Below are positions 1 through 64,000 of a DNA stretch of 64,000 nucleotides, one piece after another. The translations under genes were made by a program, and so were the position numbers. The notes beneath the pieces were generated by a model. It ran no database searches, was not told where the DNA came from, and worked only from the letters and a program-made list of their open reading frames with translations. This DNA is from a virus, in the IMG/VR virus record IMGVR_UViG_3300028829_004004, positions 1,352-65,351 of that record; one strand, 5' to 3'. The number at the start of each line of letters is the position of its first letter. Within the stretch, counting starts at the first letter, position 1.

Positions 1-1
1 T

Positions 2-1069
2 ATCCCTGAGTTCCACACTGCTGTCAAACTGGGCAGGTACTTCCGAGTGCGCTATGTTAATGGAGCAGGCGGGCAAGCAACCTTCCGGCTATCCACTTAC
101 TTCGGTGACAACTTTGTTCCAAGCGTGGCACCCCTGAATCAATCATTGTCCCCCGACTCTGACGCTACCCTCGTTCGTTCAGTGGCCATAGGGGCAGAGC
201 CTGATGGAACACTCACTAACACTAAGACAGACGGGTTGGGTTTTCAGACGGCAACACCCCTGACTAATGGCGAGGTTTATTCAAGTGGGGTGCTAGATCT
301 AAGAAACTATACTCAAGTTGAAACCCATGTACTCTCGGATAAAAACGGCACAATCGACATAAGTTTCATCCGGGACTCGGCAGGAACTGACGTACTGCGT
401 ACCCTGCAAATTCCGTATGTTGGTGGATCTGGCTTCAAGACTTTCGCCGCACCTGCTTTCACCCCCTATGTCAAGTATGAATTTACCTGTGATGAGGCAG
501 GGCAGGCCGATTTTTATTATGATACAAAGTTCTTAACTAAGTCTCTGAGTGCGCAAGTTCTGGGTGTAGACGACTTCATCGCACCCTCCATGGTGACTAA
601 CTTGGGCCGGAACATCATAGTGGGGCAAGACGGTGGAGGTACATTCAAGAACGTGACCACTGTAGAAACCACGAATGATCTGGGCACGTACACCAGTCTG
701 CAAGTGGTCAACGGTGCGCGGCCATCTGAACTCTATGGACGTACTGCGGTGAGGGTGGTCTCTGACTCTGTTACGGCGGACGGCACACAGTACACGGTAA
801 CCGCAGACAAGACGCTCTATGTCACTGACATCATCATGTCGATTGAAGCTACGACCACTTCACAAGTTGATATCGAGGACGGCACGGCTGGTGGGGGAAC
901 GCTGCTCATGCCTTTGCGCATTCCCAACTCAAGTGGACAGTCAAGCGCAGTAACAGTAGTAGCGCACTCATTCACTGAACCAGTGCCCTTCACAACCGGT
1001 ATCTACTTTGATATAACCACAGCAGGCACTGTCACCATCAGTAGCTTGATAGTTGGCTACGAAGAGTAA
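2..1069 (+). CDS. Virion accessory/tail-fibre-like protein, 5'-partial
   Basis: Frame is open from the window start (IPEFHTAVKLGRYFRVRYVNG...), so the GTG at 47 is probably not the true start; Thr/Gly-rich beta-type composition; function inferred. Confidence 0.45.
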   Translation: MPEFHTAVKLGRYFRVRYVNGAGGQATFRLSTYFGDNFVPSVAPLNQSLSPDSDATLVRSVAIGAEPDGTLTNTKTDGLGFQTATPLTNGEVYSSGVLDLRNYTQVETHVLSDKNGTIDISFIRDSAGTDVLRTLQIPYVGGSGFKTFAAPAFTPYVKYEFTCDEAGQADFYYDTKFLTKSLSAQVLGVDDFIAPSMVTNLGRNIIVGQDGGGTFKNVTTVETTNDLGTYTSLQVVNGARPSELYGRTAVRVVSDSVTADGTQYTVTADKTLYVTDIIMSIEATTTSQVDIEDGTAGGGTLLMPLRIPNSSGQSSAVTVVAHSFTEPVPFTTGIYFDITTAGTVTISSLIVGYEE

Positions 1070-1083
1070 CATCCTATAACTCT

Positions 1084-1149
1084 GGCTCCCTAAGTTACAC
1101 ATCAACCCAACCTTTGGTCAGGCGGGACGTGGGCTTAGGGAGCCTTCTT
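1084..1149 (+). terminator. Large-loop inverted repeat, possible terminator
   Basis: GGCTCCCTAAG (1084-1094) pairs with CTTAGGGAGCC (1134-1144), followed by TTCTT. Confidence 0.4.
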
Positions 1150-1186
1150 CACTACTGCAAACGTTTGCAAATGACAGGAGGTCCAA

Positions 1187-2050
1187 ATGAATTGGTCCGC
1201 TGAACAACTCACAAAAGTTACTACCGGAATTACCTTCAGCCTCAAGAGCCGTAAGGATACGGCCCGCGCACTGCTAATCAGTGACGCGCATTGGGACCAC
1301 CCCTACTGCGACCGCAAGTTGTATGACAAGCACATACAAGAGGCAGTAGATGAGGGAGTCCCTATCCTGTACAATGGGGATACCCTCTGCCTCATGCAAG
1401 CTACATCTGACCGCAGACAGAAGAAGGGACAGACACGTGAAGAGCATGACGATCAAGACTACTTCCGTTCTGTATGTAAAGATTTCGCTGGCTCCCACGG
1501 TACAGCCGCCAACAACATCGCCATGCTCGGGTATGGTAACCATGAGACTGCTCCACTGAAATGGTGCTCAGTCGATCCTGTGCAACTACTTGCTGACCAG
1601 ATTGAACTACGCACAGGCAAACGCCCCGTGGTTGGTGGGTATCGCGGCTGGGTATCCTTCCGTGTAAACCGCGGGAAGCGCCCCATGCACCGAGCTATCA
1701 ACATGTACTACACACATGGAGCAGGTGGTGGTGGTCCGGTGACCAAAGGGGTCATCAAAACAAACAGACACAACGCATTCATCGACGGTGCTGACATCGT
1801 ATGGATGGGCCACATACATGAAGAGTGGCAACTGAATACTCCCATGATTGCCATCAACAAGAATGGAAAAGAGTCCATGTACAAACGGTGGCATATCTGT
1901 ACACCCGGATACAAGGAAGAATTCCTCGGGAGTAACCTTGGCTTCCACCATGAAGGGGATCGCCCGCCTAAACCTACCGGTGCTAAGTGGTTGACCATCT
2001 ACCAGAAAGGTGACGAACTCCGCACGGAGATCACACCTACCCGCGACTGA
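1187..2050 (+). CDS. Calcineurin-like metallophosphoesterase
   Basis: Motifs SDAH, NGD, GNHE, THG, GHIH in canonical order; GGAGG RBS. Confidence 0.85.
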   Translation: MNWSAEQLTKVTTGITFSLKSRKDTARALLISDAHWDHPYCDRKLYDKHIQEAVDEGVPILYNGDTLCLMQATSDRRQKKGQTREEHDDQDYFRSVCKDFAGSHGTAANNIAMLGYGNHETAPLKWCSVDPVQLLADQIELRTGKRPVVGGYRGWVSFRVNRGKRPMHRAINMYYTHGAGGGGPVTKGVIKTNRHNAFIDGADIVWMGHIHEEWQLNTPMIAINKNGKESMYKRWHICTPGYKEEFLGSNLGFHHEGDRPPKPTGAKWLTIYQKGDELRTEITPTRD

Positions 2051-2061
2051 TTAACGCCTTC

Positions 2062-2128
2062 CCCCCTAGACCCCTTCTTGCATATCCGCGTATGTGGATC
2101 TTGTATAGGACTAGGGGGTTCTTTTTTT
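2062..2128 (+). terminator. Rho-independent terminator-like hairpin with large structured loop
   Basis: CCCCCTAG (2062-2069) / CTAGGGGG (2111-2118) followed by TTCTTTTTTT, directly after the phosphoesterase stop. Confidence 0.65.
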
Positions 2129-2241
2129 GAGGGGTCGCCCTTTTCTCAGGGCTTCCCCCGCGTGTGTATTACGGATAGGTTGAGAAAATTTTTCCCGCTG
2201 CGTGACGTGTAGTCCGCTGGCACTGAGAAGAATTTTTCAAA

Positions 2242-2808
2242 TTATTTTAGGAGTCTAATTACTGGATCATTCTCTACAGTAATTACTGCGGCGATAGCAT
2301 CCGCAATGTCCTCGAACTCCCCCTTGAATCCCGTCGTCTTTGACCGGGCGCTCTTATACTTGTCAGCAACTCCGGGGAACATAGCCGCGATTTCCTTCTG
2401 CATCTTGGCCTTACTTGCGTTCGCACATCCACCTACCCTCTTCTTCGAGTCCTTAGCGGGTACCTCCAAGAGAGGAAGTTCTAGTAGTGCCGTTATGCAT
2501 GTGACAATAGCCGTAGCAAACGCCATCCCTTTCACCGCGGATGAGGACTTCCCTCCACCTGAGGGCTGCTCGGACACAACTACTAGTGGCTCGTAGTCAT
2601 CTATGATAGCCTTGAGCTTATCGGTTATGTGAGCTATGCGGCGGGCGTCATCGCTGCTCTTGTAGATGCCCCGCTTCTTATTCTCAGGCTTGGTTTGAAT
2701 AGCTCCGCTTGCAACTACATCCCAACCCCCTGAGGCCGGGAGCATAATACACCACCCAGTGCAAGTAAGGGATGGGTCTAACCCTAGTACAACTAGTGGG
2801 TCACTCAT
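2242..2808 (-). CDS. ruvC: RuvC-like Holliday junction resolvase
   Basis: VLGLDPSLTCTGW, VVSEQP and DIADAIA acidic RNase H-fold motifs. Confidence 0.85.
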   Translation of the reverse strand: MSDPLVVLGLDPSLTCTGWCIMLPASGGWDVVASGAIQTKPENKKRGIYKSSDDARRIAHITDKLKAIIDDYEPLVVVSEQPSGGGKSSSAVKGMAFATAIVTCITALLELPLLEVPAKDSKKRVGGCANASKAKMQKEIAAMFPGVADKYKSARSKTTGFKGEFEDIADAIAAVITVENDPVIRLLK

Positions 2809-2822
2809 TTACGCTCTTACTC

Positions 2823-3677
2823 CTATCTTGTTCCAAAACATTCAAACGCGAACGGGCACTTACATGCACGCTTGTCCTTCAAAGACAAACACTCCCTCAT
2901 ACTAGGGGGTGGTGGGGTGCCTGCGTCAATCGCCTCCCACAATGTGTGGATCTTATCCACAGCCTTGTCCCACAACTCTGGTTCTGCCTTGTAGCTCAAG
3001 GTCATCATCTTCTTCGTGTTCATGTTTACGTAGAGGAACACAGTCTCCTCCATCCCTGTCATGTGCTGGTAGGCACACGCCTGTACACGGTTGTACTCCG
3101 GGGGTTGGCGATTACTGATGACGCTCTTGAATGACCACTCATTAGCTGACTTGATCTCTAGGTGCTTGAGATCCTCCTCTAAATCATCAGAGGCTTTCAC
3201 TTCGTCCCCCCTTGCTCCTGCCTCCAAGGCATGGAACACGCTGTTCATGCGGTTGTTACAGATCAACCCGTCAACATGCCCCGAGAGTTTTAGCTCCTTG
3301 TCATATAAGGTATACTCCTCGTAATGGAATGTACCCCCGTCGCATTCAACGCAGGCGTCGGGATAGTAACAGTCCTTGTGGGAATGGTGGCAGGTGACAC
3401 ACACCCACTCCCCTTTGAGGAAACCAAGAGGACCAATCACAACTGATTGTAAGTACTCATGGATGAATGTTCCCAACGTAAAGGTGAAGTCAAGCTCCCG
3501 TGTCATCTCTACGTACTTGGCCTCAGGGACTTGGAAGTGTTTGTCCTTGAAGTACTCCTCCCAGATACACATGTTGAATATCTGGGAGGATCTCACATAC
3601 TTGGGGGCCTCGAATACTTTCCTCTCCCCCGCAGTCTGCTTGAGAATGCGGGCAAGTCTCCCAGCCTCACACGCCAT
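2823..3677 (-). CDS. Cas4-like PD-(D/E)XK exonuclease
   Basis: GTFIHE, SGHVDG, LEIKS, Q-x3-Y motifs plus C-terminal Cys cluster (C..C-x-C-x4-C). Confidence 0.8.
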   Translation of the reverse strand: MACEAGRLARILKQTAGERKVFEAPKYVRSSQIFNMCIWEEYFKDKHFQVPEAKYVEMTRELDFTFTLGTFIHEYLQSVVIGPLGFLKGEWVCVTCHHSHKDCYYPDACVECDGGTFHYEEYTLYDKELKLSGHVDGLICNNRMNSVFHALEAGARGDEVKASDDLEEDLKHLEIKSANEWSFKSVISNRQPPEYNRVQACAYQHMTGMEETVFLYVNMNTKKMMTLSYKAEPELWDKAVDKIHTLWEAIDAGTPPPPSMRECLSLKDKRACKCPFAFECFGTR

Positions 3678-4056
3678 GAGATGATACCCACTCCTCCAGT
3701 AGCTTGCGAGTCCTCTCCCAATCTACTTGGTGGTTAGCATCGAGGGGCATACCTAACCCCCGGTCATCAATGTACAGGTTGGCGTAGGCTTTCGGACTAC
3801 GGGTCCATGCCTCCTGCCCCGGTGTATGGTTAACCCCATAGAGGGTGATGCCCCGGTTAGAGAACCAACGTACTGCCTCACGGAGTCCGTCGTCTGACCG
3901 CATTGTGAACAAGGTAATATGTGCTCCAATCTCCTCGGTCAACCAGCGAAGGGTCTCCACTGCTAGAGGGAGGTCGGGGCCTGTCTCAGGGTACCGCTGC
4001 TCAACAACAGTGCCATCAAAGTCTAGCCCTATATGGAATTCTGGGTGGTCATTCAT
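3667..4056 (-). CDS. HAD-superfamily hydrolase (BT0820-like)
   Basis: LDFDGTVV (DxDGT) and YIDDR motifs. Confidence 0.8.
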   Translation of the reverse strand: MNDHPEFHIGLDFDGTVVEQRYPETGPDLPLAVETLRWLTEEIGAHITLFTMRSDDGLREAVRWFSNRGITLYGVNHTPGQEAWTRSPKAYANLYIDDRGLGMPLDANHQVDWERTRKLLEEWVSSHGV

Positions 4057-4060
4057 AAAT

Positions 4061-4390
4061 CTAATCTCCTTTCAAGGTGCTGAGTGGGACTACTGCCCAC
4101 TCGTTCTCAAAGTTCTTGCAGTTGTTGAACACAACTACAATGGCAGGGTCGCGCGCCTGCCCGTCTGCCTCTGCTTGGATCTTCTGGAGATCCGCTAAGG
4201 TAATGCGGAAGGAGTTCATGTCAGTGGACTTTAAGTCTACCAAGAAATCCTCGAACTTGACATCTCCTTTGAAACCACTGATAGCCCCGGAACAAGGTTG
4301 CCGAAACCCTTTGTGCTTCTTAGCGAACTGCTTCTCAGCGTTGTTCACTTTCTTCTTCCTATTCTCTGGTGCATCAAACCGGAAAGCCAT
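4061..4390 (-). CDS. Small PD-(D/E)XK nuclease, Hjc-like resolvase
   Basis: E...P.SGA...KGD......D.KST pattern typical of phage Hjc-like resolvases. Confidence 0.6.
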   Translation of the reverse strand: MAFRFDAPENRKKKVNNAEKQFAKKHKGFRQPCSGAISGFKGDVKFEDFLVDLKSTDMNSFRITLADLQKIQAEADGQARDPAIVVVFNNCKNFENEWAVVPLSTLKGD

Positions 4391-4393
4391 GGT

Positions 4394-5062
4394 TTACTCC
4401 CTCCCTAAAAACTTGAGTACCTGTTGTGACGCTGCCCACCCGGCTGACTCCTTGAAGGTAAGCTCAGGGAACTTCTGCTTGAACACACTAAGGGGATCAT
4501 GCATGAAGACATCGAAGGATACCTCGCTCCATCGACCGTACTGCAAACGTTTGCACCACTTCGCCAAGGTCCCCCTATACTTCTCAACTAACTTGGTAGC
4601 TCGGTCGTTGGTAAGGAGATCCCGCACTAGGAAGCTATCCAGAATTCGGTTAAGCCTTCTACGTACATGGACGATGTGACACTTGATCCCCCGAGCTTCT
4701 AACTCTCTCACGTATACAGGTAGAGTTAGGGACAACCGAGGGTCTTTGATACAGATAGCGGGACTGTCGTAACGATCAAGGATATCCTTCACCTGCTGGT
4801 CATACTTTGTCTCCGTCATTAGGTGGCTGAAGTCTGTCTCTAACTCAGATAGAACCCAAGTCCCCGCCTCACCAAGGATAGTGTCATTGAGTCGCACTAC
4901 CCTCTCATCCTCGAAGAACCCTTTGGGGTTGCCGCGGTCTGCGGGGATAAGGTCCAGCATCTGAACCGGCTCCCCTTTGTAGTGAGCACGGTAGAAAGTA
5001 CCAGCCAGTGCCGAGGTACCAGACCGACCCACACCTACCAAAAGATAGCATACCTCTGTCAT
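4394..5062 (-). CDS. Sulfotransferase-family protein
   Basis: N-terminal GVGRSGTSAL PAPS-binding loop, NPKGFFED and IKDPRL motifs. Confidence 0.75.
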   Translation of the reverse strand: MTEVCYLLVGVGRSGTSALAGTFYRAHYKGEPVQMLDLIPADRGNPKGFFEDERVVRLNDTILGEAGTWVLSELETDFSHLMTETKYDQQVKDILDRYDSPAICIKDPRLSLTLPVYVRELEARGIKCHIVHVRRRLNRILDSFLVRDLLTNDRATKLVEKYRGTLAKWCKRLQYGRWSEVSFDVFMHDPLSVFKQKFPELTFKESAGWAASQQVLKFLGRE

Positions 5063-6156
5063 GTTAAAGCTCCCACCACAATCGCGTAGAATACTTCGTA
5101 TGCATCCAAATCATTTTGGAACTCTTTGATTAACCCATCCTTGCCTTTGGCCGATAGGGTAACCCCCGCCTCGGGTAGGTCGATCTTCCAAACCCCGGCC
5201 CCTACTTTGATTAAATCAAGTTTGCGCCCGTACTTGACAAGAGACTCAATGTTGTTGATCTCCCCTGCCTCATACGTTGCCAGTAGCTTGCCCGCCTTTC
5301 TACTCTCGTAGTCCAAGAGGGCTAGGTGAAAGGTGTACTCCAGCTTAGGAGTGAACGTCTTGTTCTTGTGGGCAGTGCCATGGATTTCCACGTAAGCTGA
5401 CTTCGCCTCACCGGGAGCGTCATGTACTTTCGCCTTAGTGTTGCGGAGGTGAATAGCCGGGTGGAACAGTTGCCCCTTACCACCGGGGAGGGTAGATGGG
5501 TCACCAAACATAACACCAATCTTCTCCCGCATTTGGTTTACACAAATGAGGGCGGGTCCTGTGCCCCGCTTCTCGGTTAACCCGTTGGTCCACTTGCGGA
5601 AACCCTTGTTCATCAGTCGCGCATGAAGTCCGGGGTTCTGCTTCTCAGCCCCATCCTCGATCTCCTTAGAGGGCAGAGTAGCCTCAATACTGTCAAGGAT
5701 TATGAGGTCAACGGTGTTCTCCCGGATGGCGGTGTCAATCAAATTGATGGCGTCCTCCCCACAAAGGGGCCACACCACTAAGTTTCCTTCCGGGTCCATC
5801 CCATTTTGGATTGCCCACTTGACATCCAGTGACCCTTCCGTCTCTATCCATAGAGCCGATCCCGGAATGAACTCCTCGCACTCACATGGGTAACGCTCCT
5901 TGCAGGTGTGGCAGTAGTTCACAACCTCAGAGCACGCCCTGAGTAGGATGGTTGTTTTCCCGGAGGACTCTGGACCATACACGAGACTCGTGCGGTTGAA
6001 GGGCCAGCCACCTCCAAGGGCGAGGTCAAGTTCAAGAGAACCTGAGCGGAAGCGTTTCAGCTTGGGGATCTTACCTGCCATAGCTGATAACTCCCCGTCA
6101 TACTTCTTGTTTATACGGTCTCGGAGATTCTTCAACCGTGTCTCTGTGCTCTCCAC
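5059..6156 (-). CDS. recA: RecA-like recombinase
   Basis: SGSLELDLALGGG, Walker A GPESSGKTT, IILDS, NQMREKIGVMFGDPSTLPGG. Confidence 0.95.
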   Translation of the reverse strand: MESTETRLKNLRDRINKKYDGELSAMAGKIPKLKRFRSGSLELDLALGGGWPFNRTSLVYGPESSGKTTILLRACSEVVNYCHTCKERYPCECEEFIPGSALWIETEGSLDVKWAIQNGMDPEGNLVVWPLCGEDAINLIDTAIRENTVDLIILDSIEATLPSKEIEDGAEKQNPGLHARLMNKGFRKWTNGLTEKRGTGPALICVNQMREKIGVMFGDPSTLPGGKGQLFHPAIHLRNTKAKVHDAPGEAKSAYVEIHGTAHKNKTFTPKLEYTFHLALLDYESRKAGKLLATYEAGEINNIESLVKYGRKLDLIKVGAGVWKIDLPEAGVTLSAKGKDGLIKEFQNDLDAYEVFYAIVVGALT

Positions 6157-6157
6157 T

Positions 6158-6736
6158 TCAGTTCACCAGTTCCGACATCTCGACTTCCATTAGTGCTGCT
6201 ACCTTCTCCTTAGCGAAAACCGCGGCAGTGTCAATGTCTTCGACTCTACAGGGAGTAGTGATTTCAATGTACACCTTGGCACCATTGTAGTCACCAAGGT
6301 TTACCGTGTTACCATAACCAAACCGGACACTCGCAGGGGCATGATTAACTGGGGCTACTTCAATGTGGTCTTCATCACTGCTCTCTTCAATGACCTTGCC
6401 GTAGTGTGTCTTCTCCCGGTGGGTAGTCACTGTAGCTACTGCCTCTTGGACTTCCTGAACTGGCTCGGCCTCTTCTGCCACGGGTTCCTCTTCGGGTTCC
6501 TCCGCCACTAGGACAGGAGCAGGGTCAGGTGGGTTGATGACTGCCCCGAACTCATCCGTTTCAGGGGGAAGCTCTGGGACGGTGGTCTCTTCTTCCACTG
6601 GTGCTTCTTCTACAGTACTTGCCTCGGCCTCTTGCTTCTTACGAAGCTCTTCTAACCGTTGCAACTTCTTCTGCCGTAATTTCTCTAGGGCTTCTGCTCG
6701 TTCTCTCATGGGGTCTTCCTTACTTTTTTCGTTCAC
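6158..6736 (-). CDS. Hypothetical protein, Glu/Pro-rich linker with C-terminal NLGDY domain
   Basis: Long ORF tightly packed between recA and helicase. Confidence 0.7.
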   Translation of the reverse strand: MNEKSKEDPMRERAEALEKLRQKKLQRLEELRKKQEAEASTVEEAPVEEETTVPELPPETDEFGAVINPPDPAPVLVAEEPEEEPVAEEAEPVQEVQEAVATVTTHREKTHYGKVIEESSDEDHIEVAPVNHAPASVRFGYGNTVNLGDYNGAKVYIEITTPCRVEDIDTAAVFAKEKVAALMEVEMSELVN

Positions 6737-8078
6737 GTGTGAAATCTAACTTGGTATACACCTTCTCGCGTGCGCCGAAAAGGCCGTTGGCATAGGGGAT
6801 TGCGCGGTCTACCACATCGACAACCATTGGAGGCTTCTTCTCCTTGGTAGGTCGCTGGATACGGCCTACCATCTGAGCGACCCTACTACGAGGTGTAGCA
6901 AGAACCAAAGTATCAAGGGAAGGAATATCGGTACCCTCTCCAAACATCCCATAAGTTGCCAGAACAACTCTGCACTCATCAGCCGTCGCACTCTCCATGT
7001 CGTCAGTAGAACGATATTTGACTATCTTACTTCCTGACGAGGATAAGAGACCCTCAAGGCTGTCTAGTTGTTTTACTCTGTCGGTGAGCACAAGTGTTTT
7101 CCTACCGGCCTTGATTGCTCTCATGCAAACGTTTGCAATCATCTTGTTCCGGTCTTCGTCTTCTGCTATCATGGTTATCAACTTGGAGGTGTTCAGCCCA
7201 CCTCCGCGGATCTTGGGGGGCGTCTTCTTTGCCTCCCACTCCATGACATAGTAACTACCTTTAACGACTTGCCCGCGCATTGTAACAAGCTGCGGACCAA
7301 TACTCCAATCGAGTAAGCACTTCAACCCATCCCGGCGATCCGGGGTAGCTGTGAGACCCAGCTTATAGCGGGCTGAGAAACTGTTAGCTACCTTGGAAAA
7401 GGTCTGGCTAGGGACACGATGTGATTCGTCGGACACAAGGAAACCAAAGTGGTCGAAGAACCCCGAGGCTCGGAAACTTTCGAGACGAGAGTACAAGGTC
7501 TGGAAGGTTGCGATCACAATGTGAGCATCCTTGACGCATGGCTCATTAGCCCGCACCTTGACTACCCGCGCCTCAGGCATGAACCTGTTGATCTCCCTCT
7601 CCCACTGGTCCATGAGGTCGCACTTGTGGACGAGGACAATAGTCGGGGTCTTCATACGTGCGATAAGGTGCAGGGCAGTGATAGTCTTACCCGCGCCGCA
7701 GGTTGCTTTGATCCAACCTCCGGTCTGCCCTTCACGGTACGCTTTGATTACCGCCTCGTCAGCTACCTGCTGGCCCGGTCGCAATAGCCCCTCAAACTTT
7801 GGGGGTCTAGTCCATGGTCCTTTCAGGTGGCTATATTGGGTACAATCAAACACTTCAAACCGGGTGAATGTTTTGAAGAAGTACTCACGTGGCATACCAA
7901 ACCACACATCGCCACCTAGTGTGTTCCTCTCATAATGAGTAGAGACCTCCGGTGGTACCCCTTTTGCGTAGGGGTTCTCGACTACCAATGTAAGGTCTTC
8001 CTTCAACCGCTCAATACCTGTAGAGCCAAGGTCAACAGCGCGCGCCCACGCTAATCTATCTAAGGTTACTCGTATCAC
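6720..8078 (-). CDS. SF2 DEAD/DEAH-box helicase (UvsW/XPB-like)
   Basis: TCGAGKT, DESH, TAT, GEGTD and QMVGRIQR motifs. Confidence 0.9.
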   Translation of the reverse strand: MIRVTLDRLAWARAVDLGSTGIERLKEDLTLVVENPYAKGVPPEVSTHYERNTLGGDVWFGMPREYFFKTFTRFEVFDCTQYSHLKGPWTRPPKFEGLLRPGQQVADEAVIKAYREGQTGGWIKATCGAGKTITALHLIARMKTPTIVLVHKCDLMDQWEREINRFMPEARVVKVRANEPCVKDAHIVIATFQTLYSRLESFRASGFFDHFGFLVSDESHRVPSQTFSKVANSFSARYKLGLTATPDRRDGLKCLLDWSIGPQLVTMRGQVVKGSYYVMEWEAKKTPPKIRGGGLNTSKLITMIAEDEDRNKMIANVCMRAIKAGRKTLVLTDRVKQLDSLEGLLSSSGSKIVKYRSTDDMESATADECRVVLATYGMFGEGTDIPSLDTLVLATPRSRVAQMVGRIQRPTKEKKPPMVVDVVDRAIPYANGLFGAREKVYTKLDFTRERKK

Positions 8079-8105
8079 TTCTGATTCTCCTAATTACTTT
8101 CTTGT

Positions 8106-8133
8106 ACTATACACCCTCAACCCCTAGAGTCAA
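8106..8133 (-). promoter_or_regulatory. Putative sigma70-type promoter upstream of helicase
   Basis: TTGACT-N16-TATAGT on the - strand in the intergenic gap; same TTGACT-N13-GTGTATA layout as at 16640-16667. Confidence 0.5.
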
Positions 8134-8136
8134 GTG

Positions 8137-9981
8137 CTATTTCGCCTCAGACCAGTTGTCATGCACCCCTATATCCGCGTCCATGGGTACAGTCATTGGG
8201 TGAGCGTAGCGCATGTGGTACAGGATGATGTCACACACCTCGCTGGTTAGCACTTCCTCACACTCGAAGACTACCTCGTCGTGTACCTCTGCTACTAACC
8301 ACACCCCCTTCCCCCAAAGGTCCAACTCTCTGAGGTCCTCTTTGATATCACGCACCGCAGTCATCAAGTAATGGGCCTCAGCCGCCTGAATGGGTGCGTT
8401 AACCGCTTGGTTCAGGAAGTCTGCTCTCTTGTGCCGGTGGCTGCTTGCGGCATCTATCTCCTCACGGTCATACCTCCGTCGCCTGCCCCATGGGTCGGCA
8501 ATGAAGTAGTTGTATATCACCTGCTTCTCAACATCGTGGTGCCACTTCTGTATACCTGTGTAAGCACTGAAAAAACTGCGCTGAACACGTTCCCATTCCT
8601 TCAAGGGGCCACCGTATTCCTTGTGTAGCTTCCACGGGGTAGCTCCAAAGCTCATAGCAAAGTTGCAGTTCTTCCCAATCTTGCGGGAAGTGTGGGCAAT
8701 ATCGGCTGTCTGCTGGTGGACATCCAGCCCATGGTAAAACCCCTTGAATCCCTTGTCTTTCTCCTTGTTGGAGATAGTCCTCTTGTCTGCTTCCACCCCA
8801 CACTTAGGACACTGGGTTAGGAGGGAGGTACTGTGCCCGGTTACCCGGCATATCTTACACTGCCACGTCGTGTATGCCTCCCGCATCTTCTCATCTCCTG
8901 AGATGTCTGCGATGATCCGAAGCTGCGCTTGGGACAGGTCGGCTACTAATAGCTTACACCCCTCACGGGTACCAATACATTGGCGGATACTCAGAGGACC
9001 GGGAACTACAGGTACGTTCTGCATATTGGGTTTTGAAGACCTCTTGCGCCCGGTGTAAGTGGTCTGCCAGAAGGAGGGGTGAATCCTACCGTCGATAGAT
9101 TCTGTACACTTCTTCTGGAAAGGGTTCAGGTAAGTGTTCAGCATCTTTGATGCATTGCGGTACTCAAGGATGTCCTTACAGAAAGGGTACTTCTCTGACA
9201 AGGTAGTGAGTATCTTCTGGTCTACCTTGTACCCACCCTTTTCTGTAAGCTCCACGTCCTTCTTTGGGAGGCGCACATCATCGAACAACCGCTCCCCCAA
9301 CTTAGGGGAGCGGAGAGAGACATCATACCCTATGTGTGGGTACACCCGCATCTCTGCATCATGGGCTTTCTTCTTGTATGCTTCGACTAGCTCGGGCATG
9401 TGGTTCCAGTGTACTCCATTACGTTCCATATCCGCAACGTACTTGGTCCCATCCATATACAACCAAAACACATCAAGGACTCCGTCCTCCTCAAGGCCGG
9501 GACGCACTACCTCCTGCCACAGACGGAGAGTTTGGCGCACGTCGTCCCGTGCATACTGGGCAAACTTCTTTACATCCGCTTCAGGGATAGCTGGTTCAAG
9601 TAGAGGGAGACCATGGAGGGGGTTAGCCTCGACAAACTCCACCATCTTGTAGCCAAAGTGTTTCTTTACTGAGTATTTAAGTCCTAGTTTCTTCTCGTTT
9701 TCATCTACCAGATTTAGCCCCATCATTGTGTCAGCAATGGCGAGATCATCATACGAATCTATGTACCCTGCAATGAGCAATCCGTTGAGGTCAAACTTCA
9801 GATTGTGCCCAACCCAAAGGTCATCTTTGATAGCCCCTAATTGTGCGTGGATTTCGTCTGGATCACGGGTGTAAATCGTGGCTTCCTCAGTACCATCAGT
9901 GATAGCCAGCCCTTCCATCCTCCATGTCGGGCAGTACAACTCGGTATGATTCGACTCAATGTCTATGCAGATATCTCTCAT
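8137..9981 (-). CDS. polA: Family A DNA polymerase with 3'-5' exonuclease domain
   Basis: Exo I DIE, HNLKFD, motif A DLSQAQLR, motif B KNCNFAMSFG, motif C VHDE; no 5'-3' exonuclease domain. Confidence 0.93.
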   Translation of the reverse strand: MRDICIDIESNHTELYCPTWRMEGLAITDGTEEATIYTRDPDEIHAQLGAIKDDLWVGHNLKFDLNGLLIAGYIDSYDDLAIADTMMGLNLVDENEKKLGLKYSVKKHFGYKMVEFVEANPLHGLPLLEPAIPEADVKKFAQYARDDVRQTLRLWQEVVRPGLEEDGVLDVFWLYMDGTKYVADMERNGVHWNHMPELVEAYKKKAHDAEMRVYPHIGYDVSLRSPKLGERLFDDVRLPKKDVELTEKGGYKVDQKILTTLSEKYPFCKDILEYRNASKMLNTYLNPFQKKCTESIDGRIHPSFWQTTYTGRKRSSKPNMQNVPVVPGPLSIRQCIGTREGCKLLVADLSQAQLRIIADISGDEKMREAYTTWQCKICRVTGHSTSLLTQCPKCGVEADKRTISNKEKDKGFKGFYHGLDVHQQTADIAHTSRKIGKNCNFAMSFGATPWKLHKEYGGPLKEWERVQRSFFSAYTGIQKWHHDVEKQVIYNYFIADPWGRRRRYDREEIDAASSHRHKRADFLNQAVNAPIQAAEAHYLMTAVRDIKEDLRELDLWGKGVWLVAEVHDEVVFECEEVLTSEVCDIILYHMRYAHPMTVPMDADIGVHDNWSEAK

Positions 9982-10961
9982 CGTGATTCCTCAGATTGGT
10001 GCCAGTTCCATGCTGTCTCGACAATGCTGTTGAGGGTCTCAAACCTTGGGGACCATCCCAATAAGTTTCTCGCCTTGTTGGCACACGCCACTAGAACGGG
10101 TGGGTCACCTTGGCGTCTACTGGATACCTTGAACTGGGGAGGTACTCCCGCGACTTGTTCTACTGCTGTGATAACTTGACGAACGGAGTGACCAGTGCCA
10201 AGGCCGAGGTTGAAGGCATCCGTTTCCCCTCCCTTGAGTAGGTAGTCAAGAGCGAGTAGGTGGGCATCCGCGATGTCGGAAACGTGAGTGTAGTCGCGGA
10301 CGCACGTGCCGTCAGGGGTTGGGTAGTCTGTCCCATGTATGGTGATGTGATCTGGTGTGGTAGCAGCCCGGATGACAAGAGGGATAAGGTGGGTTTCCGG
10401 GGAGTGCGCTTCTCCTACCTCCCCGTCGGGGTCCGCCCCCGCGGCGTTGAAGAAGCGAAGAACAACACAGCGGAGAGAGTGGGTGTGGCAGTGCCATTTG
10501 ATCATTCTCTCAGCGAGTAACTTAGACTCACCATACGGGCTGGTGGGATCTTGCGGTGCAGCCTCTTGGATTGGTTGTGAACTGGGGGCACCGTAGGTGG
10601 CACAGCTAGAAGAGAATATCATATGGCGAACAGCGGCCCGCCGCATTGCTTCGAGGAGACCCAAGGTATTAACCGTGTTGTTACGGAAATACTTGTCGGG
10701 TTCCTTCATGGACTCACCCACATAAGCATCCGCGGCACAGTGTACGACTGCGAGAATGGCGTAGACCTCGAAAGTCCGTTGCAGAAGCTGGGTGTCTGCG
10801 AGGTCCCCCACAACGAGAGGCCCCCACTTGACAGCCCATGGGTTACCGTTACGGAAATCGTCGTAAGTAACCGGGGTGAACCCAGCTTGCGCCAAGTGCT
10901 TGCACACCTGACTACCAATGTAACCCGCCCCACCAGTGACTAGAATGTTTTGGCCTCTCAT
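9978..10961 (-). CDS. galE: UDP-glucose 4-epimerase
   Basis: GGAGYIGS, FSSSCATYG, YGESK, ETHLIP, DGTCVRDYTHV. Confidence 0.95.
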   Translation of the reverse strand: MRGQNILVTGGAGYIGSQVCKHLAQAGFTPVTYDDFRNGNPWAVKWGPLVVGDLADTQLLQRTFEVYAILAVVHCAADAYVGESMKEPDKYFRNNTVNTLGLLEAMRRAAVRHMIFSSSCATYGAPSSQPIQEAAPQDPTSPYGESKLLAERMIKWHCHTHSLRCVVLRFFNAAGADPDGEVGEAHSPETHLIPLVIRAATTPDHITIHGTDYPTPDGTCVRDYTHVSDIADAHLLALDYLLKGGETDAFNLGLGTGHSVRQVITAVEQVAGVPPQFKVSSRRQGDPPVLVACANKARNLLGWSPRFETLNSIVETAWNWHQSEESR

Positions 10962-10962
10962 C

Positions 10963-11256
10963 CTACTCAGTTAGCATCCATTTAGGTATCTCAAGAGTAG
11001 CACGAATAGGGGATACCTCCTCTCCTCTGTCAAAGGAGTGAATCCACTCCTTTACCCTGTCAGGGTTCTCAATGATAGGGTCTGCATCTGGGTGGCTGTC
11101 CTCCCGACAATAGCTTATGTAGGGACCGGCTACACCGAAGTATATATCCTTCTTCACTCTCCTCCCAATCGCTAGAGAGAAAGGGCAGAAGCACACCGAT
11201 CTTGGTTGCCCCATATCAATATCATTCTGGGTGACGTTGACTCTTACTTTTACCAT
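10963..11256 (-). CDS. Hypothetical phage protein
   Basis: Probable start at ATG 11256 with GGAG RBS (MVKVRVNVTQNDIDMG...CPFSLAI). Confidence 0.6.
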   Translation of the reverse strand: MVKVRVNVTQNDIDMGQPRSVCFCPFSLAIGRRVKKDIYFGVAGPYISYCREDSHPDADPIIENPDRVKEWIHSFDRGEEVSPIRATLEIPKWMLTE

Positions 11257-11312
11257 CTCTACTCCCGTTACCTCTACTACCATTTCATTTACCCTTTGCA
11301 AACGTTTGCATT

Positions 11313-11504
11313 TCAGTTCTTCTTCCCAAATTCTCGGTCGAGGCGCGCTTGCCAATCAGAGTTTATCCTGTCAAGCTCATCCGCTAACTCTCGTAGGTTA
11401 CGGGCAGCATAGGCACCACCTGTATTCCACCAGTAGATAAGACCGTCCACGTCTTGTACAAACTCCTCGCGTTCATACGCTAATTCCACGATGCTCACTG
11501 CCAT
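11313..11504 (-). CDS. Hypothetical protein
   Basis: Start overlaps upstream stop; operon packing. Confidence 0.55.
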   Translation of the reverse strand: MAVSIVELAYEREEFVQDVDGLIYWWNTGGAYAARNLRELADELDRINSDWQARLDREFGKKN

Positions 11505-12331
11505 TAGATTATGCCCTTAGCGATGTCGATCATCCCTTCTGCCCAGTGGTCAGTAGAGAAGCGGGCACGGACGAACTCCATCCCCTTCTTAGCAATCGCT
11601 GCACGCTCCTCAGGATTGTTCAGGTAGTAGTCAATCTTGTCGGAGAAATCATCGACGCCTTGGAACGTACCGAGGTGTTCGCCGGGGGTGAACGTGTCAG
11701 TGATCTCGTCGCACTCATTTGTTAGGATGAACCCTCCTGCTGCCATGATCTTAAACAACCGATCTGAGAACCCACCCAAACCCGGTTGAGTGAAGTTCAA
11801 GTTGATACGAGTCTCTGACACAGCAATGGCGTGCTCCTCCGGGGTGGCCTTACGACGGAACGGGAACTCCCGTGTATTCTTGTACTCCCTCCGGTGCCAG
11901 TTCTTGATCCGTCCTAGAAAGAGGACATCCCTAACTTTGGGAACGTCGCGGGGGTAGTCAAAGAGAGGATCGTACCCCTCAAACACATGGGGGACACTAA
12001 GCTGCTCCGCTAGTAAACGACTGTGATGTACCATCACCGTAGCGTTTCTCGCCCGCCGACGCTCACGCCCCGACCAGTGGTCTGTACCATCATTGTACCA
12101 ATAGATTGTAGGGATCTTATCAGTCAACTCCTTGACATGTACAGGGTGGAACCCTCGGTACTTCCACACAATTGCGACATCCTTACCGGGGATGTTGTCC
12201 ATCAAGTCTTTGTACACCTGAGGGTTACCGTTGTACTCAACAGGAGTTACCTCATGTCCTAGTTTCTCAAGAGCGCGGACCTTCCCTGCCCCTACCCCTG
12301 TTGCAAACCTACCGCCGAAAACGATCTTCAT
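11504..12331 (-). CDS. GT-B glycosyltransferase (CgeB / Glyco_trans_1_2-like)
   Basis: RINLNF...SDRLFKIMAAGGFILT...KIDYYLNNPEERAAIA C-terminal signature. Confidence 0.85.
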   Translation of the reverse strand: MKIVFGGRFATGVGAGKVRALEKLGHEVTPVEYNGNPQVYKDLMDNIPGKDVAIVWKYRGFHPVHVKELTDKIPTIYWYNDGTDHWSGRERRRARNATVMVHHSRLLAEQLSVPHVFEGYDPLFDYPRDVPKVRDVLFLGRIKNWHRREYKNTREFPFRRKATPEEHAIAVSETRINLNFTQPGLGGFSDRLFKIMAAGGFILTNECDEITDTFTPGEHLGTFQGVDDFSDKIDYYLNNPEERAAIAKKGMEFVRARFSTDHWAEGMIDIAKGII

Positions 12332-12358
12332 TTTACCATACCTTTAAGAGTCAGTGTT

Positions 12359-12414
12359 AAAAAAAGACCCGCGATTTCAGCGTGGCTCAGGAACAGGACG
12401 CTTACTCTCGCGGG
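12359..12414 (-). terminator. Rho-independent terminator-like hairpin after ssb
   Basis: CCCGCGA/TCGCGGG stem with inner AGCGT/ACGCT stem, followed by a T7 run on the - strand. Confidence 0.65.
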
Positions 12415-12427
12415 GGTTAAGATTATA

Positions 12428-13099
12428 CTAGAAAGGAGGGTCGTCCAACACAGGCGCCGCGGATGCTGCCCCCACTGGGGCGCCACCAAACTGAGTGACT
12501 ACCTCGTTCATCGCATCCACATTAGGCATGAGGATCTCTGCGAAGTCGTAGTCGTCGGTGTCCTTGAACTCCCAGTTGTCAAGGTCAATCATCTTACGGA
12601 ACTCGAAGTCCTCACCTACTCCGGGAGACTTGGGGTCTTTGCCACGGAAGATGCGGAAAGCCGCGCCGCGAAGCGTGTGTCCATCTTCTTTGAGAAGACG
12701 ACGCTTACGCTCAATGGTTTCCCATACCCCTGACTTGGCAATGAACAGGCGCTTGGTGAACCGGTGTTCGTTGCCATCCTTGTCTGTCCATGGGGAGCAG
12801 TCCACTACCGTGAACGCTGCCGCTTGGTACTTGTTGAAGCTCAAGTCACAGTAGCCACAAGGCTCATCCAAGGGGGACATACACGTTCCCCAATTGCGGT
12901 AGGAACTACCAGACTTCCAGTTGTGCTCCAAGTAAATGAAGGGTTCCTCTGTGAGGAATACCACGGACTTTTCGCTGTCCTTAGGCATCCAGAAGCGGTT
13001 GCCCGCAGGGGATCGTTTGCCGCCGGACTCTTTTGCCTTGCGCTCTTTTTCCATAGCTGCACTGCCTGCGTCGAATCCGCGTTTGAACCAGTTTTTCAT
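12428..13099 (-). CDS. Phage single-stranded DNA-binding protein (gp32-like)
   Basis: RFW...VVF...EH...C...CGYC Zn site, acidic tail ending DDPPF, located in replication module. Confidence 0.7.
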   Translation of the reverse strand: MKNWFKRGFDAGSAAMEKERKAKESGGKRSPAGNRFWMPKDSEKSVVFLTEEPFIYLEHNWKSGSSYRNWGTCMSPLDEPCGYCDLSFNKYQAAAFTVVDCSPWTDKDGNEHRFTKRLFIAKSGVWETIERKRRLLKEDGHTLRGAAFRIFRGKDPKSPGVGEDFEFRKMIDLDNWEFKDTDDYDFAEILMPNVDAMNEVVTQFGGAPVGAASAAPVLDDPPF

Positions 13100-14082
13100 A
13101 ATGATATTGTCTCTCTAAACTCGTGTAATTGTAACTCGTTGGGGTCTTTGTTTGGGGGTAGTTTCTCGGTCAAATCTTCACAGCATGGTACTCTCCTTTC
13201 AAGTAGTTTGTGGGCTTGGTTGGCGCCTTTATTGCCAGCCGTGTCGTTGTCGAACATAACCCATGTTAGTAATTGTTCAAGTTCGATTTGGTCAATTTGT
13301 TCTCGGCTTATTGAACAGCCGCTGATAGCCACTGGCATTACTATCCCCGCCAACCCTAGCTTTGTTAGATGCTGCCAACAGCGCATGGCGTCAAATGGAC
13401 CTTCAACCAGTATGTATGTTTTCGTTTCTCCCTCATAGTAAACGGGGGAGACAAAGCCTAACTCTGTCCTCGTTCCCCAGTAATGTTTCCACTTGTTGTC
13501 ATCCTCACCGAGGGTTCTCCCACTTGCTCCTACAAACTTACCGGCAAGGGTATACACCGGGAACACTACCCGGTTATCCCTCTCATCCCACCGGCACCCA
13601 AAGTCGCGCCAAGTACGGGAGTCGAACCCTCGCTGAATGAGGTAATGCCCACCGGGATTGCAAACGGTTGCATTGGGGAGGTTGGTGTCAAACCAATTCC
13701 AGAGAGGGTCCATGTCATACACCTCCCTCACGTACTGTGGAGTACCTAGCCCACCTACAACGCGGCTTATTAAGGTGGATGGTCTACTCTCCTCAGCCAT
13801 CAATGCCTGCCCCATCTCCCTAAGCTGGTCGCTCCCGCTGTAGATGGAGAGGGTGGTGAACAGTTGCCAGAACTTCCCCTTCTGCCCGCAACCGAAGCAG
13901 CGAAACGTGGAGGCACCATCATCATGGACTGACACAGTGAAGGAGGGATTAGCGTCTGACCCCTCATGTGTCCACTGTGCGAATGGGCAAGAGAACTTCA
14001 AGTGATTGTTATTCTTCTGGATCGACAACTTGTCGGTTAGTCCTGCTGCCAACACATAATCTGTTACTTGATTCAGGTCCAT
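13096..14082 (-). CDS. DNA primase (Zn finger + TOPRIM)
   Basis: CPF...H...CFGCG Zn finger, LVEGPFDA and FDNDTAG TOPRIM motifs. Confidence 0.9.
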   Translation of the reverse strand: MDLNQVTDYVLAAGLTDKLSIQKNNNHLKFSCPFAQWTHEGSDANPSFTVSVHDDGASTFRCFGCGQKGKFWQLFTTLSIYSGSDQLREMGQALMAEESRPSTLISRVVGGLGTPQYVREVYDMDPLWNWFDTNLPNATVCNPGGHYLIQRGFDSRTWRDFGCRWDERDNRVVFPVYTLAGKFVGASGRTLGEDDNKWKHYWGTRTELGFVSPVYYEGETKTYILVEGPFDAMRCWQHLTKLGLAGIVMPVAISGCSISREQIDQIELEQLLTWVMFDNDTAGNKGANQAHKLLERRVPCCEDLTEKLPPNKDPNELQLHEFRETISL

Positions 14083-14084
14083 GC

Positions 14085-15341
14085 CTAGTACGCCCCTTCT
14101 TCAAAGAGTTCTACCTTCTCAGAGTAGTCAAACTTCTTGTAGTCCCAGTTGGTCTTAAAGGAAGCTGTCCTCTTCTCCGCATCACGTAGCTTGAGGAACT
14201 GCCAGTTCATCTCCTTAGCCAACTCAAGGTCCTCGTTTTGTGAGAGGGCTACAACCACGTCAGGGTTGATCAACCACTCCTTAGCGTAGCGGACATTCCA
14301 CCTCTCAGTGGACCCCTTGGTCATCCCCTTACCTGTCTCTGCTGCGTCCCCTAGCTGAGTGGTGACAACCCATGGGATGTTGGTGACTATTACCGCCCGC
14401 TGTAACTCTTCGATTACCCGGACCTGTTTCTCCCAATCGCCGCGGGTGCCTTTGGCTCGGAGTCGGTACCCACCGTCAAGCAATACCATGCGAGGTTTGT
14501 ACCTGTAGCAAAGAGACAGGATGTCGTCTACGCAATTCACATACTGACTATCAGCAATCTTCACGTCGCCACCGGGGGAATCCATCTCCTCTGCCATCGC
14601 GTTAGCCCACCGCTCTTCCTGTGCTGGGCTGAGTGTACCGTCACGTAGCTCAGTGAAGTCTAGTTGGTAACGGACGGAGTCGAGGCGGCGAGAGATACGT
14701 GCTTGTGCCATCTCAGTTGACACTATCAGAACACACTCGTCCTCTTTTATCTTCCGAGAGGCGTCAAGTGCTGAGATGATAAGACTCCACGTCTTGCCCA
14801 CCGTGGTGAAGCCCGCTAATACGTACAGGGTAGCCTCACACCACCCACCTGTCCACTTATCGAAACTCTCCCACATGGAGGGGATGGAACCCTCAGACTC
14901 CTTCGCCTTGTAATACGCTTCAAGACGCTCATCTGCGCTGAGTTTGAATGACTTGACCGAATCCTCTTTGACTAACTCTGCCTGAAGCCCATCGAGTTGG
15001 GAGAAAAGAGCGAGGGCTTCCTCTACCTCGTTCTTTGAAACCTTATCCATACCCTCATCTAAGATGGGGGACATCTGCTGTAGCACATGTCTCTTCTTGA
15101 TGAGAGTGATTAGGTGGTCAAGGTCCCCCTCTTCCACCTCATGGGTTAGGTCTATTGGGAACTTATCCCCCACCTCGAAGGTGGTGGGAGTGCGGCCTCG
15201 TACACGGCACTCTCGGAGGTAAGTGAAGGCGTCTCGCGACTCACCAAGGAAGTGGTCATCCGAGACGCCCGAGGATATTACCTGCTCATAGGAGGAGTAT
15301 GCCAGCACATGCTGAATGATTCTTGAGCCGATCGCTCCCAT
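14085..15341 (-). CDS. dnaB: DnaB-like replicative helicase
   Basis: LAGFTTVGKT Walker A, VSTEM, LLDGGY, TTQL motifs. Confidence 0.85.
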   Translation of the reverse strand: MGAIGSRIIQHVLAYSSYEQVISSGVSDDHFLGESRDAFTYLRECRVRGRTPTTFEVGDKFPIDLTHEVEEGDLDHLITLIKKRHVLQQMSPILDEGMDKVSKNEVEEALALFSQLDGLQAELVKEDSVKSFKLSADERLEAYYKAKESEGSIPSMWESFDKWTGGWCEATLYVLAGFTTVGKTWSLIISALDASRKIKEDECVLIVSTEMAQARISRRLDSVRYQLDFTELRDGTLSPAQEERWANAMAEEMDSPGGDVKIADSQYVNCVDDILSLCYRYKPRMVLLDGGYRLRAKGTRGDWEKQVRVIEELQRAVIVTNIPWVVTTQLGDAAETGKGMTKGSTERWNVRYAKEWLINPDVVVALSQNEDLELAKEMNWQFLKLRDAEKRTASFKTNWDYKKFDYSEKVELFEEGAY

Positions 15342-15916
15342 TAGTGGATACCTAGACGTTTAGACATTCTCGTTACTCGCTCTGCTCGGAAGTCCTTCCC
15401 GCCGATCTTGACCGGGTAGGTCGCCTCCCTACAAGCCTCATATAGGCCCTTCGCCTGTTTCTCTAACTGAGACAAAGGCATGTTTGTGGTCAGGATAGTA
15501 GGCTTCAACTCTGAGGTGCGGTACCTGAGAAGCTGCTCCACACGTCCTAAGGAATAGATGCGAGTCTTGTCATGGATTAACTCATCAATCACCAGCAACT
15601 CTGCTTCCTCCATCCTGTGGACGTAGGACTCGTACTCGTCAAACCGCGTGCTCTCAACGTAGTACTCTGCGATCTTATCGAATCGCACAAACAGCGCGGT
15701 CTTCGCTGCCTCTATGATTTTCTTTAGGGCAACACAGGCTATCGCGGTTTTCCCTGAGCCGTGGTCCCCCCAGAGGAGTAACCCCTGCCCCTCTGAAACC
15801 ATACGCGGTAACTCATTTAGATAGCCGGTGACTATCTCTGAACTTATCTGCTCTTCAAGGGCACCCTCTCCCCAGTACAGCTTGGGTACCCTTGCCCGTT
15901 GTAAATACTTACTCAC
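15341..15916 (-). CDS. DnaC/IstB-like helicase loader ATPase
   Basis: GDHGSGKT, LLVIDEL, LRYR...PTILTTN. Confidence 0.85.
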   Translation of the reverse strand: MSKYLQRARVPKLYWGEGALEEQISSEIVTGYLNELPRMVSEGQGLLLWGDHGSGKTAIACVALKKIIEAAKTALFVRFDKIAEYYVESTRFDEYESYVHRMEEAELLVIDELIHDKTRIYSLGRVEQLLRYRTSELKPTILTTNMPLSQLEKQAKGLYEACREATYPVKIGGKDFRAERVTRMSKRLGIH

Positions 15917-16616
15917 TGAATCCTGCCTCCGGTGAATCGTCTTCTTTGAATCGCTTTAGCAGTGTCCGCTCATCAATAAAACCTGTGACCATAGTGTCAC
16001 GGATTCGCCCAAAGAAGGACCCGGTGGCTAGTAAGTTGAGGGAAGGGGTTCCCTTCACCTTGAACTTCTCTTTGATCTCATCCCAGTTTTCCATGTAGAA
16101 GTGGACTGTCTTAACGTACCCGTCGAAGTCATCTGCCAACCAAGTTAGCAAACGTTTGCAATAGACACTTCCCATCTTGCTGCTGAGGGGGTAGGTTTTC
16201 TCGAACTTCTCCTCGTAGGCTTCCTTGAATACGTTGAAGGCTTTGCCTGAGGAGTGGCGTTTCTTCTTACCGAAAGCAGGGGCCGCTTTCTCAGTCAGTA
16301 TCGAGTTCAACCCTGCGTTCCTGCTCTTAGTGAGTTTCTCTTTTACTGACTCTGCTATCTTCGTTGCCGGGATAATGTGGTACTCCATCTCGGTTGCTTC
16401 ATACTGAATAGGTCGGTTGTCTTCCGACAAAAGGCGTCGCCTCTTTAAGTCGGATATAGAAGCGGATACCCGACTAGGTAGCATCCCTAGTTGGGTGCTC
16501 ATCTCCTTTACTGAGGGCGTCTCCTCAAAGCAACACAGAAGAGCATATACTGCAATTGAGTTAGGGTTAGCTGTTGCGAACGCACCGGCCTGCAACGCCT
16601 GTAGGAAGTGTTCCAT
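15909..16616 (-). CDS. Putative replication initiator (N-terminal winged HTH)
   Basis: HTH-like PSVKEMSTQLGMLPSRVSASISDLKRRRLL; lies directly upstream of the DnaC-like gene as in lambdoid/SPP1-type modules. Confidence 0.6.
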   Translation of the reverse strand: MEHFLQALQAGAFATANPNSIAVYALLCCFEETPSVKEMSTQLGMLPSRVSASISDLKRRRLLSEDNRPIQYEATEMEYHIIPATKIAESVKEKLTKSRNAGLNSILTEKAAPAFGKKKRHSSGKAFNVFKEAYEEKFEKTYPLSSKMGSVYCKRLLTWLADDFDGYVKTVHFYMENWDEIKEKFKVKGTPSLNLLATGSFFGRIRDTMVTGFIDERTLLKRFKEDDSPEAGFSE

Positions 16617-16639
16617 GATTCTCCTTTTGGGTTGGGTCT

Positions 16640-16667
16640 AATATACACAACCTTGTACAGTAGTCAA
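16640..16667 (-). promoter_or_regulatory. Putative sigma70-type promoter of the replication operon
   Basis: TTGACT-N16-TATATT on the - strand followed by AAGGAG RBS and ATG at 16616. Confidence 0.55.
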
Positions 16668-16681
16668 CCCGGAAAGGAGAA

Positions 16682-18142
16682 TTAAGATGAGGAGGATTCT
16701 AGCTCCGGGGGGAGGAGAGCGAACTGATACATACTCATAAGCTCTGAGTTCCTTGCAGACCAGCGGGTAGACAAGCCAGTGAGGAGACACTTGTGGGTGA
16801 CCGCAGGGTCCGTGTATGGGTCTGTCACGTTAACCACTAGGTTCACTTCCCGTATGGCGGGGATGAAAGGCCCAGACACTGAGAAGGAGGTAGCAAGCAT
16901 CCGCTCCTCGTAGATGATGCGCTTCCCCACCTCTACAGCCTTCGCTTCATCCTGTATGTATGGGTTGTCAACCCCCTCCATCCGATAGTTCTGGTCCTCG
17001 ACTATCTCCTCAGAAGCAACTGTTAGAGTAATTCGGAAATCATCCAACTCGTTCTTGCGTTGGTTCTTCTGCCGGTTCTTGTTCTTGAGTCCTACCCCTT
17101 TCTGCTTCAGTCGTACATCAACCCACCTCGCACCATACTCACCCTCCCCCGCGGTGTGCGCCATGGGAAGCCGCTTCAACTCCTTATCGTCAGGAATAAT
17201 GGTGTACACTTCCAACTCAATATCATTCATCTCCCCGACTTCAAACCCACCGAACTTAGTGGCTTGTATTAGGATGTCCCCCGACTTGGGGTCCCTCTCC
17301 AACACTTCAAGGGTGATTGTGGAGTCAGTAGGGCTGACAACCATAGACTTCATCTGAGCATCGGTCAATACTTCCTTAGGGGTATAGCGTAACTTCACCC
17401 AATCCTGTGAATGTCCCATGACTTTCACAGTGTCTTGGTCTACAATCTGCCTGTTCCCGTCTTCTTGAGCGGAAAGGTACCGCCCTAAGACCTTCACCAC
17501 CCCAATAAGTCGTAGGTTGGAGTCGGTGCTGGCAAAGCTGCTGATATTCTGCGCTGTGAGGGAGGTATCCACGGCAGAGTTTACGTCCTTCTTTACGTCG
17601 GTGACCAACGTACCATCACTCTTCACATACAACTCTACGTTGCACGCCTCTGAGATACGCCGGACTGCTTCCATCAAAGAGTCCTCCCCCACAATGATGG
17701 AGCTAAAGGTTTCCGAATCATCCTGTGTGACATCAAAGTAGGCTGAGTCAAGGGAACCATAGGTGGTGAGGAGGGTGGTCATCACCTGTGTGCCTGTCGT
17801 GGTGGTGAACTCCTCGGTCGCTACAGGACGCTGATCCAGTCCTTCTATCACAGGGACTAGGGTGAAGTCCGCAACACTTGTTCCATCCCGTCCCTCCTTG
17901 CGGATAGCCACGTTCTTTATCTGCCCGACAAACAGGGTGTAGGTTGTCTTGTCGTAGTCTACGGTGAGGGTGAACAACTCATTTAAGTAGTTGGTCACAT
18001 AGGGGGTATACTTGTCGTCCCTATTAGATAGACTGACAGTCGCTGAGGGGCTACCCCGTAATCGGAGGTTGGTGGAGAACCCTATGAGATCCTCCGGGTC
18101 GATTGTAAAGAAGATGTCGGAGGCGTCGGATGAAGAGGGCAT
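16682..18142 (-). CDS. Tail-tip / baseplate hub protein (Tal/GpD-like)
   Basis: About 490 aa beta-rich ORF with SLMEAVRRISEACNVELYVKSDGTL hub-like segment; start moved to ATG 18142 to avoid a 70-nt overlap. Confidence 0.55.
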   Translation of the reverse strand: MPSSSDASDIFFTIDPEDLIGFSTNLRLRGSPSATVSLSNRDDKYTPYVTNYLNELFTLTVDYDKTTYTLFVGQIKNVAIRKEGRDGTSVADFTLVPVIEGLDQRPVATEEFTTTTGTQVMTTLLTTYGSLDSAYFDVTQDDSETFSSIIVGEDSLMEAVRRISEACNVELYVKSDGTLVTDVKKDVNSAVDTSLTAQNISSFASTDSNLRLIGVVKVLGRYLSAQEDGNRQIVDQDTVKVMGHSQDWVKLRYTPKEVLTDAQMKSMVVSPTDSTITLEVLERDPKSGDILIQATKFGGFEVGEMNDIELEVYTIIPDDKELKRLPMAHTAGEGEYGARWVDVRLKQKGVGLKNKNRQKNQRKNELDDFRITLTVASEEIVEDQNYRMEGVDNPYIQDEAKAVEVGKRIIYEERMLATSFSVSGPFIPAIREVNLVVNVTDPYTDPAVTHKCLLTGLSTRWSARNSELMSMYQFALLPPELESSSS

Positions 18143-18143
18143 C

Positions 18144-19415
18144 TTAAAGATCCTTGAAGGGTTGTACTTTATTATCGTAGACCACGGAACTATAACCGGA
18201 TAAGAAGGGGGCATTAAGGATTGTCTCTAGGTTACTAGGGATCAACGTAATGAACTCATGGTAGAACCGGCGGGAGAAACGGGCTAACTCACACCCCCTA
18301 CATCTCCGGCCCTTCCTCTTCTGGGCTTCCGCGTCAGCGATTCTCTTCTTAGTCTTGTCTGCAAACGTTTGCAAATCGGGGAACAACTCAAGTATCTTGT
18401 CGCAGTCCTTCCAACATTGGGTAACCGTGTATGGCTTACCCCTACGTTTAGGGGGAGGTTGCTTCACAGGGGTCTCCTTCTCCTGTAGCGGGGAGGCGGG
18501 CACACCTGCAAGCATAGTACTAACCTTATCTACAGGGAGTTTTCTCTTGGGGGTGTACAGCCCGGATAGCTGCCGATCCTCCTTCAGTCCTTCTAATTTA
18601 CTAGCCATACGTTTCCTTACAGCATACATGCCTTCAGTAATTTCCTTCTCCGGGTCACCTACCGGTTGCAAGGCGTACTCAATTGCCTCTTCAAAAGGGA
18701 TGTGATCAAACGCCCGTAAGCCGCTATTCGCATAAGTGTTGTAGATGGTTACCCCTTCTGCCTCAAAGAATCTGCGGACTTCACTGAACATCAAGTTCAG
18801 CCCTGCGTAGGAGTTGTTGTTGGACCGGCACCCACCTGTATGTTTCTCCTCCTTGAACGAGTATGGTTGGTCGGGGTCCATGTGAAAATCGCACCCAACT
18901 ATAAAAATTTTGGAGAACCCTAACTCATAAAGGAGGCGCATAGCTACCAGCATGACACTCCGTACGCCCGTTGCTTTCTTGTAGGTCTGGCCCTTCCCAA
19001 GTCCCCAGCATACCCGGTTAGAGGTGAGAAACTTCTCGGGGTCAAACCCCGTTTCCCTCGCGTACTGGTAGACGTTAGGAGCTTCCGTCAACTTTTTGGT
19101 ATGGGGGACATCTAGCTCGGTGTCCCATAACTGCTTGGTGCAGAACCCTTGGGGGACAAACTTCATAATAGTCGGGTCAAAGTACACTGACTTTAGGAAT
19201 CGGTCTGGAGGGTCAACACATGTCCACAAGTTGGGACGCACCGCTTTTGCTCCGTTGTTCACACACATCCTCGTTATGCCGGGTTTGTACAACAGCGACT
19301 TGTCAATCGCTGCCATAGCCTTTGGCCCATTAACGCAGAGGAAAGCAGATGCCCCCTTCATCATACCCTTCAGGGGTACTGGTTCATCTTGGCAGTTTAG
19401 TATCATGGCGCTCAT
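18144..19415 (-). CDS. Maf/DUF115-like putative glycosyltransferase
   Basis: GP-x..CVNN, CVDP, SVMLVAMRLLYELGFSKIFIVGCDF, IYNTY motifs of the Maf/MptE-like Rossmann fold. Confidence 0.6.
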   Translation of the reverse strand: MSAMILNCQDEPVPLKGMMKGASAFLCVNGPKAMAAIDKSLLYKPGITRMCVNNGAKAVRPNLWTCVDPPDRFLKSVYFDPTIMKFVPQGFCTKQLWDTELDVPHTKKLTEAPNVYQYARETGFDPEKFLTSNRVCWGLGKGQTYKKATGVRSVMLVAMRLLYELGFSKIFIVGCDFHMDPDQPYSFKEEKHTGGCRSNNNSYAGLNLMFSEVRRFFEAEGVTIYNTYANSGLRAFDHIPFEEAIEYALQPVGDPEKEITEGMYAVRKRMASKLEGLKEDRQLSGLYTPKRKLPVDKVSTMLAGVPASPLQEKETPVKQPPPKRRGKPYTVTQCWKDCDKILELFPDLQTFADKTKKRIADAEAQKRKGRRCRGCELARFSRRFYHEFITLIPSNLETILNAPFLSGYSSVVYDNKVQPFKDL

Positions 19416-20236
19416 CGCTGGACCTCAGTGTGAGTCTTAGTGTCGTTGTCTCGTATATGGTTGAGATGGTAAAGATAAGGGAGTGGCATGGATACCCTGC
19501 CTACCCTACGTCGGAAGGTTACATCTGACTTAGCTTTCTGGTACTTCTTCTCCCATGAGTAGTCACGGCAGTTGTTAGGAGGGATATAAAGCCCATCAAA
19601 ATTCTCTCGCATAGATTTGACCGAAACGATCTGGCAGAAGCCTGCACCGCAGTTACGCCTCTTCTTCAACCGCGCTCCCTTGGCCTTACCGAAGGGATCT
19701 CTAACCCGGTACGGGTACTTATGCGCAGCAACTAGTTTGTCTGCATCCCCTACAGGCATAGAATACCTCCCGGTGTAGAACATCCGCTTGTCATTCTTGT
19801 TCTCCTCTAAGAAGGGGAGTAACTTCTCGAACCACCGGGGACCAAACACCATATCACAATCTGAGAAGAATATGAAGTCTGCGTCCGACTCAGCTAACTG
19901 ACGGTTTCGCACCAGCCCTCTGTACTGTAACGTCTCCGTCCCCACATAGGGGGTGTGCTTGAAGTCTATGACTATGTTGCTAGACTTAGGGAGGCTATCA
20001 AAGAAATGTAGAGTCTGCTCAGTGGTGGGGTTCCCTGTCCGTTCATCATAAGCAACATTGAATACCAACTGTGGTATCTCACCAAGCTGCTCCAGTAGGG
20101 AGGAGATCATCCACGACATACGCCTTTGAAAATAGTGGCAGGATACTGCAATCTCAACTTTCATCGGGGGGAGAATCCGAGTCTTTTCATCTGGTACCTT
20201 AGTACAGGCTTCTCTAACTGGGTAGCTACATACCAC
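19412..20236 (-). CDS. GT-A (family 2-like) glycosyltransferase
   Basis: VRNRQLAESDADFIFFSDCDMVF with DxD motif; GAGFCQ; YHLNH. Confidence 0.75.
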   Translation of the reverse strand: MVCSYPVREACTKVPDEKTRILPPMKVEIAVSCHYFQRRMSWMISSLLEQLGEIPQLVFNVAYDERTGNPTTEQTLHFFDSLPKSSNIVIDFKHTPYVGTETLQYRGLVRNRQLAESDADFIFFSDCDMVFGPRWFEKLLPFLEENKNDKRMFYTGRYSMPVGDADKLVAAHKYPYRVRDPFGKAKGARLKKRRNCGAGFCQIVSVKSMRENFDGLYIPPNNCRDYSWEKKYQKAKSDVTFRRRVGRVSMPLPYLYHLNHIRDNDTKTHTEVQR

Positions 20237-20844
20237 ATCACAGTGTCATGGCTCGGGACCGGGAGTCGGTCACCACACAGTTTGCTGACTACCTTAGTTA
20301 ACTCAGTTGACTGCAAACAGTAGTAGCTGGCTATCCGTTTATGTCCATATCTCTCGTTGGGGGGTAGGCCCTCCGGGAAGAGCCGGGTTGCTCCGGGGAA
20401 CTTATCTAACCACCAATCATCGAGTACGTTCAACCAGTGTTGGGTCTGACCGGGGTCCCCTTTGACCTTGGTATACCCCCACTTGTGTCCGACTAGGTCG
20501 TAGTCGAACCACTCATCGAAGAAGACCTTACAGTACCTATCGTTGTTCCGCTGTAGGAGGTGAACGTCTGCGTCTAGCTTTACCCAGTAAGGGGTCTTTA
20601 CTTTTTCCGCGGCAAGGAACACAAACCCTGACAGCATCTTTTCCCTTTGGTTGTCTCCCGCCGGGGGGAACTCCCACTCAAAGATCTGTAGGTCCTTAGC
20701 GGGGAGAATGGTGCGGATCTGTTCATCGGTTACTGAGTCGTCCCTAAACACAATGAGGGGGTAGGACATTATGTTCATCCGCTGTTTCCAGTTTGCTGCA
20801 TTCATCTTGAACTTCTTCATGTACTTACGATCCACTGCGGTCAC
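20161..20844 (-). CDS. Putative GT-A glycosyltransferase
   Basis: VTAVD first strand, YWVKLDAD DxD motif; start uncertain. Confidence 0.55.
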   Translation of the reverse strand: MTAVDRKYMKKFKMNAANWKQRMNIMSYPLIVFRDDSVTDEQIRTILPAKDLQIFEWEFPPAGDNQREKMLSGFVFLAAEKVKTPYWVKLDADVHLLQRNNDRYCKVFFDEWFDYDLVGHKWGYTKVKGDPGQTQHWLNVLDDWWLDKFPGATRLFPEGLPPNERYGHKRIASYYCLQSTELTKVVSKLCGDRLPVPSHDTVMWYVATQLEKPVLRYQMKRLGFSPR

Positions 20845-20866
20845 AAACGTAACCCGCTCGTCTACC

Positions 20867-22387
20867 TCAGTGAACTACCCCTAAGTCTCCCTGTGCTTTG
20901 ATCCCTATGTCCTGCACCCTCAAAGGGATGTGAAGCCTGCCCCGGAACCCACGGGAATTCCGAATGAGGGCTAACTCTGAGTCGCCCTCCTCTACCCCTC
21001 GGGATATCGGCCAGTTATCAAGCTGGAATTTAATCAGCTTAGTTGACCACCATGAAGGGGAGGTTGACCCCGCCCTGACCCCGCGGTCTAGGAAAGAGAT
21101 ATGGTCTGCTTTCTGCGCTTCTGCTATACATCGAAGGTCCGCGAACTTAAACCCCTTGCCCGCCACCTTATCATCTTCCCAAATTATAGCATCGTGCTTG
21201 GTTTGTTCAAAACACCACTTGAGAGATAGACCATGCCCGACATTCTCAGTCCTCTGATGGAATACTGCGTCATCAAAGAGGGGAGTCACCTCTTTGATCT
21301 GGGAGAGGGTCTCCTCTATCTGAGACTCCATAGCAGGTACGTAATCAAGGTGTGCAACCCAACGTAACTTACACCCCTGCTTGTCAAACTTAGATAGGAA
21401 GTTACGCATTGCCTCCCCAACGGTAGCCCGTGGGACAATAGTGGTGACAACGTCAAGCCACACCCCCTCACTTTTGGGAGGGTTCCTCCGAGAGGGAGGA
21501 GGGTAGATTGGGATAGCGGGTTCCTCTTGTACTTGCTCCACTTCAGGTTGTCCCCCTTTTGAAATGTAGGGAGATACTGGGAGACGAACCTTCCGCATGT
21601 GGTCGGATAGTGCTTTGTCCCCTAGCGGATCTGAAAGGTAAAGGAGTTCTTGTTTCTCCCAGTAATAACTACGCCACTTCTTACTTAATGCCCACTTGCC
21701 TGTGTGCTTCCTGCCATGGAAGTGGGCTACCACACACCCGTCAAGACTACCATACCGTGCAGACCGATTGTACTCCTTGGGGGCAAGGTAATGTTTGAAG
21801 GAGGGGGCAAGGATCTGAGCACTAATCTCGTCTGGAATGAATAGGTTTTTTGCTGCCCCTAAGGGAGCGAGTTCTGTCCAGACCTTGATTATCTCGTGCC
21901 CCTTCTGGATACCAAAGACGCCTGTATTGATTGCCGTCCCATAGTTCAGGGCTTGCTCAATGTAGGGAGGGGAAACAATCCCCCGCCACCCTTCTATCCT
22001 GCCTTGGATAGTCTTACCTCGGGTGAACCAATCCTCGAAGTTAGTGAAGACTAGCCCATGTGTCTCGGTCCACTCAAAAAGCTGAGAGATATCCTGCATT
22101 ACAAGAGTGTCAGCATCTAAGAAAACAACAGTGTCGTGCTGGAGGTATTCCAGTATAGCCACTTTGGTGACCAGTGTTTTCTCCTGCCCCCTCTCCGGGA
22201 AGGTAACGATCTTCACCGAGTATGACTCGCACACGTCCATCAGTAGGGGGTGGGGTTCCCCCTCGTTATACACAACAACATCACCTGAGTAGTGGTCGCG
22301 TAAAGAGGCAATACTCACTGCCATGCGAACTAAACATTTGGTTCCAGAGTTAAAGTAAACTACAGCCTTGCTCATATTGCCTTCCAT
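20867..22387 (-). CDS. Two-domain GT-A glycosyltransferase (GT8-like + second GT-A)
   Basis: VSIASLRDHY, VVFLDADTLV, INTGVF, HFHG; Pro-rich linker; second domain with IIWEDD. Confidence 0.75.
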   Translation of the reverse strand: MEGNMSKAVVYFNSGTKCLVRMAVSIASLRDHYSGDVVVYNEGEPHPLLMDVCESYSVKIVTFPERGQEKTLVTKVAILEYLQHDTVVFLDADTLVMQDISQLFEWTETHGLVFTNFEDWFTRGKTIQGRIEGWRGIVSPPYIEQALNYGTAINTGVFGIQKGHEIIKVWTELAPLGAAKNLFIPDEISAQILAPSFKHYLAPKEYNRSARYGSLDGCVVAHFHGRKHTGKWALSKKWRSYYWEKQELLYLSDPLGDKALSDHMRKVRLPVSPYISKGGQPEVEQVQEEPAIPIYPPPSRRNPPKSEGVWLDVVTTIVPRATVGEAMRNFLSKFDKQGCKLRWVAHLDYVPAMESQIEETLSQIKEVTPLFDDAVFHQRTENVGHGLSLKWCFEQTKHDAIIWEDDKVAGKGFKFADLRCIAEAQKADHISFLDRGVRAGSTSPSWWSTKLIKFQLDNWPISRGVEEGDSELALIRNSRGFRGRLHIPLRVQDIGIKAQGDLGVVH

Positions 22388-22827
22388 TTCCCTAGTGGGC
22401 AGGACTCAACCGCGAGTCCCGCTTTCGCTACCATTATACAACCACAGTCCCCGCACACTCCCTCGTCAGGATCAAATAATGCGCATGAGTTGCAGATATC
22501 TAACCGAGTGTTGTGGACTTCTTTTGTTACCTTTATATGCTTGTCTCGGACTAACCCCCTTATCACCCTCTTCCCTGCCCCGGCTAAGTTCTTAATCCTC
22601 TGAGGGAGAGGTGGTGGGGTTATGGGGGTGGTGGTGAGCCAGTGGTTATTTTCAACACTCACCTCTTCGGGTACCCCCGCGGCACACTCGTACGCACAGG
22701 GAGCGTCTCGCCACTCAACCCCGTTGGATTCCGCTTGCGTGATAAGGTGACGGCGAAAAGTGCAGTCCCGTAAACAAGCGTGACAAAAAGACTCCGGGAC
22801 TGCCTTCTGCAAACGTTTGCATTTCAT
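22372..22827 (-). CDS. Cys-rich hypothetical protein (DUF6171-like)
   Basis: RLDICNSC...CGDCGC...K...CPLGKW C-terminus; family name from recall. Confidence 0.6.
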   Translation of the reverse strand: MKCKRLQKAVPESFCHACLRDCTFRRHLITQAESNGVEWRDAPCAYECAAGVPEEVSVENNHWLTTTPITPPPLPQRIKNLAGAGKRVIRGLVRDKHIKVTKEVHNTRLDICNSCALFDPDEGVCGDCGCIMVAKAGLAVESCPLGKWKAI

Positions 22828-22841
22828 ATCTTACCTCTTAC

Positions 22842-24158
22842 TTAAATGTAAGGGAACGGGTCAGCAAACAACGAACCCGAAGGTGTGTAGTTTGATAGGC
22901 TAACCGTCCCGCCATTCCTTATGTAAACCTGATCTATGTAACCTTCAACATCTGCATCAGTATCTTCTAAATTATTTCCAAGACAGAGAACTCCGTCAGA
23001 CTCATGGATAGTATCTGACAGGGTAAAAGAGTGGATGGAGGTACCGTCAAGAAAGATCTTCGCTGAACTACCCGACCGGGCTATTCGGACCTCATACCAT
23101 GTGCTTGACGAGATAGATGAGGTGACATCCACCTGCTCAATCGTGAAGTCGGTCCCGTTAGATGTCCATGCGAAAGCGAGATACCAGATAGAGCCACTTT
23201 TATAGAAGTCCATGGTCCAATCGCGGAAGGGGGGTGCCTGCCACTTCGCGATGTGTGTCTGATTGTTCTCGTTCCCGTTCCAGAAGAAAGCATACTGAAT
23301 AATGAAGTTGTTGTCAAGGAGATTAAAGCAGGACTGATCATCAACCAAAGCACCATCGTCAGAAGGTTCCTGACTACGAACGAGCGCGTAAGTATTATTC
23401 CCATTCATCTTTAGTGAATCGGTGCCCAAGTAAGACTCAGTGCCTGAGACTGCCGCGCCTCCATTGAAAACAAGAGTGTGCCCTGCTGCGGAGACATCCT
23501 CATAAGTCCCACCGTCGAAGTTGAGAGCTAGTGGTACCTCGTCACAAAGTTCCGAACTAGAGGAGTTGTTACTGAGAGACGCGCTAGATGATGAGGAGCT
23601 AGAGGATGAGGAACTAGAACTCGATGACGAGGAGGAGTCGGTCCCCTCACAATTGGCACAGGAGGGGTAGGGTCCAGACACATCTGTGATAAGGGTGAGT
23701 TCCTGACAAGGGTCGGAGTCCTCCTCAATGTCAGGGATCTCGTCAATGATCTCGTAGCAGGTACCTGTTATTGAGACCACATCTCCTACATCGTACCCCG
23801 GTAACTCCTCCACACACACGTAAGCACAAAAGGGAGGTCCATCACACTGGTCTAACTTAAAGTATGATGGGCAACCCGATGAGCTTGAGCTTGAGCTTGA
23901 GCTTGAGCTTGAGCTTGAGCTTGAGCTAGAGGACGAGAGGAAGCATTCCTCGTACAACCAGTGGCCTAAACTAGAACTAGATGATGAGGAGTTAGACGAG
24001 AGAGAAGAAGAGGAACTGGAGGATGAGAGGAAGCATTCCTCGTACAACCAGTGGCCTAAACTAGAACTAGATGATGAGGAGTTAGACGAGAGAGAAGAAG
24101 AGGAAGAAGACTCTTCGTCGCAACAATTATCGCAAGCGTTCTCTATAGGCCAAAACAT
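22842..24158 (-). CDS. Poly-serine protein with C-terminal LamG/ConA-like domain
   Basis: Ser tracts, Cys-rich module, LamG features (WYEVRIARSGSSAKIFLDG, GYIDQVYI). Confidence 0.75.
   Translation of the reverse strand: MFWPIENACDNCCDEESSSSSSLSSNSSSSSSSLGHWLYEECFLSSSSSSSSLSSNSSSSSSSLGHWLYEECFLSSSSSSSSSSSSSSSSSSSSGCPSYFKLDQCDGPPFCAYVCVEELPGYDVGDVVSITGTCYEIIDEIPDIEEDSDPCQELTLITDVSGPYPSCANCEGTDSSSSSSSSSSSSSSSSSSASLSNNSSSSELCDEVPLALNFDGGTYEDVSAAGHTLVFNGGAAVSGTESYLGTDSLKMNGNNTYALVRSQEPSDDGALVDDQSCFNLLDNNFIIQYAFFWNGNENNQTHIAKWQAPPFRDWTMDFYKSGSIWYLAFAWTSNGTDFTIEQVDVTSSISSSTWYEVRIARSGSSAKIFLDGTSIHSFTLSDTIHESDGVLCLGNNLEDTDADVEGYIDQVYIRNGGTVSLSNYTPSGSLFADPFPYI
23881..23927. repeat. (GAGCTT)n microsatellite encoding poly-Ser
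   Basis: Seven full copies plus a partial copy. Confidence 0.95.
23935..24105. repeat. 90-bp tandem duplication (30-aa unit LSSNSSSSSSSLGHWLYEECFLSSSSSSSS)
   Basis: GAGAGGAAGCATTCC recurs at 23935 and 24025. Confidence 0.9.
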
Positions 24159-24174
24159 CTAGGGAGTCCATTTC

Positions 24175-24474
24175 TCAGGGGAGTGTGGCAGGGTAAAAAT
24201 CGGAGGCGGGATCGGACAACAAAGGCTTTACCTCAGCCTCTGTCAAAAAGGTAACCCCTGCGTCTACCATCTGTTGGACTGCGGCTGCTGCGGCAGGGAT
24301 AGTCTGTGCAATGTCATTGTCCCACTCAATCAAACATAGGCGGGGATTGACATCCTCACGACTTAAAACCACCGACTCCATCACCGTGTTTAACCCGGTG
24401 GCCCGGATCAACTGGATATGCTCCTCTGTTAACTGGGAGTGATGAATCATTGCGTACTTGATATCCATTAGCAA
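24175..24474 (-). CDS. Hypothetical protein
   Basis: Overlaps upstream stop; operon packing. Confidence 0.6.
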   Translation of the reverse strand: MLMDIKYAMIHHSQLTEEHIQLIRATGLNTVMESVVLSREDVNPRLCLIEWDNDIAQTIPAAAAAVQQMVDAGVTFLTEAEVKPLLSDPASDFYPATLP

Positions 24475-25641
24475 GGTACCTCAGTTTGGATGACAGACCC
24501 GAGCGAACCGTTAAAGTACTCGCCATCGTTACTGTTCCCGGATTGGTCTGGTATAGTGGACAGAGCCACTACCTCTTCCGCACGGTAGTGAATGAAAGTA
24601 CTGACTGCGGGGGTTATAGGGCAAGCAGTCGCCCCACCAAAGTCCGCGAAGTCTGATGGGTCGTCATACCCTTTTGTGACAATAAACTCATCAAAGTAGC
24701 AATCGGGTTCCATCATCTGGATATAACTGGTGGGAGAAGCGAGAGTCCCTGTGATTGTGGTACTACTCGCTTCCACGGTATTGTCTATTATAATCTGGGC
24801 ATTCCCTGTGGTGGTATTGATCCGAATAAGAACATGATGCCAAGCACTGTCTGCCCACCCCCCACCGGTTTGAATGCCAATGTCACCGGGGCGGTAGAAG
24901 ATAGCGCGTATACTTGACCCTGTATCGGGCCGAACAAACATCCAAGTGTTGCCGCCGTTGTTGCCTTTGATAAATGGTTTTGCTTGGTTGGCTGAGATCC
25001 ACTTCATAAAGAAACTGACGGTTGCTGTGTTCCCCCAACTTGAGAAACCAGAGTCAGTACGTAGGTAGTCATTACTCCCGTCGCTCTTAAACGACTCAGT
25101 AGACTCAAACCCTGCGCTGGAACTGGAACTGGAACTGGAACTGGAACTACTTGAAGAAGAGCTACTCGAAGAAGAGCTACTTGAAGAAGAGCTACTCGAA
25201 GAAGAGCTACTTGAAGAAGAGCTACTCGAAGAAGAACTCGAAGAAGAAGAGCTACTCGAAGAAGAACTCGAAGAAGAAGAACTAGACTCAAGAGCACCAG
25301 AAGAACTGGAGGAGGAACTAGACTCAAGCGCGCCAGAAGAACTGGAGGGGACCAGAAGAACTAGAGGAGGAACTAGACTGAAGGGGACCAGAAGAACTAG
25401 AGGAGGAACTAGACTGAAGGGGACCAGAAGAACTGGAGGAGGAACTAGACTGAAGGGGACCAGAAGAACTAGAGGAAGAACTGGAAGAGCTTTCAAAGAC
25501 GCAAGCGTCACAGTCACTGAAGATAGCGTCTACGTCTTCCAACGTGTGAGTGATGGGGGCAACGGTAGTCCCCACCGATTGGTAGCATACCCCGTCAATG
25601 CGAAGCACCTCACCATAGTAGTCTTTTGTTACAACACTCAT
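24468..25641 (-). pseudogene. Frameshifted poly-serine/LamG protein (two ORFs 25324-25641 and 24468-25517)
   Basis: N-terminal ORF reads CYQ...SSSSSSSSGPLQ repeats, downstream frame continues GALE-Ser repeats and a LamG domain; junction near 25346-25350 lacks 17 nt of a 36-nt repeat unit. Confidence 0.7.
25119..25490. repeat. Nested tandem repeats: (GGAACT)5, 15/30-nt Ser units, 36-nt GALE-S8 and GPLQ-S8 units
   Basis: Read directly from the sequence. Confidence 0.9.
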
Positions 25642-27003
25642 TTACGCACCAGAGCAGGGGTCAGGGCAAGCCCACCGGGGGTCTGCCGAATCGTTGATCA
25701 AGAAGGAGTAGCCCTCTCCCATACAAAGAGTCTGAGGCTCTATGGTGTAACAGCAGGTTTCCGGGTTGATCCCCGTTACGACTGCGATACATACACATCT
25801 GTCGTCGCCTGAACTTGAAGAAGAAGAACTACTTGAGTTTGAAGATTCCGAGGACTTGAAGGCGGATGAACTTGAGGAAGAGGAAGAACTCGAAGAAGTA
25901 GAACTTGAAGAAGTAGAGCTTGAGGAACTTGAGGAGGAACTAGACTCAAGAGCACCAGAAGAACTTGAGGAGGAACTAGACTCAAGAGCACCAGAAGAAC
26001 TGGAGGAGGAACTAGACTCAAGAGCACCAGAAGAGGAGTCGTCAAAAGTGTCGTCCTCCAATACCTCAACCTCTACCCGGCGAACACAGATGAGGCTGGC
26101 ACCCGAGCTAGAGGAACTGGAGGAGGAGAGTTGGTCATTGGGGTCACCTTCAAACTCAGGGGGTACTGAAGGGACAGGATCGTTATCTGGGTCCTCCACT
26201 AGGAACTCGATATAGAAGCTACCGCGGCTCGCTGCCTCAGTACACTTGAACTCAATGAACCGGTCAGTGGCGCGTTGTACTTCGATAGAACCTAGACCCA
26301 CGTCGGAGTCGTCAATGTTCCAAGAGTAGGAAGCCGACGTTGGATTCTTTGTCAACCAATCTACTGTACACTGCTTGGTGTCCCCCACTACCATGAAAGG
26401 TTCTACCGTGAAGTCCGTGATCTTAGTAGTTCCGGGGCAGTTCCCCTTCATGTTCTCTGTGACTAGGTTAGCTGTGTTAGTCACGGACACAACAGTGTCT
26501 CCGGGGGCACCACCTTGACCCAATGCGGCAGGAGCAGCCGCGGCTTCCGCGTTGAAAGTGTCTTGGTTCCTATTGGAGGAATTAAGGTGGTCCCTCCAAC
26601 TCTCGCGGATCTCAAGGCTGAATGCCCCTACCTCTGAAGAGACACTAGCACAGCCGCTATCATTGTTGGCGAATACCCGCCACTTCCACTTCATCCCTGA
26701 GTAGATGTGCTGGCCTAACGTCAGGTCGTATGTCTTTGTCTCTCCTGCCCCACTAAGTACCTTCTCACTGCGGACCATAGGTCCTCTGAAGTTAGTGTCG
26801 GGGCACCACTGCACAATGTAGAAGTCGGTGTTAGGCATCTCTTGCCACTCAAGAGTGACCCCCGACTCAATAACATCCTTGGCCTCGAACACCTTCTCGT
26901 TGTGAGGGTTCTTGAGGAAAGGAGGGGTAAGCGCACAAGCGGTGTACAGGTCTACTGGACCTGACCCCGCCTGTATAGAAATTGAATGTGCTTCTGTGGC
27001 CAT
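25642..27003 (-). CDS. FN3-like, poly-serine, Cys-rich putative tail protein
   Basis: VTLEW...FYIVQW...WRVFANN FN3-like segment, three 36-nt GALE-S8 repeats, Cys-rich C-terminus. Confidence 0.7.
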   Translation of the reverse strand: MATEAHSISIQAGSGPVDLYTACALTPPFLKNPHNEKVFEAKDVIESGVTLEWQEMPNTDFYIVQWCPDTNFRGPMVRSEKVLSGAGETKTYDLTLGQHIYSGMKWKWRVFANNDSGCASVSSEVGAFSLEIRESWRDHLNSSNRNQDTFNAEAAAAPAALGQGGAPGDTVVSVTNTANLVTENMKGNCPGTTKITDFTVEPFMVVGDTKQCTVDWLTKNPTSASYSWNIDDSDVGLGSIEVQRATDRFIEFKCTEAASRGSFYIEFLVEDPDNDPVPSVPPEFEGDPNDQLSSSSSSSSGASLICVRRVEVEVLEDDTFDDSSSGALESSSSSSSSGALESSSSSSSSGALESSSSSSSSSSTSSSSTSSSSSSSSSSSAFKSSESSNSSSSSSSSSGDDRCVCIAVVTGINPETCCYTIEPQTLCMGEGYSFLINDSADPRWACPDPCSGA

Positions 27004-27395
27004 TAGGTAGCGTACGAATTCACAGTGGTTACATGGAAGGACCCGCTGATGTCAAACAAGCCGCCCCCGTACACTAGCGGTGGGTCTATCTCAAGGAAGC
27101 GTACCTCGTAAGAGTCCCCCCAGTATCCGTTGAAGGAACGTTCGTTCGGGAGATCGTTAACATCATAGTCTGTGTAGTAGCCCAGCATCTGAACGTAGTC
27201 TGCTTTGCTCCCCCCTTTGATGTTCCAAGGGATGAGTATATCACCGTCCCGGATATCGGGGGCCGCATGAAGGACGGTCCCTGCCGCGGTCTGGATATTC
27301 TGGAACCGCTTCTTAGGAGCGGCAGGCTTGTAGCTGAACTGTTTTGGTAAAGCAATGATGCCTATGTATGCGTAAGTAATCCCAGTAGTGGCCAT
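27003..27395 (-). CDS. Distal tail protein-like
   Basis: Immediately downstream of tape measure; size and beta-rich composition. Confidence 0.5.
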   Translation of the reverse strand: MATTGITYAYIGIIALPKQFSYKPAAPKKRFQNIQTAAGTVLHAAPDIRDGDILIPWNIKGGSKADYVQMLGYYTDYDVNDLPNERSFNGYWGDSYEVRFLEIDPPLVYGGGLFDISGSFHVTTVNSYAT

Positions 27396-30300
27396 TATAC
27401 AATTGCTCCAAGGCTGGCGTTAAAGAACATGTTCTCCAACTTGCGAGTCAACTCGTCCTCGTCTATGGATGTGTTAATCGTGACTTCTAAAGTACGGTTG
27501 TCAGTGATCTCGGTTGCTCCCCCCGTCAGGGAAGAGGTGGCGTCATCAGAAGTCTTAGGTACACCAGAAGAGGGTAGGCCCTGAGCCATGTCGTCAAGGA
27601 AGGCGGGCCGTAGCTCAAAGTCAGGACCGAGGGTACGCCCCTTCATGTACTCCTGCCAGATCGCGTCTATCTCCTCTTTAGGGATAATATTACCCCCGGT
27701 CTTGTCCAAGATAAATGACTTAGCCCGGTCAATTGCCTCCCCCATCCGCTCCATGGCACCTTCCGGTATCTTATGAGCATCTGGGTTGGATAGTAGTGGA
27801 GCTAGAGGTGCGTACTTCGGTTCTTTGTGTGGGACGGGACGTAGTTCACGCTGTTTCTCGCTATCTGGTTTACCCATCCGAGCTTTGATGGTCCCATACT
27901 CTCTTTGGCCAAGGGGGTGGGCAATCATCCCTCCCTCAGAGAAGATTGCAGCCCTTTCTCTTCGCGTAGCTTCTTTCTTCTCAGCCGCCTTACGACGCAA
28001 CTCAGCTATCTTAGCAGCACGAGGGTCAAGGGTCCCGCGTGTCCGGGCTATCGCTGCCTCCATCACTGCTGCCCCGTGCTTGGCTCGGGCGGATGCGTTC
28101 CCTATCTTCTGCTTGATGTTTGCCCCTAGCTTACCGGGTCTACCCGTTCGGAAGCGGTTGCCTAACTTCAGACCATTCGATGCAAACTTTTGCACCTTCT
28201 CCGCTGTGTTGTTAGCAACCTCTCCTACCTTCTCCGCTACCCCTCCTACCTTCTCCGCTGCCCTCTTCGCTGCCTTCTTTGCGTTCTCCACAACTGTGAT
28301 CGAGGGGTCGTCCGCAAGGAGGTCTAACCCTGAATCCTCAAACTCAGGCCCTTCACCTATCCAAGGGGGTACACTTACCTGCCATGGGTCTGGTCGTAGT
28401 CCGTCGATGATCGGAGTGCTTTCTGAGGCTTCCCCCTCTGCTGCCGCTGCTGGGGCCGGTTCGCCCGCTGCTGCTGGGGCCGGTTCGCCCGCTGCTGCTG
28501 CTGCTGCTGCTGCTGCCGCCTGCCCCCCCTCCTTCTCACCTTTCTCCGCTCCCCCCGCTAACTTCGCTAACTTCTCCGAACTGTCCGAGAGCATCTGTTG
28601 CACCCGAAGGAGGAGACCTAAAAATCCGGACTGCTCTTTGACTGCCTTAGGCTGCGCCTTAGTCTGCTCCTTATCCTCGTTGATGAGCAACTGAAGGTAG
28701 CTTTCAAGTATCCTCTTCTCCCCGGAAGCAGTAGCATTCTTGATCTCCTCCCGGACTGACGCAATCTCTTTGGCGTTACTATCAAGGAGAGACCCTATGG
28801 CCCCCTCTGTGTGGATATCGTGGGTGTACGCGCTACCACGAGTGTTGAGCGCCTTTGCCGCATCCGACACCTCGTCAGCGTCGGGGAGATCATCTGATCC
28901 TACTGCGGGAACCTGCGCGCCTAGCCCCGGTAGTTGGGCTGGGCCTGCTTGTTGTGCTCCAAAGAAGTTGTCTGCCGCTCTAGCCACCTCCAAGATGTCA
29001 CGGATAAACGCCGCCCTAGCTCCCTCATCGAAGATTGAGTAGCCCTTAATTGCGTTAACCACCCCCTCAATGAACTTCACCCCCATTGACTTGGCAAAGT
29101 CCCCGAGCGTACCATGTATGCTATCCATAGCGTCGGCAATAGCTTGGGTGACTTGGTTGGAGAACTCCTGAAGAGGATCATCCGCCTCGAGGATGGTGAC
29201 GAAAGCCGCCACACCATTATGAAAGCTGTCAATAACCCCCTTTAGAGTGGGGATCATCTTCTTCACTGAGGCAGTGAAGGAATCGAAGATGATCGCCCCT
29301 GACTCCGCAAGGTTCGCCATGAATGGGAATAGCATCTTAGCAAAGAATGCGCCTAGTACCCTAAAGGCGTTGTACACTCTCTCTACCCATGACGAGCCTA
29401 ACTCGTCGCTGATCCCAAGAGCTTTACGCAACTCAGCACTTCCGTCCACTGCGGCTTTCCACGCTGTATTCATTGCAGCAAGGAAGCGGTTTAGGGAGTC
29501 ACGAACTACACCAAAGTTCTCTGTGATCCCTTTAGTCAACCCGAGGAGGACCGTGGGGATAAGGGTCTTCAAGACAATGACTGCCTTCACCACGAACTTA
29601 GTGAGAGTCCCGAGTTCTCGCATAATAAACTTGATCGACTTACCTAAAGTGCGTAAGAGGGTTTTGGACTTGCCCTTCCCTTCCTTAAAGATAGATGAGA
29701 ATACAGAAGATACCGCTTCCCCAAATCCCTTGAACTCCACTATAGCTACGTCGAGCAAGCTAGAGATGAAGGAGATTAGAGGGGGGACAACACGGTGAAC
29801 CAGTGAGCGGGATTGCGCAAATAGCACTACCATAACTCCATGGACTGCCGAGAGGTTATCTGCAATTGAAGCCAAAGCGGCACTGAACCCACTTGTCTTT
29901 ACGTTGTTCATCATAGTAAAGGCAGCGACAAGTTCGTCAATAACCAACGCAACTAAGCGGTCACTCTCCTTGACGAAGCTCATAATGATATCCTTCAAAG
30001 CAACGAAGGAGCGGGTCACCGATTCGATGACATCCATCTTGTTTAGAGCCGCTTTAACTTGATCAAACTTCCGTACCAAATTAGAGATGGTAGAGGCAAG
30101 TAGCATTACCCCGAAGACAAGCGCAGCTACCACAGGGAGGGTGGTAGCGGTGAGAGCTAAACCGATAGACTCGATAACTCCTGCGAAGGCTAAGACCACA
30201 CCAGACAGGACCATGACCGATATACCAAATGCCAGCAGCCCTACTGAGAGAGTACCAAAAATCAACCCAAGGACCTGTGCCGCTTGCTTACTAGATTTTA

Positions 30301-31762
30301 GGAACACCAGTACGCGATCCGCTTGTTCTAGCGCCCACTCGATCAACTCTCGGAGAGGTTCCTTCACTGATTGGAAAACTTCATTAGAGATACTGGCGAT
30401 CTTAGAAGATAACCGCAACAGCGCACCAATTACGTTGTCCTCAATCTGATCTGCCATTGAGGCACCAAGGTTCCCCTCTTGCGCTTCCTTTACCCCTGAG
30501 GTTAACTGCTTTAACTTCTCAAGGTTCTTCAGCAGGGACAAAGCCGCCGGACCACCACGTTGACCAAAGAGTTGGTACATGGAGGCGACGTTAGTCATGT
30601 CGTCTTCCAACTCGTCAAGGCTGGCTCCCGCCTCCAAAGCAAGCTCACGGAAAAGAGCAACAGCTTCGTCAGGGGAGATGTCCTCGGTGACGTTAGAGAC
30701 CGTGGTCATAATCGCGTCGGCATCAATGCCTCTACGACGGAGTGCCGCCATAGACTTAGTGGCTCCAAAGCCTGCTTCTTGAATCTTCTCAAGTATCTGG
30801 ATTAGTGATACCTTGCTCGGATCAATATCGTCAAAGTCCAATCCAAGAGTAGTTAGCCCCTTTGCCACAGATGAGTTAGAACGGTCGGACAGGCGGGTGA
30901 ACACACGCGCAAGACCGGTACCAGCACGGGAACCGCGGATTGCTTGGTCAGCCATCACACCAATGGCGGCAGTGATCATCCCCAAGTCTTGCTCAAGGAG
31001 ACTCGCTTGGCCACCTACGAAACTCAAAGCGGTCCCGATCTCGGGGATAGTACCACTAGAGTTCTGGGCTACTTTGCCGATACCGTCTACGACATCCATG
31101 ATAGCCGCAGCGTTCTCTTCAGTGGTCTTGGTGCCATCGCTGCCAAGTTTGAAAGTCTTCGCGATCATACCAAGGGTAGACGCTGCCTCGGCTGGGTCGA
31201 GGTCGCCAATAGAGGCTAGGGTTAAGGAGGCGCGGGTAGTCGAGGCTATACGCGCATAATCCTTTATCGCATCTCCTGCTGCGTTAAGGCGCCCTGTCTC
31301 GGCAAGGCCCTTCACCGTGATCTGCTCCATCGCTTTCGCTACTTGGACTGCGTTAAAGCGCGTCTCCTCAGCGAACTTGATGGAGCTTTGGGTGAGCATG
31401 TCAAATTCTTTACTGGTCTCGCTAAGAACAGCCTTAGCACCGACCATGTCCATGGCACGCTCAAACTCAGCGCCCACTTTCATCATCTTCACAAACCCCT
31501 TGGTCATCGCAGCACCAGCGAACGTTGCGTTCAAGCCGGTGGTACGGAGGTTTCTTCCCACTTGGTTGACGTTGTTACCAAGTGCGCGCAGCGATTTGCT
31601 TGCCATTGCCGCGGTGGAGGCAATGGCTTTTACAGAAGCTACGGAGCTAACAGTAGCAGTTTTTGCTACATTCTTAGTTAAGCGAGCCAAGCCGCCTATC
31701 TGTGTGACGGCTTGACTTGTATTCGCTATAACTTTTAAGGTAGCTGAACCTAGGCCTGCCAT
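27395..31762 (-). CDS. Tail tape measure protein (TP901-like core)
   Basis: 1455 aa, Ala/Leu-rich helical; FERAMDMVGAK...TRFNAVQVAKAME, AGTGLARVFTRL motifs; follows chaperone pair. Confidence 0.92.
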   Translation of the reverse strand: MAGLGSATLKVIANTSQAVTQIGGLARLTKNVAKTATVSSVASVKAIASTAAMASKSLRALGNNVNQVGRNLRTTGLNATFAGAAMTKGFVKMMKVGAEFERAMDMVGAKAVLSETSKEFDMLTQSSIKFAEETRFNAVQVAKAMEQITVKGLAETGRLNAAGDAIKDYARIASTTRASLTLASIGDLDPAEAASTLGMIAKTFKLGSDGTKTTEENAAAIMDVVDGIGKVAQNSSGTIPEIGTALSFVGGQASLLEQDLGMITAAIGVMADQAIRGSRAGTGLARVFTRLSDRSNSSVAKGLTTLGLDFDDIDPSKVSLIQILEKIQEAGFGATKSMAALRRRGIDADAIMTTVSNVTEDISPDEAVALFRELALEAGASLDELEDDMTNVASMYQLFGQRGGPAALSLLKNLEKLKQLTSGVKEAQEGNLGASMADQIEDNVIGALLRLSSKIASISNEVFQSVKEPLRELIEWALEQADRVLVFLKSSKQAAQVLGLIFGTLSVGLLAFGISVMVLSGVVLAFAGVIESIGLALTATTLPVVAALVFGVMLLASTISNLVRKFDQVKAALNKMDVIESVTRSFVALKDIIMSFVKESDRLVALVIDELVAAFTMMNNVKTSGFSAALASIADNLSAVHGVMVVLFAQSRSLVHRVVPPLISFISSLLDVAIVEFKGFGEAVSSVFSSIFKEGKGKSKTLLRTLGKSIKFIMRELGTLTKFVVKAVIVLKTLIPTVLLGLTKGITENFGVVRDSLNRFLAAMNTAWKAAVDGSAELRKALGISDELGSSWVERVYNAFRVLGAFFAKMLFPFMANLAESGAIIFDSFTASVKKMIPTLKGVIDSFHNGVAAFVTILEADDPLQEFSNQVTQAIADAMDSIHGTLGDFAKSMGVKFIEGVVNAIKGYSIFDEGARAAFIRDILEVARAADNFFGAQQAGPAQLPGLGAQVPAVGSDDLPDADEVSDAAKALNTRGSAYTHDIHTEGAIGSLLDSNAKEIASVREEIKNATASGEKRILESYLQLLINEDKEQTKAQPKAVKEQSGFLGLLLRVQQMLSDSSEKLAKLAGGAEKGEKEGGQAAAAAAAAAAGEPAPAAAGEPAPAAAAEGEASESTPIIDGLRPDPWQVSVPPWIGEGPEFEDSGLDLLADDPSITVVENAKKAAKRAAEKVGGVAEKVGEVANNTAEKVQKFASNGLKLGNRFRTGRPGKLGANIKQKIGNASARAKHGAAVMEAAIARTRGTLDPRAAKIAELRRKAAEKKEATRRERAAIFSEGGMIAHPLGQREYGTIKARMGKPDSEKQRELRPVPHKEPKYAPLAPLLSNPDAHKIPEGAMERMGEAIDRAKSFILDKTGGNIIPKEEIDAIWQEYMKGRTLGPDFELRPAFLDDMAQGLPSSGVPKTSDDATSSLTGGATEITDNRTLEVTINTSIDEDELTRKLENMFFNASLGAIV

Positions 31763-32050
31763 TTATTGTCCCTCGGAGTTTTGGTAACCTAATCCAAGTT
31801 TCATTATATCCCCAGACTCTGCCGTCTGTAGATTATCCTTTGCTTTTGACTTACCCGGTTTCTTGCGAAAAGAACGCATAGCTTTGTCAAAAGCTGGCTT
31901 ATCTGCGTTGACAGCAAGCCTTATCAAGGTGGCTACTTCTACCCGTTTATCCGATTGCCTGTCCAGAACATACTCATACAGAGACTTTAACTGGCGGATA
32001 GTCAGTCTCTTGAGGGAGGCTAGAGTGTACCCCGGACAGTTCTCAATCAA
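31763..32050 (-). CDS. Tail assembly chaperone, frameshift extension (gpGT-like)
   Basis: In the -1 frame relative to 32074-32490 and open from the slippery site. Confidence 0.75.
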   Translation of the reverse strand: MIENCPGYTLASLKRLTIRQLKSLYEYVLDRQSDKRVEVATLIRLAVNADKPAFDKAMRSFRKKPGKSKAKDNLQTAESGDIMKLGLGYQNSEGQ

Positions 32051-32073
32051 GAACCAGAAGACGTGGTCTATAC

Positions 32074-32490
32074 TTAGGTTGGGCTTCCCTCGCTTTCTTC
32101 TTCGCCTTCTTTTGCCGGAGGACCGAGTACCTCCTCTTTGAGTTCCAAAAAAAGTTCAGTCATCTCCTTGATAGGATTGACTCGGATGAATGCCTTCGCC
32201 AGCTTCATGGTGTCACGGATGCCAAGGCCAGCCACATCTTTCTGGCTCTTACTGCCTGAACGGGCGATCATGTTGGTGATACATTGAGTGAGTTGCTTGC
32301 TCTTGACCGCAGTCATAAAGATCTTGAACCCATCCCCGGAACTGAGTACCTCCTTATCCAAGCCTTCATACAACTTGAAGAGGTCTGAGATGATGAATTG
32401 CACATCTTCAATCACGAGTTCACGCATAGTTACATCACCAATCGAAGTGGCGATAGTCTCATTGCGTTCAAGAATAGTTTGGTCTTCCAT
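32074..32490 (-). CDS. Tail assembly chaperone (gpG-like)
   Basis: Between tail tube and tape measure genes; contains T TTT TTG slippery heptamer. Confidence 0.8.
   Translation of the reverse strand: MEDQTILERNETIATSIGDVTMRELVIEDVQFIISDLFKLYEGLDKEVLSSGDGFKIFMTAVKSKQLTQCITNMIARSGSKSQKDVAGLGIRDTMKLAKAFIRVNPIKEMTELFLELKEEVLGPPAKEGEEESEGSPT
32146..32152 (-). other. Programmed -1 ribosomal frameshift site T TTT TTG
   Basis: CTT TTT TTG in frame 0; the -1 frame runs without a stop into the 31763-32050 ORF. Confidence 0.75.
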
Positions 32491-32500
32491 TTTGTGTTCC

Positions 32501-32785
32501 TTACCTGTCGCTCTTTAGTGCTCGAAAAAGAATGGTTCTGATGTCGTTGAGGTTTTGGGCGTAAGCCTTGGGTTCGACAACTGTCGCTCGGTTGAAGTAA
32601 GTCTTACGGAGAACGCTAACGTCCTCGGGGGTCTTCCCGGAGAAATGGAAATAGATAGAGACTCCTTTCCCGCTCTGCTTATCCCGCCTCTCGGCTTCCT
32701 CGAAGGTAAGCCCGTCTTGGCACATGAGGAAAGCGGCTTCCTCGATATCCTTTGTGCAGAAGGTCTGCGTGCTATCTGTACTCAT
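32501..32785 (-). CDS. Small hypothetical protein (DUF5659-like, possible DNA-binding)
   Basis: Probable ATG 32785; TKDIEEAAFL... pattern; family name from recall. Confidence 0.45.
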   Translation of the reverse strand: MSTDSTQTFCTKDIEEAAFLMCQDGLTFEEAERRDKQSGKGVSIYFHFSGKTPEDVSVLRKTYFNRATVVEPKAYAQNLNDIRTILFRALKSDR

Positions 32786-32801
32786 AGTCTTTATCCTATA
32801 A

Positions 32802-32831
32802 AGGGGGCACCCCCAGATTGAGGTGCCCCCT
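32802..32831 (-). terminator. GC-rich hairpin after tail tube gene
   Basis: AGGGGGCACC / GGTGCCCCCT 10-bp stem; weak U tract. Confidence 0.5.
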
Positions 32832-32841
32832 GAGATTTTAC

Positions 32842-33306
32842 TTATGGACCAACGTCGGCAACGGTGCCGAACGAACCAGTCGCACAATTCTTGAGGACTT
32901 CAAACTCCACTTCAACTGCGGACTCCTCGTCACGGCTGAAGTTCAGCTCACCATCTGCTGTCGAGATAGCAGAGGGGAAGGTGAAAGTTCGGGTGGTAGA
33001 AGCAGGTCCGGGACCTACGACAATCAATGCCTTGGAATTCTCGTCATCGTCACCAATGATGGTGCCGACAACTGTCATGTCCCAAGCGTGTTGCAGGTTA
33101 GCAATTGTGGGTTCGAGAAGAGTGGTAGCAACAAACATCTGTTCGTTGTTCTTCGCCTTCTTAACCAGCCCAATAAACTGATCTGCCTGAACATCCGTGT
33201 ACTCGCGAGTGGTGCGGACTCGGATACCATCTTTAGTAAATCCGACATCGCTACCACCCACCGAAAGGGTAGCTGCTCCGACGACAACATTCGTACAAGT
33301 TCCCAT
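32842..33306 (-). CDS. Major tail (tube) protein
   Basis: VVVGAATLSVGGSDVGFTKDG...LLEPTIANL pattern; position upstream of chaperones. Confidence 0.75.
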   Translation of the reverse strand: MGTCTNVVVGAATLSVGGSDVGFTKDGIRVRTTREYTDVQADQFIGLVKKAKNNEQMFVATTLLEPTIANLQHAWDMTVVGTIIGDDDENSKALIVVGPGPASTTRTFTFPSAISTADGELNFSRDEESAVEVEFEVLKNCATGSFGTVADVGP

Positions 33307-33354
33307 CTTAACCTCCGGGGGTTTTTAAGTTTGCAAACGTTTGCAAGATTCAGG

Positions 33355-33795
33355 TCAACAGTATGACCATCTTACTTTTACTGAGTAGACGCAATGCCAG
33401 ACATTCCTTTCATCCATATGTTTCCCACCTACCACATCTATTATAGATGTGGATTGGACATATATATCACCATTTGAGAAATTCCAGTAACTAAATGAGT
33501 TAGGGGACTGGTCAAACTGGCTCTCAAACTCAGTCGCAATGTCCGACATTATCTCTAATGTGGGGGCGATTATGTTGAATTCCACCACCCACTCACGTAA
33601 CTCTATGGAGTCAGAACCAAGTAGGTAAGGGGCGCCCGGTGCCTCCTCGTAATACACACCTCGATCATAGTCGGATGTCTGGAAGCTGGCACGGGTTATC
33701 GTGGGCTTGAATGGGGAAACGGTGTACCCACATAGTGAAACTAGATTGGCATTAGCAACAAGACTCTGATGCAATGCTCGCCAGAACTTTTTCAT
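33355..33795 (-). CDS. Tail terminator-like protein
   Basis: Synteny and size. Confidence 0.55.
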   Translation of the reverse strand: MKKFWRALHQSLVANANLVSLCGYTVSPFKPTITRASFQTSDYDRGVYYEEAPGAPYLLGSDSIELREWVVEFNIIAPTLEIMSDIATEFESQFDQSPNSFSYWNFSNGDIYVQSTSIIDVVGGKHMDERNVWHCVYSVKVRWSYC

Positions 33796-34307
33796 TTCCC
33801 TCCTCTCCTCGTTATCTGCCGAAGCAAGCAGAACATGAACTCTCTGACCATCTCGTCCCTTTGTGATACTACCGCGGGGAGAACAAACGGATAACTTTTT
33901 GTACCCTGTTTCTCAATAGTTCGGATCACTGCTTTTGTGAAAGCGTAAGGATCTGCCGCCCCTACTTTCTCGACTACCCACTGGTAAATAGGCTGGAAGG
34001 GGGGAGTGTGAGGGCGCCCTCCCTCCTCGATAGCCGCGGCATACTTCAAACCAAAAGAGCCTAGCGTAACCGATGGGCGCTGTCTTGAGAACACCCCTCC
34101 ACCTGTAGTCCCTTTCTTAGTTGCGATGCTCCTAATCAAAGCCCCCCGCCACATCGTACGGTTCCGTCTGATGTTCTTGAGTATCTCAGGCTGCATCGTC
34201 TTCTTAACGGATTCATGTAGACAGTTGACCACCGTGTTGTCCTTAAAGAGAGAGGCTAGTAGGGTAGCCTTCAGGTTCAACTCTGACATGTCAATCTTAA
34301 TCTGCAT
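33792..34307 (-). CDS. HK97 gp10-like neck/tail-completion protein
   Basis: GALIRSI...YAAAIEEGGRPH...PFVLPA motif. Confidence 0.7.
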   Translation of the reverse strand: MQIKIDMSELNLKATLLASLFKDNTVVNCLHESVKKTMQPEILKNIRRNRTMWRGALIRSIATKKGTTGGGVFSRQRPSVTLGSFGLKYAAAIEEGGRPHTPPFQPIYQWVVEKVGAADPYAFTKAVIRTIEKQGTKSYPFVLPAVVSQRDEMVREFMFCLLRQITRRGGK

Positions 34308-34311
34308 GGCT

Positions 34312-34674
34312 TTAAGCTCGGTCCTGTCTTACAACGAGAGAAACGTGGTGCTGGTTACCTAGTTCATCAATCTGGGCTTTTGCTTTGAGGACCCGGTACC
34401 GGATGTTAGTGGTGTTGTCTTCAATCTGAAAGGTGGAGGTATGCTCCAGCAACCTGTCTTGAATGAGGTCAACGTGTGCAACTACTTTCCAGATATTATC
34501 CGCCCCTCTACCTTGATCAAAGTCTTCCTGCATACCGTTGAGGGTAGTGAAGCGTGCTGAGACCGCGGAGGCAACGGTAGTCTCCGTAGTCCCTACGGTC
34601 CCATACCCGGAGTCTGCCGCGGTTATTTCGATGAGGTCAATACTGGAGATAAGCCCCGAAGTGAGTACGCTCAT
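34312..34674 (-). CDS. Head closure / stopper-like protein
   Basis: Synteny and size. Confidence 0.55.
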   Translation of the reverse strand: MSVLTSGLISSIDLIEITAADSGYGTVGTTETTVASAVSARFTTLNGMQEDFDQGRGADNIWKVVAHVDLIQDRLLEHTSTFQIEDNTTNIRYRVLKAKAQIDELGNQHHVSLVVRQDRA

Positions 34675-34684
34675 GTGGTTCCCC

Positions 34685-35038
34685 TTACTTGACTAATGAA
34701 TCTTGAAGGAGTTTTTCAAGTTTGTCCAACCTACGGTTATAGTCTGCTTCAATCTTTTCTGAGGAGGATTCAATCTTACTCCCCATGTTAGTTGTAGCTG
34801 TGTCTAACTTTAACCCTAGTCGATCAATTGCCATTAAGAGTTTGTCTTGATCATGTTGGTAGTCCGACCGAAGCACATAGGTGGTGGGGATCTCGTCTAC
34901 CTTATCTGCAAGGTGGGTAACGTCATCCACAATCATCTTACCGACAAACCCTATAGCAGCAAAAGCCACTGCGAATACCGAGTGGAGGAGCCAATTAAGT
35001 GTCTGTTTGTCCATGCTAAGTCCTTTACTTTTTGTCAC
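34685..35038 (-). CDS. Membrane-anchored coiled-coil protein
   Basis: Single N-terminal hydrophobic helix followed by coiled-coil. Confidence 0.55.
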   Translation of the reverse strand: MTKSKGLSMDKQTLNWLLHSVFAVAFAAIGFVGKMIVDDVTHLADKVDEIPTTYVLRSDYQHDQDKLLMAIDRLGLKLDTATTNMGSKIESSSEKIEADYNRRLDKLEKLLQDSLVK

Positions 35039-35408
35039 GATGCCCGTTCCATGCTACCCAACCGAACCAGTTGACAGCTTGATAGTATAAGTGGCGTTTG
35101 AAGAAGTTCACTTCATTGACCTCCATCGCTTGTAGGAAGATTCGGTCGGCTGTCTTCCTACTCACAATGCCGGTTGAATAAAGATAATCGTGTATCACTG
35201 CGGGTTTCGCCGCTTTCTTCTTTGAAGAAAGGAGAGAGCGGAAAACTCTTGGTACACTTGCATAGTCAGTTTCAAACCCGGCTGGGACCGTTATCTTCAT
35301 GCCCTTCCCCTCGTCGTCACCTAACCAGAAGTCAAAGGGTTCCACCAACCTGTCCTTCCCAGTGTCAGACACCTCCACCACCAGCGGTGATTTGAAACTA
35401 GACTTCAT
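35025..35408 (-). CDS. DUF1353-family protein
   Basis: VPAGFETDYASVP...PAVIHDYLY...ADRIFLQAM. Confidence 0.85.
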   Translation of the reverse strand: MKSSFKSPLVVEVSDTGKDRLVEPFDFWLGDDEGKGMKITVPAGFETDYASVPRVFRSLLSSKKKAAKPAVIHDYLYSTGIVSRKTADRIFLQAMEVNEVNFFKRHLYYQAVNWFGWVAWNGHRDKK

Positions 35409-35428
35409 GGTTTGCAAACGTTTGCATT

Positions 35429-36193
35429 TTATTGTGCCCGGAGATTGTCATAGTCGCTGAATCGACTGACATGGGCGGAACTATCAGTTGACATGAAAAG
35501 GGTGGACATGTTAACGTACCTCCCAAGGATGCGGTCAATCTCTACATACCCTGTGATGTTAGGGACGGCCCCTGACGTTCTCACTGCTGCCCCCTCAGTC
35601 TGGTACTCTACTTCGTAGTCGTCCCACTTCTCCTTATCCTTGACAAGGTCGGAGGACTTCAGAAGACCAGACTCAGAAAGACCTAAACTGTTTATTACTG
35701 CCAGTGTATACCCAGCACGTGATACAACTGCGGGGGTACTAGACATACCAAAGGTACCAACAACCTTTATATTGCGGTGACCTCTAGGCCAAAAGCTATT
35801 CTTAGCCACAGAAGCACGAACAGAGTCGGGAAACCCTACGTCTGTATACAAGTAGTGGCCATTGATCTTGAAGTCTGTCCCCTCGGTGTAAGTCGTAAGT
35901 ACCGTCCCATTAAGATCCACTTCCTCGACAGATGTTACCGAAATGATAGGGTAGCTATAAGAGGCGTGCTGAGGTAGGAACAAGAAAGACTGATCCTCAC
36001 CACTTACGTAAACAGTGTCCGAAAGAGAGTGAAACTTATTCTGCGTTGCTTTCTCAAATATCTCTTCCACTTCGTCCAAGATAGTCTGGAGTTCATTATC
36101 ACTCCAGTTGGTAAAGTCTAAGGCAGCGGTGGACCCGCTAGGACGGAAAGCCTTGAGACCGGAGACGGTCAGGAAATTGCTCATATAAACCAC
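35429..36193 (-). CDS. Head-tail adaptor-like protein
   Basis: IISVTSVEEV...WPRGHRNIKVVGTFG...P..V pattern; synteny. Confidence 0.65.
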   Translation of the reverse strand: MVYMSNFLTVSGLKAFRPSGSTAALDFTNWSDNELQTILDEVEEIFEKATQNKFHSLSDTVYVSGEDQSFLFLPQHASYSYPIISVTSVEEVDLNGTVLTTYTEGTDFKINGHYLYTDVGFPDSVRASVAKNSFWPRGHRNIKVVGTFGMSSTPAVVSRAGYTLAVINSLGLSESGLLKSSDLVKDKEKWDDYEVEYQTEGAAVRTSGAVPNITGYVEIDRILGRYVNMSTLFMSTDSSAHVSRFSDYDNLRAQ

Positions 36194-36252
36194 CTCAGCG
36201 TGGGTTGGAAAGGGACTGCTTACCTAACGGTAAACCGTTAGCCGCGGGTTAC

Positions 36253-39201
36253 TCACACCCTCTTAGAGTATTTTTGGAACTCGTCTACGAGGAAGTCTGT
36301 ACTTATTGCTTGCATACATGGGGCTTCCTTAGGGAGTCTAGCACAAGCCTTCCCTACTTCCCTCGTTAGGATACTCGCCCAACAGCGACAAGAGCTTGGT
36401 GTCTTTACGTTATGATGAATGTCATAAGAAGATATTTCCGCTGAGGAACTCCCTCCTACTATAACCATAATTGGCTTTCCTAACAGATAGCCAATGTGGT
36501 TAGCCAGCCCTTCAACCGCAACGATATGGCGCATTCGGGAAAAAGTGTCAACAAGCTCATAGAAAGTGCTTACTCTTTTATCCACCACCCCGTCAAGTAA
36601 AGGCTCACTAATATGCCCCAATTGATGTACCTTATACTCGGAGGAGATACTGGATATGAAACTCTGAAGAGTAGCCAAAGGAAGTTCCTTGCTCTTGAAG
36701 GGGGCACCTGCATTAGAGAAGGGCATTATGCCGACATGCCCCTGCCGCCCTTTGTGCCTAGTGGTCCTCTTCGGTACCCACACACCTACCTCAGCTATCG
36801 CTCCTCCCATACCCTCGACAATATGCTCTCCCCTGCGCCAGCACTCCCCGTAGTCAACATAGTTGAATTCCTTGCGGATGCACTTGCCTGTGGATACTGT
36901 GATACTAGGGAAGGTTTTCTGTAAAGGTTCCTTCATTGTCTCGGAGGTGTGGAAAACAATGGGAGAATTAGTGGACTCAATGACCTTGCGGATAAGCGCA
37001 GTTGCCATAACGATGTCCCCAATCCCCTGCTCCCTGACAAGTTTGATTGTAGGAGGGAGACTCAAAGACTTCCCGAACACTTCTCGTATCGCCTTGCGGT
37101 AAATACTCCCCACATTCTCGGGGTTGCAAAGCTCCTGTACCTTTGTCTGCATGGACTGTGTACGGTGCGCTACCGGGAATTCCCCTTGCTTTATCCTATG
37201 CACAATCCGCTTCAACGAGGTCTGGCAATCCTTACCATTACCAGTGAATTTTACAAAGGTGACCTCCTTTGGGAAGAGGGAAGGAAGGGACCCTACCTTA
37301 GTGCAGACCACAGGGGTACCAACCCAACCAGCTTCAAGCACCACCATAGGCAGTGCTTCCTCCTCGGAGAGTAGGCAGAGGGCATCACATGACCTGAGCG
37401 TCGTTCCTACATCGTCAGAGGGGGGAACAAAATGTATCTTCTCCGAGGAACCGCTCTCGTAAGCTATGCGGGTAAGCTGATCCTTGGTAAGGCTATCGCT
37501 GTCCATCCCTTGGATGATTAGGTTAGCGTCTAAGTCTCGCATAGCTCGGACCAACCATGCAATCCGTTTGTTCCCATCAAACCTACCAATGAACCCTAAG
37601 ACCGGCTTATCCCCGGAAAAGAACTTCTTCTTGCCCCCGGACAGCTTAGAGACACTCACTGGATTTGGGGTGAACGACGAGCCGGGAATGTCTTGGCAGA
37701 TGCCCGGATTCACACAAAGAGTTTTGTCGATCACCGACCCCCAAGTCTTAGTGAATTCTGACCCCTCTACTGGGTAAGACGTATGGACAACCCGGACAGT
37801 TGTAGGTCTCCTTGTCAAGGAGCGGAGTGAAATGCAAAGCCTCTCATTCATACCATAGAACAGGATGGTGTCAAACTGAGAAAGGAATTCTGACTCAATC
37901 TCATTATCCTCTAAGATAGTCGCGCCGAACTCTGTGACTAACTCGTTCTTGATGGTGGGCTGATGTCTCACCCGGTAGTTGTTGTATGCAACCACTGTGA
38001 CATCGAAGTACCTTTTAAGCTGCCGGGTAACTTCTAAGGTTGCTACCTCCCCACCACCTTTGAGGTAATGAGGGAACACGACTAGCACACGTTGCCGCCG
38101 CAGTAGATCAGGTACCCCGCCACTAGATACTCTTGGGGTTACTTTAGCCTTGGGGAGAGAGATACCCAAACGGGAATTAACTGCTGAGACCACCTCGTTA
38201 AGAGAGAGGTTCTTCTGGCAGGCGAACTCGTGCTGACAGTCTTTAGGGTGGAGGTACACCTTGCCGCACGGGCAGTCCGCTTGGATAGCTGACACGGAGG
38301 TGTACATCCTAGCACAGTTCTCCTTCCGAGACGGACCAAGGAGAGCGAGGGTGGGGGTGTTGCATACTCCAGCCACATGGAGGAAGCAGGAGTCCACGCA
38401 AACTACCAACTCAGCAGTTTGGGCTATGGTCACTTGGTCAACCACACTCAAGTGAGAAGCATCTATCACATCGCCGCCAAACCTCTTAGTAAAGGAACCT
38501 TTTCCCAGAACAACCTTGTTAAAATTATCACCTAATTTTTTGAATAGGCTCTTCCAGTTATTGTCAAACCAGCACCTGTGAGCCGCAGAGGCGTCAGTAT
38601 GGAAAGCAACAGTCCGCTTCTTCGGGTCAAGTAAAGTAGTGACAGCAGGGCTAGGGGTAGCTCGCTTTATAGTGGGAAGACGGATAACGGGGTTCTCAAT
38701 CCGTAGGAACTGGAATGCCCGAAAATGAAAGCATCCGTCGTACACCACCTGAGGCCCCGACTTTAGAAAGTCTGCGAGACTAAGGACAATGTCAAACTTG
38801 TCCCTCCGTAGAGTAGAGGAGACTTCGTCAACCTCCTCTATCAACCTAATGAAATCTTCGGCGGGAGGGCTGGGCTTTACCGCAACCATACAAGGGGACT
38901 GCTTCAGGTACCTTGCTACTGAGCAAGCGATGATCGCGTCTCCTATCCCACCGGGGACCTCGATCAAGATAGAGCGCCCACTCCAATCCTTGGGAAGGGA
39001 GAGGTCGGGGGCCTGTGCTACACGGAGTAGCCCAGTGATGTCCAATTGATCTTCCTCTACGACCTCAAAGAAGAACCCGCGTTGAAGTAACTTCTCTGCT
39101 TCCTCTTCAGAACAGGAGAAGGGAACCCCCTCTACAACCGTCCGTTTCGTGATGGGGGTAGTGTACCCACCTTTACCTGCTACCATACAGATCTTTTTCA
39201 T
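36253..39201 (-). CDS. Multidomain glycosyltransferase (GT9-like + GT4-like + GT9-like)
   Basis: GGIGDAII...VDSCFLHVA (GT9), EEEALPMVVLEA (GT4), QGIGDIVMA...VEGLANHI (GT9); start at ATG 39201 with GGAG RBS. Confidence 0.85.
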   Translation of the reverse strand: MKKICMVAGKGGYTTPITKRTVVEGVPFSCSEEEAEKLLQRGFFFEVVEEDQLDITGLLRVAQAPDLSLPKDWSGRSILIEVPGGIGDAIIACSVARYLKQSPCMVAVKPSPPAEDFIRLIEEVDEVSSTLRRDKFDIVLSLADFLKSGPQVVYDGCFHFRAFQFLRIENPVIRLPTIKRATPSPAVTTLLDPKKRTVAFHTDASAAHRCWFDNNWKSLFKKLGDNFNKVVLGKGSFTKRFGGDVIDASHLSVVDQVTIAQTAELVVCVDSCFLHVAGVCNTPTLALLGPSRKENCARMYTSVSAIQADCPCGKVYLHPKDCQHEFACQKNLSLNEVVSAVNSRLGISLPKAKVTPRVSSGGVPDLLRRQRVLVVFPHYLKGGGEVATLEVTRQLKRYFDVTVVAYNNYRVRHQPTIKNELVTEFGATILEDNEIESEFLSQFDTILFYGMNERLCISLRSLTRRPTTVRVVHTSYPVEGSEFTKTWGSVIDKTLCVNPGICQDIPGSSFTPNPVSVSKLSGGKKKFFSGDKPVLGFIGRFDGNKRIAWLVRAMRDLDANLIIQGMDSDSLTKDQLTRIAYESGSSEKIHFVPPSDDVGTTLRSCDALCLLSEEEALPMVVLEAGWVGTPVVCTKVGSLPSLFPKEVTFVKFTGNGKDCQTSLKRIVHRIKQGEFPVAHRTQSMQTKVQELCNPENVGSIYRKAIREVFGKSLSLPPTIKLVREQGIGDIVMATALIRKVIESTNSPIVFHTSETMKEPLQKTFPSITVSTGKCIRKEFNYVDYGECWRRGEHIVEGMGGAIAEVGVWVPKRTTRHKGRQGHVGIMPFSNAGAPFKSKELPLATLQSFISSISSEYKVHQLGHISEPLLDGVVDKRVSTFYELVDTFSRMRHIVAVEGLANHIGYLLGKPIMVIVGGSSSAEISSYDIHHNVKTPSSCRCWASILTREVGKACARLPKEAPCMQAISTDFLVDEFQKYSKRV

Positions 39202-39215
39202 TACTACTCCGTGTA

Positions 39216-39527
39216 TTAGTCTTCCCAACCCCCAAGGGTAAGGGAGAGGTTCGGCCAAGGTGCAGGTTCAAGGTTACCTACATGTCTGAGCTTATTGATC
39301 TCATCCCTAGCCCACCCGTGAAGCTGCCAGTGCTTGGACAACTGTGAGTCCTGCTTCTTGTCAAGCTCCGACTTCTGTGAGAGGTCATCAATCGACTCCA
39401 TCATGTATCGCTGCCGTTCAGTCATTACCTTCATTTCGGCATTCGTATCGAATGTCCACTTCATTGAGAAACCGACAGCGGCAAAACAGATAGATACGAG
39501 TATCCCGTAGATAGCATCTTTAGTCAT
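39216..39527 (-). CDS. Membrane-anchored coiled-coil protein
   Basis: N-terminal TM helix; ATG 39527 with GAGG RBS. Confidence 0.55.
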   Translation of the reverse strand: MTKDAIYGILVSICFAAVGFSMKWTFDTNAEMKVMTERQRYMMESIDDLSQKSELDKKQDSQLSKHWQLHGWARDEINKLRHVGNLEPAPWPNLSLTLGGWED

Positions 39528-39558
39528 GGGGAGTTCCTCAGTTGCAAACGTTTGCAAG

Positions 39559-39596
39559 AAAAACCCCCACTAGGATTATCAGTCCTAGTGGGGGTT
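39559..39596 (-). terminator. Rho-independent terminator after major capsid gene
   Basis: 14-bp stem AACCCCCACTAGGA/TCCTAGTGGGGGTT with T run on the - strand. Confidence 0.8.
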
Positions 39597-39619
39597 AGTG
39601 TGTCAACGATTAGCCATTA

Positions 39620-40606
39620 TTAGGCGTAGTCGGTACCACCCTCCGAGATGTTGTTCGTGAGAACAACCATGTTGGAGTCTTCCACCTGTGCGTCAGCACG
39701 GGTGTGGATGGTAACCTCCCACGAATCGCTGCGAGGCTGACGGTCCCACTCAATAGTGATGTCACGCTGGATGAACCAGATGAGGTTATTGAGGGGGGTC
39801 AACGGGATCTTCGTGCCGTCCGTTGCCGTAGTACCAATGGTGAGGTCATCGGGCATCAGAGGAACTTCAAACAGCGGAATGCCGTAGGGGCGACTGATGA
39901 ACTGACCCACAAGGGCACTGTCACCTGCGTTAGTAGCACGATCACTCGTGTCCAGTTCCCACTTGTCGTGGACTGACTGGCTGACAAGCCAGCGGTAGTC
40001 AGGCATAGCGACACGGAAGCGAATCGGAACCTTACGCTTTGCGTCATGGAAGAGCTTCTTGGACGAAGCAGTTCCGTTAGCATCCAGCTTCTGGCCAGCC
40101 GGGACGTTGTCGTCAAGGATCTTGAGGAAACCGTCGTTGGCACCGAGCAGGTTGTTGGAGTCACTCTGTGCATCACCGGTCGTCAGTGAGCTATCACCTT
40201 CGATAGCGGCGAGTTCGAGGTCAATGGCGATACGCTTCGAGAACATACCGAGGAGGGTGTCACGTACACCCGCACCTTCGATGTTGTCTTCGACAAAGTC
40301 AGTGACCAAGTCGAAAGCCGAACGGTACTTGACAGTGTCGTAGTCCACCTTCGACTCCGACGGAGTACGGGTAGAGACACTGGTAAGACCGACGTTGGCA
40401 CCTTCCGTAACGATGGAACCAAGGTTCAGCTTGTTGATCTCGCCCTTGGCGTGGTCAACTTTGCGCGTGCGAACGTTCTTCAGCAAGATCGAGTGGTCAA
40501 TGACAAGGTCAATAAACCGGTCTGCCTGCTTGCGGTTGAGAACGGAGTTGGGCAGATTGGTCTCGTTGATGGTCTTCGAGAGAAGCTGCTGGGGATCAAT
40601 GTTCAT
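39620..40606 (-). CDS. Major capsid protein (HK97 fold)
   Basis: LNRKQADRFID..., RIAIDLELAAIEGD, LNNLIWFIQRDITIE; strong codon bias; follows protease. Confidence 0.9.
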   Translation of the reverse strand: MNIDPQQLLSKTINETNLPNSVLNRKQADRFIDLVIDHSILLKNVRTRKVDHAKGEINKLNLGSIVTEGANVGLTSVSTRTPSESKVDYDTVKYRSAFDLVTDFVEDNIEGAGVRDTLLGMFSKRIAIDLELAAIEGDSSLTTGDAQSDSNNLLGANDGFLKILDDNVPAGQKLDANGTASSKKLFHDAKRKVPIRFRVAMPDYRWLVSQSVHDKWELDTSDRATNAGDSALVGQFISRPYGIPLFEVPLMPDDLTIGTTATDGTKIPLTPLNNLIWFIQRDITIEWDRQPRSDSWEVTIHTRADAQVEDSNMVVLTNNISEGGTDYA

Positions 40607-40621
40607 TTGAATAGTCTCCTA

Positions 40622-42112
40622 TTAAGAAGCAAAAGGCCAGCCCTGAGGGAAGACCGAATTGGGATTAACGTCTTTGGGTTGACCCTCACCGAGTTCCCGA
40701 GTAGACGGGGTGGCGACGGACTTAGTTACATTCGCAACTGCTTCTTCTGTTTTCTCCAACCGGCTGAAAAGACCTGAAAGAGCGTTTACCAACTGGGCCT
40801 GCTTAGAGGCTTCCACGGGAATTGACTTCCCTGCCTCGGCTGGCTCCTCAATGGCAACCTCCTCTTCGACCTCGTCAGTCTCCTCTGTAGTAACCTCAGC
40901 TTCCTCGGTCACGCTCTTAACGAGACTTTCGGACAGAGCTTCAACAGACTGAACAACCGACTGAAGGGCGGGGTCGAGAGTGGAAATGACACTCTCGGTT
41001 ACCTTCTCAGTGAGGGACTTTACAAGCTCGTCCAACTCAGAATCAGCGGGTGCAGTGAAGAAATCGGAAAGTTGCTTGAGGACTGCAAAAATCTGGGTGC
41101 CCTCCGCGGGAATTTCTTCAAAACTCTCCCCCTCGATAGAGGCGAGATTCTTGAAGAGATCCTGAAGGCTAGTCCAGTTGTCTTCAGTGAACTTGATCTT
41201 CATTTCACTTCTCCTTGTGATGAAAGTGTATTTGAGTAAATTCGACAATTCGTCTGACGCGCTCTGCGCCTTGGTGAGTTCTCTGTATGATTTTTCTTTC
41301 GCTACTATTACTTGAATACCTTTTCCATATTGGAAACTGAGTGTGTCCGCTACGGCAAATTCGGTGTCTGACATACGATACTGTAACTCGGAGCCGGTGT
41401 TAGATAACGGCAATATCTCAAATCCATTATTTTTTAACCACTCAGCCGCAGACTCCTCCGTAAAGATATCGGTACTGAAACTTAGTGCCAGCACATCAAG
41501 GGGAGGACTATCCGAAGAACTCTTAGTCTTGCTTTGGGTTGACTCCCCCTGCAAACTCTTAGCCAACTCAAAGGTGGCGTTGTAGTTTGCTGGAATGTGT
41601 ACCAGCGAAACCTCCATCAGATCAATGGAGTGGGCAACTAAGTTCTCGATCCCGTTGACGACGACCCGCGCCATACGGACAAGACCACGCCACGAGAAAG
41701 AGTTCAGTTCCTTTGACTCCACCATTCTCTGTGCGTCGGGGAACTCAACCTGCGCCCGGACGAAGAGACCTCGCATACCAGAAACTCCGTCCGGTAACCG
41801 TTCCTTGCTCAGAGTGTCTACTGTGTTCCCACTCTCAAGTTCAACCACGTCCCAGTAGTCACCCGCGTCTGTTACCTTGGCAACAGTAGCAAATAATACC
41901 TTACCAACTGTGCGCTGGTTTCCCTTCTCATCGAAGGTGAAGTCATGGTTGATCATCAGTTGGGGGTTCGCCATGAACTGCTTTATGTTGAAAGCCTCTG
42001 GCGGGATAAGATCCTCCTCCCGGTCAGGGGAATTCATTGAAGCGAATCCCTTGACTATGGAAGCGTCCCCTTCAGACTTCTGAAGACAACTATGGAATTT
42101 GAATAGCTTCAT
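40622..42112 (-). CDS. HK97-type prohead protease with scaffold-like C-terminus
   Basis: VKGFAS...DREEDLI, MINHD, SFSWRG, MEVSLVHIPAN; acidic C-terminal half. Confidence 0.85.
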   Translation of the reverse strand: MKLFKFHSCLQKSEGDASIVKGFASMNSPDREEDLIPPEAFNIKQFMANPQLMINHDFTFDEKGNQRTVGKVLFATVAKVTDAGDYWDVVELESGNTVDTLSKERLPDGVSGMRGLFVRAQVEFPDAQRMVESKELNSFSWRGLVRMARVVVNGIENLVAHSIDLMEVSLVHIPANYNATFELAKSLQGESTQSKTKSSSDSPPLDVLALSFSTDIFTEESAAEWLKNNGFEILPLSNTGSELQYRMSDTEFAVADTLSFQYGKGIQVIVAKEKSYRELTKAQSASDELSNLLKYTFITRRSEMKIKFTEDNWTSLQDLFKNLASIEGESFEEIPAEGTQIFAVLKQLSDFFTAPADSELDELVKSLTEKVTESVISTLDPALQSVVQSVEALSESLVKSVTEEAEVTTEETDEVEEEVAIEEPAEAGKSIPVEASKQAQLVNALSGLFSRLEKTEEAVANVTKSVATPSTRELGEGQPKDVNPNSVFPQGWPFAS

Positions 42113-42157
42113 ATCTCAACTCCTATAAAATGCAAACGTTTGCAAACCGTGATATAC

Positions 42158-43666
42158 TTACCCCTCGTTGGGCGGGGCATCACTCGTGTATGGGTCAATA
42201 CTAGTCATGGTTTCCATCTCATCTATGAATATTAAAGAGTTAGCCGACCGGATATAATTACGGTCCCCTCCTGTAATCTTATCCTTCCCTTGGTGAGCAC
42301 GTGCCTCATTGATACTCAGGATGCCTGCGTCACAAAGACGTGTGAGCCTCTCACTTTCTGCGGCTCGGTCCTCCACATCCAGTGCTTCAAACTCGACAAA
42401 AGCCTTAGTGATTCCCAACCCTTTGCAGAACAACTTGTTGAGAACCCTCTGCCATGTTAAACGCAGAGGATCAACCACTCGGTTCTTATACACCTTAGAT
42501 TGGGCTTCTCCCTTACCCGACCCGAGGCTCGCGTTATCCACAATACCTACGATGGCGGGGGTCACCCCATGAGCCACAATGATCTCATTCCAGTTGTTCT
42601 TGCGGGTCTCTTGGAAAGACCCCTCCTTAGTGTCGGAGGAGAGTCGTTCAAAGATGACCTCGACATTCTCAGACATAGAGGAAGGGATAGGGATAACCAG
42701 TGTTTTATGAGCCGCTCCTTTGACCTCTCGGGAGAAGAACTGTTGGATAGTCTGCTTTACCTCGTCCGTCAACTCTGCCCCTTTAAGAATGATAGCATAC
42801 TGGGGGACAGTGTTGTTCTCGAAGAACTGTAGGAAGAAATCCCGGATGTTGATATTGGCGATGAGGGAACCAACTGCTGGGATTATGTCAGGTAGCCCGT
42901 AGTACATCGACCGCGGGTGGAACTTAGGAATGAAAAGTATCTCATTCGCTGCCTCCCTAATGTCCTCCTCGGGGGTGAGGTCTCTCTTACTCTTCAGATT
43001 CCACTCTGCCTTACCTATGTCCCCATCAAGGAGAGGGTCGTAAAATTCCTTACTACCCTGTAAGTTTACTCTCTTAGGACTAAGGAGCTTCTGTCCGAAA
43101 GGGAGGTAGTAGGTATTCTTGCCCGAGGGGGTACGCTCTACGTAACCCCGGAACCCTTTCAAAGCTCGGATGCGGTTTGCGGGGAGATGATACAAGTGCC
43201 GAATCCTTCCGTCCAGTGCTCGTACTACCTCAATAGCGCAGTACCCGATAGACTCTCGGTCAAGGGAGGCTTTCTCAACCACTCCCTCAAAGTTGTCAAC
43301 ATCATTACAGGTCAGTAGGAAAGACCGTAGAGTGTCCGCTTCCGTCTTGTCCGGTTGCTCGTCACCTGTACCGACAATCTTGTACTCCCGCTTAACAGAG
43401 TCCGTTGTCTTAGCAGACACACATCGGAAGTGGACAGCCTCAGCCTCAAGGAGAAGGGCTAACATGTCAGGGTCGTATCTCGGCTCTACGATATCGTTGT
43501 CCGAAACAGACTCTACAGTAGGATCTTTGGATGTCTCCTGTTGGCTCCCCGGCATAGACTTCCGGTACATCTGGTAGAAGGATGATCCGGTGGTGACCAA
43601 ATCTTCTGCGGAGACCACCTCATCATTGATTATGTATGCCTTAACAGTGGGGGCGTCTTGGTCCAT
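42158..43666 (-). CDS. Portal protein
   Basis: YYGLPDI, FFENNTVPQYAII, IIVAHGVTPAIVG, ILSINEAR. Confidence 0.9.
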   Translation of the reverse strand: MDQDAPTVKAYIINDEVVSAEDLVTTGSSFYQMYRKSMPGSQQETSKDPTVESVSDNDIVEPRYDPDMLALLLEAEAVHFRCVSAKTTDSVKREYKIVGTGDEQPDKTEADTLRSFLLTCNDVDNFEGVVEKASLDRESIGYCAIEVVRALDGRIRHLYHLPANRIRALKGFRGYVERTPSGKNTYYLPFGQKLLSPKRVNLQGSKEFYDPLLDGDIGKAEWNLKSKRDLTPEEDIREAANEILFIPKFHPRSMYYGLPDIIPAVGSLIANINIRDFFLQFFENNTVPQYAIILKGAELTDEVKQTIQQFFSREVKGAAHKTLVIPIPSSMSENVEVIFERLSSDTKEGSFQETRKNNWNEIIVAHGVTPAIVGIVDNASLGSGKGEAQSKVYKNRVVDPLRLTWQRVLNKLFCKGLGITKAFVEFEALDVEDRAAESERLTRLCDAGILSINEARAHQGKDKITGGDRNYIRSANSLIFIDEMETMTSIDPYTSDAPPNEG

Positions 43667-43673
43667 ATTATCC

Positions 43674-45323
43674 TCAAACTATTGAAATGTTAATAGGCAC
43701 TGCTGTAGTCGAAGCTATCCTCGCAGCTAAGAAATCATACACATCCGCGTGTCTATGATGGTCCTTGCCCTTTGTCCAAATGAATTTCGTATTACCACTC
43801 TTGTCAGTAACACTTTCTCGGACACTATACAACATCTCTTTCAGATACTCACCACCGAGTAAGTCTCGGAAGTTAGAGGGGAGAATGTTCAAAGCAGACT
43901 TTAGGTCTGAGAATGTCTTGTCAAGAATAGTGGTCCGGTCACAGGTAATGAATTTAGTCTTCTTGTCTACTTTCATTAACCTATCCAACCCGTCTGACCC
44001 GTACCTGTTCAGGTACACCGGGAAAGGCGCATTAGCTTGAAACTCTTGGGAGATCTTTGCCTCTGGCATAGAGTCAATCACTGCTGACCTTACGTTGTAC
44101 CTTATCCCTATATTGACGAGTTCGTCTTTAGAGGGGATCTTCCCTACAAAGACCATCCGTCGTGCCCCCGTGGGAAGCATCTCGGATACTCTAACGTCAA
44201 AGGACTTACCAACGTCTATCCCCATAGAGCAGGGACCGGGGTGCATGTCGTTCTCTACACAAGAGTAATCGCCTCGGTTGTGGAGTTTGTAATCCTCACA
44301 ACAACGTGCCAGTAGCTCGGGGGTCACCTTCACCCCCCACCCTGTGTAACCTGTACCTAAGATGGAAGTCCAAAAATGTTTCATAAGTTCAGTGTCACCC
44401 ACCGAGTTCCTAAAGTCTAGGAAGATCTCGGCAAAGGAACTGAGCTTAGACTGAAGGCGAGTAAGGTGGTACCCTTCTATGTTACTGGATGGGTTGTTTG
44501 ACACCCACTGTCCTTTACCAAACCGGTCAAAGGGGTCTCCACAGGAGGGGCATATGGGGCGAAGTTCTTTCCCCGGCTCCCACCCCTTGTCCATCAGTTC
44601 GTAGTCCACTGGTACGCCATCGTTATCTAAGATGGGAGTTACCACAACTTTGAACCAATCAAGTTCATTGTACTCACCACAACCACACTGCACATGCCAA
44701 TGCCTTTGATCAGACTCTAAGAACTTCTCTTCAATGCCGTAGCCTTTCACGGAGGGGTTAGCGATGAACCGCTTTATTTGGTAAGGGCTGGCGCCCACAC
44801 GGTCGTCTGCGTAACTGATGTTAGACAGGGTACACTCATCGTACTCGTCCACCATTATACAATCCGCTGGGAATTCCCGGAAGTCAGAGCGGACGTTAGA
44901 CCCGACAAACTTGATGACACCCTTACCGAAGTTCTTCATCGTGGTGTTGTCAAAGAACCCTGAGGATAAATACTTCTTGTACTCCCCCACCTGCTGGATA
45001 CATTTGTCAATTCGATTCTGGACGTACGCGGTCTTGTGGTCGTGCTTGGGCAAAACGTAGAAGACACTCAAACCACAAGCTGCTTGGGCAAACAAGTCTA
45101 TGATAGCCCACTCGGTCTTGAAGGACTGTGTTGACCCCTTAACCACAATGTTGCGGGATAGGGTATTGTACAAGGGGAGAAGGTGGTCACAGCGATCAAA
45201 GGACATTCGCTGGCCGCGGGTGTTGCGGTGGTGGTTCTTCGCGAAATCAACGCGGAGATGCCGAACCTTTAACAGCATCTCCGCAACTCTAAGCTGGTCA
45301 GCACTTAGTGATTCTAAACTCAT
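43674..45323 (-). CDS. terL: Terminase large subunit (GpA-like)
   Basis: KGSTQSFKTE Walker A variant, MVDEYD Walker B, ANPS, MGIDVG and DHHRHAD nuclease motifs. Confidence 0.9.
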   Translation of the reverse strand: MSLESLSADQLRVAEMLLKVRHLRVDFAKNHHRNTRGQRMSFDRCDHLLPLYNTLSRNIVVKGSTQSFKTEWAIIDLFAQAACGLSVFYVLPKHDHKTAYVQNRIDKCIQQVGEYKKYLSSGFFDNTTMKNFGKGVIKFVGSNVRSDFREFPADCIMVDEYDECTLSNISYADDRVGASPYQIKRFIANPSVKGYGIEEKFLESDQRHWHVQCGCGEYNELDWFKVVVTPILDNDGVPVDYELMDKGWEPGKELRPICPSCGDPFDRFGKGQWVSNNPSSNIEGYHLTRLQSKLSSFAEIFLDFRNSVGDTELMKHFWTSILGTGYTGWGVKVTPELLARCCEDYKLHNRGDYSCVENDMHPGPCSMGIDVGKSFDVRVSEMLPTGARRMVFVGKIPSKDELVNIGIRYNVRSAVIDSMPEAKISQEFQANAPFPVYLNRYGSDGLDRLMKVDKKTKFITCDRTTILDKTFSDLKSALNILPSNFRDLLGGEYLKEMLYSVRESVTDKSGNTKFIWTKGKDHHRHADVYDFLAARIASTTAVPINISIV

Positions 45324-45994
45324 AATTTGTTGCCATACTTCAACAAGTTCTCCACTGATTCTTTTACTTCATCTTCGCTCCGCTCTGCGGCAAGTTCAAT
45401 GTCAGAACTCTTCTCTTGGAAACGCTCCAGCCCCTTGAACAGTTCCTCAGGGTTCTTCGGAATAACCCCTGTCTTGAATAGGAGGTCTAGCCGCATCTCT
45501 CTTGCCTTCAGCGCCGCTTGGTAGAACCTAGACTTAGATCCAGTGTCGGGGGCGTCCACTTGGACTTTGATAGTTTCACCGCTCTGGGTGACTACCTCTT
45601 GTGTAGCCTTCGCATTACTGGAGCGGGCTACCTCAAACAATGCGACACGCTCCAACTCCTCTAGCCATTGGACATTCTCGGCTACCATTGTCAAGGGATC
45701 AGTGTGGAGAATGTCCTCTCGGAAACGCTTCCCTAAACTCTTTAGGTCTTGATAGATAACACTCTTTGTTACGTTCAAGGCCGCGGCTATGTTATGCGTG
45801 GACACACCGCGAAGGCGCATCTCCCATACCTTGGCCATGCGGTTATCCCTTTCTTCTTTGGTAGGCATGAACCCTTTCGGTTTCTTTGGCGCGATCTCAA
45901 CAGCCTTGGTGGGCTTGTAAGGGGCGGCGTCCTCATCCACAAGCTCCGCGTCAACCGTCTCCGCTTCAGTCTTAGCTTTTCGGAAGTCTTTCAT
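45320..45994 (-). CDS. Terminase small subunit (HTH)
   Basis: RMAKVWEMRLRGVSTHNIAAALNVTKSVIYQDL HTH; directly upstream of terL. Confidence 0.7.
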   Translation of the reverse strand: MKDFRKAKTEAETVDAELVDEDAAPYKPTKAVEIAPKKPKGFMPTKEERDNRMAKVWEMRLRGVSTHNIAAALNVTKSVIYQDLKSLGKRFREDILHTDPLTMVAENVQWLEELERVALFEVARSSNAKATQEVVTQSGETIKVQVDAPDTGSKSRFYQAALKAREMRLDLLFKTGVIPKNPEELFKGLERFQEKSSDIELAAERSEDEVKESVENLLKYGNKL

Positions 45995-46605
45995 TTCTTC
46001 TCCCTGAAGATGTGTAACATGAGCAACTGTTTAGCTGTTATCCAGCCCCGCTTCAGGTACTGTGCTCGGATGCTTTTAAGTATGGTTTGATCTTTCTCAG
46101 GCAATAGATCTTCTCGGGCAAAGCAAGTCTGAAAGGCTTCCTCAACCTGCTCCCCTTTCATCTCAAAGGGTTTCAAGTCTTCGCCACTGTACCGCTGCTC
46201 ACAGTAGTAGGAGCACCGGTCTCGGAACTTCTTCTCCATGAAGCTCTCAATGATCTCACCTGACTGCACTCGCCTTGATACAAAAGAAAGGAACCCGTCT
46301 TTGGTCCCGTCCTCTAAGTCATAGTTTCCTTCTTCAAACTCCTGAAGTGCTTTGAAGAACTCGGGGGAGTCTGCGGAGAGCTTCTCCATGTAGTCAGGGT
46401 CCATCGCTCTCGTAAGTCGCTCCTCCATCTTATCCCGTCTTTCCGTAGACCGCTTCTTCAATTTAGCTTTCAGTCGCTCCCTCCGAACTGACTCGGGGGA
46501 GAGGTCGGGTTGGGAACAGTACCGACAGAGGGTGATGGCTCCTCTAACAGTGAAGTCTTTCTCGGGGTCTTCCCACCCGCACTCGTTACAAAGTTGTGAT
46601 TCCAT
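45991..46605 (-). CDS. Hypothetical protein with N-terminal CxxC pair
   Basis: ORF in operon; CNEC...CRYC. Confidence 0.6.
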   Translation of the reverse strand: MESQLCNECGWEDPEKDFTVRGAITLCRYCSQPDLSPESVRRERLKAKLKKRSTERRDKMEERLTRAMDPDYMEKLSADSPEFFKALQEFEEGNYDLEDGTKDGFLSFVSRRVQSGEIIESFMEKKFRDRCSYYCEQRYSGEDLKPFEMKGEQVEEAFQTCFAREDLLPEKDQTILKSIRAQYLKRGWITAKQLLMLHIFREKK

Positions 46606-46623
46606 ATTCAGTTTCCCTTGCCT

Positions 46624-46998
46624 TTAAGCGAAGTCGCGACGGACTATTCCCTGCTGCTTCCAGTGGACACGGCAGGGTTTATCCTCGATGAATGTGCGGA
46701 TGACCTCAAACGTCTGAGAGTCTACGACAAAATGAGAGTAGAAAGCGTCGAAGTCTTCGTGGGGTTCAACGTCTATGGCGGGTGTGCCCATCTCACTGTC
46801 TCGGTAGAAGACTACCCCAAGTTCTTGCAAACGTTTGCTTTCTTGGTTAACTTCGAGTTGAGTGTCCGACCAATCCGCGTCCTCTACGAAGTAGGGAATG
46901 CGGTGGAGTTCCAGCGGCATACAAGGAAGGAGACTGTACACCTGTATGGTGAAGTGGCGATCTTCGTATAGGTCGTCCATTATGCTACCACCTCGCAC
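46624..46998 (-). CDS. Hypothetical protein
   Basis: Operon packing. Confidence 0.5.
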   Translation of the reverse strand: MRGGSIMDDLYEDRHFTIQVYSLLPCMPLELHRIPYFVEDADWSDTQLEVNQESKRLQELGVVFYRDSEMGTPAIDVEPHEDFDAFYSHFVVDSQTFEVIRTFIEDKPCRVHWKQQGIVRRDFA

Positions 46999-47348
46999 AG
47001 CACACTCTTACCTGACTTGGTCTTTGCAATGATGCGGATGGAAGAGACTTGCAAGTCGTTAGCGATGAGTTCTTCATGCTGACTGCGCACGATGATACAA
47101 ACAATCCCCCGGTCCTCCTCCGTGATGAACCACTTCGGTCCTTCCTCGGAGTTGCGGACAACAGCGTGGCATGTGATAAACCAGCCACCTTCATTTCCCG
47201 GCTCCGACTTCAAAGTAATTTGGTCGGAGTCGAAAGGTCTGACGATACTCGAAGGGATTGGCCCACGCTCTACAAACTGGGAGAACACCCCCGGTGGGAT
47301 GAAGTCAGAAGAGTACTTCTGCTCGGGCTGGGTTTCTTCTATAATCAT
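46980..47348 (-). CDS. Hypothetical protein
   Basis: ATGA overlap with upstream gene. Confidence 0.55.
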   Translation of the reverse strand: MIIEETQPEQKYSSDFIPPGVFSQFVERGPIPSSIVRPFDSDQITLKSEPGNEGGWFITCHAVVRNSEEGPKWFITEEDRGIVCIIVRSQHEELIANDLQVSSIRIIAKTKSGKSVLCEVVA

Positions 47349-47680
47349 TTCTGCTTTACCTTTTTCAAACGTGGCTCAAACTTCTGGAAGAGATCAATGA
47401 TCTCCTCTGTGGAAAGGATGTGGCCCTTAATGTGCTGCCCGTCAGTGGGGTCTATAAAAGGGAACACGAGAGTACAAGCGTGGGGTGTTACGTCACACAC
47501 CATCCCGGTGGGCTTGCACTTAAACTCAGGGATCGGGAAGCGTGCGTGTTGCCCCGCTTCACAAAGGGGGAGGGGTAGTTGCATCTTACCTCGCAAGATC
47601 GTCTTCTTCATATCTGCTCGGACATCTAGCAGAACTGCGGTGACAGTGCGGGAGCGTTGGGGTACGCGGATCTTAGTCAT
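47345..47680 (-). CDS. Hypothetical protein
   Basis: ATGA overlaps. Confidence 0.55.
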   Translation of the reverse strand: MTKIRVPQRSRTVTAVLLDVRADMKKTILRGKMQLPLPLCEAGQHARFPIPEFKCKPTGMVCDVTPHACTLVFPFIDPTDGQHIKGHILSTEEIIDLFQKFEPRLKKVKQK

Positions 47681-47949
47681 TGGGAGTTGTCCTCGAAGGA
47701 ATAGCTAGGGTTCTCACCTTGCTTCTCTTTCATCTCATGGAAGACACCTGAACCACAACGGATGAGGGTAGTGCCTGAGGCCAAAGAAACGTCGAGTTCA
47801 TGTGACTCCATGCGGGGACAGTGGTGTACCTTGACTCGGGGGTCCGACTTCACTCGGGGTGAACCAAGTTTGCTTCCCTCTTTGTCCATGATCTCATGTT
47901 GGGCCTCGCCAATGGAGGACACCAAATCTAGTGCGGAGACTTTGCTCAT
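47677..47949 (-). CDS. Hypothetical protein
   Basis: ATGA overlaps. Confidence 0.55.
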   Translation of the reverse strand: MSKVSALDLVSSIGEAQHEIMDKEGSKLGSPRVKSDPRVKVHHCPRMESHELDVSLASGTTLIRCGSGVFHEMKEKQGENPSYSFEDNSQ

Positions 47950-48269
47950 TGGGACGGGTCCAGTTTTGCAAGAGGTAGCAAGCCGGGGGTTGTCTTGGTC
48001 TCGCCTCCTGCTTCACGTAGGTCCTCCAACTCCTCGAAAAGGAGTGCCTTGCCGTGGCAAAGGCTGAGGAGTACGCCGTCCTCGGTTTCCACCGGTTCGG
48101 AGAACAGAGGGCAGTAATCTGTGCAGGGTAGTCCAGCGGGGACCACCTTCCCGCGGTTGACCCCTGTCTTCGCCCGGTACCAGTGAGTGGTTGCTCGGCA
48201 GTCCTGCTGCTTTAGCAGCCCACGTCGATCAATGAATAGGTGACCATGTTTGTCGATCTTACCTTTCAT
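47946..48269 (-). CDS. Hypothetical protein
   Basis: ATGA overlaps. Confidence 0.55.
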   Translation of the reverse strand: MKGKIDKHGHLFIDRRGLLKQQDCRATTHWYRAKTGVNRGKVVPAGLPCTDYCPLFSEPVETEDGVLLSLCHGKALLFEELEDLREAGGETKTTPGLLPLAKLDPSQ

Positions 48270-48484
48270 TCGGACAACTCTTTGGTTGCCGGGGCTTCCA
48301 CAGTAACCTGCTCAGGGTGTGGGGGACGCCAGCCTGTCTGCATACGGAGAAGTGCTCTGATCCATGCGATGAGGGGGAGACCAAGCTGGCTACTCTGGTC
48401 TCGGTAGAACTCAAGTTCCTGTCCATCGAGGTACAGGTTAACGCGGACTCCCTTCGAGAGTCGGTTGGGGGTACTCTTGCTCAT
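48266..48484 (-). CDS. Ribbon-helix-helix-like DNA-binding protein
   Basis: VRVNLYLDGQELEFYRDQSSQLGLPLIAWIRALL beta-alpha-alpha pattern; start could extend to 48721. Confidence 0.5.
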   Translation of the reverse strand: MSKSTPNRLSKGVRVNLYLDGQELEFYRDQSSQLGLPLIAWIRALLRMQTGWRPPHPEQVTVEAPATKELSE

Positions 48485-48738
48485 TGATGTCTTCCAGTTT
48501 TTCTTTGGTTTACCCGTGCGGTGTTCCCGCGTTGAGATAAACTTATACCCGTTCGGAGATAAAACAACCCGGTTTCCAGTTCTTTTGTTGGTTTTTCTTT
48601 TTTTTCTTTTTCCGTCAGGAGGATCTGATGGGGGTTTTTCTGATGGAATCTTTTGAGGATGGCGAGCGGAGCGAGCCATGCCGCGCCGAATGGCGCGGAG
48701 AGGTGGCGCCGAAGGTGCCATCCTCGGAATCTTCCGGC

Positions 48739-49060
48739 CTACCCCCGTAGGGGGTAGACCAAAGAAGAAAATGTGTGTGATACAAATGTGTGTGATTCCG
48801 ATTTCGGATTTACCCCTTTCCCCCTAAAGGGGAAAGGGGTATGCTCGAGATCTAATTTTGCACGAATAGGGTACTACTACGAAGTAGTAGTACCTATTCG
48901 TACGCTGTAAATTAGTAATCTGTACTATATCTTTAGATATAGTACTAATAATAAAATATATCTAAAAAGCGCGTGCGAGCGTGCGCGGAGCGTGCGTGCG
49001 CGCACCCGTACGTAACGCGCGTGTATGTGGGCACATACACGTACGTAACACGCGCGCCCC
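48739..49060. other. Hairpin/palindrome cluster at the transcription divergence (origin- or packaging-site-like)
   Basis: Inverted repeats at 48739-48757, 48811-48841, 48863-48900, 48922-48945, 49020-49041; direct repeats AAATGTGTGTGAT x2; AT-rich then alternating purine-pyrimidine tract. Confidence 0.6.
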
Positions 49061-49067
49061 TAGTTGG

Positions 49068-49277
49068 CTACTGCCCGAGTCGGTTGCTGAGTTGCTGCGC
49101 CCATCCACCAGAAGAAGGGGGTGGTTCACTTTGTGTAGTCGTGGTCAGGTTTAGTTCTGCCACTTCGGGAGCTTTCTTACACCGGGCTAATCCTACGATC
49201 AAACCCAAGTTCACCAGATTGAAAGCTGCGCTGCAAATTAGAGCGATGTCTGTTAGATTGAGGGATGTGTTGTCCAT
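49068..49277 (-). CDS. Small membrane protein
   Basis: GGAG RBS; one hydrophobic helix. Confidence 0.45.
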   Translation of the reverse strand: MDNTSLNLTDIALICSAAFNLVNLGLIVGLARCKKAPEVAELNLTTTTQSEPPPSSGGWAQQLSNRLGQ

Positions 49278-49349
49278 TACTACGAGTCTCCATTACTACT
49301 TCGTTTCTCTGAATACTGTAGTAGCAAAAGTAGAAAATTCAACAAAGGA

Positions 49350-49937
49350 ATGGAAAGGATGTCTAACATTAACCGAAGGTTAGGTCTGGCGTTTGTTCAT
49401 ATCCCAAAGACCGGAGGAGTCGCTGTGTGCGAGTCCCTTGGGTTAGCAATACGAGGGCATCAGCGTCTCTCGGAGATGCGCCGGTTCCGTCGTAGGTACT
49501 TCTCTTTCTGCTTCGTCCGCAACCCTTGGGACCGAATGGTCTCTGCCTACTCGTACTTCAGGGCAGGGGGAAGAGGCCACCGGAATGATATCAAAACTAT
49601 GCGCGTTGTGCGAGAGAGTTCTACCTTCCCTGAGTTCTGCTCACGATTAGAAGACCCCGAGTTTAAGCGAAGGCTAGAGAGATGTCGCTCCCCTCACTTC
49701 CTACCTCAGGTCCACTGGCATGACCCGCGGATTAAATTGGTGGGGAGGTTTGATAACTTTGCGGAGGACTTCAAGGAGGTCTGCACGCAGGTGGGCTTAC
49801 CGGACACTGAGCTTTTAGTTCGGAATACTAGTGAGCACTTACCATACCCCGAGTACTACACTGAGAGTGCTGCTCAGATTGTTGAGCGGGTCTACAAAGA
49901 AGACATTGAAAAATACAACTACAAGTTTGGAGATTGA
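49350..49937 (+). CDS. Sulfotransferase (Sulfotransfer_2-like)
   Basis: FVHIPKTGG 5'-PSB loop and FVRNPWDRMVSAY 3'-PB motif. Confidence 0.9.
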   Translation: MERMSNINRRLGLAFVHIPKTGGVAVCESLGLAIRGHQRLSEMRRFRRRYFSFCFVRNPWDRMVSAYSYFRAGGRGHRNDIKTMRVVRESSTFPEFCSRLEDPEFKRRLERCRSPHFLPQVHWHDPRIKLVGRFDNFAEDFKEVCTQVGLPDTELLVRNTSEHLPYPEYYTESAAQIVERVYKEDIEKYNYKFGD

Positions 49938-50434
49938 TTATGGTTATCTGGTTCACCGGGCTTTCCGGTTCAGGGAAGACAACACTCGCAAAAGAAATCC
50001 TCAAAGTTTTACCCCGCGGATTCCTTGTGGACGGGGACATGCTCAGAGAAGGGTTGTGTGCTGACCTCGACTTCGACCCACCCTCTCGGCATGAACAGGC
50101 ACGGCGGGCCGCAGGAGTTGCCAAGATAGCTCATGCAAACGTTTGCACGGTAGCCTGCTCTGTGATTACCCCACTGGAGAAAAGCCGGGAGGTAGCACGT
50201 GAGATGCTCAAAGACTGTGACTTCAAAATGGTCTATGTCAGCACTCCACTAAAGGTCTGTCAGCAGAGGGACCCCAAAGGACTTTACGCAAAAGTTGCTG
50301 CCGGAGAGATCACTAAGTTTACTGGAATCAGTAGCCCTTTCTGGCCCCCCGCACAATACGACTCTGTTGTGGACACAACTGATAGAACAATCACTGACTG
50401 CCTTGATCAGATTCTTTCTGATATCGGCTTGTAA
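49934..50434 (+). CDS. cysC: Adenylyl-sulfate (APS) kinase
   Basis: IWFTGLSGSGKTT, DGDMLREGL, RDPKGLYAK...FTGISSP. Confidence 0.95.
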   Translation: MIMVIWFTGLSGSGKTTLAKEILKVLPRGFLVDGDMLREGLCADLDFDPPSRHEQARRAAGVAKIAHANVCTVACSVITPLEKSREVAREMLKDCDFKMVYVSTPLKVCQQRDPKGLYAKVAAGEITKFTGISSPFWPPAQYDSVVDTTDRTITDCLDQILSDIGL

Positions 50435-50491
50435 TTAAAGGCAGACGTGCTAGAGTACCTACCAAAGGAATCCAACACATAAGGAATAAGC

Positions 50492-50764
50492 ATGGACCTT
50501 GAACGAGAAAAAGTAAATACATTGCGAGAGGCGGGGTTAGGCCACTCGGTAGCATTAGCAGCGGAAGGGATGTGCCCCACCTGTGCCGAGCCAGTTAGCA
50601 TCGACGCCCTAGCTGAGGCGGGCTACCTAGCTTTCTACAATGCTTTCGGGATGTGCCTCGATTGCATTACCCTCCACAAAGAGGAAGACCCGGACGAGCT
50701 AATCCTCAAATGTGAACTCCGAGCACATGCTCTCCAAGAGGAGACTTTCAATGACTCTCTCTGA
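50492..50764 (+). CDS. Hypothetical protein (CxxC pairs)
   Basis: CPTC...CLDC; AAGGA RBS. Confidence 0.5.
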   Translation: MDLEREKVNTLREAGLGHSVALAAEGMCPTCAEPVSIDALAEAGYLAFYNAFGMCLDCITLHKEEDPDELILKCELRAHALQEETFNDSL

Positions 50765-51239
50765 GCTACAAAACACAGAAGGGTTGGTTGTCAATCTGAT
50801 AGATAGGATGGCACAAGATCTTCTTGTGTTCTTTGACTTCCGGGACCTTGTACAGGATTGTATAATTGCGGTCTCAAAAGAGCAACACCGATTCGATGAG
50901 GCAAGAGGGAAGTGGTCCACCTTCGTCTCCGTAGTGGTACGCACGGTCCTTAGCAGGACCCGCACTAAGTGCTACCGGTTACCCCTCTCGCAAGACCCTA
51001 CCCTCCCTGAGTTCTCGCATTGCCCCGACCCTCACCCTCTACCTTGGGAAGGTGTGTCCCGAGAGGATATCGCAAGCGCGTACCTCTGCCTCGATGAGAG
51101 GGAGAAGAAAGTAGTGGAGGACTTCGTCCATAAGGTGAACCAAGAAGAGACCGCGGAAGAGTGGAACATTCACAGGACACGGGTCGCGCAGATCAGAAAG
51201 CAGGCTTTTGAAAAAATTAGAACCACCCTCGTAAGGTAA
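50712..51239 (+). CDS. Phage sigma70-family (ECF-like) sigma factor
   Basis: Region 2 DLVQD...FDEARGKWSTF and region 4 LDEREK...EETAEEWNIHRTRVAQI. Confidence 0.8.
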   Translation: MNSEHMLSKRRLSMTLSELQNTEGLVVNLIDRMAQDLLVFFDFRDLVQDCIIAVSKEQHRFDEARGKWSTFVSVVVRTVLSRTRTKCYRLPLSQDPTLPEFSHCPDPHPLPWEGVSREDIASAYLCLDEREKKVVEDFVHKVNQEETAEEWNIHRTRVAQIRKQAFEKIRTTLVR

Positions 51240-51243
51240 TCAC

Positions 51244-52056
51244 ATGAACATCTACATCGCAGGACCGATGCGGTCCAAACCTGAATTTAATTTCCCTGCC
51301 TTCTTTGAGGCGGCTGAGTGGCTGTCTAGCTTAGGGCTGAATCCCATTAACCCCGCGGAGTTCGACGTTGACCGGGGGTTCGATCCCCGCAGTGGAAGAG
51401 GGCAGTTGGTTACCCCTGAGTTCATCGCGGACGCTATCCGGCGAGACGTGGGTCTCATCCTAGATGAGGCGGAAGGGATTCTAATGCTCCCCGGTTGGAC
51501 TGAGAGTATCGGAGCGTCAGCAGAGTACGCCCTCGCACGATGGAAAGAATTGCCGGTGTTCAAGCGAGATGGTGACCTCCTCGTAGGAGAGGAAACCATA
51601 GGCCCACTTGATATGGAGTACTCTGAAGAGAAGAAGCAGAAGTTCACCCCTGACCCGGTGGTCAACACATCTGTCCCGAAGGGAGATCACTTATTCAATG
51701 CCAACTGGCCATTCACTGACCCCTCAGTTGAAGAGGAGGAAGACGTTCTTGAGGAGGCGCTTCGTCTCACAAGAGGCGACCGGCAGAACCAGTATGGCCC
51801 ACCAGACCAAGACTTCCGACGTACCGCAGATATGTGGACCGCTTTGAAGGGGGTGAAGTTTGAGCCAAAGGATGTTGCCATGTTCACTATCTGTATGAAG
51901 CTCTCTCGGGAGACGCACCAGAAGAAACGTGATAACTGGGTGGACATCGCAGGGTACGCCCGGTGTGGTCACATCTGCGCTGAGGCCGCGGCACAGCGGG
52001 AAGTGGAACAGGACGAGGAGTGGAATTACTGCCGTATCAATCGAGGTGCAGAGTGA
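51244..52056 (+). CDS. DUF4406-like / DUF6378-like fusion (nucleotide metabolism associated)
   Basis: IYIAGPM...FNFPAF N-domain; LEEA...GDRQNQYG...DNWVDIAGY C-domain; names from recall. Confidence 0.7.
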   Translation: MNIYIAGPMRSKPEFNFPAFFEAAEWLSSLGLNPINPAEFDVDRGFDPRSGRGQLVTPEFIADAIRRDVGLILDEAEGILMLPGWTESIGASAEYALARWKELPVFKRDGDLLVGEETIGPLDMEYSEEKKQKFTPDPVVNTSVPKGDHLFNANWPFTDPSVEEEEDVLEEALRLTRGDRQNQYGPPDQDFRRTADMWTALKGVKFEPKDVAMFTICMKLSRETHQKKRDNWVDIAGYARCGHICAEAAAQREVEQDEEWNYCRINRGAE

Positions 52057-52262
52057 AACGTAAGAAAAGACATAACGACCCTGACCTTCGTAGTAAGGCA
52101 ATGTACATTAGCGTTAGCCTCCCGGTATTACAGGCACTAGAGGGAGTACGGCCTCTGCTTAACGGAAGTTCAGGGGCTTACCTCGGGGTGTATAAACATG
52201 CGGCAGCTACCCTCTGCCGTGAATTGGAGTGGGAAACTTATGGGGAGGTGCAAGGTGATTAA
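52053..52262 (+). CDS. Hypothetical protein
   Basis: GTGA overlap with upstream stop. Confidence 0.4.
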   Translation: MKRKKRHNDPDLRSKAMYISVSLPVLQALEGVRPLLNGSSGAYLGVYKHAAATLCRELEWETYGEVQGD

Positions 52263-52593
52263 GGAATTTGACGATATCGTAGAATACCTACTTGACAATG
52301 GGTGGACACAATACACAGCATACGATACTAAGGTAGGGTGTCAGGACTTCTACAAGGTCTTCCCCACGCCTCACGGGTGTAGGGGGACAGGAAACCCCGG
52401 AATAGAAATCACTTGCCGGGTACAGCGGTTCATGGATGTAACTGTGTTTAGTTTCACCCTGCAAGGGGAGACTGTAAACGGAGGGTTCAAACTGAGTCGG
52501 TATGACCTTACTGATGATTTCGCTGAGGCTATCAAGGTGACCAACGACATGGTTGCCCTGTGGGAAATAGCAAACATACCGAGGGTTGGATAA
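52198..52593 (+). CDS. Hypothetical protein
   Basis: Operon packing; start probably GTG 52255. Confidence 0.5.
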   Translation: MRQLPSAVNWSGKLMGRCKVIKEFDDIVEYLLDNGWTQYTAYDTKVGCQDFYKVFPTPHGCRGTGNPGIEITCRVQRFMDVTVFSFTLQGETVNGGFKLSRYDLTDDFAEAIKVTNDMVALWEIANIPRVG

Positions 52594-53249
52594 TGAGTAT
52601 TCCACACGTAGAGTTAGTTACACACACCCCCAACCCTGAGTACATGATGGCTAGGGTTGCTAGGGTCTCTAATCCTAAGAACCAAGATAACCCTAAGTTT
52701 GGGAAATTATTAAGGTATATGATAAGGGAAAAGCATTATTCACCCTTTGAACACGCCAGCCTCACGCTGAAGGTCACGACGACATTGGACATAGCGACAC
52801 AGATCCTCCGTCACCGTAGCTTCACATTCCAACAACTCTCTCGTCGTTATGCAGGGGACAAAGAGGCGCCAGTGGTGATGCACATACCTGAGCTTCGGGC
52901 ACCCCACCCCAAGAATCGTCAGAAGTCGGTGGAGACCCTCCCCCAACCGATTCAGGACATGTACGCAAGACATATCAATCACCTCTTCACATTAGCGGAG
53001 GAACTCTATCAAGATATGCTTGAGGATGGGGTTGCTAAGGAGTGTGCCCGAGCAGTACTCCCACAGGCAACGCAGACTACCCTCCACATGACCGGGTCCT
53101 GCCGTTCGTGGTTGCATTACATTGCCCTGCGTGGCGGGAACGGCACACAGAAAGAACACATGGCAGTGGCCGAGCAAGCCAAGGGGATCTTTCGAGAAGT
53201 ATTCCCCACCGTCGCCGGAGCGGTGGATAACCTGAACTGGGAGATTTGA
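52593..53249 (+). CDS. thyX: FAD-dependent thymidylate synthase
   Basis: HYSPFEHA, RHRSFTFQQLSRR signature, ECARAVLP. Confidence 0.95.
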   Translation: MSIPHVELVTHTPNPEYMMARVARVSNPKNQDNPKFGKLLRYMIREKHYSPFEHASLTLKVTTTLDIATQILRHRSFTFQQLSRRYAGDKEAPVVMHIPELRAPHPKNRQKSVETLPQPIQDMYARHINHLFTLAEELYQDMLEDGVAKECARAVLPQATQTTLHMTGSCRSWLHYIALRGGNGTQKEHMAVAEQAKGIFREVFPTVAGAVDNLNWEI

Positions 53250-53251
53250 CG

Positions 53252-53389
53252 ATGCTTGTTTGCGTAGACTGTGACCAATACGTGGACCCGGTGGAGGAAC
53301 AAACTAAGTGGGGGGACCTTGAGTGCCGGTGTGGTGGGACCTTGTTCATAGAGGAACCCGACGATCCCCCTGAAATGGAGATAAAGTAA
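53252..53389 (+). CDS. 45-aa Zn-ribbon-like protein (below ORF-track cutoff)
   Basis: MLVCVDCD...CRCGG; stop overlaps next ATG. Confidence 0.5.
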   Translation: MLVCVDCDQYVDPVEEQTKWGDLECRCGGTLFIEEPDDPPEMEIK

Positions 53390-53667
53390 TGGGCTGGGAA
53401 AGAGGAAGGTTTAAGTTCGTTAAGCCCCCCTCAAAGCAGGCTGAGATGGACAGCCCTTTCCATGCAGAGTGTAGGGGGTTTATTGCGGGGATAATTACCG
53501 CCATAGTTATCTTCATGGTTACCTTAGCTGCGACGGGTCTCCTCGAACAAGAAAGAGCGTGCGAAATATTTCTTGACGAACAGGGGGAGATTGTTTGGAT
53601 ACAAGGTGACTACTTGTTACGACATGATGTCGGGGCCTCTTCTCAGACCAACACCCACACGGACTAG
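53389..53667 (+). CDS. Membrane protein
   Basis: Central hydrophobic helix. Confidence 0.5.
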   Translation: MGWERGRFKFVKPPSKQAEMDSPFHAECRGFIAGIITAIVIFMVTLAATGLLEQERACEIFLDEQGEIVWIQGDYLLRHDVGASSQTNTHTD

Positions 53668-53673
53668 CTATCA

Positions 53674-53928
53674 ATGATCACTGGTGCTCTACCTATCCCT
53701 CCCTCTGCGTGCCCTTGTAAGGACTATGCAAGAACCGACATACTAGAGGGAGGACACTCCTCTAGGTGCCCAAATAAAGACCGGGTGGCAGTAGACCTTG
53801 GGTGGTTAAAGCTACGGATCAACCACCTAATGAGGCGCGGGCTTTCAGTCAGTGCCGCCTTTGAGAAGGTGGAAGAGGAACTCTCACGCGAGAAGAAGTA
53901 TGAGTCAAGAGAACTCAACCCATTCTAG
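53674..53928 (+). CDS. Hypothetical protein
   Basis: Operon packing. Confidence 0.45.
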   Translation: MITGALPIPPSACPCKDYARTDILEGGHSSRCPNKDRVAVDLGWLKLRINHLMRRGLSVSAAFEKVEEELSREKKYESRELNPF

Positions 53929-53952
53929 CAAACGTTTGCATGGAGAAAACCG

Positions 53953-54636
53953 ATGGACAAAGTAATCCTCAGTATGCACTTCGAGAAGTGCGGTGGCACT
54001 ACCCTCAGATACTTCTGGAAGAAATCCTTCAACGACTCTGAGTTCTTCTTATACGAGCCTCACCTCTATGAGCATAACGTCCTCATAGAAGAGATTGATG
54101 AGGGCGTGGGGCAGTACAAAGATGTTAAGGTAATTCACGGACACTTCGCGCATGGGCTGCACCTTTCCCTAACAAGACCGTGTGAGTACGTGTGCGTCCT
54201 CCGTGATCCAGTGGATCGGTTCATTAGTCACTTCAACCATTGGCGGGAGTGGGGTCAGGCACCCGCGGGGAGTAACGTCACCGGACAAAAGATAACGATC
54301 GAAGAGTTCCTTGAAGACCCCAGCAGTAACAGCATACGCAACCTCATGACGAAGAGGTTAGCGGGGTTAGGGTTAACGACAGACGCTACTTGCGAGGACT
54401 TCGAGGAGGCAGCTAAGAACCTCAGTGCCTTTTCCGCGGTGGGTTTTGTTGATAACCTCCCAGAGTTTGGTAAAGAGATCGCGCACAAGTTCGGGTTGAA
54501 GGATGCTAACTGTGACTTCAAACTAAACTCCCAGAGACTCGGGACGGTGAAGCACAAGTTGCCTAAAGAAACGTTAGAGAAGATAGAGATTCTGAACTAT
54601 TGGGACAGACGGCTCTACAACTCAGTAGTAAAGTAG
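53953..54636 (+). CDS. Sulfotransferase (Sulfotransfer_2-like)
   Basis: MHFEKCGGTTL, IHGHF, LRDPVDRFISHF motifs; GGAG RBS. Confidence 0.85.
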   Translation: MDKVILSMHFEKCGGTTLRYFWKKSFNDSEFFLYEPHLYEHNVLIEEIDEGVGQYKDVKVIHGHFAHGLHLSLTRPCEYVCVLRDPVDRFISHFNHWREWGQAPAGSNVTGQKITIEEFLEDPSSNSIRNLMTKRLAGLGLTTDATCEDFEEAAKNLSAFSAVGFVDNLPEFGKEIAHKFGLKDANCDFKLNSQRLGTVKHKLPKETLEKIEILNYWDRRLYNSVVK

Positions 54637-54647
54637 GAGAAGAGAGT

Positions 54648-54935
54648 ATGGTCAGTATTGATTTACCCACCGCAAGGGAGCAGAGGGAAGCAGTCCAGAA
54701 GGAAGGTATCTCGGAGAAGACATTAGAGGTGGTACGGAAGCAGTTAGCTGACGCTGCTAAGAGTGGGTGGGGGTACACTCACTTCACCGAGGCTATGAGT
54801 TGGGATGAAGTTGTCCTCTTACGTGATGTCCTCATTGAGAAAGGGTACACCACTAGCCTCTCGTTTGGAGAGAGTAACCCACGTACGCTGCAACCGTACA
54901 CCTTTGACCTTCGAGTAGCATGGCTAGGTGAATGA
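54648..54935 (+). CDS. Hypothetical protein
   Basis: AGGAG RBS before ATG 54648. Confidence 0.55.
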   Translation: MVSIDLPTAREQREAVQKEGISEKTLEVVRKQLADAAKSGWGYTHFTEAMSWDEVVLLRDVLIEKGYTTSLSFGESNPRTLQPYTFDLRVAWLGE

Positions 54936-55099
54936 AAGGGAAACCTAAAGCAAAGTGTTTAGCCTGCAACACTGAGTTAGCAGGCGGAAAGAGGAGCCGG
55001 TGCCCCCACTGTAACTCTTCTAATATAGAGTGGCCCTTCGACATGACATCCTATGAGGGTGAGCGGAGGCAAGCGAAACGTCAACAACACCAGAGGTGA
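54932..55099 (+). CDS. 55-aa Zn-ribbon-like protein (below cutoff)
   Basis: CLAC...CPHC; ATGA overlap. Confidence 0.5.
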   Translation: MKGKPKAKCLACNTELAGGKRSRCPHCNSSNIEWPFDMTSYEGERRQAKRQQHQR

Positions 55100-55102
55100 C
55101 AA

Positions 55103-55219
55103 ATGAAATTCCTTATCCTAACCCTTTTGATTATCGTAACTACTGGATGTCAGACGGCACTACCTGAACAGGAGATAACCGTAGAACCTATCCTGCTCGG
55201 TGTAAAGGTGGGATTTTAA
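55103..55219 (+). CDS. 38-aa putative lipoprotein (below cutoff)
   Basis: MKFLILTLLIIVTTGC lipobox-type signal; GAGG RBS. Confidence 0.5.
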   Translation: MKFLILTLLIIVTTGCQTALPEQEITVEPILLGVKVGF

Positions 55220-55391
55220 CAGTGCTCACTATTATGATATGCTGTCCTTGGGGGCGCGGGTTAGTCTCCGTAGTATGGGAAGCCCGGAGTGAGGTCAAGC
55301 GGTACCGGATCTCATTCTTCCTACGTAAAGGCCAGAGGTTCCCTTCCCCTCCCCACGTCCTACGACTAGGGCGTATTGTAGAGGTCACCAA

Positions 55392-56252
55392 ATGAGCAAC
55401 GGTGTCTTTTACTACTCCAACTTTGCTAAGATCACTCCACTGTTAGCAGTGTCCATCCACAGTCTCCGAAAGTTCTACGATGGTGCCATCCACGTCTGCT
55501 TCGGTCCTAGTACCCCCGAGTTCTTTTTGAACGAGGCTCGCAACAGTAAGGACTTTACACATAATGTAGTAGACAAACTTTACTACGAGGGGAGAGTGAA
55601 GACCGCGCAGCAAGGATGGTACGAAAAGCCCTTTGCCCTAAAACACCACTCCCCCTTTGAGAACACCTTGTTCTATGATGTCGATCATGTCTTCTACAAA
55701 GGGTTAGACCCCGCATTATTCCAGCTTATAGAGAAGGAAGGTATCTTCTCGGCTGTTGCAGAGGGTCTCCCCCGGAGGAACCGGAAGATATGCCAAGAGA
55801 TCAAAGCGGCTACAGGGGTTGAGTTAGAAAACTCCCCAAGGATTAGTGGTGCCTGCATAGGATACAATAAGCAGTCAGGTTATGTGGACGATTGGATTCA
55901 TTGGTTTCGGGTATTCCGAAAATACGGGCGAGGGGCCATAGGAAGAAACAGTGAGGAGTTCGGGTTAGGGTTTGTGTTCAACCACCTCGGCAAAGGGGTG
56001 AGGATACCCCCTGACATTAGCTATGGGTACCCACGCAGAGGTCTCTTGACTGAAGTACCTGAAGGGGTGACTGCCATCCACTTCTGTGCAGGTCGGTACT
56101 CACGCGGGGAACTCTGGTCAAAAGCCTACGCCGAAGCGTACAAGGCAGACTACATGGGTACACGGCGTCTCCTAGAGGAGTACGCTAAAGCTAATGGGGC
56201 AGTAGCTCGATTAAAGAACAATCTGGGTGATAAAGTGAGTGGACCAGCTTGA
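55392..56252 (+). CDS. GT-A (GT8-like) glycosyltransferase
   Basis: VSIHSLRKF, KPFAL, TLFYDVD, HFCAG; resembles the N-domain of 20867-22387. Confidence 0.7.
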   Translation: MSNGVFYYSNFAKITPLLAVSIHSLRKFYDGAIHVCFGPSTPEFFLNEARNSKDFTHNVVDKLYYEGRVKTAQQGWYEKPFALKHHSPFENTLFYDVDHVFYKGLDPALFQLIEKEGIFSAVAEGLPRRNRKICQEIKAATGVELENSPRISGACIGYNKQSGYVDDWIHWFRVFRKYGRGAIGRNSEEFGLGFVFNHLGKGVRIPPDISYGYPRRGLLTEVPEGVTAIHFCAGRYSRGELWSKAYAEAYKADYMGTRRLLEEYAKANGAVARLKNNLGDKVSGPA

Positions 56253-56587
56253 CATCACGGAGATCGGTGGTAGAGTTACCCGCCACAGAAACAAAGGAGG
56301 AACCAATGGAAGAGAGAAAGTTACTAGATGCCCCCGCGGCGAGAGACCTATATGACGAGTTTTGGGGAGAGCTTCGTAAAAGCTCCCTCATTCAGGACAA
56401 GCTCAAAGAGTGTCTGGAGAAAATAGAGGCCGCGGCTAGAGAGGGGAAAGATATCGTGCGTATACCCGCAGCAGAGTTTGACCTGACCGGCCCCCACCGT
56501 GAGGCTCTTACTCACCAACTTGACGAGTTGGGTTTTTCTTTTAACCTGTACTCCGCGACTTGGGAGATAAAGGGATGGGGGAAGTAG
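56249..56587 (+). CDS. Hypothetical protein
   Basis: AAGGAGG RBS before internal ATG 56306. Confidence 0.5.
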   Translation: MTSRRSVVELPATETKEEPMEERKLLDAPAARDLYDEFWGELRKSSLIQDKLKECLEKIEAAAREGKDIVRIPAAEFDLTGPHREALTHQLDELGFSFNLYSATWEIKGWGK

Positions 56588-56811
56588 AGGTGATTACTGA
56601 CGAGAAGCCTACCACCTCCGTTCAACTACGGGTGTTCGCTATTTGCGGCCTTGGTTTAGATGGGAGGTTTGTCCATCAAAGCGATCTCCTCTGGTTAGAG
56701 GGAATAGTCAGGAAGTACCCCAAATGGACAGTCGATGAATTGCAACCGTTTGCATCTGGGGAGGGAGGAGTCTGCAAGATGGAACCAACAATCAAGGAAC
56801 AATACAAATGA
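56560..56811 (+). CDS. Hypothetical protein
   Basis: Operon packing. Confidence 0.4.
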   Translation: MGDKGMGEVEVITDEKPTTSVQLRVFAICGLGLDGRFVHQSDLLWLEGIVRKYPKWTVDELQPFASGEGGVCKMEPTIKEQYK

Positions 56812-57179
56812 CGCCGTGTGCGCCTTACGCCCTTAGTAAATTAACTGGCATCCCCTTCCACGATGTGCTAGACTTGTGGAAGCGCGCCTTCCGCCTCGAT
56901 GATGATTGGGATGGACTTGGTACAGATGTCCAATGTGCGGGACTGCTTTGGAAGTTCAACATGCGGTTGGTCCCCCTCCAATCATACGCACGTAGCCTCC
57001 CCGATGTCTACGCAGACCTGCAAGAGTCTGAGGGGCAGTACCTTATATTCTTTGGTTGCCATTGTGTAGTCTTGCGCAGCGGTAAGATCATAGACCGGTA
57101 TGGTAGCCACACCATAGCAGACTACCCTTGGGAGGGAGATGTTACAGTAGGTGCAGTTCACAAGGTAATAGAGGAATAA
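56808..57179 (+). CDS. Hypothetical protein (possible papain-like fold: C...H)
   Basis: CAPYALS...YLIFFGCHCVVL. Confidence 0.45.
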   Translation: MTPCAPYALSKLTGIPFHDVLDLWKRAFRLDDDWDGLGTDVQCAGLLWKFNMRLVPLQSYARSLPDVYADLQESEGQYLIFFGCHCVVLRSGKIIDRYGSHTIADYPWEGDVTVGAVHKVIEE

Positions 57180-57219
57180 AGATGGAAGCAATAGATGCAG
57201 AAGATGATCGAAGGCCAGT

Positions 57220-57720
57220 ATGAAACTCCATATTGGATGCGGGAAGAAGTACATGAAAGGGTGGGTGAACATAGACGTAAACCCTAGACTAAAGACCGAC
57301 CTGTGTATAGATGTTGACAAGGGATTACCCTTTGATGATAGTTCAGTCACAGAGGTTAAGATGCACCACTCCCTTGAACATGTTAAGGGGTACCTCCAAT
57401 TCATAGAGGAACTCTACAGGGTGTGTACCAAAGATGCGCTGTGGCACATAACCGTACCGTACGTAACGTCGTCACACATGAACATGGTCAACCCCTACCA
57501 CCATACCCACTTCAATGAATTCTCTTTCGACTTCTTTAACCCAAAGAAGCTGAGAGGCAGCGCACACGAAATGAATAGTGCGAAGCTGAATGTAGTGTCC
57601 TTTGACCTCACCTACTTCCCGGAGTCCCGTCACCTGACAAAGGAAGAGAAAGAGTTCGCACGTAGACACTACTGGAACGTAGTCTCTCAGGTTCACTTTA
57701 AGATAAAGGTGATCAAATGA
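57220..57720 (+). CDS. Class I SAM-dependent methyltransferase-like protein
   Basis: KLHIGCG...GWVNID...LPFDDSSV...HSLEH, type often found in glycan clusters. Confidence 0.8.
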   Translation: MKLHIGCGKKYMKGWVNIDVNPRLKTDLCIDVDKGLPFDDSSVTEVKMHHSLEHVKGYLQFIEELYRVCTKDALWHITVPYVTSSHMNMVNPYHHTHFNEFSFDFFNPKKLRGSAHEMNSAKLNVVSFDLTYFPESRHLTKEEKEFARRHYWNVVSQVHFKIKVIK

Positions 57721-57746
57721 ATGCTGATGAAGCCGGAGGAGAGTAA

Positions 57747-58097
57747 ATGAGTTTAGACATTTCACTATACATGGACGTGGACACAGGTGGACCCGAGCTA
57801 CACCGGGTGACATTGTATGAAGCTAACTACACACACAACATAACAGCGATGGCTAGGGAAGCGGGGCTGTACGAATGTATCTGGTGCCCTGAAGACCACA
57901 CCTCTTTTCCAGTGGCAGGTGCATTGATCGGCCCTTTGAGAGAGGGGCTGCTTCGTATGCGAGAGGACCCGGAACGGTTCACTGCTCTCAATCCAGAGAA
58001 CGGGTGGGGGAGCTACGATACTTTCCTAGATTGGGTAGACAGGTACTTACACGCCTGCACCGAACATCCGAAAGCATCTATCCACACTTGGAGATAA
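57747..58097 (+). CDS. Conserved phage hypothetical protein
   Basis: NYTHN...MAREAG...NPENGWGSY; GAGGAG RBS. Confidence 0.7.
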   Translation: MSLDISLYMDVDTGGPELHRVTLYEANYTHNITAMAREAGLYECIWCPEDHTSFPVAGALIGPLREGLLRMREDPERFTALNPENGWGSYDTFLDWVDRYLHACTEHPKASIHTWR

Positions 58098-58100
58098 ACC

Positions 58101-58382
58101 ATGGACAGCGAAGAAACCATTGCTTACAACAAGGGGATTGAAACCGCGATCTCTCTAGTACATGAGAGTGTCTTCTGCCCAGAGGACCGAGAGACTATCC
58201 TCTGCGCTTTAGCCAGTAGTAAACTCACAGTACCCGAGGAGCTATCATCATCATCTGAGGAAGAGGAAGAGGATTGGTACGCGCCTTTGGCCTGCGCAGC
58301 ACCACACCAACAGGAACAAGAAAGCACAGTGAAAGAGAAAACGAGACCAGCCCCGCCTCCGGGGCAGGACGCATGGAGATAA
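58101..58382 (+). CDS. Hypothetical protein
   Basis: GGAG RBS. Confidence 0.45.
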   Translation: MDSEETIAYNKGIETAISLVHESVFCPEDRETILCALASSKLTVPEELSSSSEEEEEDWYAPLACAAPHQQEQESTVKEKTRPAPPPGQDAWR

Positions 58383-58387
58383 ACAAT

Positions 58388-58582
58388 ATGAAAACAACAA
58401 CCCCCGTAACTAAACTAGCCAAATGGTTCGCCGCGCATATCCGGCCTGACTTCATCCTATCCCCCATTGCCACTAGTAATATTAAGTACCGCTACCCCGG
58501 AGACCTCTACGTAGGGAAGACAAACGTCTTCATCTTCGGAGTAAGAGTAGCCCAATTCCAACGCACCGCACCTTGGGACTAA
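58388..58582 (+). CDS. Hypothetical protein
   Basis: GGAG RBS before ATG 58388. Confidence 0.45.
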   Translation: MKTTTPVTKLAKWFAAHIRPDFILSPIATSNIKYRYPGDLYVGKTNVFIFGVRVAQFQRTAPWD

Positions 58583-59079
58583 CATGGAAGTAACACTAAA
58601 TGCAAACGTTTGCATGAGCCTATCCTGCGCTAGAGCGGGGTTGCAGCCGACGCGCCATGATTGTAAGGGATCTCTCGAGTACGGGAGCCACAAGCCCCAT
58701 CTCTAATGCGCAAGAAAGTGTTAATAAATTAGCTTTTAATGGCTTTATTGCTCATTAACCGCCATTATAATAGCGATATGGAGGATTCGCATAGGGTGCC
58801 TGTGTGATGAGTGTATGAAGTGTGAGTGGAAAGACGATGTCCGCACAGAATGGCAGGATACTTGGGAAGAAGCATTAGAACAGTGGGAAGAGATGATGGC
58901 AGAATGCAAACGTTTGCAACCAGAGAAACTAGGATGAAAACTGATAGAATAGAACTCACTGAGTACAAAGACTTCCGCATAGGCAGCATCATCCAATCCT
59001 ACTTCAAAGGATACCCGCGCCCGCATATACCACATCTCCCCAGCAGGTGAACCTAACAGATAAACACTAGAGAACACAG

Positions 59080-59298
59080 ATGAATAACCTAGATAAAAGC
59101 GGGTGGCGCGAAGTCACCCCTAGACTAGTCAATACCTTCTATGACACCGCCCCACCCTATTGCAGACAATGTAAAGAGGAGATTCCTGAATCAACACTAG
59201 TCACTATAGATACAGATGGTTTGCACGACGGCGGCTTTGTCTGTACTACATGTACAGAAGCAATATTAGATAAGATCCGCCAGAACTTCAACCTATGA
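59080..59298 (+). CDS. Small Zn-finger-like protein
   Basis: CRQC...CTTC. Confidence 0.45.
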   Translation: MNNLDKSGWREVTPRLVNTFYDTAPPYCRQCKEEIPESTLVTIDTDGLHDGGFVCTTCTEAILDKIRQNFNL

Positions 59299-59368
59299 AT
59301 ACTACTGAAGACACCGACTGCGATAGCTGTGGCGATGGTTATCCATCGCAAGAACAAGGGGAAGGCTG

Positions 59369-59716
59369 ATGCACCAAGTACTTTGCGATACATGTGGCGC
59401 TGTTTGGGGCAAAGAAGATCGGGAGTCGCTATATCTCGTGAGTCCCACCATGCAGACCGTGTACGGGATTGACGCTTGGCCTCAATTCGGATGGAAGGGA
59501 GACCAATGCAATGCCTGCGTTCACAAGGCGATGGAAGACATTCGATTGGTCGATGAGCGCGAGATGGACACGCTTCGCTACGGCTGGAAGGAAGAGCGTG
59601 AGCGTCGGCTGAATGCGGATGAGCCAATTCTGCCTGTTTTCAGGGCGACGGATAACGACAAGAACAACTGCGAGCGAAGCGAGTCTGTTGATTCGATTTG
59701 TTCGGATAAGGAGTAA
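59369..59716 (+). CDS. Hypothetical protein
   Basis: CDTC...CNAC; GGAAGG RBS. Confidence 0.5.
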   Translation: MHQVLCDTCGAVWGKEDRESLYLVSPTMQTVYGIDAWPQFGWKGDQCNACVHKAMEDIRLVDEREMDTLRYGWKEERERRLNADEPILPVFRATDNDKNNCERSESVDSICSDKE

Positions 59717-59723
59717 TACGAAT

Positions 59724-59882
59724 ATGGACATCACAGGAAAAACCATCACCAAAGTCACCGAGATGAAAAAACCGGAATACGACGATACCGGCTGGCTTAA
59801 GATCGACTTCACGGACGGGACTCACTGCGTCATCTATGCCGGATACTTCGGATACACGGGAAAGTCAGAAGACGAGGGATGA
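59724..59882 (+). CDS. Hypothetical protein
   Basis: AAGGAG RBS, MDITGKTITKV. Confidence 0.45.
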   Translation: MDITGKTITKVTEMKKPEYDDTGWLKIDFTDGTHCVIYAGYFGYTGKSEDEG

Positions 59883-60115
59883 AGCACTCCCCCACGCCAT
59901 ATTTGACATGTGACAACTGCTCGCGCAAGATCGAGTGCCATGATAACGGGCACATGAAATACCCCATCGCGACAAAGGGAAAAATAGATGGTCCTGAAGG
60001 GTGGTATACGGTGGAATTCCATATAGGTGACAAGCTGTGGGATTTCTGTTCACTCAAGTGCGGTTCTAAATTCTTAGGCCGTAAGCATGAACACCAAAAA
60101 AAGGTGCGTGGATGA
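59879..60115 (+). CDS. Small Cys-rich protein
   Basis: CDNC...FCSLKC; ATGA overlaps. Confidence 0.5.
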   Translation: MKHSPTPYLTCDNCSRKIECHDNGHMKYPIATKGKIDGPEGWYTVEFHIGDKLWDFCSLKCGSKFLGRKHEHQKKVRG

Positions 60116-60345
60116 AGGAGGCATGGATAGGAACCGGAGTCGCAGAGTTTCGCTGCAACGCATGCGGACGGGTTGTTACACGCAATCTCGGATGGAAAAC
60201 GTGGCACCCTAGTCACTGCGGTGCCATGGATAGACATGCGCGTCTGTATCGGATATCAGCGCCAGCAAGAGAAGATAACGCGGCCATCTGCGCGGATGCG
60301 CAGAATGGGCCTGGTTATCGAAACTCAGAACAAGGAGAGGACTGA
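60112..60345 (+). CDS. Hypothetical protein
   Basis: ATGA overlap; CNAC. Confidence 0.45.
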   Translation: MKEAWIGTGVAEFRCNACGRVVTRNLGWKTWHPSHCGAMDRHARLYRISAPAREDNAAICADAQNGPGYRNSEQGED

Positions 60346-60346
60346 G

Positions 60347-60532
60347 ATGCAGCCCATGGGACGCAAACCTGTGAAATTCCCCGGAAAGCGTGACTGTCAC
60401 CCTCCGAAAGGTCTTGTGAACTGGTGGGAGGCCGATTTCGGGAACGGGGAGAACAAGAAATCTGCCCGACAAGAAGCGAAGCAGGCAATACGAAATCAAG
60501 AGGAAGAGTATAACGACGAGGTCCAGCCATGA
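60347..60532 (+). CDS. Hypothetical protein
   Basis: GAGG RBS before ATG 60347. Confidence 0.5.
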   Translation: MQPMGRKPVKFPGKRDCHPPKGLVNWWEADFGNGENKKSARQEAKQAIRNQEEEYNDEVQP

Positions 60533-60822
60533 GCGATAGCGAACTGGCTGCACCTCTTTGTTATGCCGAGGTCTACGTACATCGGCATTTCGCAACACAT
60601 CAGCCGATTGATATTGACGTGTTCAGGTGGAGCGGCGACAGATACATGTTGGGCGTTCTTGAAGAAACCGAAATTGGTGATCTTGAGGACTGCTTACTTG
60701 GGCTGCCAACCGAGCAGGCAATCAGTGTGAAGATCACCTTCGCTCGCGAGGACGAATCCTTGGACGGTCCGCCAGTGTGGGCATATTACGTGGAGTCAAT
60801 CACTCAATCGGAGAAGTCGTGA
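60529..60822 (+). CDS. Hypothetical protein
   Basis: ATGA overlap, GAGG RBS. Confidence 0.5.
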   Translation: MSDSELAAPLCYAEVYVHRHFATHQPIDIDVFRWSGDRYMLGVLEETEIGDLEDCLLGLPTEQAISVKITFAREDESLDGPPVWAYYVESITQSEKS

Positions 60823-61085
60823 TGCAGTACGAGGGCAAACTCTATGGGAAGGTCGGCCGCAAATACTTCCCGCTCGAAATGGATTCCGCTGACGTTGACG
60901 TGCTCAAGCGCGCGTTGGCCGATTGGCTGGATTGCTGGGATACGCCCGACGAATGGATGAGGTGTCGCAACAACGCGAAAATTGCGCTTGGTCGCTCGGC
61001 CGACCCTACGGAATATACCTGGCCAGATAACGACCAGCTCTGCTCGAATGAGCAGCAGCGGCTGGTTGGCGAGGTGTCGGAATGA
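60822..61085 (+). CDS. Hypothetical protein
   Basis: MQYEGKLYGKVG; GGAG RBS. Confidence 0.5.
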   Translation: MQYEGKLYGKVGRKYFPLEMDSADVDVLKRALADWLDCWDTPDEWMRCRNNAKIALGRSADPTEYTWPDNDQLCSNEQQRLVGEVSE

Positions 61086-61288
61086 GCGGCAATCACGTAA
61101 TGGGCGAGGTGTGGGCATCCGCCGATAGCCGCACGGTTGCGCTCTTTGAGGTGCATCCACGCGGTACCAATCAACGACGAAGAGGCACACGGCCATTGGC
61201 GGCACATTGCGACCTTGACGCCGGGGGAACTCTGTGCCGCGATTTTGGCGGCTGCTGAAGCAAAAGCTAACAACCGGATATCCGAACA

Positions 61289-61528
61289 ATGACTGACTAC
61301 GAAAAGGCAAAAGCTGCGGGACTGACGCAAGTTGACCGATGGGGTGAGGGCAAAGAACATCACCCTATGTCAGAGAGAATCGCCAACTTCCTTGTGGATC
61401 ACGATTATCACGACTATGGGGATTATTTTTGCTGGAAGTTGGGAGGCGATGGGGACAATGGCGAGACGCTCGCCTTCCAGATGGATGCTTTTTTTGAACT
61501 TCTGGATAACGCCAAGGATCTCCCATGA
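61289..61528 (+). CDS. Conserved phage hypothetical protein
   Basis: FCWKLGGDGDNGETL; ATGA overlap. Confidence 0.55.
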   Translation: MTDYEKAKAAGLTQVDRWGEGKEHHPMSERIANFLVDHDYHDYGDYFCWKLGGDGDNGETLAFQMDAFFELLDNAKDLP

Positions 61529-62265
61529 CTGAACGAGGAACGAGAGAAGGCATTGGCGAGCATCCGCTTGTTCTGCTTGACCTGTTTTGCTGCGAAGGTG
61601 GAGCGGGCGAGGGCTATCGACGGGCGGGGTTCGACGTGGTGGGCGTGGACATCGAAGATAAAAGTGGGCGCAACCCGCACCGCTTTATTCAAGGTGAAGC
61701 GTTGGAATATCTCGCCGCACACGGTCACGAATACGACATCATTCACGCTAGCCCGCCTTGCCAAAGTTACAGCAAGAACCTGAAACACATGGCCGCACCG
61801 AAACCGATGCTGATCGAGCCGACAATAGAACTCCTAAAAAGCACGGGGAAACCGTGGATCATGGAGAACGTCGATGGCGCACCGCTAGCGACCAGAAGTG
61901 AAAACGGCAGGCATGGCGTCGTCCTCTGCGGAACGATGTTCGGAAAGCGTGTTTACCGACATCGGATCTTTGAAACCTCGTTCCCGATTGTAGCGCCTCG
62001 CCCGTGCGACCACTCACGGAAGGCAATGAACCCTTTCAAGCACGAAGGATGGTATCGAATCCGTGAGGAGTTCGGGACGGAACACACGCCCGAGAAAGTG
62101 TGGCGGCTAGAAATGGGCTTGCCTTGGATGAGCAAGCAGGGAGCAAGGGAAGCCGTGCCGCCCGTGTTCACGGAATACGTGGGGCGTGAATTTTTGAAGC
62201 AGAACGCCGAGATCAGCGGCTTGTCCGCTGCATCGGCTGGTTATCAATCGCAGGGAGAAGACTGA
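61525..62265 (+). CDS. Orphan C5-cytosine DNA methyltransferase-like protein
   Basis: LDLFCCEGG (motif I), ASPPCQ (IV), IMENV (VI), RHRIF (VIII). Confidence 0.8.
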   Translation: MTERGTREGIGEHPLVLLDLFCCEGGAGEGYRRAGFDVVGVDIEDKSGRNPHRFIQGEALEYLAAHGHEYDIIHASPPCQSYSKNLKHMAAPKPMLIEPTIELLKSTGKPWIMENVDGAPLATRSENGRHGVVLCGTMFGKRVYRHRIFETSFPIVAPRPCDHSRKAMNPFKHEGWYRIREEFGTEHTPEKVWRLEMGLPWMSKQGAREAVPPVFTEYVGREFLKQNAEISGLSAASAGYQSQGED

Positions 62266-62480
62266 TGGGAACCGGACAGAGAAAGGCGCGGGAGGATGAG
62301 GAAGACTATATCGACTTATGTGAGAGGTTTGGTGAGGTAGTACAAACCAAAACCACTGTCGTAGGTGGAGGATGGGGACGGCGGGTCACTTTTGTAGACT
62401 GTTATGGTTCGCATGCATCTGAGTTGAGCCGTAGAGCTAACGCGGCCATCTCAGACAGAAATCTGCGTGGCGACACGTAG
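62265..62480 (+). CDS. Hypothetical protein
   Basis: Start overlaps methyltransferase stop. Confidence 0.45.
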   Translation: MGTGQRKAREDEEDYIDLCERFGEVVQTKTTVVGGGWGRRVTFVDCYGSHASELSRRANAAISDRNLRGDT

Positions 62481-62496
62481 CTGGAATACAACAAAA

Positions 62497-62577
62497 GACA
62501 CGGTAGCTCAGGGCATTTAGTGGTAGAGCACCCGAGACTAATCGGAGAGGTCGTAGGTTCGAGTCCTACCCGTGTCT
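62497..62577 (+). tRNA. tRNA-like element with aberrant anticodon arm (identity undetermined)
   Basis: 7-bp acceptor stem GACACGG/CCGTGTC, D stem GCTC/GAGC with enlarged loop, T arm GTAGG-TTCGAGT-CCTAC; anticodon stem CCGA/TCGG with 6-nt loop GACTAA; ends T-CCT rather than CCA. Confidence 0.65.
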
Positions 62578-62725
62578 CCTTTGTATTTCCGCCAAGAGCC
62601 TAAGCAACCATGATGACACCCTTTAAGCATTTGCAAACGTTTGCATAGCACCCCCCAGATGACAACCCTCCCCCCACATAAACTACAAATGCAAACGTTT
62701 GCATAGAACAGACTGATACGGTAGG

Positions 62726-62789
62726 AATAAAAAAAACAAACAAAAATAAAAAAAAACAAACAAACAAAAATAAAAAAAAACAAACAAAT
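62726..62789. repeat. A-tract tandem repeat T-A8/9-(CAAA)2-3 x3
   Basis: Read directly from the sequence. Confidence 0.9.
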
Positions 62790-63157
62790 CTTAACTCCTC
62801 CCCTCTCCGCCGAGGTAGAAAAATGGGCCGGAGGGGAGGGGACCTCAAGCCGACATTCACATATCTGCATAAGCGAATACCATCTGGATATACGGATAAG
62901 CGAATGTGAAAAAAGGTGGGGAGGGAAAGCAACTGGAACCGCTCCAGTTCACTTCCGTACTGGCCCTCTTTTTCACCACATATACGGACATGCAAATGTT
63001 TGCATACGTTCTCCCGGCGCTTCTATTGTCTCCCCTAGCCTAGCCTTTTGCAACTAACCACCGCGCTTTTGTATCCTTCCGCCATATGTTTTTGCGACTA
63101 TGCAAATGATTGCACGGAAGACAACGCGAGTGGACACTACGGAAGACAATAGAAACA

Positions 63158-63211
63158 CGCGGTAAGAAAAACGGCTGTACAGACATAGACACAAGCGCGG
63201 TAAGAAAAACG
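63158..63211. repeat. Direct repeat CGCGGTAAGAAAAACG x2 (period 38)
   Basis: Copies at 63158-63173 and 63196-63211. Confidence 0.85.
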
Positions 63212-64000
63212 AGCCAACCGAAAGATACAAAAACAATTGAGAAAAGTCCGGGAAAAGTAGAACACGTGAGCGGAACGTACCAAAGGTGAGAAAAGAGCCT
63301 GTATAGACACATACAAAAGCAGCGGAAAAGCGCCTGTACAGATAGATATAGAAACACCGCCGGAAGTTGACCGCTTTTGTAGTTATGTGGTGGTTCCATT
63401 TTCCGAATTATAGTGGCATCTCCCATCCTGAAATCAGAAAATGGTGTGAATAGAATCACACACAAGAGCATATCACCTACTTTCCGAATATGGCACTACA
63501 GATACGAGCTAAAGCATTCCATTTATATAGGTCTATATAAAGTCTTCGTTTTTGTTGCAAAAAAGTATCGCCGCCAGTAGGGGAACGAACTAAAACGCGG
63601 TTTTCTCGCTTGGAGAAGGTAAGAAAAGGCGCGGGAATGAATGCAAACGTTTGCCTTTTCTGCAAAGGGGTGGAACTAAAGCGAGTCTTGACGATTTGAA
63701 GGCTGCCCCGCTTCACGTATAGAAAGAACGCCGGCAACGGTAGCGCTCTTTCACATTTCGATTCCCCTTCATGCAGCAAGGCAAGCCCCAGAGCTTGTTG
63801 GCTTCCACGCCATTTAGACCTTGTGGGCGGGCATGAATCGGTGGCCGGCCAAGCCACTAGCGGTAACCTTGCCACGATGGCAAGGCCCGCGCAACTCCCT
63901 AATTGGAGCGAATCAACATGCAAACTGCATATGATTCTAACAACGCGCTACTTCGTAGCGTTCCTACCTGCGGCGACTTCGTTCGCTTCTGCGAATCCGA

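Follow-up and report, generated by a model that had tools for sequence, protein, structure and literature searches.

What keeps a 14-bp palindrome at two dozen places along one viral genome, and what kind of protein would read it? The window discussed here is the whole stretch of 64,000 nucleotides that was analysed, and the phage that carries it is uncultured and marine. The initial annotation had reported 15 perfect and 8 one-mismatch copies, had compared them with bacterial LacI/PurR operators and with dispersed sites of the stoperator, Noc and parS kinds, and had proposed silencing, chromosome organisation or titration of a host regulator. Here, we weigh these possibilities against the distribution of the sites, their fate among relatives and the proteins encoded by the clade.

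Number, spacing and placement of the sites

A recount recovered the 15 perfect and 8 one-mismatch copies, the perfect ones at exactly the same coordinates, and added one copy with two mismatches, giving 24 sites (Table 1). Dinucleotide shuffles of the window predict 0.00 perfect copies and 0.13 with up to two mismatches, and the excess over shuffled sequence therefore stands. A sixteenth perfect copy lies 362 nt to the left of the window on the same IMG/VR contig (65,525 bp). The motif is sharply defined: nine contigs that share the window's variant have ~100 perfect, ~34 one-mismatch and just 8 two-mismatch sites, where 1.4 would be expected. A weak, symmetric extension brings it to 18 bp (t-T-core-A-a), and the outer T/A pair is fixed as firmly as the core, being present in 126 of the 133 copies of the 12-bp core that ten motif-bearing contigs contain. 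The flanks are symmetric, and no other conserved element occurs within 50 nt on either side.

The sites are also more even than random placement would make them (mean gap 2.78 kb, CV 0.55, widest gap 5.4 kb; P=0.0012), and this holds against a null that retains the split between intergenic and coding positions (P=0.0004; largest gap, P=0.003). The copy in the tape-measure gene illustrates the pattern, as the gap there would be 10.5 kb without it.

Table 1. Copies of the 14-bp palindrome and the right-end region, in window coordinates; (+) and (-) give the strand of the gene
Position	Match	Location
1156..1169	perfect	intergenic, 17 nt upstream of ATG 1187, just before AGGAGG ribosome site
4542..4555	perfect	within CDS 4394-5062 (-)
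7124..7137	perfect	within SF2 (UvsW-like) helicase gene 6720-8078 (-)
11297..11310	perfect	tiny intergenic gap, 2 nt past stop, 8 nt before next ATG (genes on - strand)
13659..13672	one mismatch	within DnaG-type primase gene 13096-14082 (-)
16147..16160	one mismatch (outer base)	within gene 15909-16616 (-), putative initiator
18360..18373	perfect	within CDS 18144-19415 (-)
22808..22821	perfect	codons 3-7 of gene 22372-22827 (-), 20 nt past stop of upstream gene
28181..28194	one mismatch	middle of tape-measure gene 27395-31762 (-), 4.4 kb
33332..33345	perfect	intergenic, 25 nt upstream of ATG (- strand); position shared with G009
35413..35426	perfect	between two - strand genes, 4 nt before ATG; junction shared with G009
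39543..39556	perfect	15 nt before next ATG; position shared with G009 and G011
42131..42144	perfect	junction of portal gene and next head gene, 18 nt before ATG 42112; shared with G009
46826..46839	one mismatch	within gene 46624-46998 (-)
50134..50147	perfect	within gene 49934-50434 (+), putative CysC-like APS kinase, offset 200 nt
53927..53940	one mismatch	overlaps stop codon, 12 nt before ATG 53953 (sulfotransferase gene)
56741..56754	one mismatch	within ORF 56560-56811 (+)
58601..58614	perfect	intergenic, 19 nt past stop of ORF 58274-58582
58905..58918	perfect	15 nt before ATG at 58934, within or at end of small ORF
62632..62645	perfect	apparently non-coding right-end region; first of pair 58 bp apart
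62690..62703	perfect	second of right-end pair; A-rich repeat tract next
62991..63004	one mismatch (central C to T)	apparently non-coding right-end region
63101..63114	two mismatches	apparently non-coding right-end region
63642..63655	one mismatch (outer base)	apparently non-coding right-end region
62481..64000		right-end region, ~1.5 kb: A-rich repeats and 5 of the 24 sites; sole local cluster

Non-ORF DNA makes up 4.8% of the genome and holds 7 of the 24 sites (~6-fold enrichment, P=1e-4). The claim that about half of the copies lie near gene starts agrees with distances of 4-25 nt before the ATG at seven of the sites named for it, the eighth (22808) occupying early codons. Half of the copies are intragenic and, as the initial annotation had also noted, they use different frames, in fact all three, and encode CKRL(Q/L), (L/V)QT(F/L)A or ANVC. 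Short intergenic spacers take sites where such spacers are available, and otherwise sites are written into tolerant codons. The putative initiator gene that carries one copy is upstream of a DnaC-like loader and DnaB. No convincing gene was recognised in 62481..64000 (ORF translations junk-like, no Pfam match), and this region is a candidate origin, centromere or control region.

Selection, turnover and lineage variants

In the nearest relative, contig G009, all six syntenic sites are at identical places, two of them intragenic, and the motif is identical at 82 of 84 positions, against 504 of 720 (70%) in the flanks (P ~1e-10). G009 has a perfect copy at the position orthologous to 46826..46839 despite diverged flanks, carries the site at the same offset in its orthologue of gene 49934-50434 (with one outer mismatch) and ends in a similar site pair, 54 bp apart. 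More distant orthologues behave differently. In comparison with G001, G002, G003 and G005, the intragenic sites prove to be substitutions at residues that align but are weakly conserved (the copy at 7124..7137 encodes ANVC at an alignable but poorly conserved position), and the orthologous positions in these four contigs lack the window's intragenic sites. Because intragenic sites turn over at this distance, it is the number and spacing of sites that are selected, not particular places. What selection maintains is a density of ~1 site every 2-3.5 kb, no gap going far beyond 5 kb, and place-for-place retention in the close relative together with turnover in distant orthologues supports the earlier proposal that selection acts genome-wide on the DNA and not on the peptides.

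Across the clade the element is an inverted repeat, TGCAA-N4-TTGCA, of which the window's palindrome is one lineage-specific dialect. Arrays of the repeat occur in many of 364 capsid relatives in IMG/VR. These belong to a large clade of ~100-kb phages in which each lineage has its own variant: the arms are fixed and the centres are lineage-specific (TTAA, TCAA/TTGA, CAGG or a free dinucleotide in sister phages, the last in Rhizobium phage RHph_I4). Two cultured members, Stenotrophomonas phage DLP5 and RHph_I4, carry 31 and 50 evenly spaced copies, respectively. Spacing is even in G000, G001, G003, G010, DLP5 and RHph_I4 (CV 0.25-0.56 vs ~1.0; P down to <0.0002), and the evenness survives the null that keeps the intergenic/coding split. 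Persistence as a phagemid has been reported for DLP5, and stable lysogeny for DLP3 (PMC7326821); the wider clade therefore includes phages with a silenced or partitioned state.

RHph_I4 bears directly on the relation of the palindrome to transcription. Of its 21 TTGMCAAAGGAT promoters, 12 are preceded by a palindrome whose end lies 8-12 nt before the -35 box, and the remaining 38 palindromes lie elsewhere. The palindrome as a promoter in itself was rejected, as its flanks are not conserved and RHph_I4 has its own, separate -35 and -10 boxes. More broadly, each copy could be an ordinary local element, i.e., a promoter, operator or 5'-UTR RNA hairpin of the adjacent gene, as suggested by the intergenic enrichment, by the frequent position shortly ahead of an ATG and, in some cases, immediately behind a terminator (the one preceding the site at 39543 is the strongest hairpin of its region, has a 14-bp stem and lies behind the major capsid gene) and by the phasing to early promoters in RHph_I4. 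We nevertheless consider this improbable, since half of the copies are intragenic and in every frame, positions are lost among distant relatives and spacing is even. Moreover, no conserved -35/-10 or asymmetric element accompanies the sites, no sigma-70-like promoters were found at the window sites, and the only homologue of G000's ECF-like sigma factor is in G009. Genomes packed this tightly have almost no free DNA apart from the spacer ahead of a ribosome site, and any tolerated insert would be expected there.

The palindrome might instead be read as single-stranded DNA. On the template of the lagging strand, or on DNA undergoing resection or recombination, it would form a hairpin with a stem of 5-7 bp and a 4-nt loop, and a protein of replication or recombination (a primase, helicase loader or SSB-dependent factor) would recognise it, which would give either strand start or loading points at even intervals. 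Constant arms around a loop that differs by lineage, and in RHph_I4 an arm gap that varies over 3-5 nt, fit this reading, as does a palindrome usable by both strands. Okazaki fragments have lengths of the same order as the 2-3 kb spacing. Seven larger array-bearing members (G000, G001, G002, G003, G005, DLP5 and RHph_I4) have in common, besides capsid and portal, a recombination and replication set of DnaB, DnaG primase, a gp32-like SSB, a RecA/UvsX-like protein, a UvsW-like helicase, PolA and a Cas4-type exonuclease. However, the hairpin is predicted to have low stability (-2.8 kcal/mol at 14 nt, -4.8 at 18 nt; z ~ -1.5), most of the clade keeps the arm TGCAA unchanged, with no covariation, and compensatory change is present in only one of eight double-mismatch sites. 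Known DnaG primases recognise trinucleotides, and the fixed promoter phasing in RHph_I4 suggests duplex DNA. A hairpin signal appears unlikely, if still credible. The shared proteins would also be compatible with a replication-linked role for the array.

The protein that may read the array

The likeness to LacI/PurR operators seen initially is real. The extended site occurs at at least 120 bacterial loci where ~9 are expected, mostly intergenic and adjoining LacI-family regulators and sugar-use genes in many phyla; 14 of 95 genes flanking these copies belong to one family of ~340 aa, and three members that were scanned have LacI HTH and ligand-binding domains. The variant in G054, with C/G outer bases, corresponds to the PurR box. 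The phage could accordingly use host LacI/PurR-family sites, either titrating the repressor (e.g., derepressing purine or sugar pathways) or gating its expression on a host metabolite. The central CpG that defines the operator is, however, missing from sister arrays (TTAA, TCAA/TTGA and the free dinucleotide of RHph_I4), the outer T/A pair is all but invariant, and five bacterial genomes in which the site occurs (Alteromonas, Vibrio, Grimontia, a Synechococcus MAG and an Erythrobacter MAG) have just 1-3 copies each. Titration, furthermore, needs neither even spacing nor the filling of long genes. The absence of a LacI-family gene from the window was borne out by a search for PF00356, which was empty for the whole contig, and no LacI gene was found in 10 phage contigs, one of them complete. 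Since these contigs encode no LacI HTH and the central CG is absent from sister dialects, a host LacI/PurR regulator as reader or titrated target is very improbable, nor does the phage itself supply a LacI-family reader.

No reader gene was found in the 65.5 kb of the contig, for which CheckV completeness is ~64%. Of the candidate readers that the initial annotation had named, the RHH protein has a homologue in G009 only, among the contigs compared, and the initiator-like protein has homologues only in G001 and G005, with a weak match in G022. The helix-turn-helix of terS does not track dialect. A more specific candidate is a protein of ~250 aa with a ParB_N domain encoded upstream of terS in G001, G002, G008, G010, G021, G022, G030, G035, G038, G054 and DLP5, with weaker matches in G003. 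Its structure model (pLDDT 73.5) is closest to KorB (8qa9, E 1.6e-8), followed by CTP-bound ParB and Noc. As a CTP clamp, it would load at each palindrome and slide for a few kb, so that even sites would allow coating, silencing or partition of the whole genome; known ParB-family sites are palindromes of 13-16 bp, and the widest gap of ~5 kb would be compatible with a short sliding range. The distribution of the gene argues otherwise. A PF02195 search of G000 gave no match, and in the window's sub-lineage (G000, G009 and G012) the slot is taken by an unrelated Zn-ribbon protein, yet all three keep the array. G020 (84% complete) has an even array and no ParB homologue, whereas G038 (79% complete) has the homologue and no array. 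Nor does the identity of the protein follow the dialect: the G001 version has just 24-29% identity to its counterparts in G002, G054 and G010, contigs with the motif of G001, but reaches 45-47% against counterparts from phages that carry another motif or none. We regard this clamp as quite unlikely, and the reader is probably neither the ParB/KorB-like protein of the clade nor the small terminase.

The clamp is a specific version of the explanation that we favour, to which we give an even chance: the array may be a set of high-affinity double-stranded docking sites for a two-fold symmetric, sequence-specific and likely phage-encoded protein that acts chromosome-wide. Such a protein would dock on duplex palindromes along the chromosome, with the whole chromosome and not single genes as its target, and its effect would spread along the DNA or reach over a distance. 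Its role could be global silencing or roadblocking, coating or compaction, or partition of a plasmid prophage, comparable to what KorB achieves through the OB sites of RK2 and the L5 repressor through stoperators. The excess and sharpness of the sites, their symmetric flanks, even spacing, purifying selection, turnover, dialects and non-promoter nature are all consistent with docking. Against it, the variable arm gap of RHph_I4 suits a hairpin better than a rigid dimer, and the proteins common to the seven larger members are mainly those of recombination and replication. The genes annotated in this analysis include no markers of a temperate lifestyle.

Comparison with known systems

The 14 bp are identical, letter for letter, to the operator found beside LacI-family genes in many bacterial phyla. 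The phage array differs from these operators in density (one per 2.8 kb), in the loss of the central CG in sister dialects and in being carried by phages without a LacI gene. The Cluster O mycobacteriophages (the Corndog group), which are siphophages, have ~30 copies of a 17-bp dyad repeat with fixed arms and a free centre in small intergenic gaps. The window's array resembles this short palindrome with fixed arms and a variable centre, but sequence and host phylum differ. To our knowledge, the Cluster O repeats are intergenic only and even spacing has not been reported for them.

The earlier comparison with stoperators and with dispersed palindromes of the KorB, Noc and parS type is apt. Stoperators of L5 and other Cluster A phages are 13-14 bp long, number 20 to 35 copies mostly at gene junctions, vary by lineage and are read by one phage protein (the gp71 repressor in L5), by which the genome is silenced. 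Many copies of a short site across a phage genome and lineage-specific variants are common to both, whereas stoperators are asymmetric and oriented with transcription and the window sites are palindromic, half intragenic and evenly spaced. No repressor or temperate marker was identified among the annotated genes. Plasmid RK2 has 12 OB operators for KorB, a CTP-dependent global repressor of the ParB family, in a mix of promoter-adjacent and remote positions. The phage arrays have 2-5 times more sites, which are significantly even, the ParB-family gene is absent from the contig of the window's sub-lineage, and the clade's ParB-like gene tracks neither arrays nor dialects. In both cases, however, a palindrome of 13-16 bp is dispersed around a replicon of 60-100 kb, some copies are just upstream of promoters and others remote or intragenic, one protein acts, or in the phages would act, genome-wide, and a KorB-like fold is encoded by many members of the phage clade.

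The palindrome array and the selection on it

In the window the 14-bp palindrome, which is the local form of a TGCAA-N4-TTGCA motif, is present in 15 perfect, 8 one-mismatch and 1 two-mismatch copies, so that the 15 perfect and 8 one-mismatch copies reported in the initial annotation are reproduced by the recount. In dinucleotide shuffles of the window perfect copies number 0.00 and copies with at most two mismatches 0.13. One more perfect copy lies to the left of the window on the same contig. The logo of 129 sites from five contigs adds two weaker symmetric positions (t-T-core-A-a), while no other conserved element is found within 50 nt on either side of these sites; ten motif-bearing contigs together have the 12-bp core 133 times, and 126 of these copies are bordered by the T...A outer pair. 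The quasi-regular spacing that had been claimed also holds. The coefficient of variation (CV) of the gaps is 0.55 in the phage contig studied here (G000) and 0.54, 0.40 and 0.25 in the relatives G001, G003 and G010, where random placement would give about 1.0, and the CV summed over 11 contigs is lower than in all 20,000 simulations. Even spacing persists under a null that preserves the intergenic/coding split of each genome, and the largest gaps are below expectation, at 4.9-7.1 kb across the five genomes put to this test and 5.4 kb for G000 itself.

Non-ORF DNA, the 4.8% outside the longest ORFs, holds 7 of the 24 site centres (P=1e-4), and several further sites fall in the first codons of over-called ORFs. 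Eight sites counted by eye are situated 4-25 nt upstream of a start codon or over the first codons, in keeping with the earlier remark that many sites are near gene starts, and the strongest terminator hairpin of the region is directly followed by one palindrome. The remaining sites, with about half of all sites in genes, are intragenic in all three frames, where they are due to substitution, not insertion, at residues that can be aligned and are weakly conserved. Set beside this placement and the even spacing, the reading of the sites as local regulatory elements is very doubtful.

The earlier proposal that selection acts on the DNA itself was to be judged by conservation in close relatives. 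In the nearest relative, a 27-kb contig (G009) whose proteins are 39-90% identical to those of G000, each of the six syntenic sites is kept at the same position, including the site at offset 200 nt of the gene initially annotated as CysC and the site inside a 124-aa gene; the motif is identical at 82 of 84 positions, whereas the 60-nt flanks are 70% identical. Distant relatives (25-45% identity) keep the density of sites at different positions. The array is real, under selection and clade-wide.

The contig (65,525 bp, viral according to IMG/VR, CheckV completeness 64%), of which the window covers bases 1352-65351, originates from a marine metagenome and is a siphophage by gene content, with two arms of genes (see table). 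Megablast of 20 kb of the contig retrieved no close relatives among GenBank phages, searches with terminase, PolA and capsid gave only relatives with at most 30% amino-acid identity and no close cultured relative, an IMG/VR single-protein search with the helicase gave no match, and exact-protein look-ups found no longer assemblies beyond either contig end. The last 1.5 kb of G000 contains no convincing gene and gave no tRNA or Rfam match, but has 5 of the 24 sites and A-rich repeats, and this stretch of about 1.5 kb is a candidate origin or centromere-like region. A methylase-like gene is found close by, and its product might methylate the central CG of the palindrome.

Features of the phage contig and their positions in the window
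Feature	Window coordinates	Description
Leftward arm		RecA-like protein, SF2 helicase, PolA, epimerase, DnaG primase, DnaB, DnaC-like loader
Leftward arm, further		Cas4-type exonuclease, RuvC-like resolvase, second predicted resolvase
Leftward arm, structural		Tail, head, portal and terminase genes
Rightward arm		Sulfotransferases, ECF-like sigma factor, ThyX, C5-methylase-like gene
Zn-ribbon protein	45991-46605	CxxC...CxxC, 204 aa; occupies the position of the ParB-like gene upstream of terS
ECF-like sigma factor	50712-51239	Sigma70_r2 and r4
Small C5 cytosine DNA methylase-like protein	61525-62265	PF00145, barely over the cut-off
tRNA-like sequence	62497-62576	Good 7-bp acceptor stem and canonical T arm (GTAGG-TTCGAGT-CCTAC); oversized D loop, clean anticodon stem absent; no ARAGORN call or Rfam match; could be a decayed tRNA or attachment-site remnant
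A-rich tandem-like repeats	62700-62800	Type A8-CAAACAAA, immediately right of paired palindromes

Lineage dialects of the array

At least 10 further IMG/VR contigs, with GC contents of 39-57%, have the identical 14-mer scattered along them, the highest number being 44 perfect copies in 102 kb. A capsid-profile search yielded 364 IMG/VR relatives, many of which show this architecture around a different centre (ACGT, TCGA, TTAA, GCGC, ACGA, TCAA and others), the centre being uniform in some genomes and mixed in others. In the complete genome G054 the core is bordered by C/G outer bases in 21 copies, G030 has 63 copies of TCCAA-N4-TTGGA, and the 105-kb relative G020 has 16-18 evenly spaced GTGAAC-CCG-GTTCAC near-palindromes (CV about 0.39). 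Two cultured phages have their own dialects: RHph_I4 of Rhizobium contains 50 copies per 100 kb of TGCAAC and GTTGCA separated by 1-3 free bases (CV 0.56), and DLP5 of Stenotrophomonas contains 31 copies with a CA/TG centre (CV 0.48). A phagemid state is reported for DLP5, and stable lysogeny for the related phage DLP3 (PMC7326821). Neither the papers on DLP5/DLP3 and RHph_I4 nor a text search yielded any account of the array. A few copies each are also present in a 57.8-kb provirus (G004) and in an 88-kb contig from an Anaerolineales MAG bin (CAZCTC010000030.1), as 20-21 bp palindromes of the form ATC-core-GAT; in G004 GC-rich terminator-like hairpins precede three of the four copies, and one copy lies about 20 nt before an ATG. 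These resemble operon-head operators of the classical kind more than an array.

Candidate readers and alternative readings

The resemblance to LacI/PurR operators that had been pointed out is borne out. The phage site matches the operator pattern, a 14-16 bp palindrome with a central CpG (TG.AA.CG.TT.CA), and the 20-bp extended site has at least 120 bacterial hits spread over many phyla, mostly intergenic, where about 9 are expected. Among the adjacent bacterial genes, 14 of 95 belong to one family of about 340 aa, of which three members were scanned and contain LacI HTH and sugar-binding domains, and the extended site stands beside LacI-family genes; among the further neighbours scanned are a TonB-dependent receptor, a solute-binding protein and glycosidases of families GH88 and GH97. 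A perfect operator match in a phage does not, however, prove by itself that a host regulator has been captured. The five site-bearing bacterial genomes that were checked have 1-3 copies of the palindrome each and no chromosomal array, and the LacI HTH (PF00356) gives no match above the cut-off in 10 motif-bearing phage contigs, including the complete G004 and the contig studied here, for which the absence of a LacI-family gene had already been stated. The central CpG is not kept in related arrays, which have TTAA, TCAA/TTGA or GTGA centres or, in RHph_I4, a free dinucleotide. Because of the low bacterial copy number, the lack of a phage LacI HTH and the sister dialects without a central CpG, a LacI-type reader is unlikely for the clade, and capture of a host LacI/PurR regulator by the array, one of the options raised in the initial annotation, is most improbable. 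For the ACGT dialect, cross-binding by a host repressor may nevertheless occur.

Loading of a ParB/KorB clamp on the palindromes was considered since a short palindrome in many dispersed copies is a feature of ParB/KorB/Noc-type arrays, and since most members, among them DLP5 (DLP05_107), encode upstream of terS a ParB_N protein of about 250 aa whose predicted model matches KorB, CTP-bound ParB and Noc. Against it, G000 (about 64% complete) has no PF02195 candidate and its slot is filled by a Zn-ribbon protein, which is conserved in G009 and in the further relative G012, and in these three contigs the array is kept under selection. Reader and site do not co-vary across relatives: the array occurs without the ParB gene in the G000 sub-lineage and in G020, where it is even, and G038 has the ParB gene without an array, while the ParB-like protein of G001 has its closest counterparts in phages that carry a different motif or lack one. 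The ParB-like protein has a KorB-like fold, but with poor co-occurrence and no tracking of dialects it was rejected as reader, and ParB/KorB clamp loading specifically is decidedly improbable. The HTH of terS was also discarded: G000 and G001 have the motif in common but differ in the recognition helix, and G001 and G021, with unlike motifs, have nearly the same helix. Neither ParB nor the terS HTH follows the dialect, and the gene of the reader may be in the missing third of the genome.

Common to G000, its relatives G001, G002, G003 and G005, DLP5 and RHph_I4 are the capsid, the portal and a recombination/replication set consisting of a gp32-like SSB, a RecA/UvsX-like protein, a small unannotated protein, a UvsW-like helicase, DnaB, DnaG, PolA and a Cas4 exonuclease; six of the seven, G002 being the exception, also have a small Holliday-junction resolvase in common. 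The 223-aa protein of this set has a Cys-rich Zn-finger-like motif and an acidic tail and looks like a gp32-type SSB, not like a sequence-specific binder. The small conserved protein between helicase and RecA, which by its position may be a recombination mediator, likewise does not look like a sequence-specific binder, and the ECF-like sigma factor has its sole homologue among the contigs compared in G009; all three were rejected as readers.

A bipartite promoter was dismissed on the conserved core without conserved flanks and the absence of sigma-70-like promoters at the sites, and a phage-specific promoter (T7-like, T4 late or N4 hairpin) on the symmetric logo, the intragenic half of the sites and the restriction of the sigma factor to G000 and G009. 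In RHph_I4 distinct -35/-10 boxes stand next to the palindrome, and an early-type promoter, TTGMCAAAGGAT...TAGATT, recurs 21 times; promoter and palindrome are therefore separate elements. The palindrome ends 8-12 nt upstream of 12 of the 21 TTGMCAAAGGAT -35 boxes, and the other 38 palindromes are elsewhere; the fixed phasing argues that a protein on duplex DNA communicates with transcription at some sites. A second recurrent box of RHph_I4, CCTACACGTGT, occupies further intergenic gaps and might be a promoter of the middle or late type. The possibility that the site acts in single strands, as a hairpin signal for replication or recombination, is rather unlikely, the fold being weak (-2.8 to -4.8 kcal/mol); compensatory changes number 1 among only 8 double-mismatch sites. 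An asymmetric, oriented site of the stoperator type was excluded by the perfect palindrome and the lack of a strong orientation bias of asymmetric centres (18 vs 8 in DLP5 and 9 vs 7 in RHph_I4). No repressor or integrase was found among the genes scanned in the contig, and the distant relative DLP5 is temperate.

A possible genome-wide role

The best explanation, to which we give about an even chance, is that the array constitutes evenly spaced docking sites for a symmetric, probably phage-encoded DNA-binding protein, which would bind each palindrome and have a genome-wide role. A further reading is tentative and unlikely: the palindromes may encode information for the whole chromosome, for a reader from a phage protein family that is neither ParB, LacI nor the terS HTH and is not yet recognised as DNA-binding, and may be needed for a genome-wide process in a clade of siphophages of about 100 kb with T4-like recombination-dependent replication. 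This process might be, for instance, the licensing of helicase or recombinase loading at even intervals or the coating of the DNA against host nucleases, and the lineage dialects would mark co-evolving specificities of the reader.

The retention of sites even at a coding cost points to a genome-wide DNA transaction hitherto unrecognised in common siphophages of this size, in a clade that comprises the 364 capsid relatives in IMG/VR, including the phages of Stenotrophomonas and Rhizobium. The cultured members, DLP5/DLP3 and RHph_I4, make the question directly testable. Dispersed operator arrays are known from few replicons, such as the KorB operators of RK2, the stoperators of Cluster A phages and the C1 operators of P1; in the present case a single inverted repeat, in lineage dialects, is retained at statistically even spacing across a very large clade.

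Follow-up and report, generated by a model that had tools for sequence, protein, structure and literature searches.

The window, as we call the whole 64,000-nucleotide stretch of viral DNA analysed here, encodes a family A DNA polymerase (PolA) that is probably the ordinary proofreading, Klenow-type replicative polymerase of its marine phage, with a rewired nucleotide pocket. The Glu710–Tyr766 pair (Klenow numbering), described as invariant in family A (PMC3715850), reads Gln and Phe in this enzyme (Q353 and F445), and a Glu stands at position 852 on the Q helix. Judged from the alignment, the pair appears to be the only departure from family A, which would make the enzyme a variant that is still a family member. 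Because a Glu was gained on the neighbouring helix, and because the same swap is repeated in many unrelated polymerases of phages and bacteria, we consider that the pocket was probably rewired and not opened to RNA or modified nucleotides.

The polymerase gene (positions 8137–9981, minus strand, 614 aa) matched the family A profile PF00476 with an E-value of 1.4e-66 and a score of 225 bits against a cut-off of 34.3. It was the only PolA in the IMG/VR record, a 65.5-kb virus contig that is 64% complete. The AlphaFold model had a pLDDT of 95.4, and its top fold matches were the Bacillus fragment and M. smegmatis Pol I, with TM-scores of about 0.79. Aligning the protein with M. smegmatis and Taq Pol I set the residue register. 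In addition to the intact residues below, R754 and K758 of the motif B RxxxK signature (R433 and K437) and F762 (F441) were kept, and the clade to which the enzyme belongs has TGRxR in place of TGRLS. The features of the gene are as follows.

8137..9981, minus strand: PolA, with a 3'-5' exonuclease and a polymerase domain and no 5' nuclease
9502..9981, minus strand: 3'-5' exonuclease domain, with D7, E9, D64, Y143 and D147 present
9046..9048, minus strand: R312, equivalent to R668 of the TGR motif, intact
8938..8940, minus strand: D348, equivalent to D705, the catalytic Asp of motif A, intact
8923..8925, minus strand: Q353 (CAG), equivalent to the Klenow steric gate E710, in motif A DLSQAQLR
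8731..8865, minus strand: zinc-ribbon-like insert of about 45 residues (CxxC...CPxCG) between motifs A and B, found in the whole clade with any residue at 710
8647..8649, minus strand: F445 (TTT), equivalent to Klenow Y766, in motif B KNCNFAMSFG
8386..8400, minus strand: N528 and Q532, equivalent to the Q-helix minor-groove residues N845 and Q849, intact
8377..8379, minus strand: E535 (GAG), the Q-helix residue that corresponds to Klenow A852 and the proposed relocated carboxylate
8275..8283, minus strand: motif C HDE (H881-D882-E883), intact, with D568 as the catalytic Asp

A first-pass annotation, made from the nucleotide letters, had reported Gln at 710 and Phe at 766 next to a conserved F762 and HDE motif, and all four were confirmed by codons and alignment. 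It did not contain the third change, Glu at 852; in the clade alignment, Q710 members read QAAE, QALE or QASE on the Q helix versus QxxA in the others. Sequencing error, which that annotation had wanted checked as possible GAG and TAT reads, was ruled out. The same codons occurred in contigs from two marine runs, which may themselves be the source of the window. Nine relatives at 33–80% identity also carried the same residues, with synonymous codons (CAG or CAA at 710, TTT or TTC at 766) among those whose DNA was read. Decoding of CAG as Glu was likewise rejected, since invariant Gln positions are also CAG, four relatives have CAA at 710, and no tRNA genes were found in the window's record. 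Compared with its relatives, the window's polA had a dN of 0.16 with dS saturated, and the gene is under strong purifying selection.

We then considered the clade defined by the zinc-ribbon-like insert, sampled as 85 non-redundant members. E852 was present in 10/10 Q710 members and in 0/75 E710 members, while F766 was present in 10/10 Q710 members, yet also in 6/75 E710 members. The ten Q710 members did not form one clade, as E710/Y766 (E/Y) enzymes fall with the window's branch, and an AU test in which the trait columns were masked rejected a single origin of the Q710/F766/E852 (Q/F/E) state (p = 0.0005, LG+G4 without mixture on a quick tree). Given the split of the Q710 members on the tree and this rejection of one origin, the three sites switched together at least twice, through either two gains or a gain and a reversion.

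The insert itself gave weak rubredoxin and NZF matches below the cut-off and would be predicted to bind metal. It is shared, together with TGRxR, by at least 80 uncultured phage PolAs, which often have no Gly after Tyr766 (YL, YM, YN, YC). One sub-branch (P0162, P0170, P0203 and P0226) has a motif A of DYSSxEY and a motif B of KxxSF...F, with E710 kept and F766. The best isolate-phage matches of the window PolA were at 26–27% identity among the matches listed. A literature search found no published description of a Cys4-insert PolA clade, and a protein search of GTDB genomes found no member of the window's phage clade.

The DNA pattern DYSQxQLRxxAH retrieved Q710 polymerases from outside the clade, both from other phages and from GTDB genomes. 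With 42 matches in 185,579 genomes, the Q710 state appears to be rare but recurrent; the pattern DLSQxQLR had no match in IMG/VR. The GTDB carriers comprised Pol I of a small-genome alphaproteobacterial lineage, of Saccharibacteria and of other Patescibacteria, and a PolA-like protein of Desulfomonilaceae. Nearly all Q710 polymerases from this search had E852. Among 433 non-redundant PolAs (reverse-search rows left out), E852 was found in 48/49 enzymes with a non-acidic residue at 710 versus 13/384 with an acidic one, although these counts do not give prevalence, since the Q710 sequences were gathered by targeted search and the tables are enriched for them. Ala, Gly or Ser occupied 852 in 350 of the 384 acidic-710 enzymes. 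Ranked by MI-APC, the 353–535 pair was number 12 of 42,842 long-range pairs, a rank that is partly circular for the same reason, and 535 showed further coupling to two positions of the motif A helix, 352 and 356.

Corrected for descent, the association with 852 held and that with 766 did not. Q710 underwent 13 changes on a FastTree tree of 436 PolAs. Of 7 independent supported pairs, 6.1 on average had E852 tracking Q710 and 0.0 had it moving in the opposite direction (median p 0.03), compared with only 2.0/7 for F766 (p 0.5). Q710–F766 as an obligate pair was consequently rejected, with Tyr766 kept in 29/48 Q710 enzymes. The compensated Q/F co-substitution within a clade that the first-pass annotation had put forward therefore stands as far as compensation and co-variation go, and falls with respect to F766 as an obligate partner. 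In a reverse search of viral contigs for E852, Q710 was present in 4/4 hits in which motif A was present. Double-Glu enzymes (E710 with E852) were found near the Q710/E852 (Q/E) Pol I of Patescibacteria, in 12/30 and 1/30 relatives, the 12 being Saccharibacteria. Since most Q710 enzymes keep Tyr766 and such intermediates occur, the true coupling, as read from these comparisons, is between 710 and 852, with F766 apparently optional.

F766 alongside Q710 was found in nearly all viral or mobile cases and in few cellular ones, a skew that is not obviously explained by neutrality. Q710 without E852 was seen in one cyanobacterial MAG. In five bacterial MAGs the Q710/E852 enzyme was the only PolA found. 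Q710/Y766/E852 was the state of the single Pol I of an alphaproteobacterial lineage (L161, L164, L167, L169 and relatives), where 16/24 complete motifs among the relatives read this way, and also of the single Pol I of several Patescibacteria (L165, L176, L197, L175). In Desulfomonilaceae and related MAGs (L159, L162, L163, L174, L180, L183, L184, L186, L190, L200), a divergent PolA-like protein present in multiple copies combined Q710/F766/E852 with a motif C of HDS or HDA and a changed TGR motif; this protein is possibly carried by a mobile element. An unrelated PolA (P0190) had His710, Leu849 and Glu852.

The polA gene is embedded in a replication module, in which the SSB-like label is inferred from position and an acidic C-terminus.

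5059..16616, minus strand: replication module around polA, with DnaC-like loader, DnaB, TOPRIM primase, SSB-like gene, PolA, SF2 helicase and RecA-like gene

The order of the module genes was the same in Q/F/E and E/Y relatives. In this genome only, galE, two small ORFs and a glycosyltransferase gene lie between the SSB-like gene and polA (9978–12331, minus strand); L145 has a glycosyltransferase homolog after ruvC. A sulfotransferase-like gene follows recA (4394–5062, minus strand) and recurs in L081, L145 and L147, all in the first of two Q/F/E groups. It was absent from the E/Y loci examined, and the contigs of the second Q/F/E group were too short to judge. Inteins were present in DnaB of L145 (5602–8064) and in the SF2 helicase of L152 (12223–14490), and absent from the window's copies of both genes. 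On the early arm, the window encodes a DUF4406+DUF6378 fusion and ThyX (51244–53249, plus strand), whereas G099, an E/Y sister record, yielded neither.

In Klenow fragment, the pocket is formed by E710 and Y766. E710Q alone is a slow mutator, with a Kd2 for A-dTTP of 230 versus 0.83 µM, and it closes no better on rUTP (K2 of 0.056 versus 0.083 for wild type; PMC3715850, Table 1). Y766F is close to wild type, and the E710–Y766 bond itself plays a minor role (PMC3715850). Hence, a natural Q710 enzyme needs another change. In KlenTaq, E615, N750 and Q754 together hold one water on the incoming base (PMC6125688), and this shared water places residue 710 beside the Q helix. Along that helix, position 852 follows Q849 by three residues (i+3) and N845 by seven (i+7), and by helical periodicity E535 should share a face with N528 and Q532.

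These relationships suggest the following arrangement. Glu710 would normally do two jobs, its aliphatic stem blocking the ribose 2'-OH and its carboxylate organising the pocket through Tyr766, the minor-groove water, Asn845 and Gln849. In the Q710 enzymes, E852, one turn from Gln849, most likely supplies the carboxylate lost at 710; the same-sized Gln710 would retain the steric block, and the Tyr766 hydroxyl would become dispensable, allowing Phe. The likely path runs from E710/A852 through E710/E852 to Q710/E852, with Y766F as an optional addition, in a step order that we infer. The double-Glu enzymes are what would be expected of the intermediate and suggest that the path is permissive. We thus favour, with fair confidence, a relocated carboxylate that keeps an ordinary dNTP pocket, in which the contact as well as normal selectivity and fidelity are predicted from sequence.

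Compensation might instead be partial, in which case a working enzyme would admit more ribonucleotides or mismatches, with proofreading and host RNase HII cleaning up, and the leak would be either tolerated or useful under dNTP scarcity. The documented gate is E710, and its change to Gln by itself makes Klenow a mutator, but Gln matches Glu in size, and the E710Q mutant shows no preference for closing on rUTP (PMC3715850). The cellular Q/E carriers are mostly small-genome lineages (MAGs of 0.8–1.6 Mb), and all five bacterial MAGs tested encode RNase HII; this enzyme is, however, near universal, and the Q/E state has been kept across deep branches. The phage records tested yielded no ribonucleotide reductase, but neither did the E/Y sister record tested. 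In T7 RNA polymerase, position 710 is Gly and position 852 is perhaps Asp787, a resemblance that would speak for a leaky gate. Overall, we regard such a gate as unlikely.

A pocket adapted to a modified dNTP, such as 2-aminoadenine or a modified pyrimidine, would also account for an altered gate, and Y766F is the one active-site signature common to both DpoZ clades; the two papers that describe it nevertheless judged Y766F alone unlikely to set Z specificity (PMC8599892, PMC10201439). A complete 94-kb phage has a Q710/M766/E852 PolA and a PurZ-like gene (GSEGKG), with a dNMP kinase nearby. A complete 56-kb Q/F/E phage, on the other hand, had no PurZ, and ten of its ORFs, mostly from the replication region, gave a helicase, primase, clamp and methyltransferases. 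The DUF4406+DUF6378 gene of the window looks like one of nucleotide metabolism, and about a third of the phage genome is missing; the 64% complete record yielded neither a PurZ nor a ThyA-type synthase or a reductase, and the thymidylate synthase that it does encode is ThyX. We considered galE and the glycosyltransferase gene as partners of an altered pocket, a role left unsupported by the closest (79–80% identical) Q/F/E relatives, in which neither gene adjoins polA. Cellular Pol I enzymes are also Q/E, and the depletion of 6-mer palindromes, which is weak evidence, was 0.61, like that of E/Y relatives (0.36–0.92). The altered sugar or base selectivity suggested in the first-pass annotation thus found no direct support, although the Q710/E852 phage with the PurZ-like gene keeps the idea alive. 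As an explanation for the window's enzyme, we consider adaptation to a modified nucleotide rather improbable.

A carboxylate moved off the gate could also uncouple sugar selection from catalysis, so that Q710/F766/E852 polymerases would accept ribo- or modified nucleotides at full speed. The pocket would then resemble that of an RNA polymerase, its acid being carried by the Q helix, and non-standard genomes would occur among the phages. We hold the uncoupling and its RNA-polymerase-like form to be rather improbable as well. That the gene is decaying or inactive, or the product of assembly errors, is extremely improbable: E710Q alone does cripple Klenow (PMC3715850), but the metal ligands and exonuclease residues are all kept, independent samples show the same residues under synonymous codons, and polA is under strong purifying selection. 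The record, moreover, has no other PolA, and this one lies within the replication module.

A supposedly invariant Glu710 and its bond to Tyr766 have been dropped repeatedly in nature, nearly always together with a Glu at 852. If the carboxylate has been relocated as we propose, the natural swap would offer a means to separate the steric role of the gate carboxylate from its electrostatic role. Gate mutants usually lose activity. Position 852 is a second site, seemingly unused in the engineering of polymerases for modified nucleotides, and a Glu there may restore the activity of such mutants. It also follows that motif A alone is insufficient to call metagenomic PolAs inactive or RNA-permissive.

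Among known enzymes, the window PolA shares Phe at 766 with the DpoZ polymerases of phiVC8-like and Wayne-like phages, for which no change at 710 or 852 is given (PMC8599892, PMC10201439). No PurZ was found in the window's 65.5-kb record (64% complete), and none of the isolate-phage matches listed, at 26–27% identity, was named DpoZ. The 2023 reclassification into 19 PolA clusters notes Y766F in DpoZ, and its accessible text mentions neither a Gln gate nor a zinc insert (Czernecki et al. 2023). The 94-kb phage (G098), whose UDG-fused Q710/M766/E852 PolA lies close to the PurZ-like gene and the dNMP kinase (L298:7479–16306), is a candidate Z-genome phage, with a polymerase that would be unlike the described DpoZ signature. 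The laboratory Klenow mutants E710Q and Y766F carry the same two substitutions as the window PolA, studied singly (PMC3715850). A literature search that covered few subscription papers found no combination of E710Q, Y766F and A852E and no assay of an enzyme with this set of residues; nor did it turn up a polymerase mutated to A852E or A757E, or a Gln gate of natural origin.

T7-like single-subunit RNA polymerases likewise have no acid at the 710 position (G542), whereas the window PolA keeps a long side chain there and, unlike them, has a proofreading domain. D787 of T7 RNA polymerase, in the motif NFVHSQD, may correspond to position 852. The window PolA shows less than 30% identity to any isolated phage polymerase among the matches listed. 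It differs from Klenow, Bacillus fragment, KlenTaq and M. smegmatis Pol1 in having Gln for E710, Phe for Y766 and Glu for A852, as well as the zinc-ribbon-like insert, the TGRxR and HPSFW motifs and no 5' nuclease. It is like these enzymes in fold (TM-score of about 0.79), in its exonuclease and polymerase layout, and in D705, R668, R754, K758, F762, N845, Q849 and HDE.
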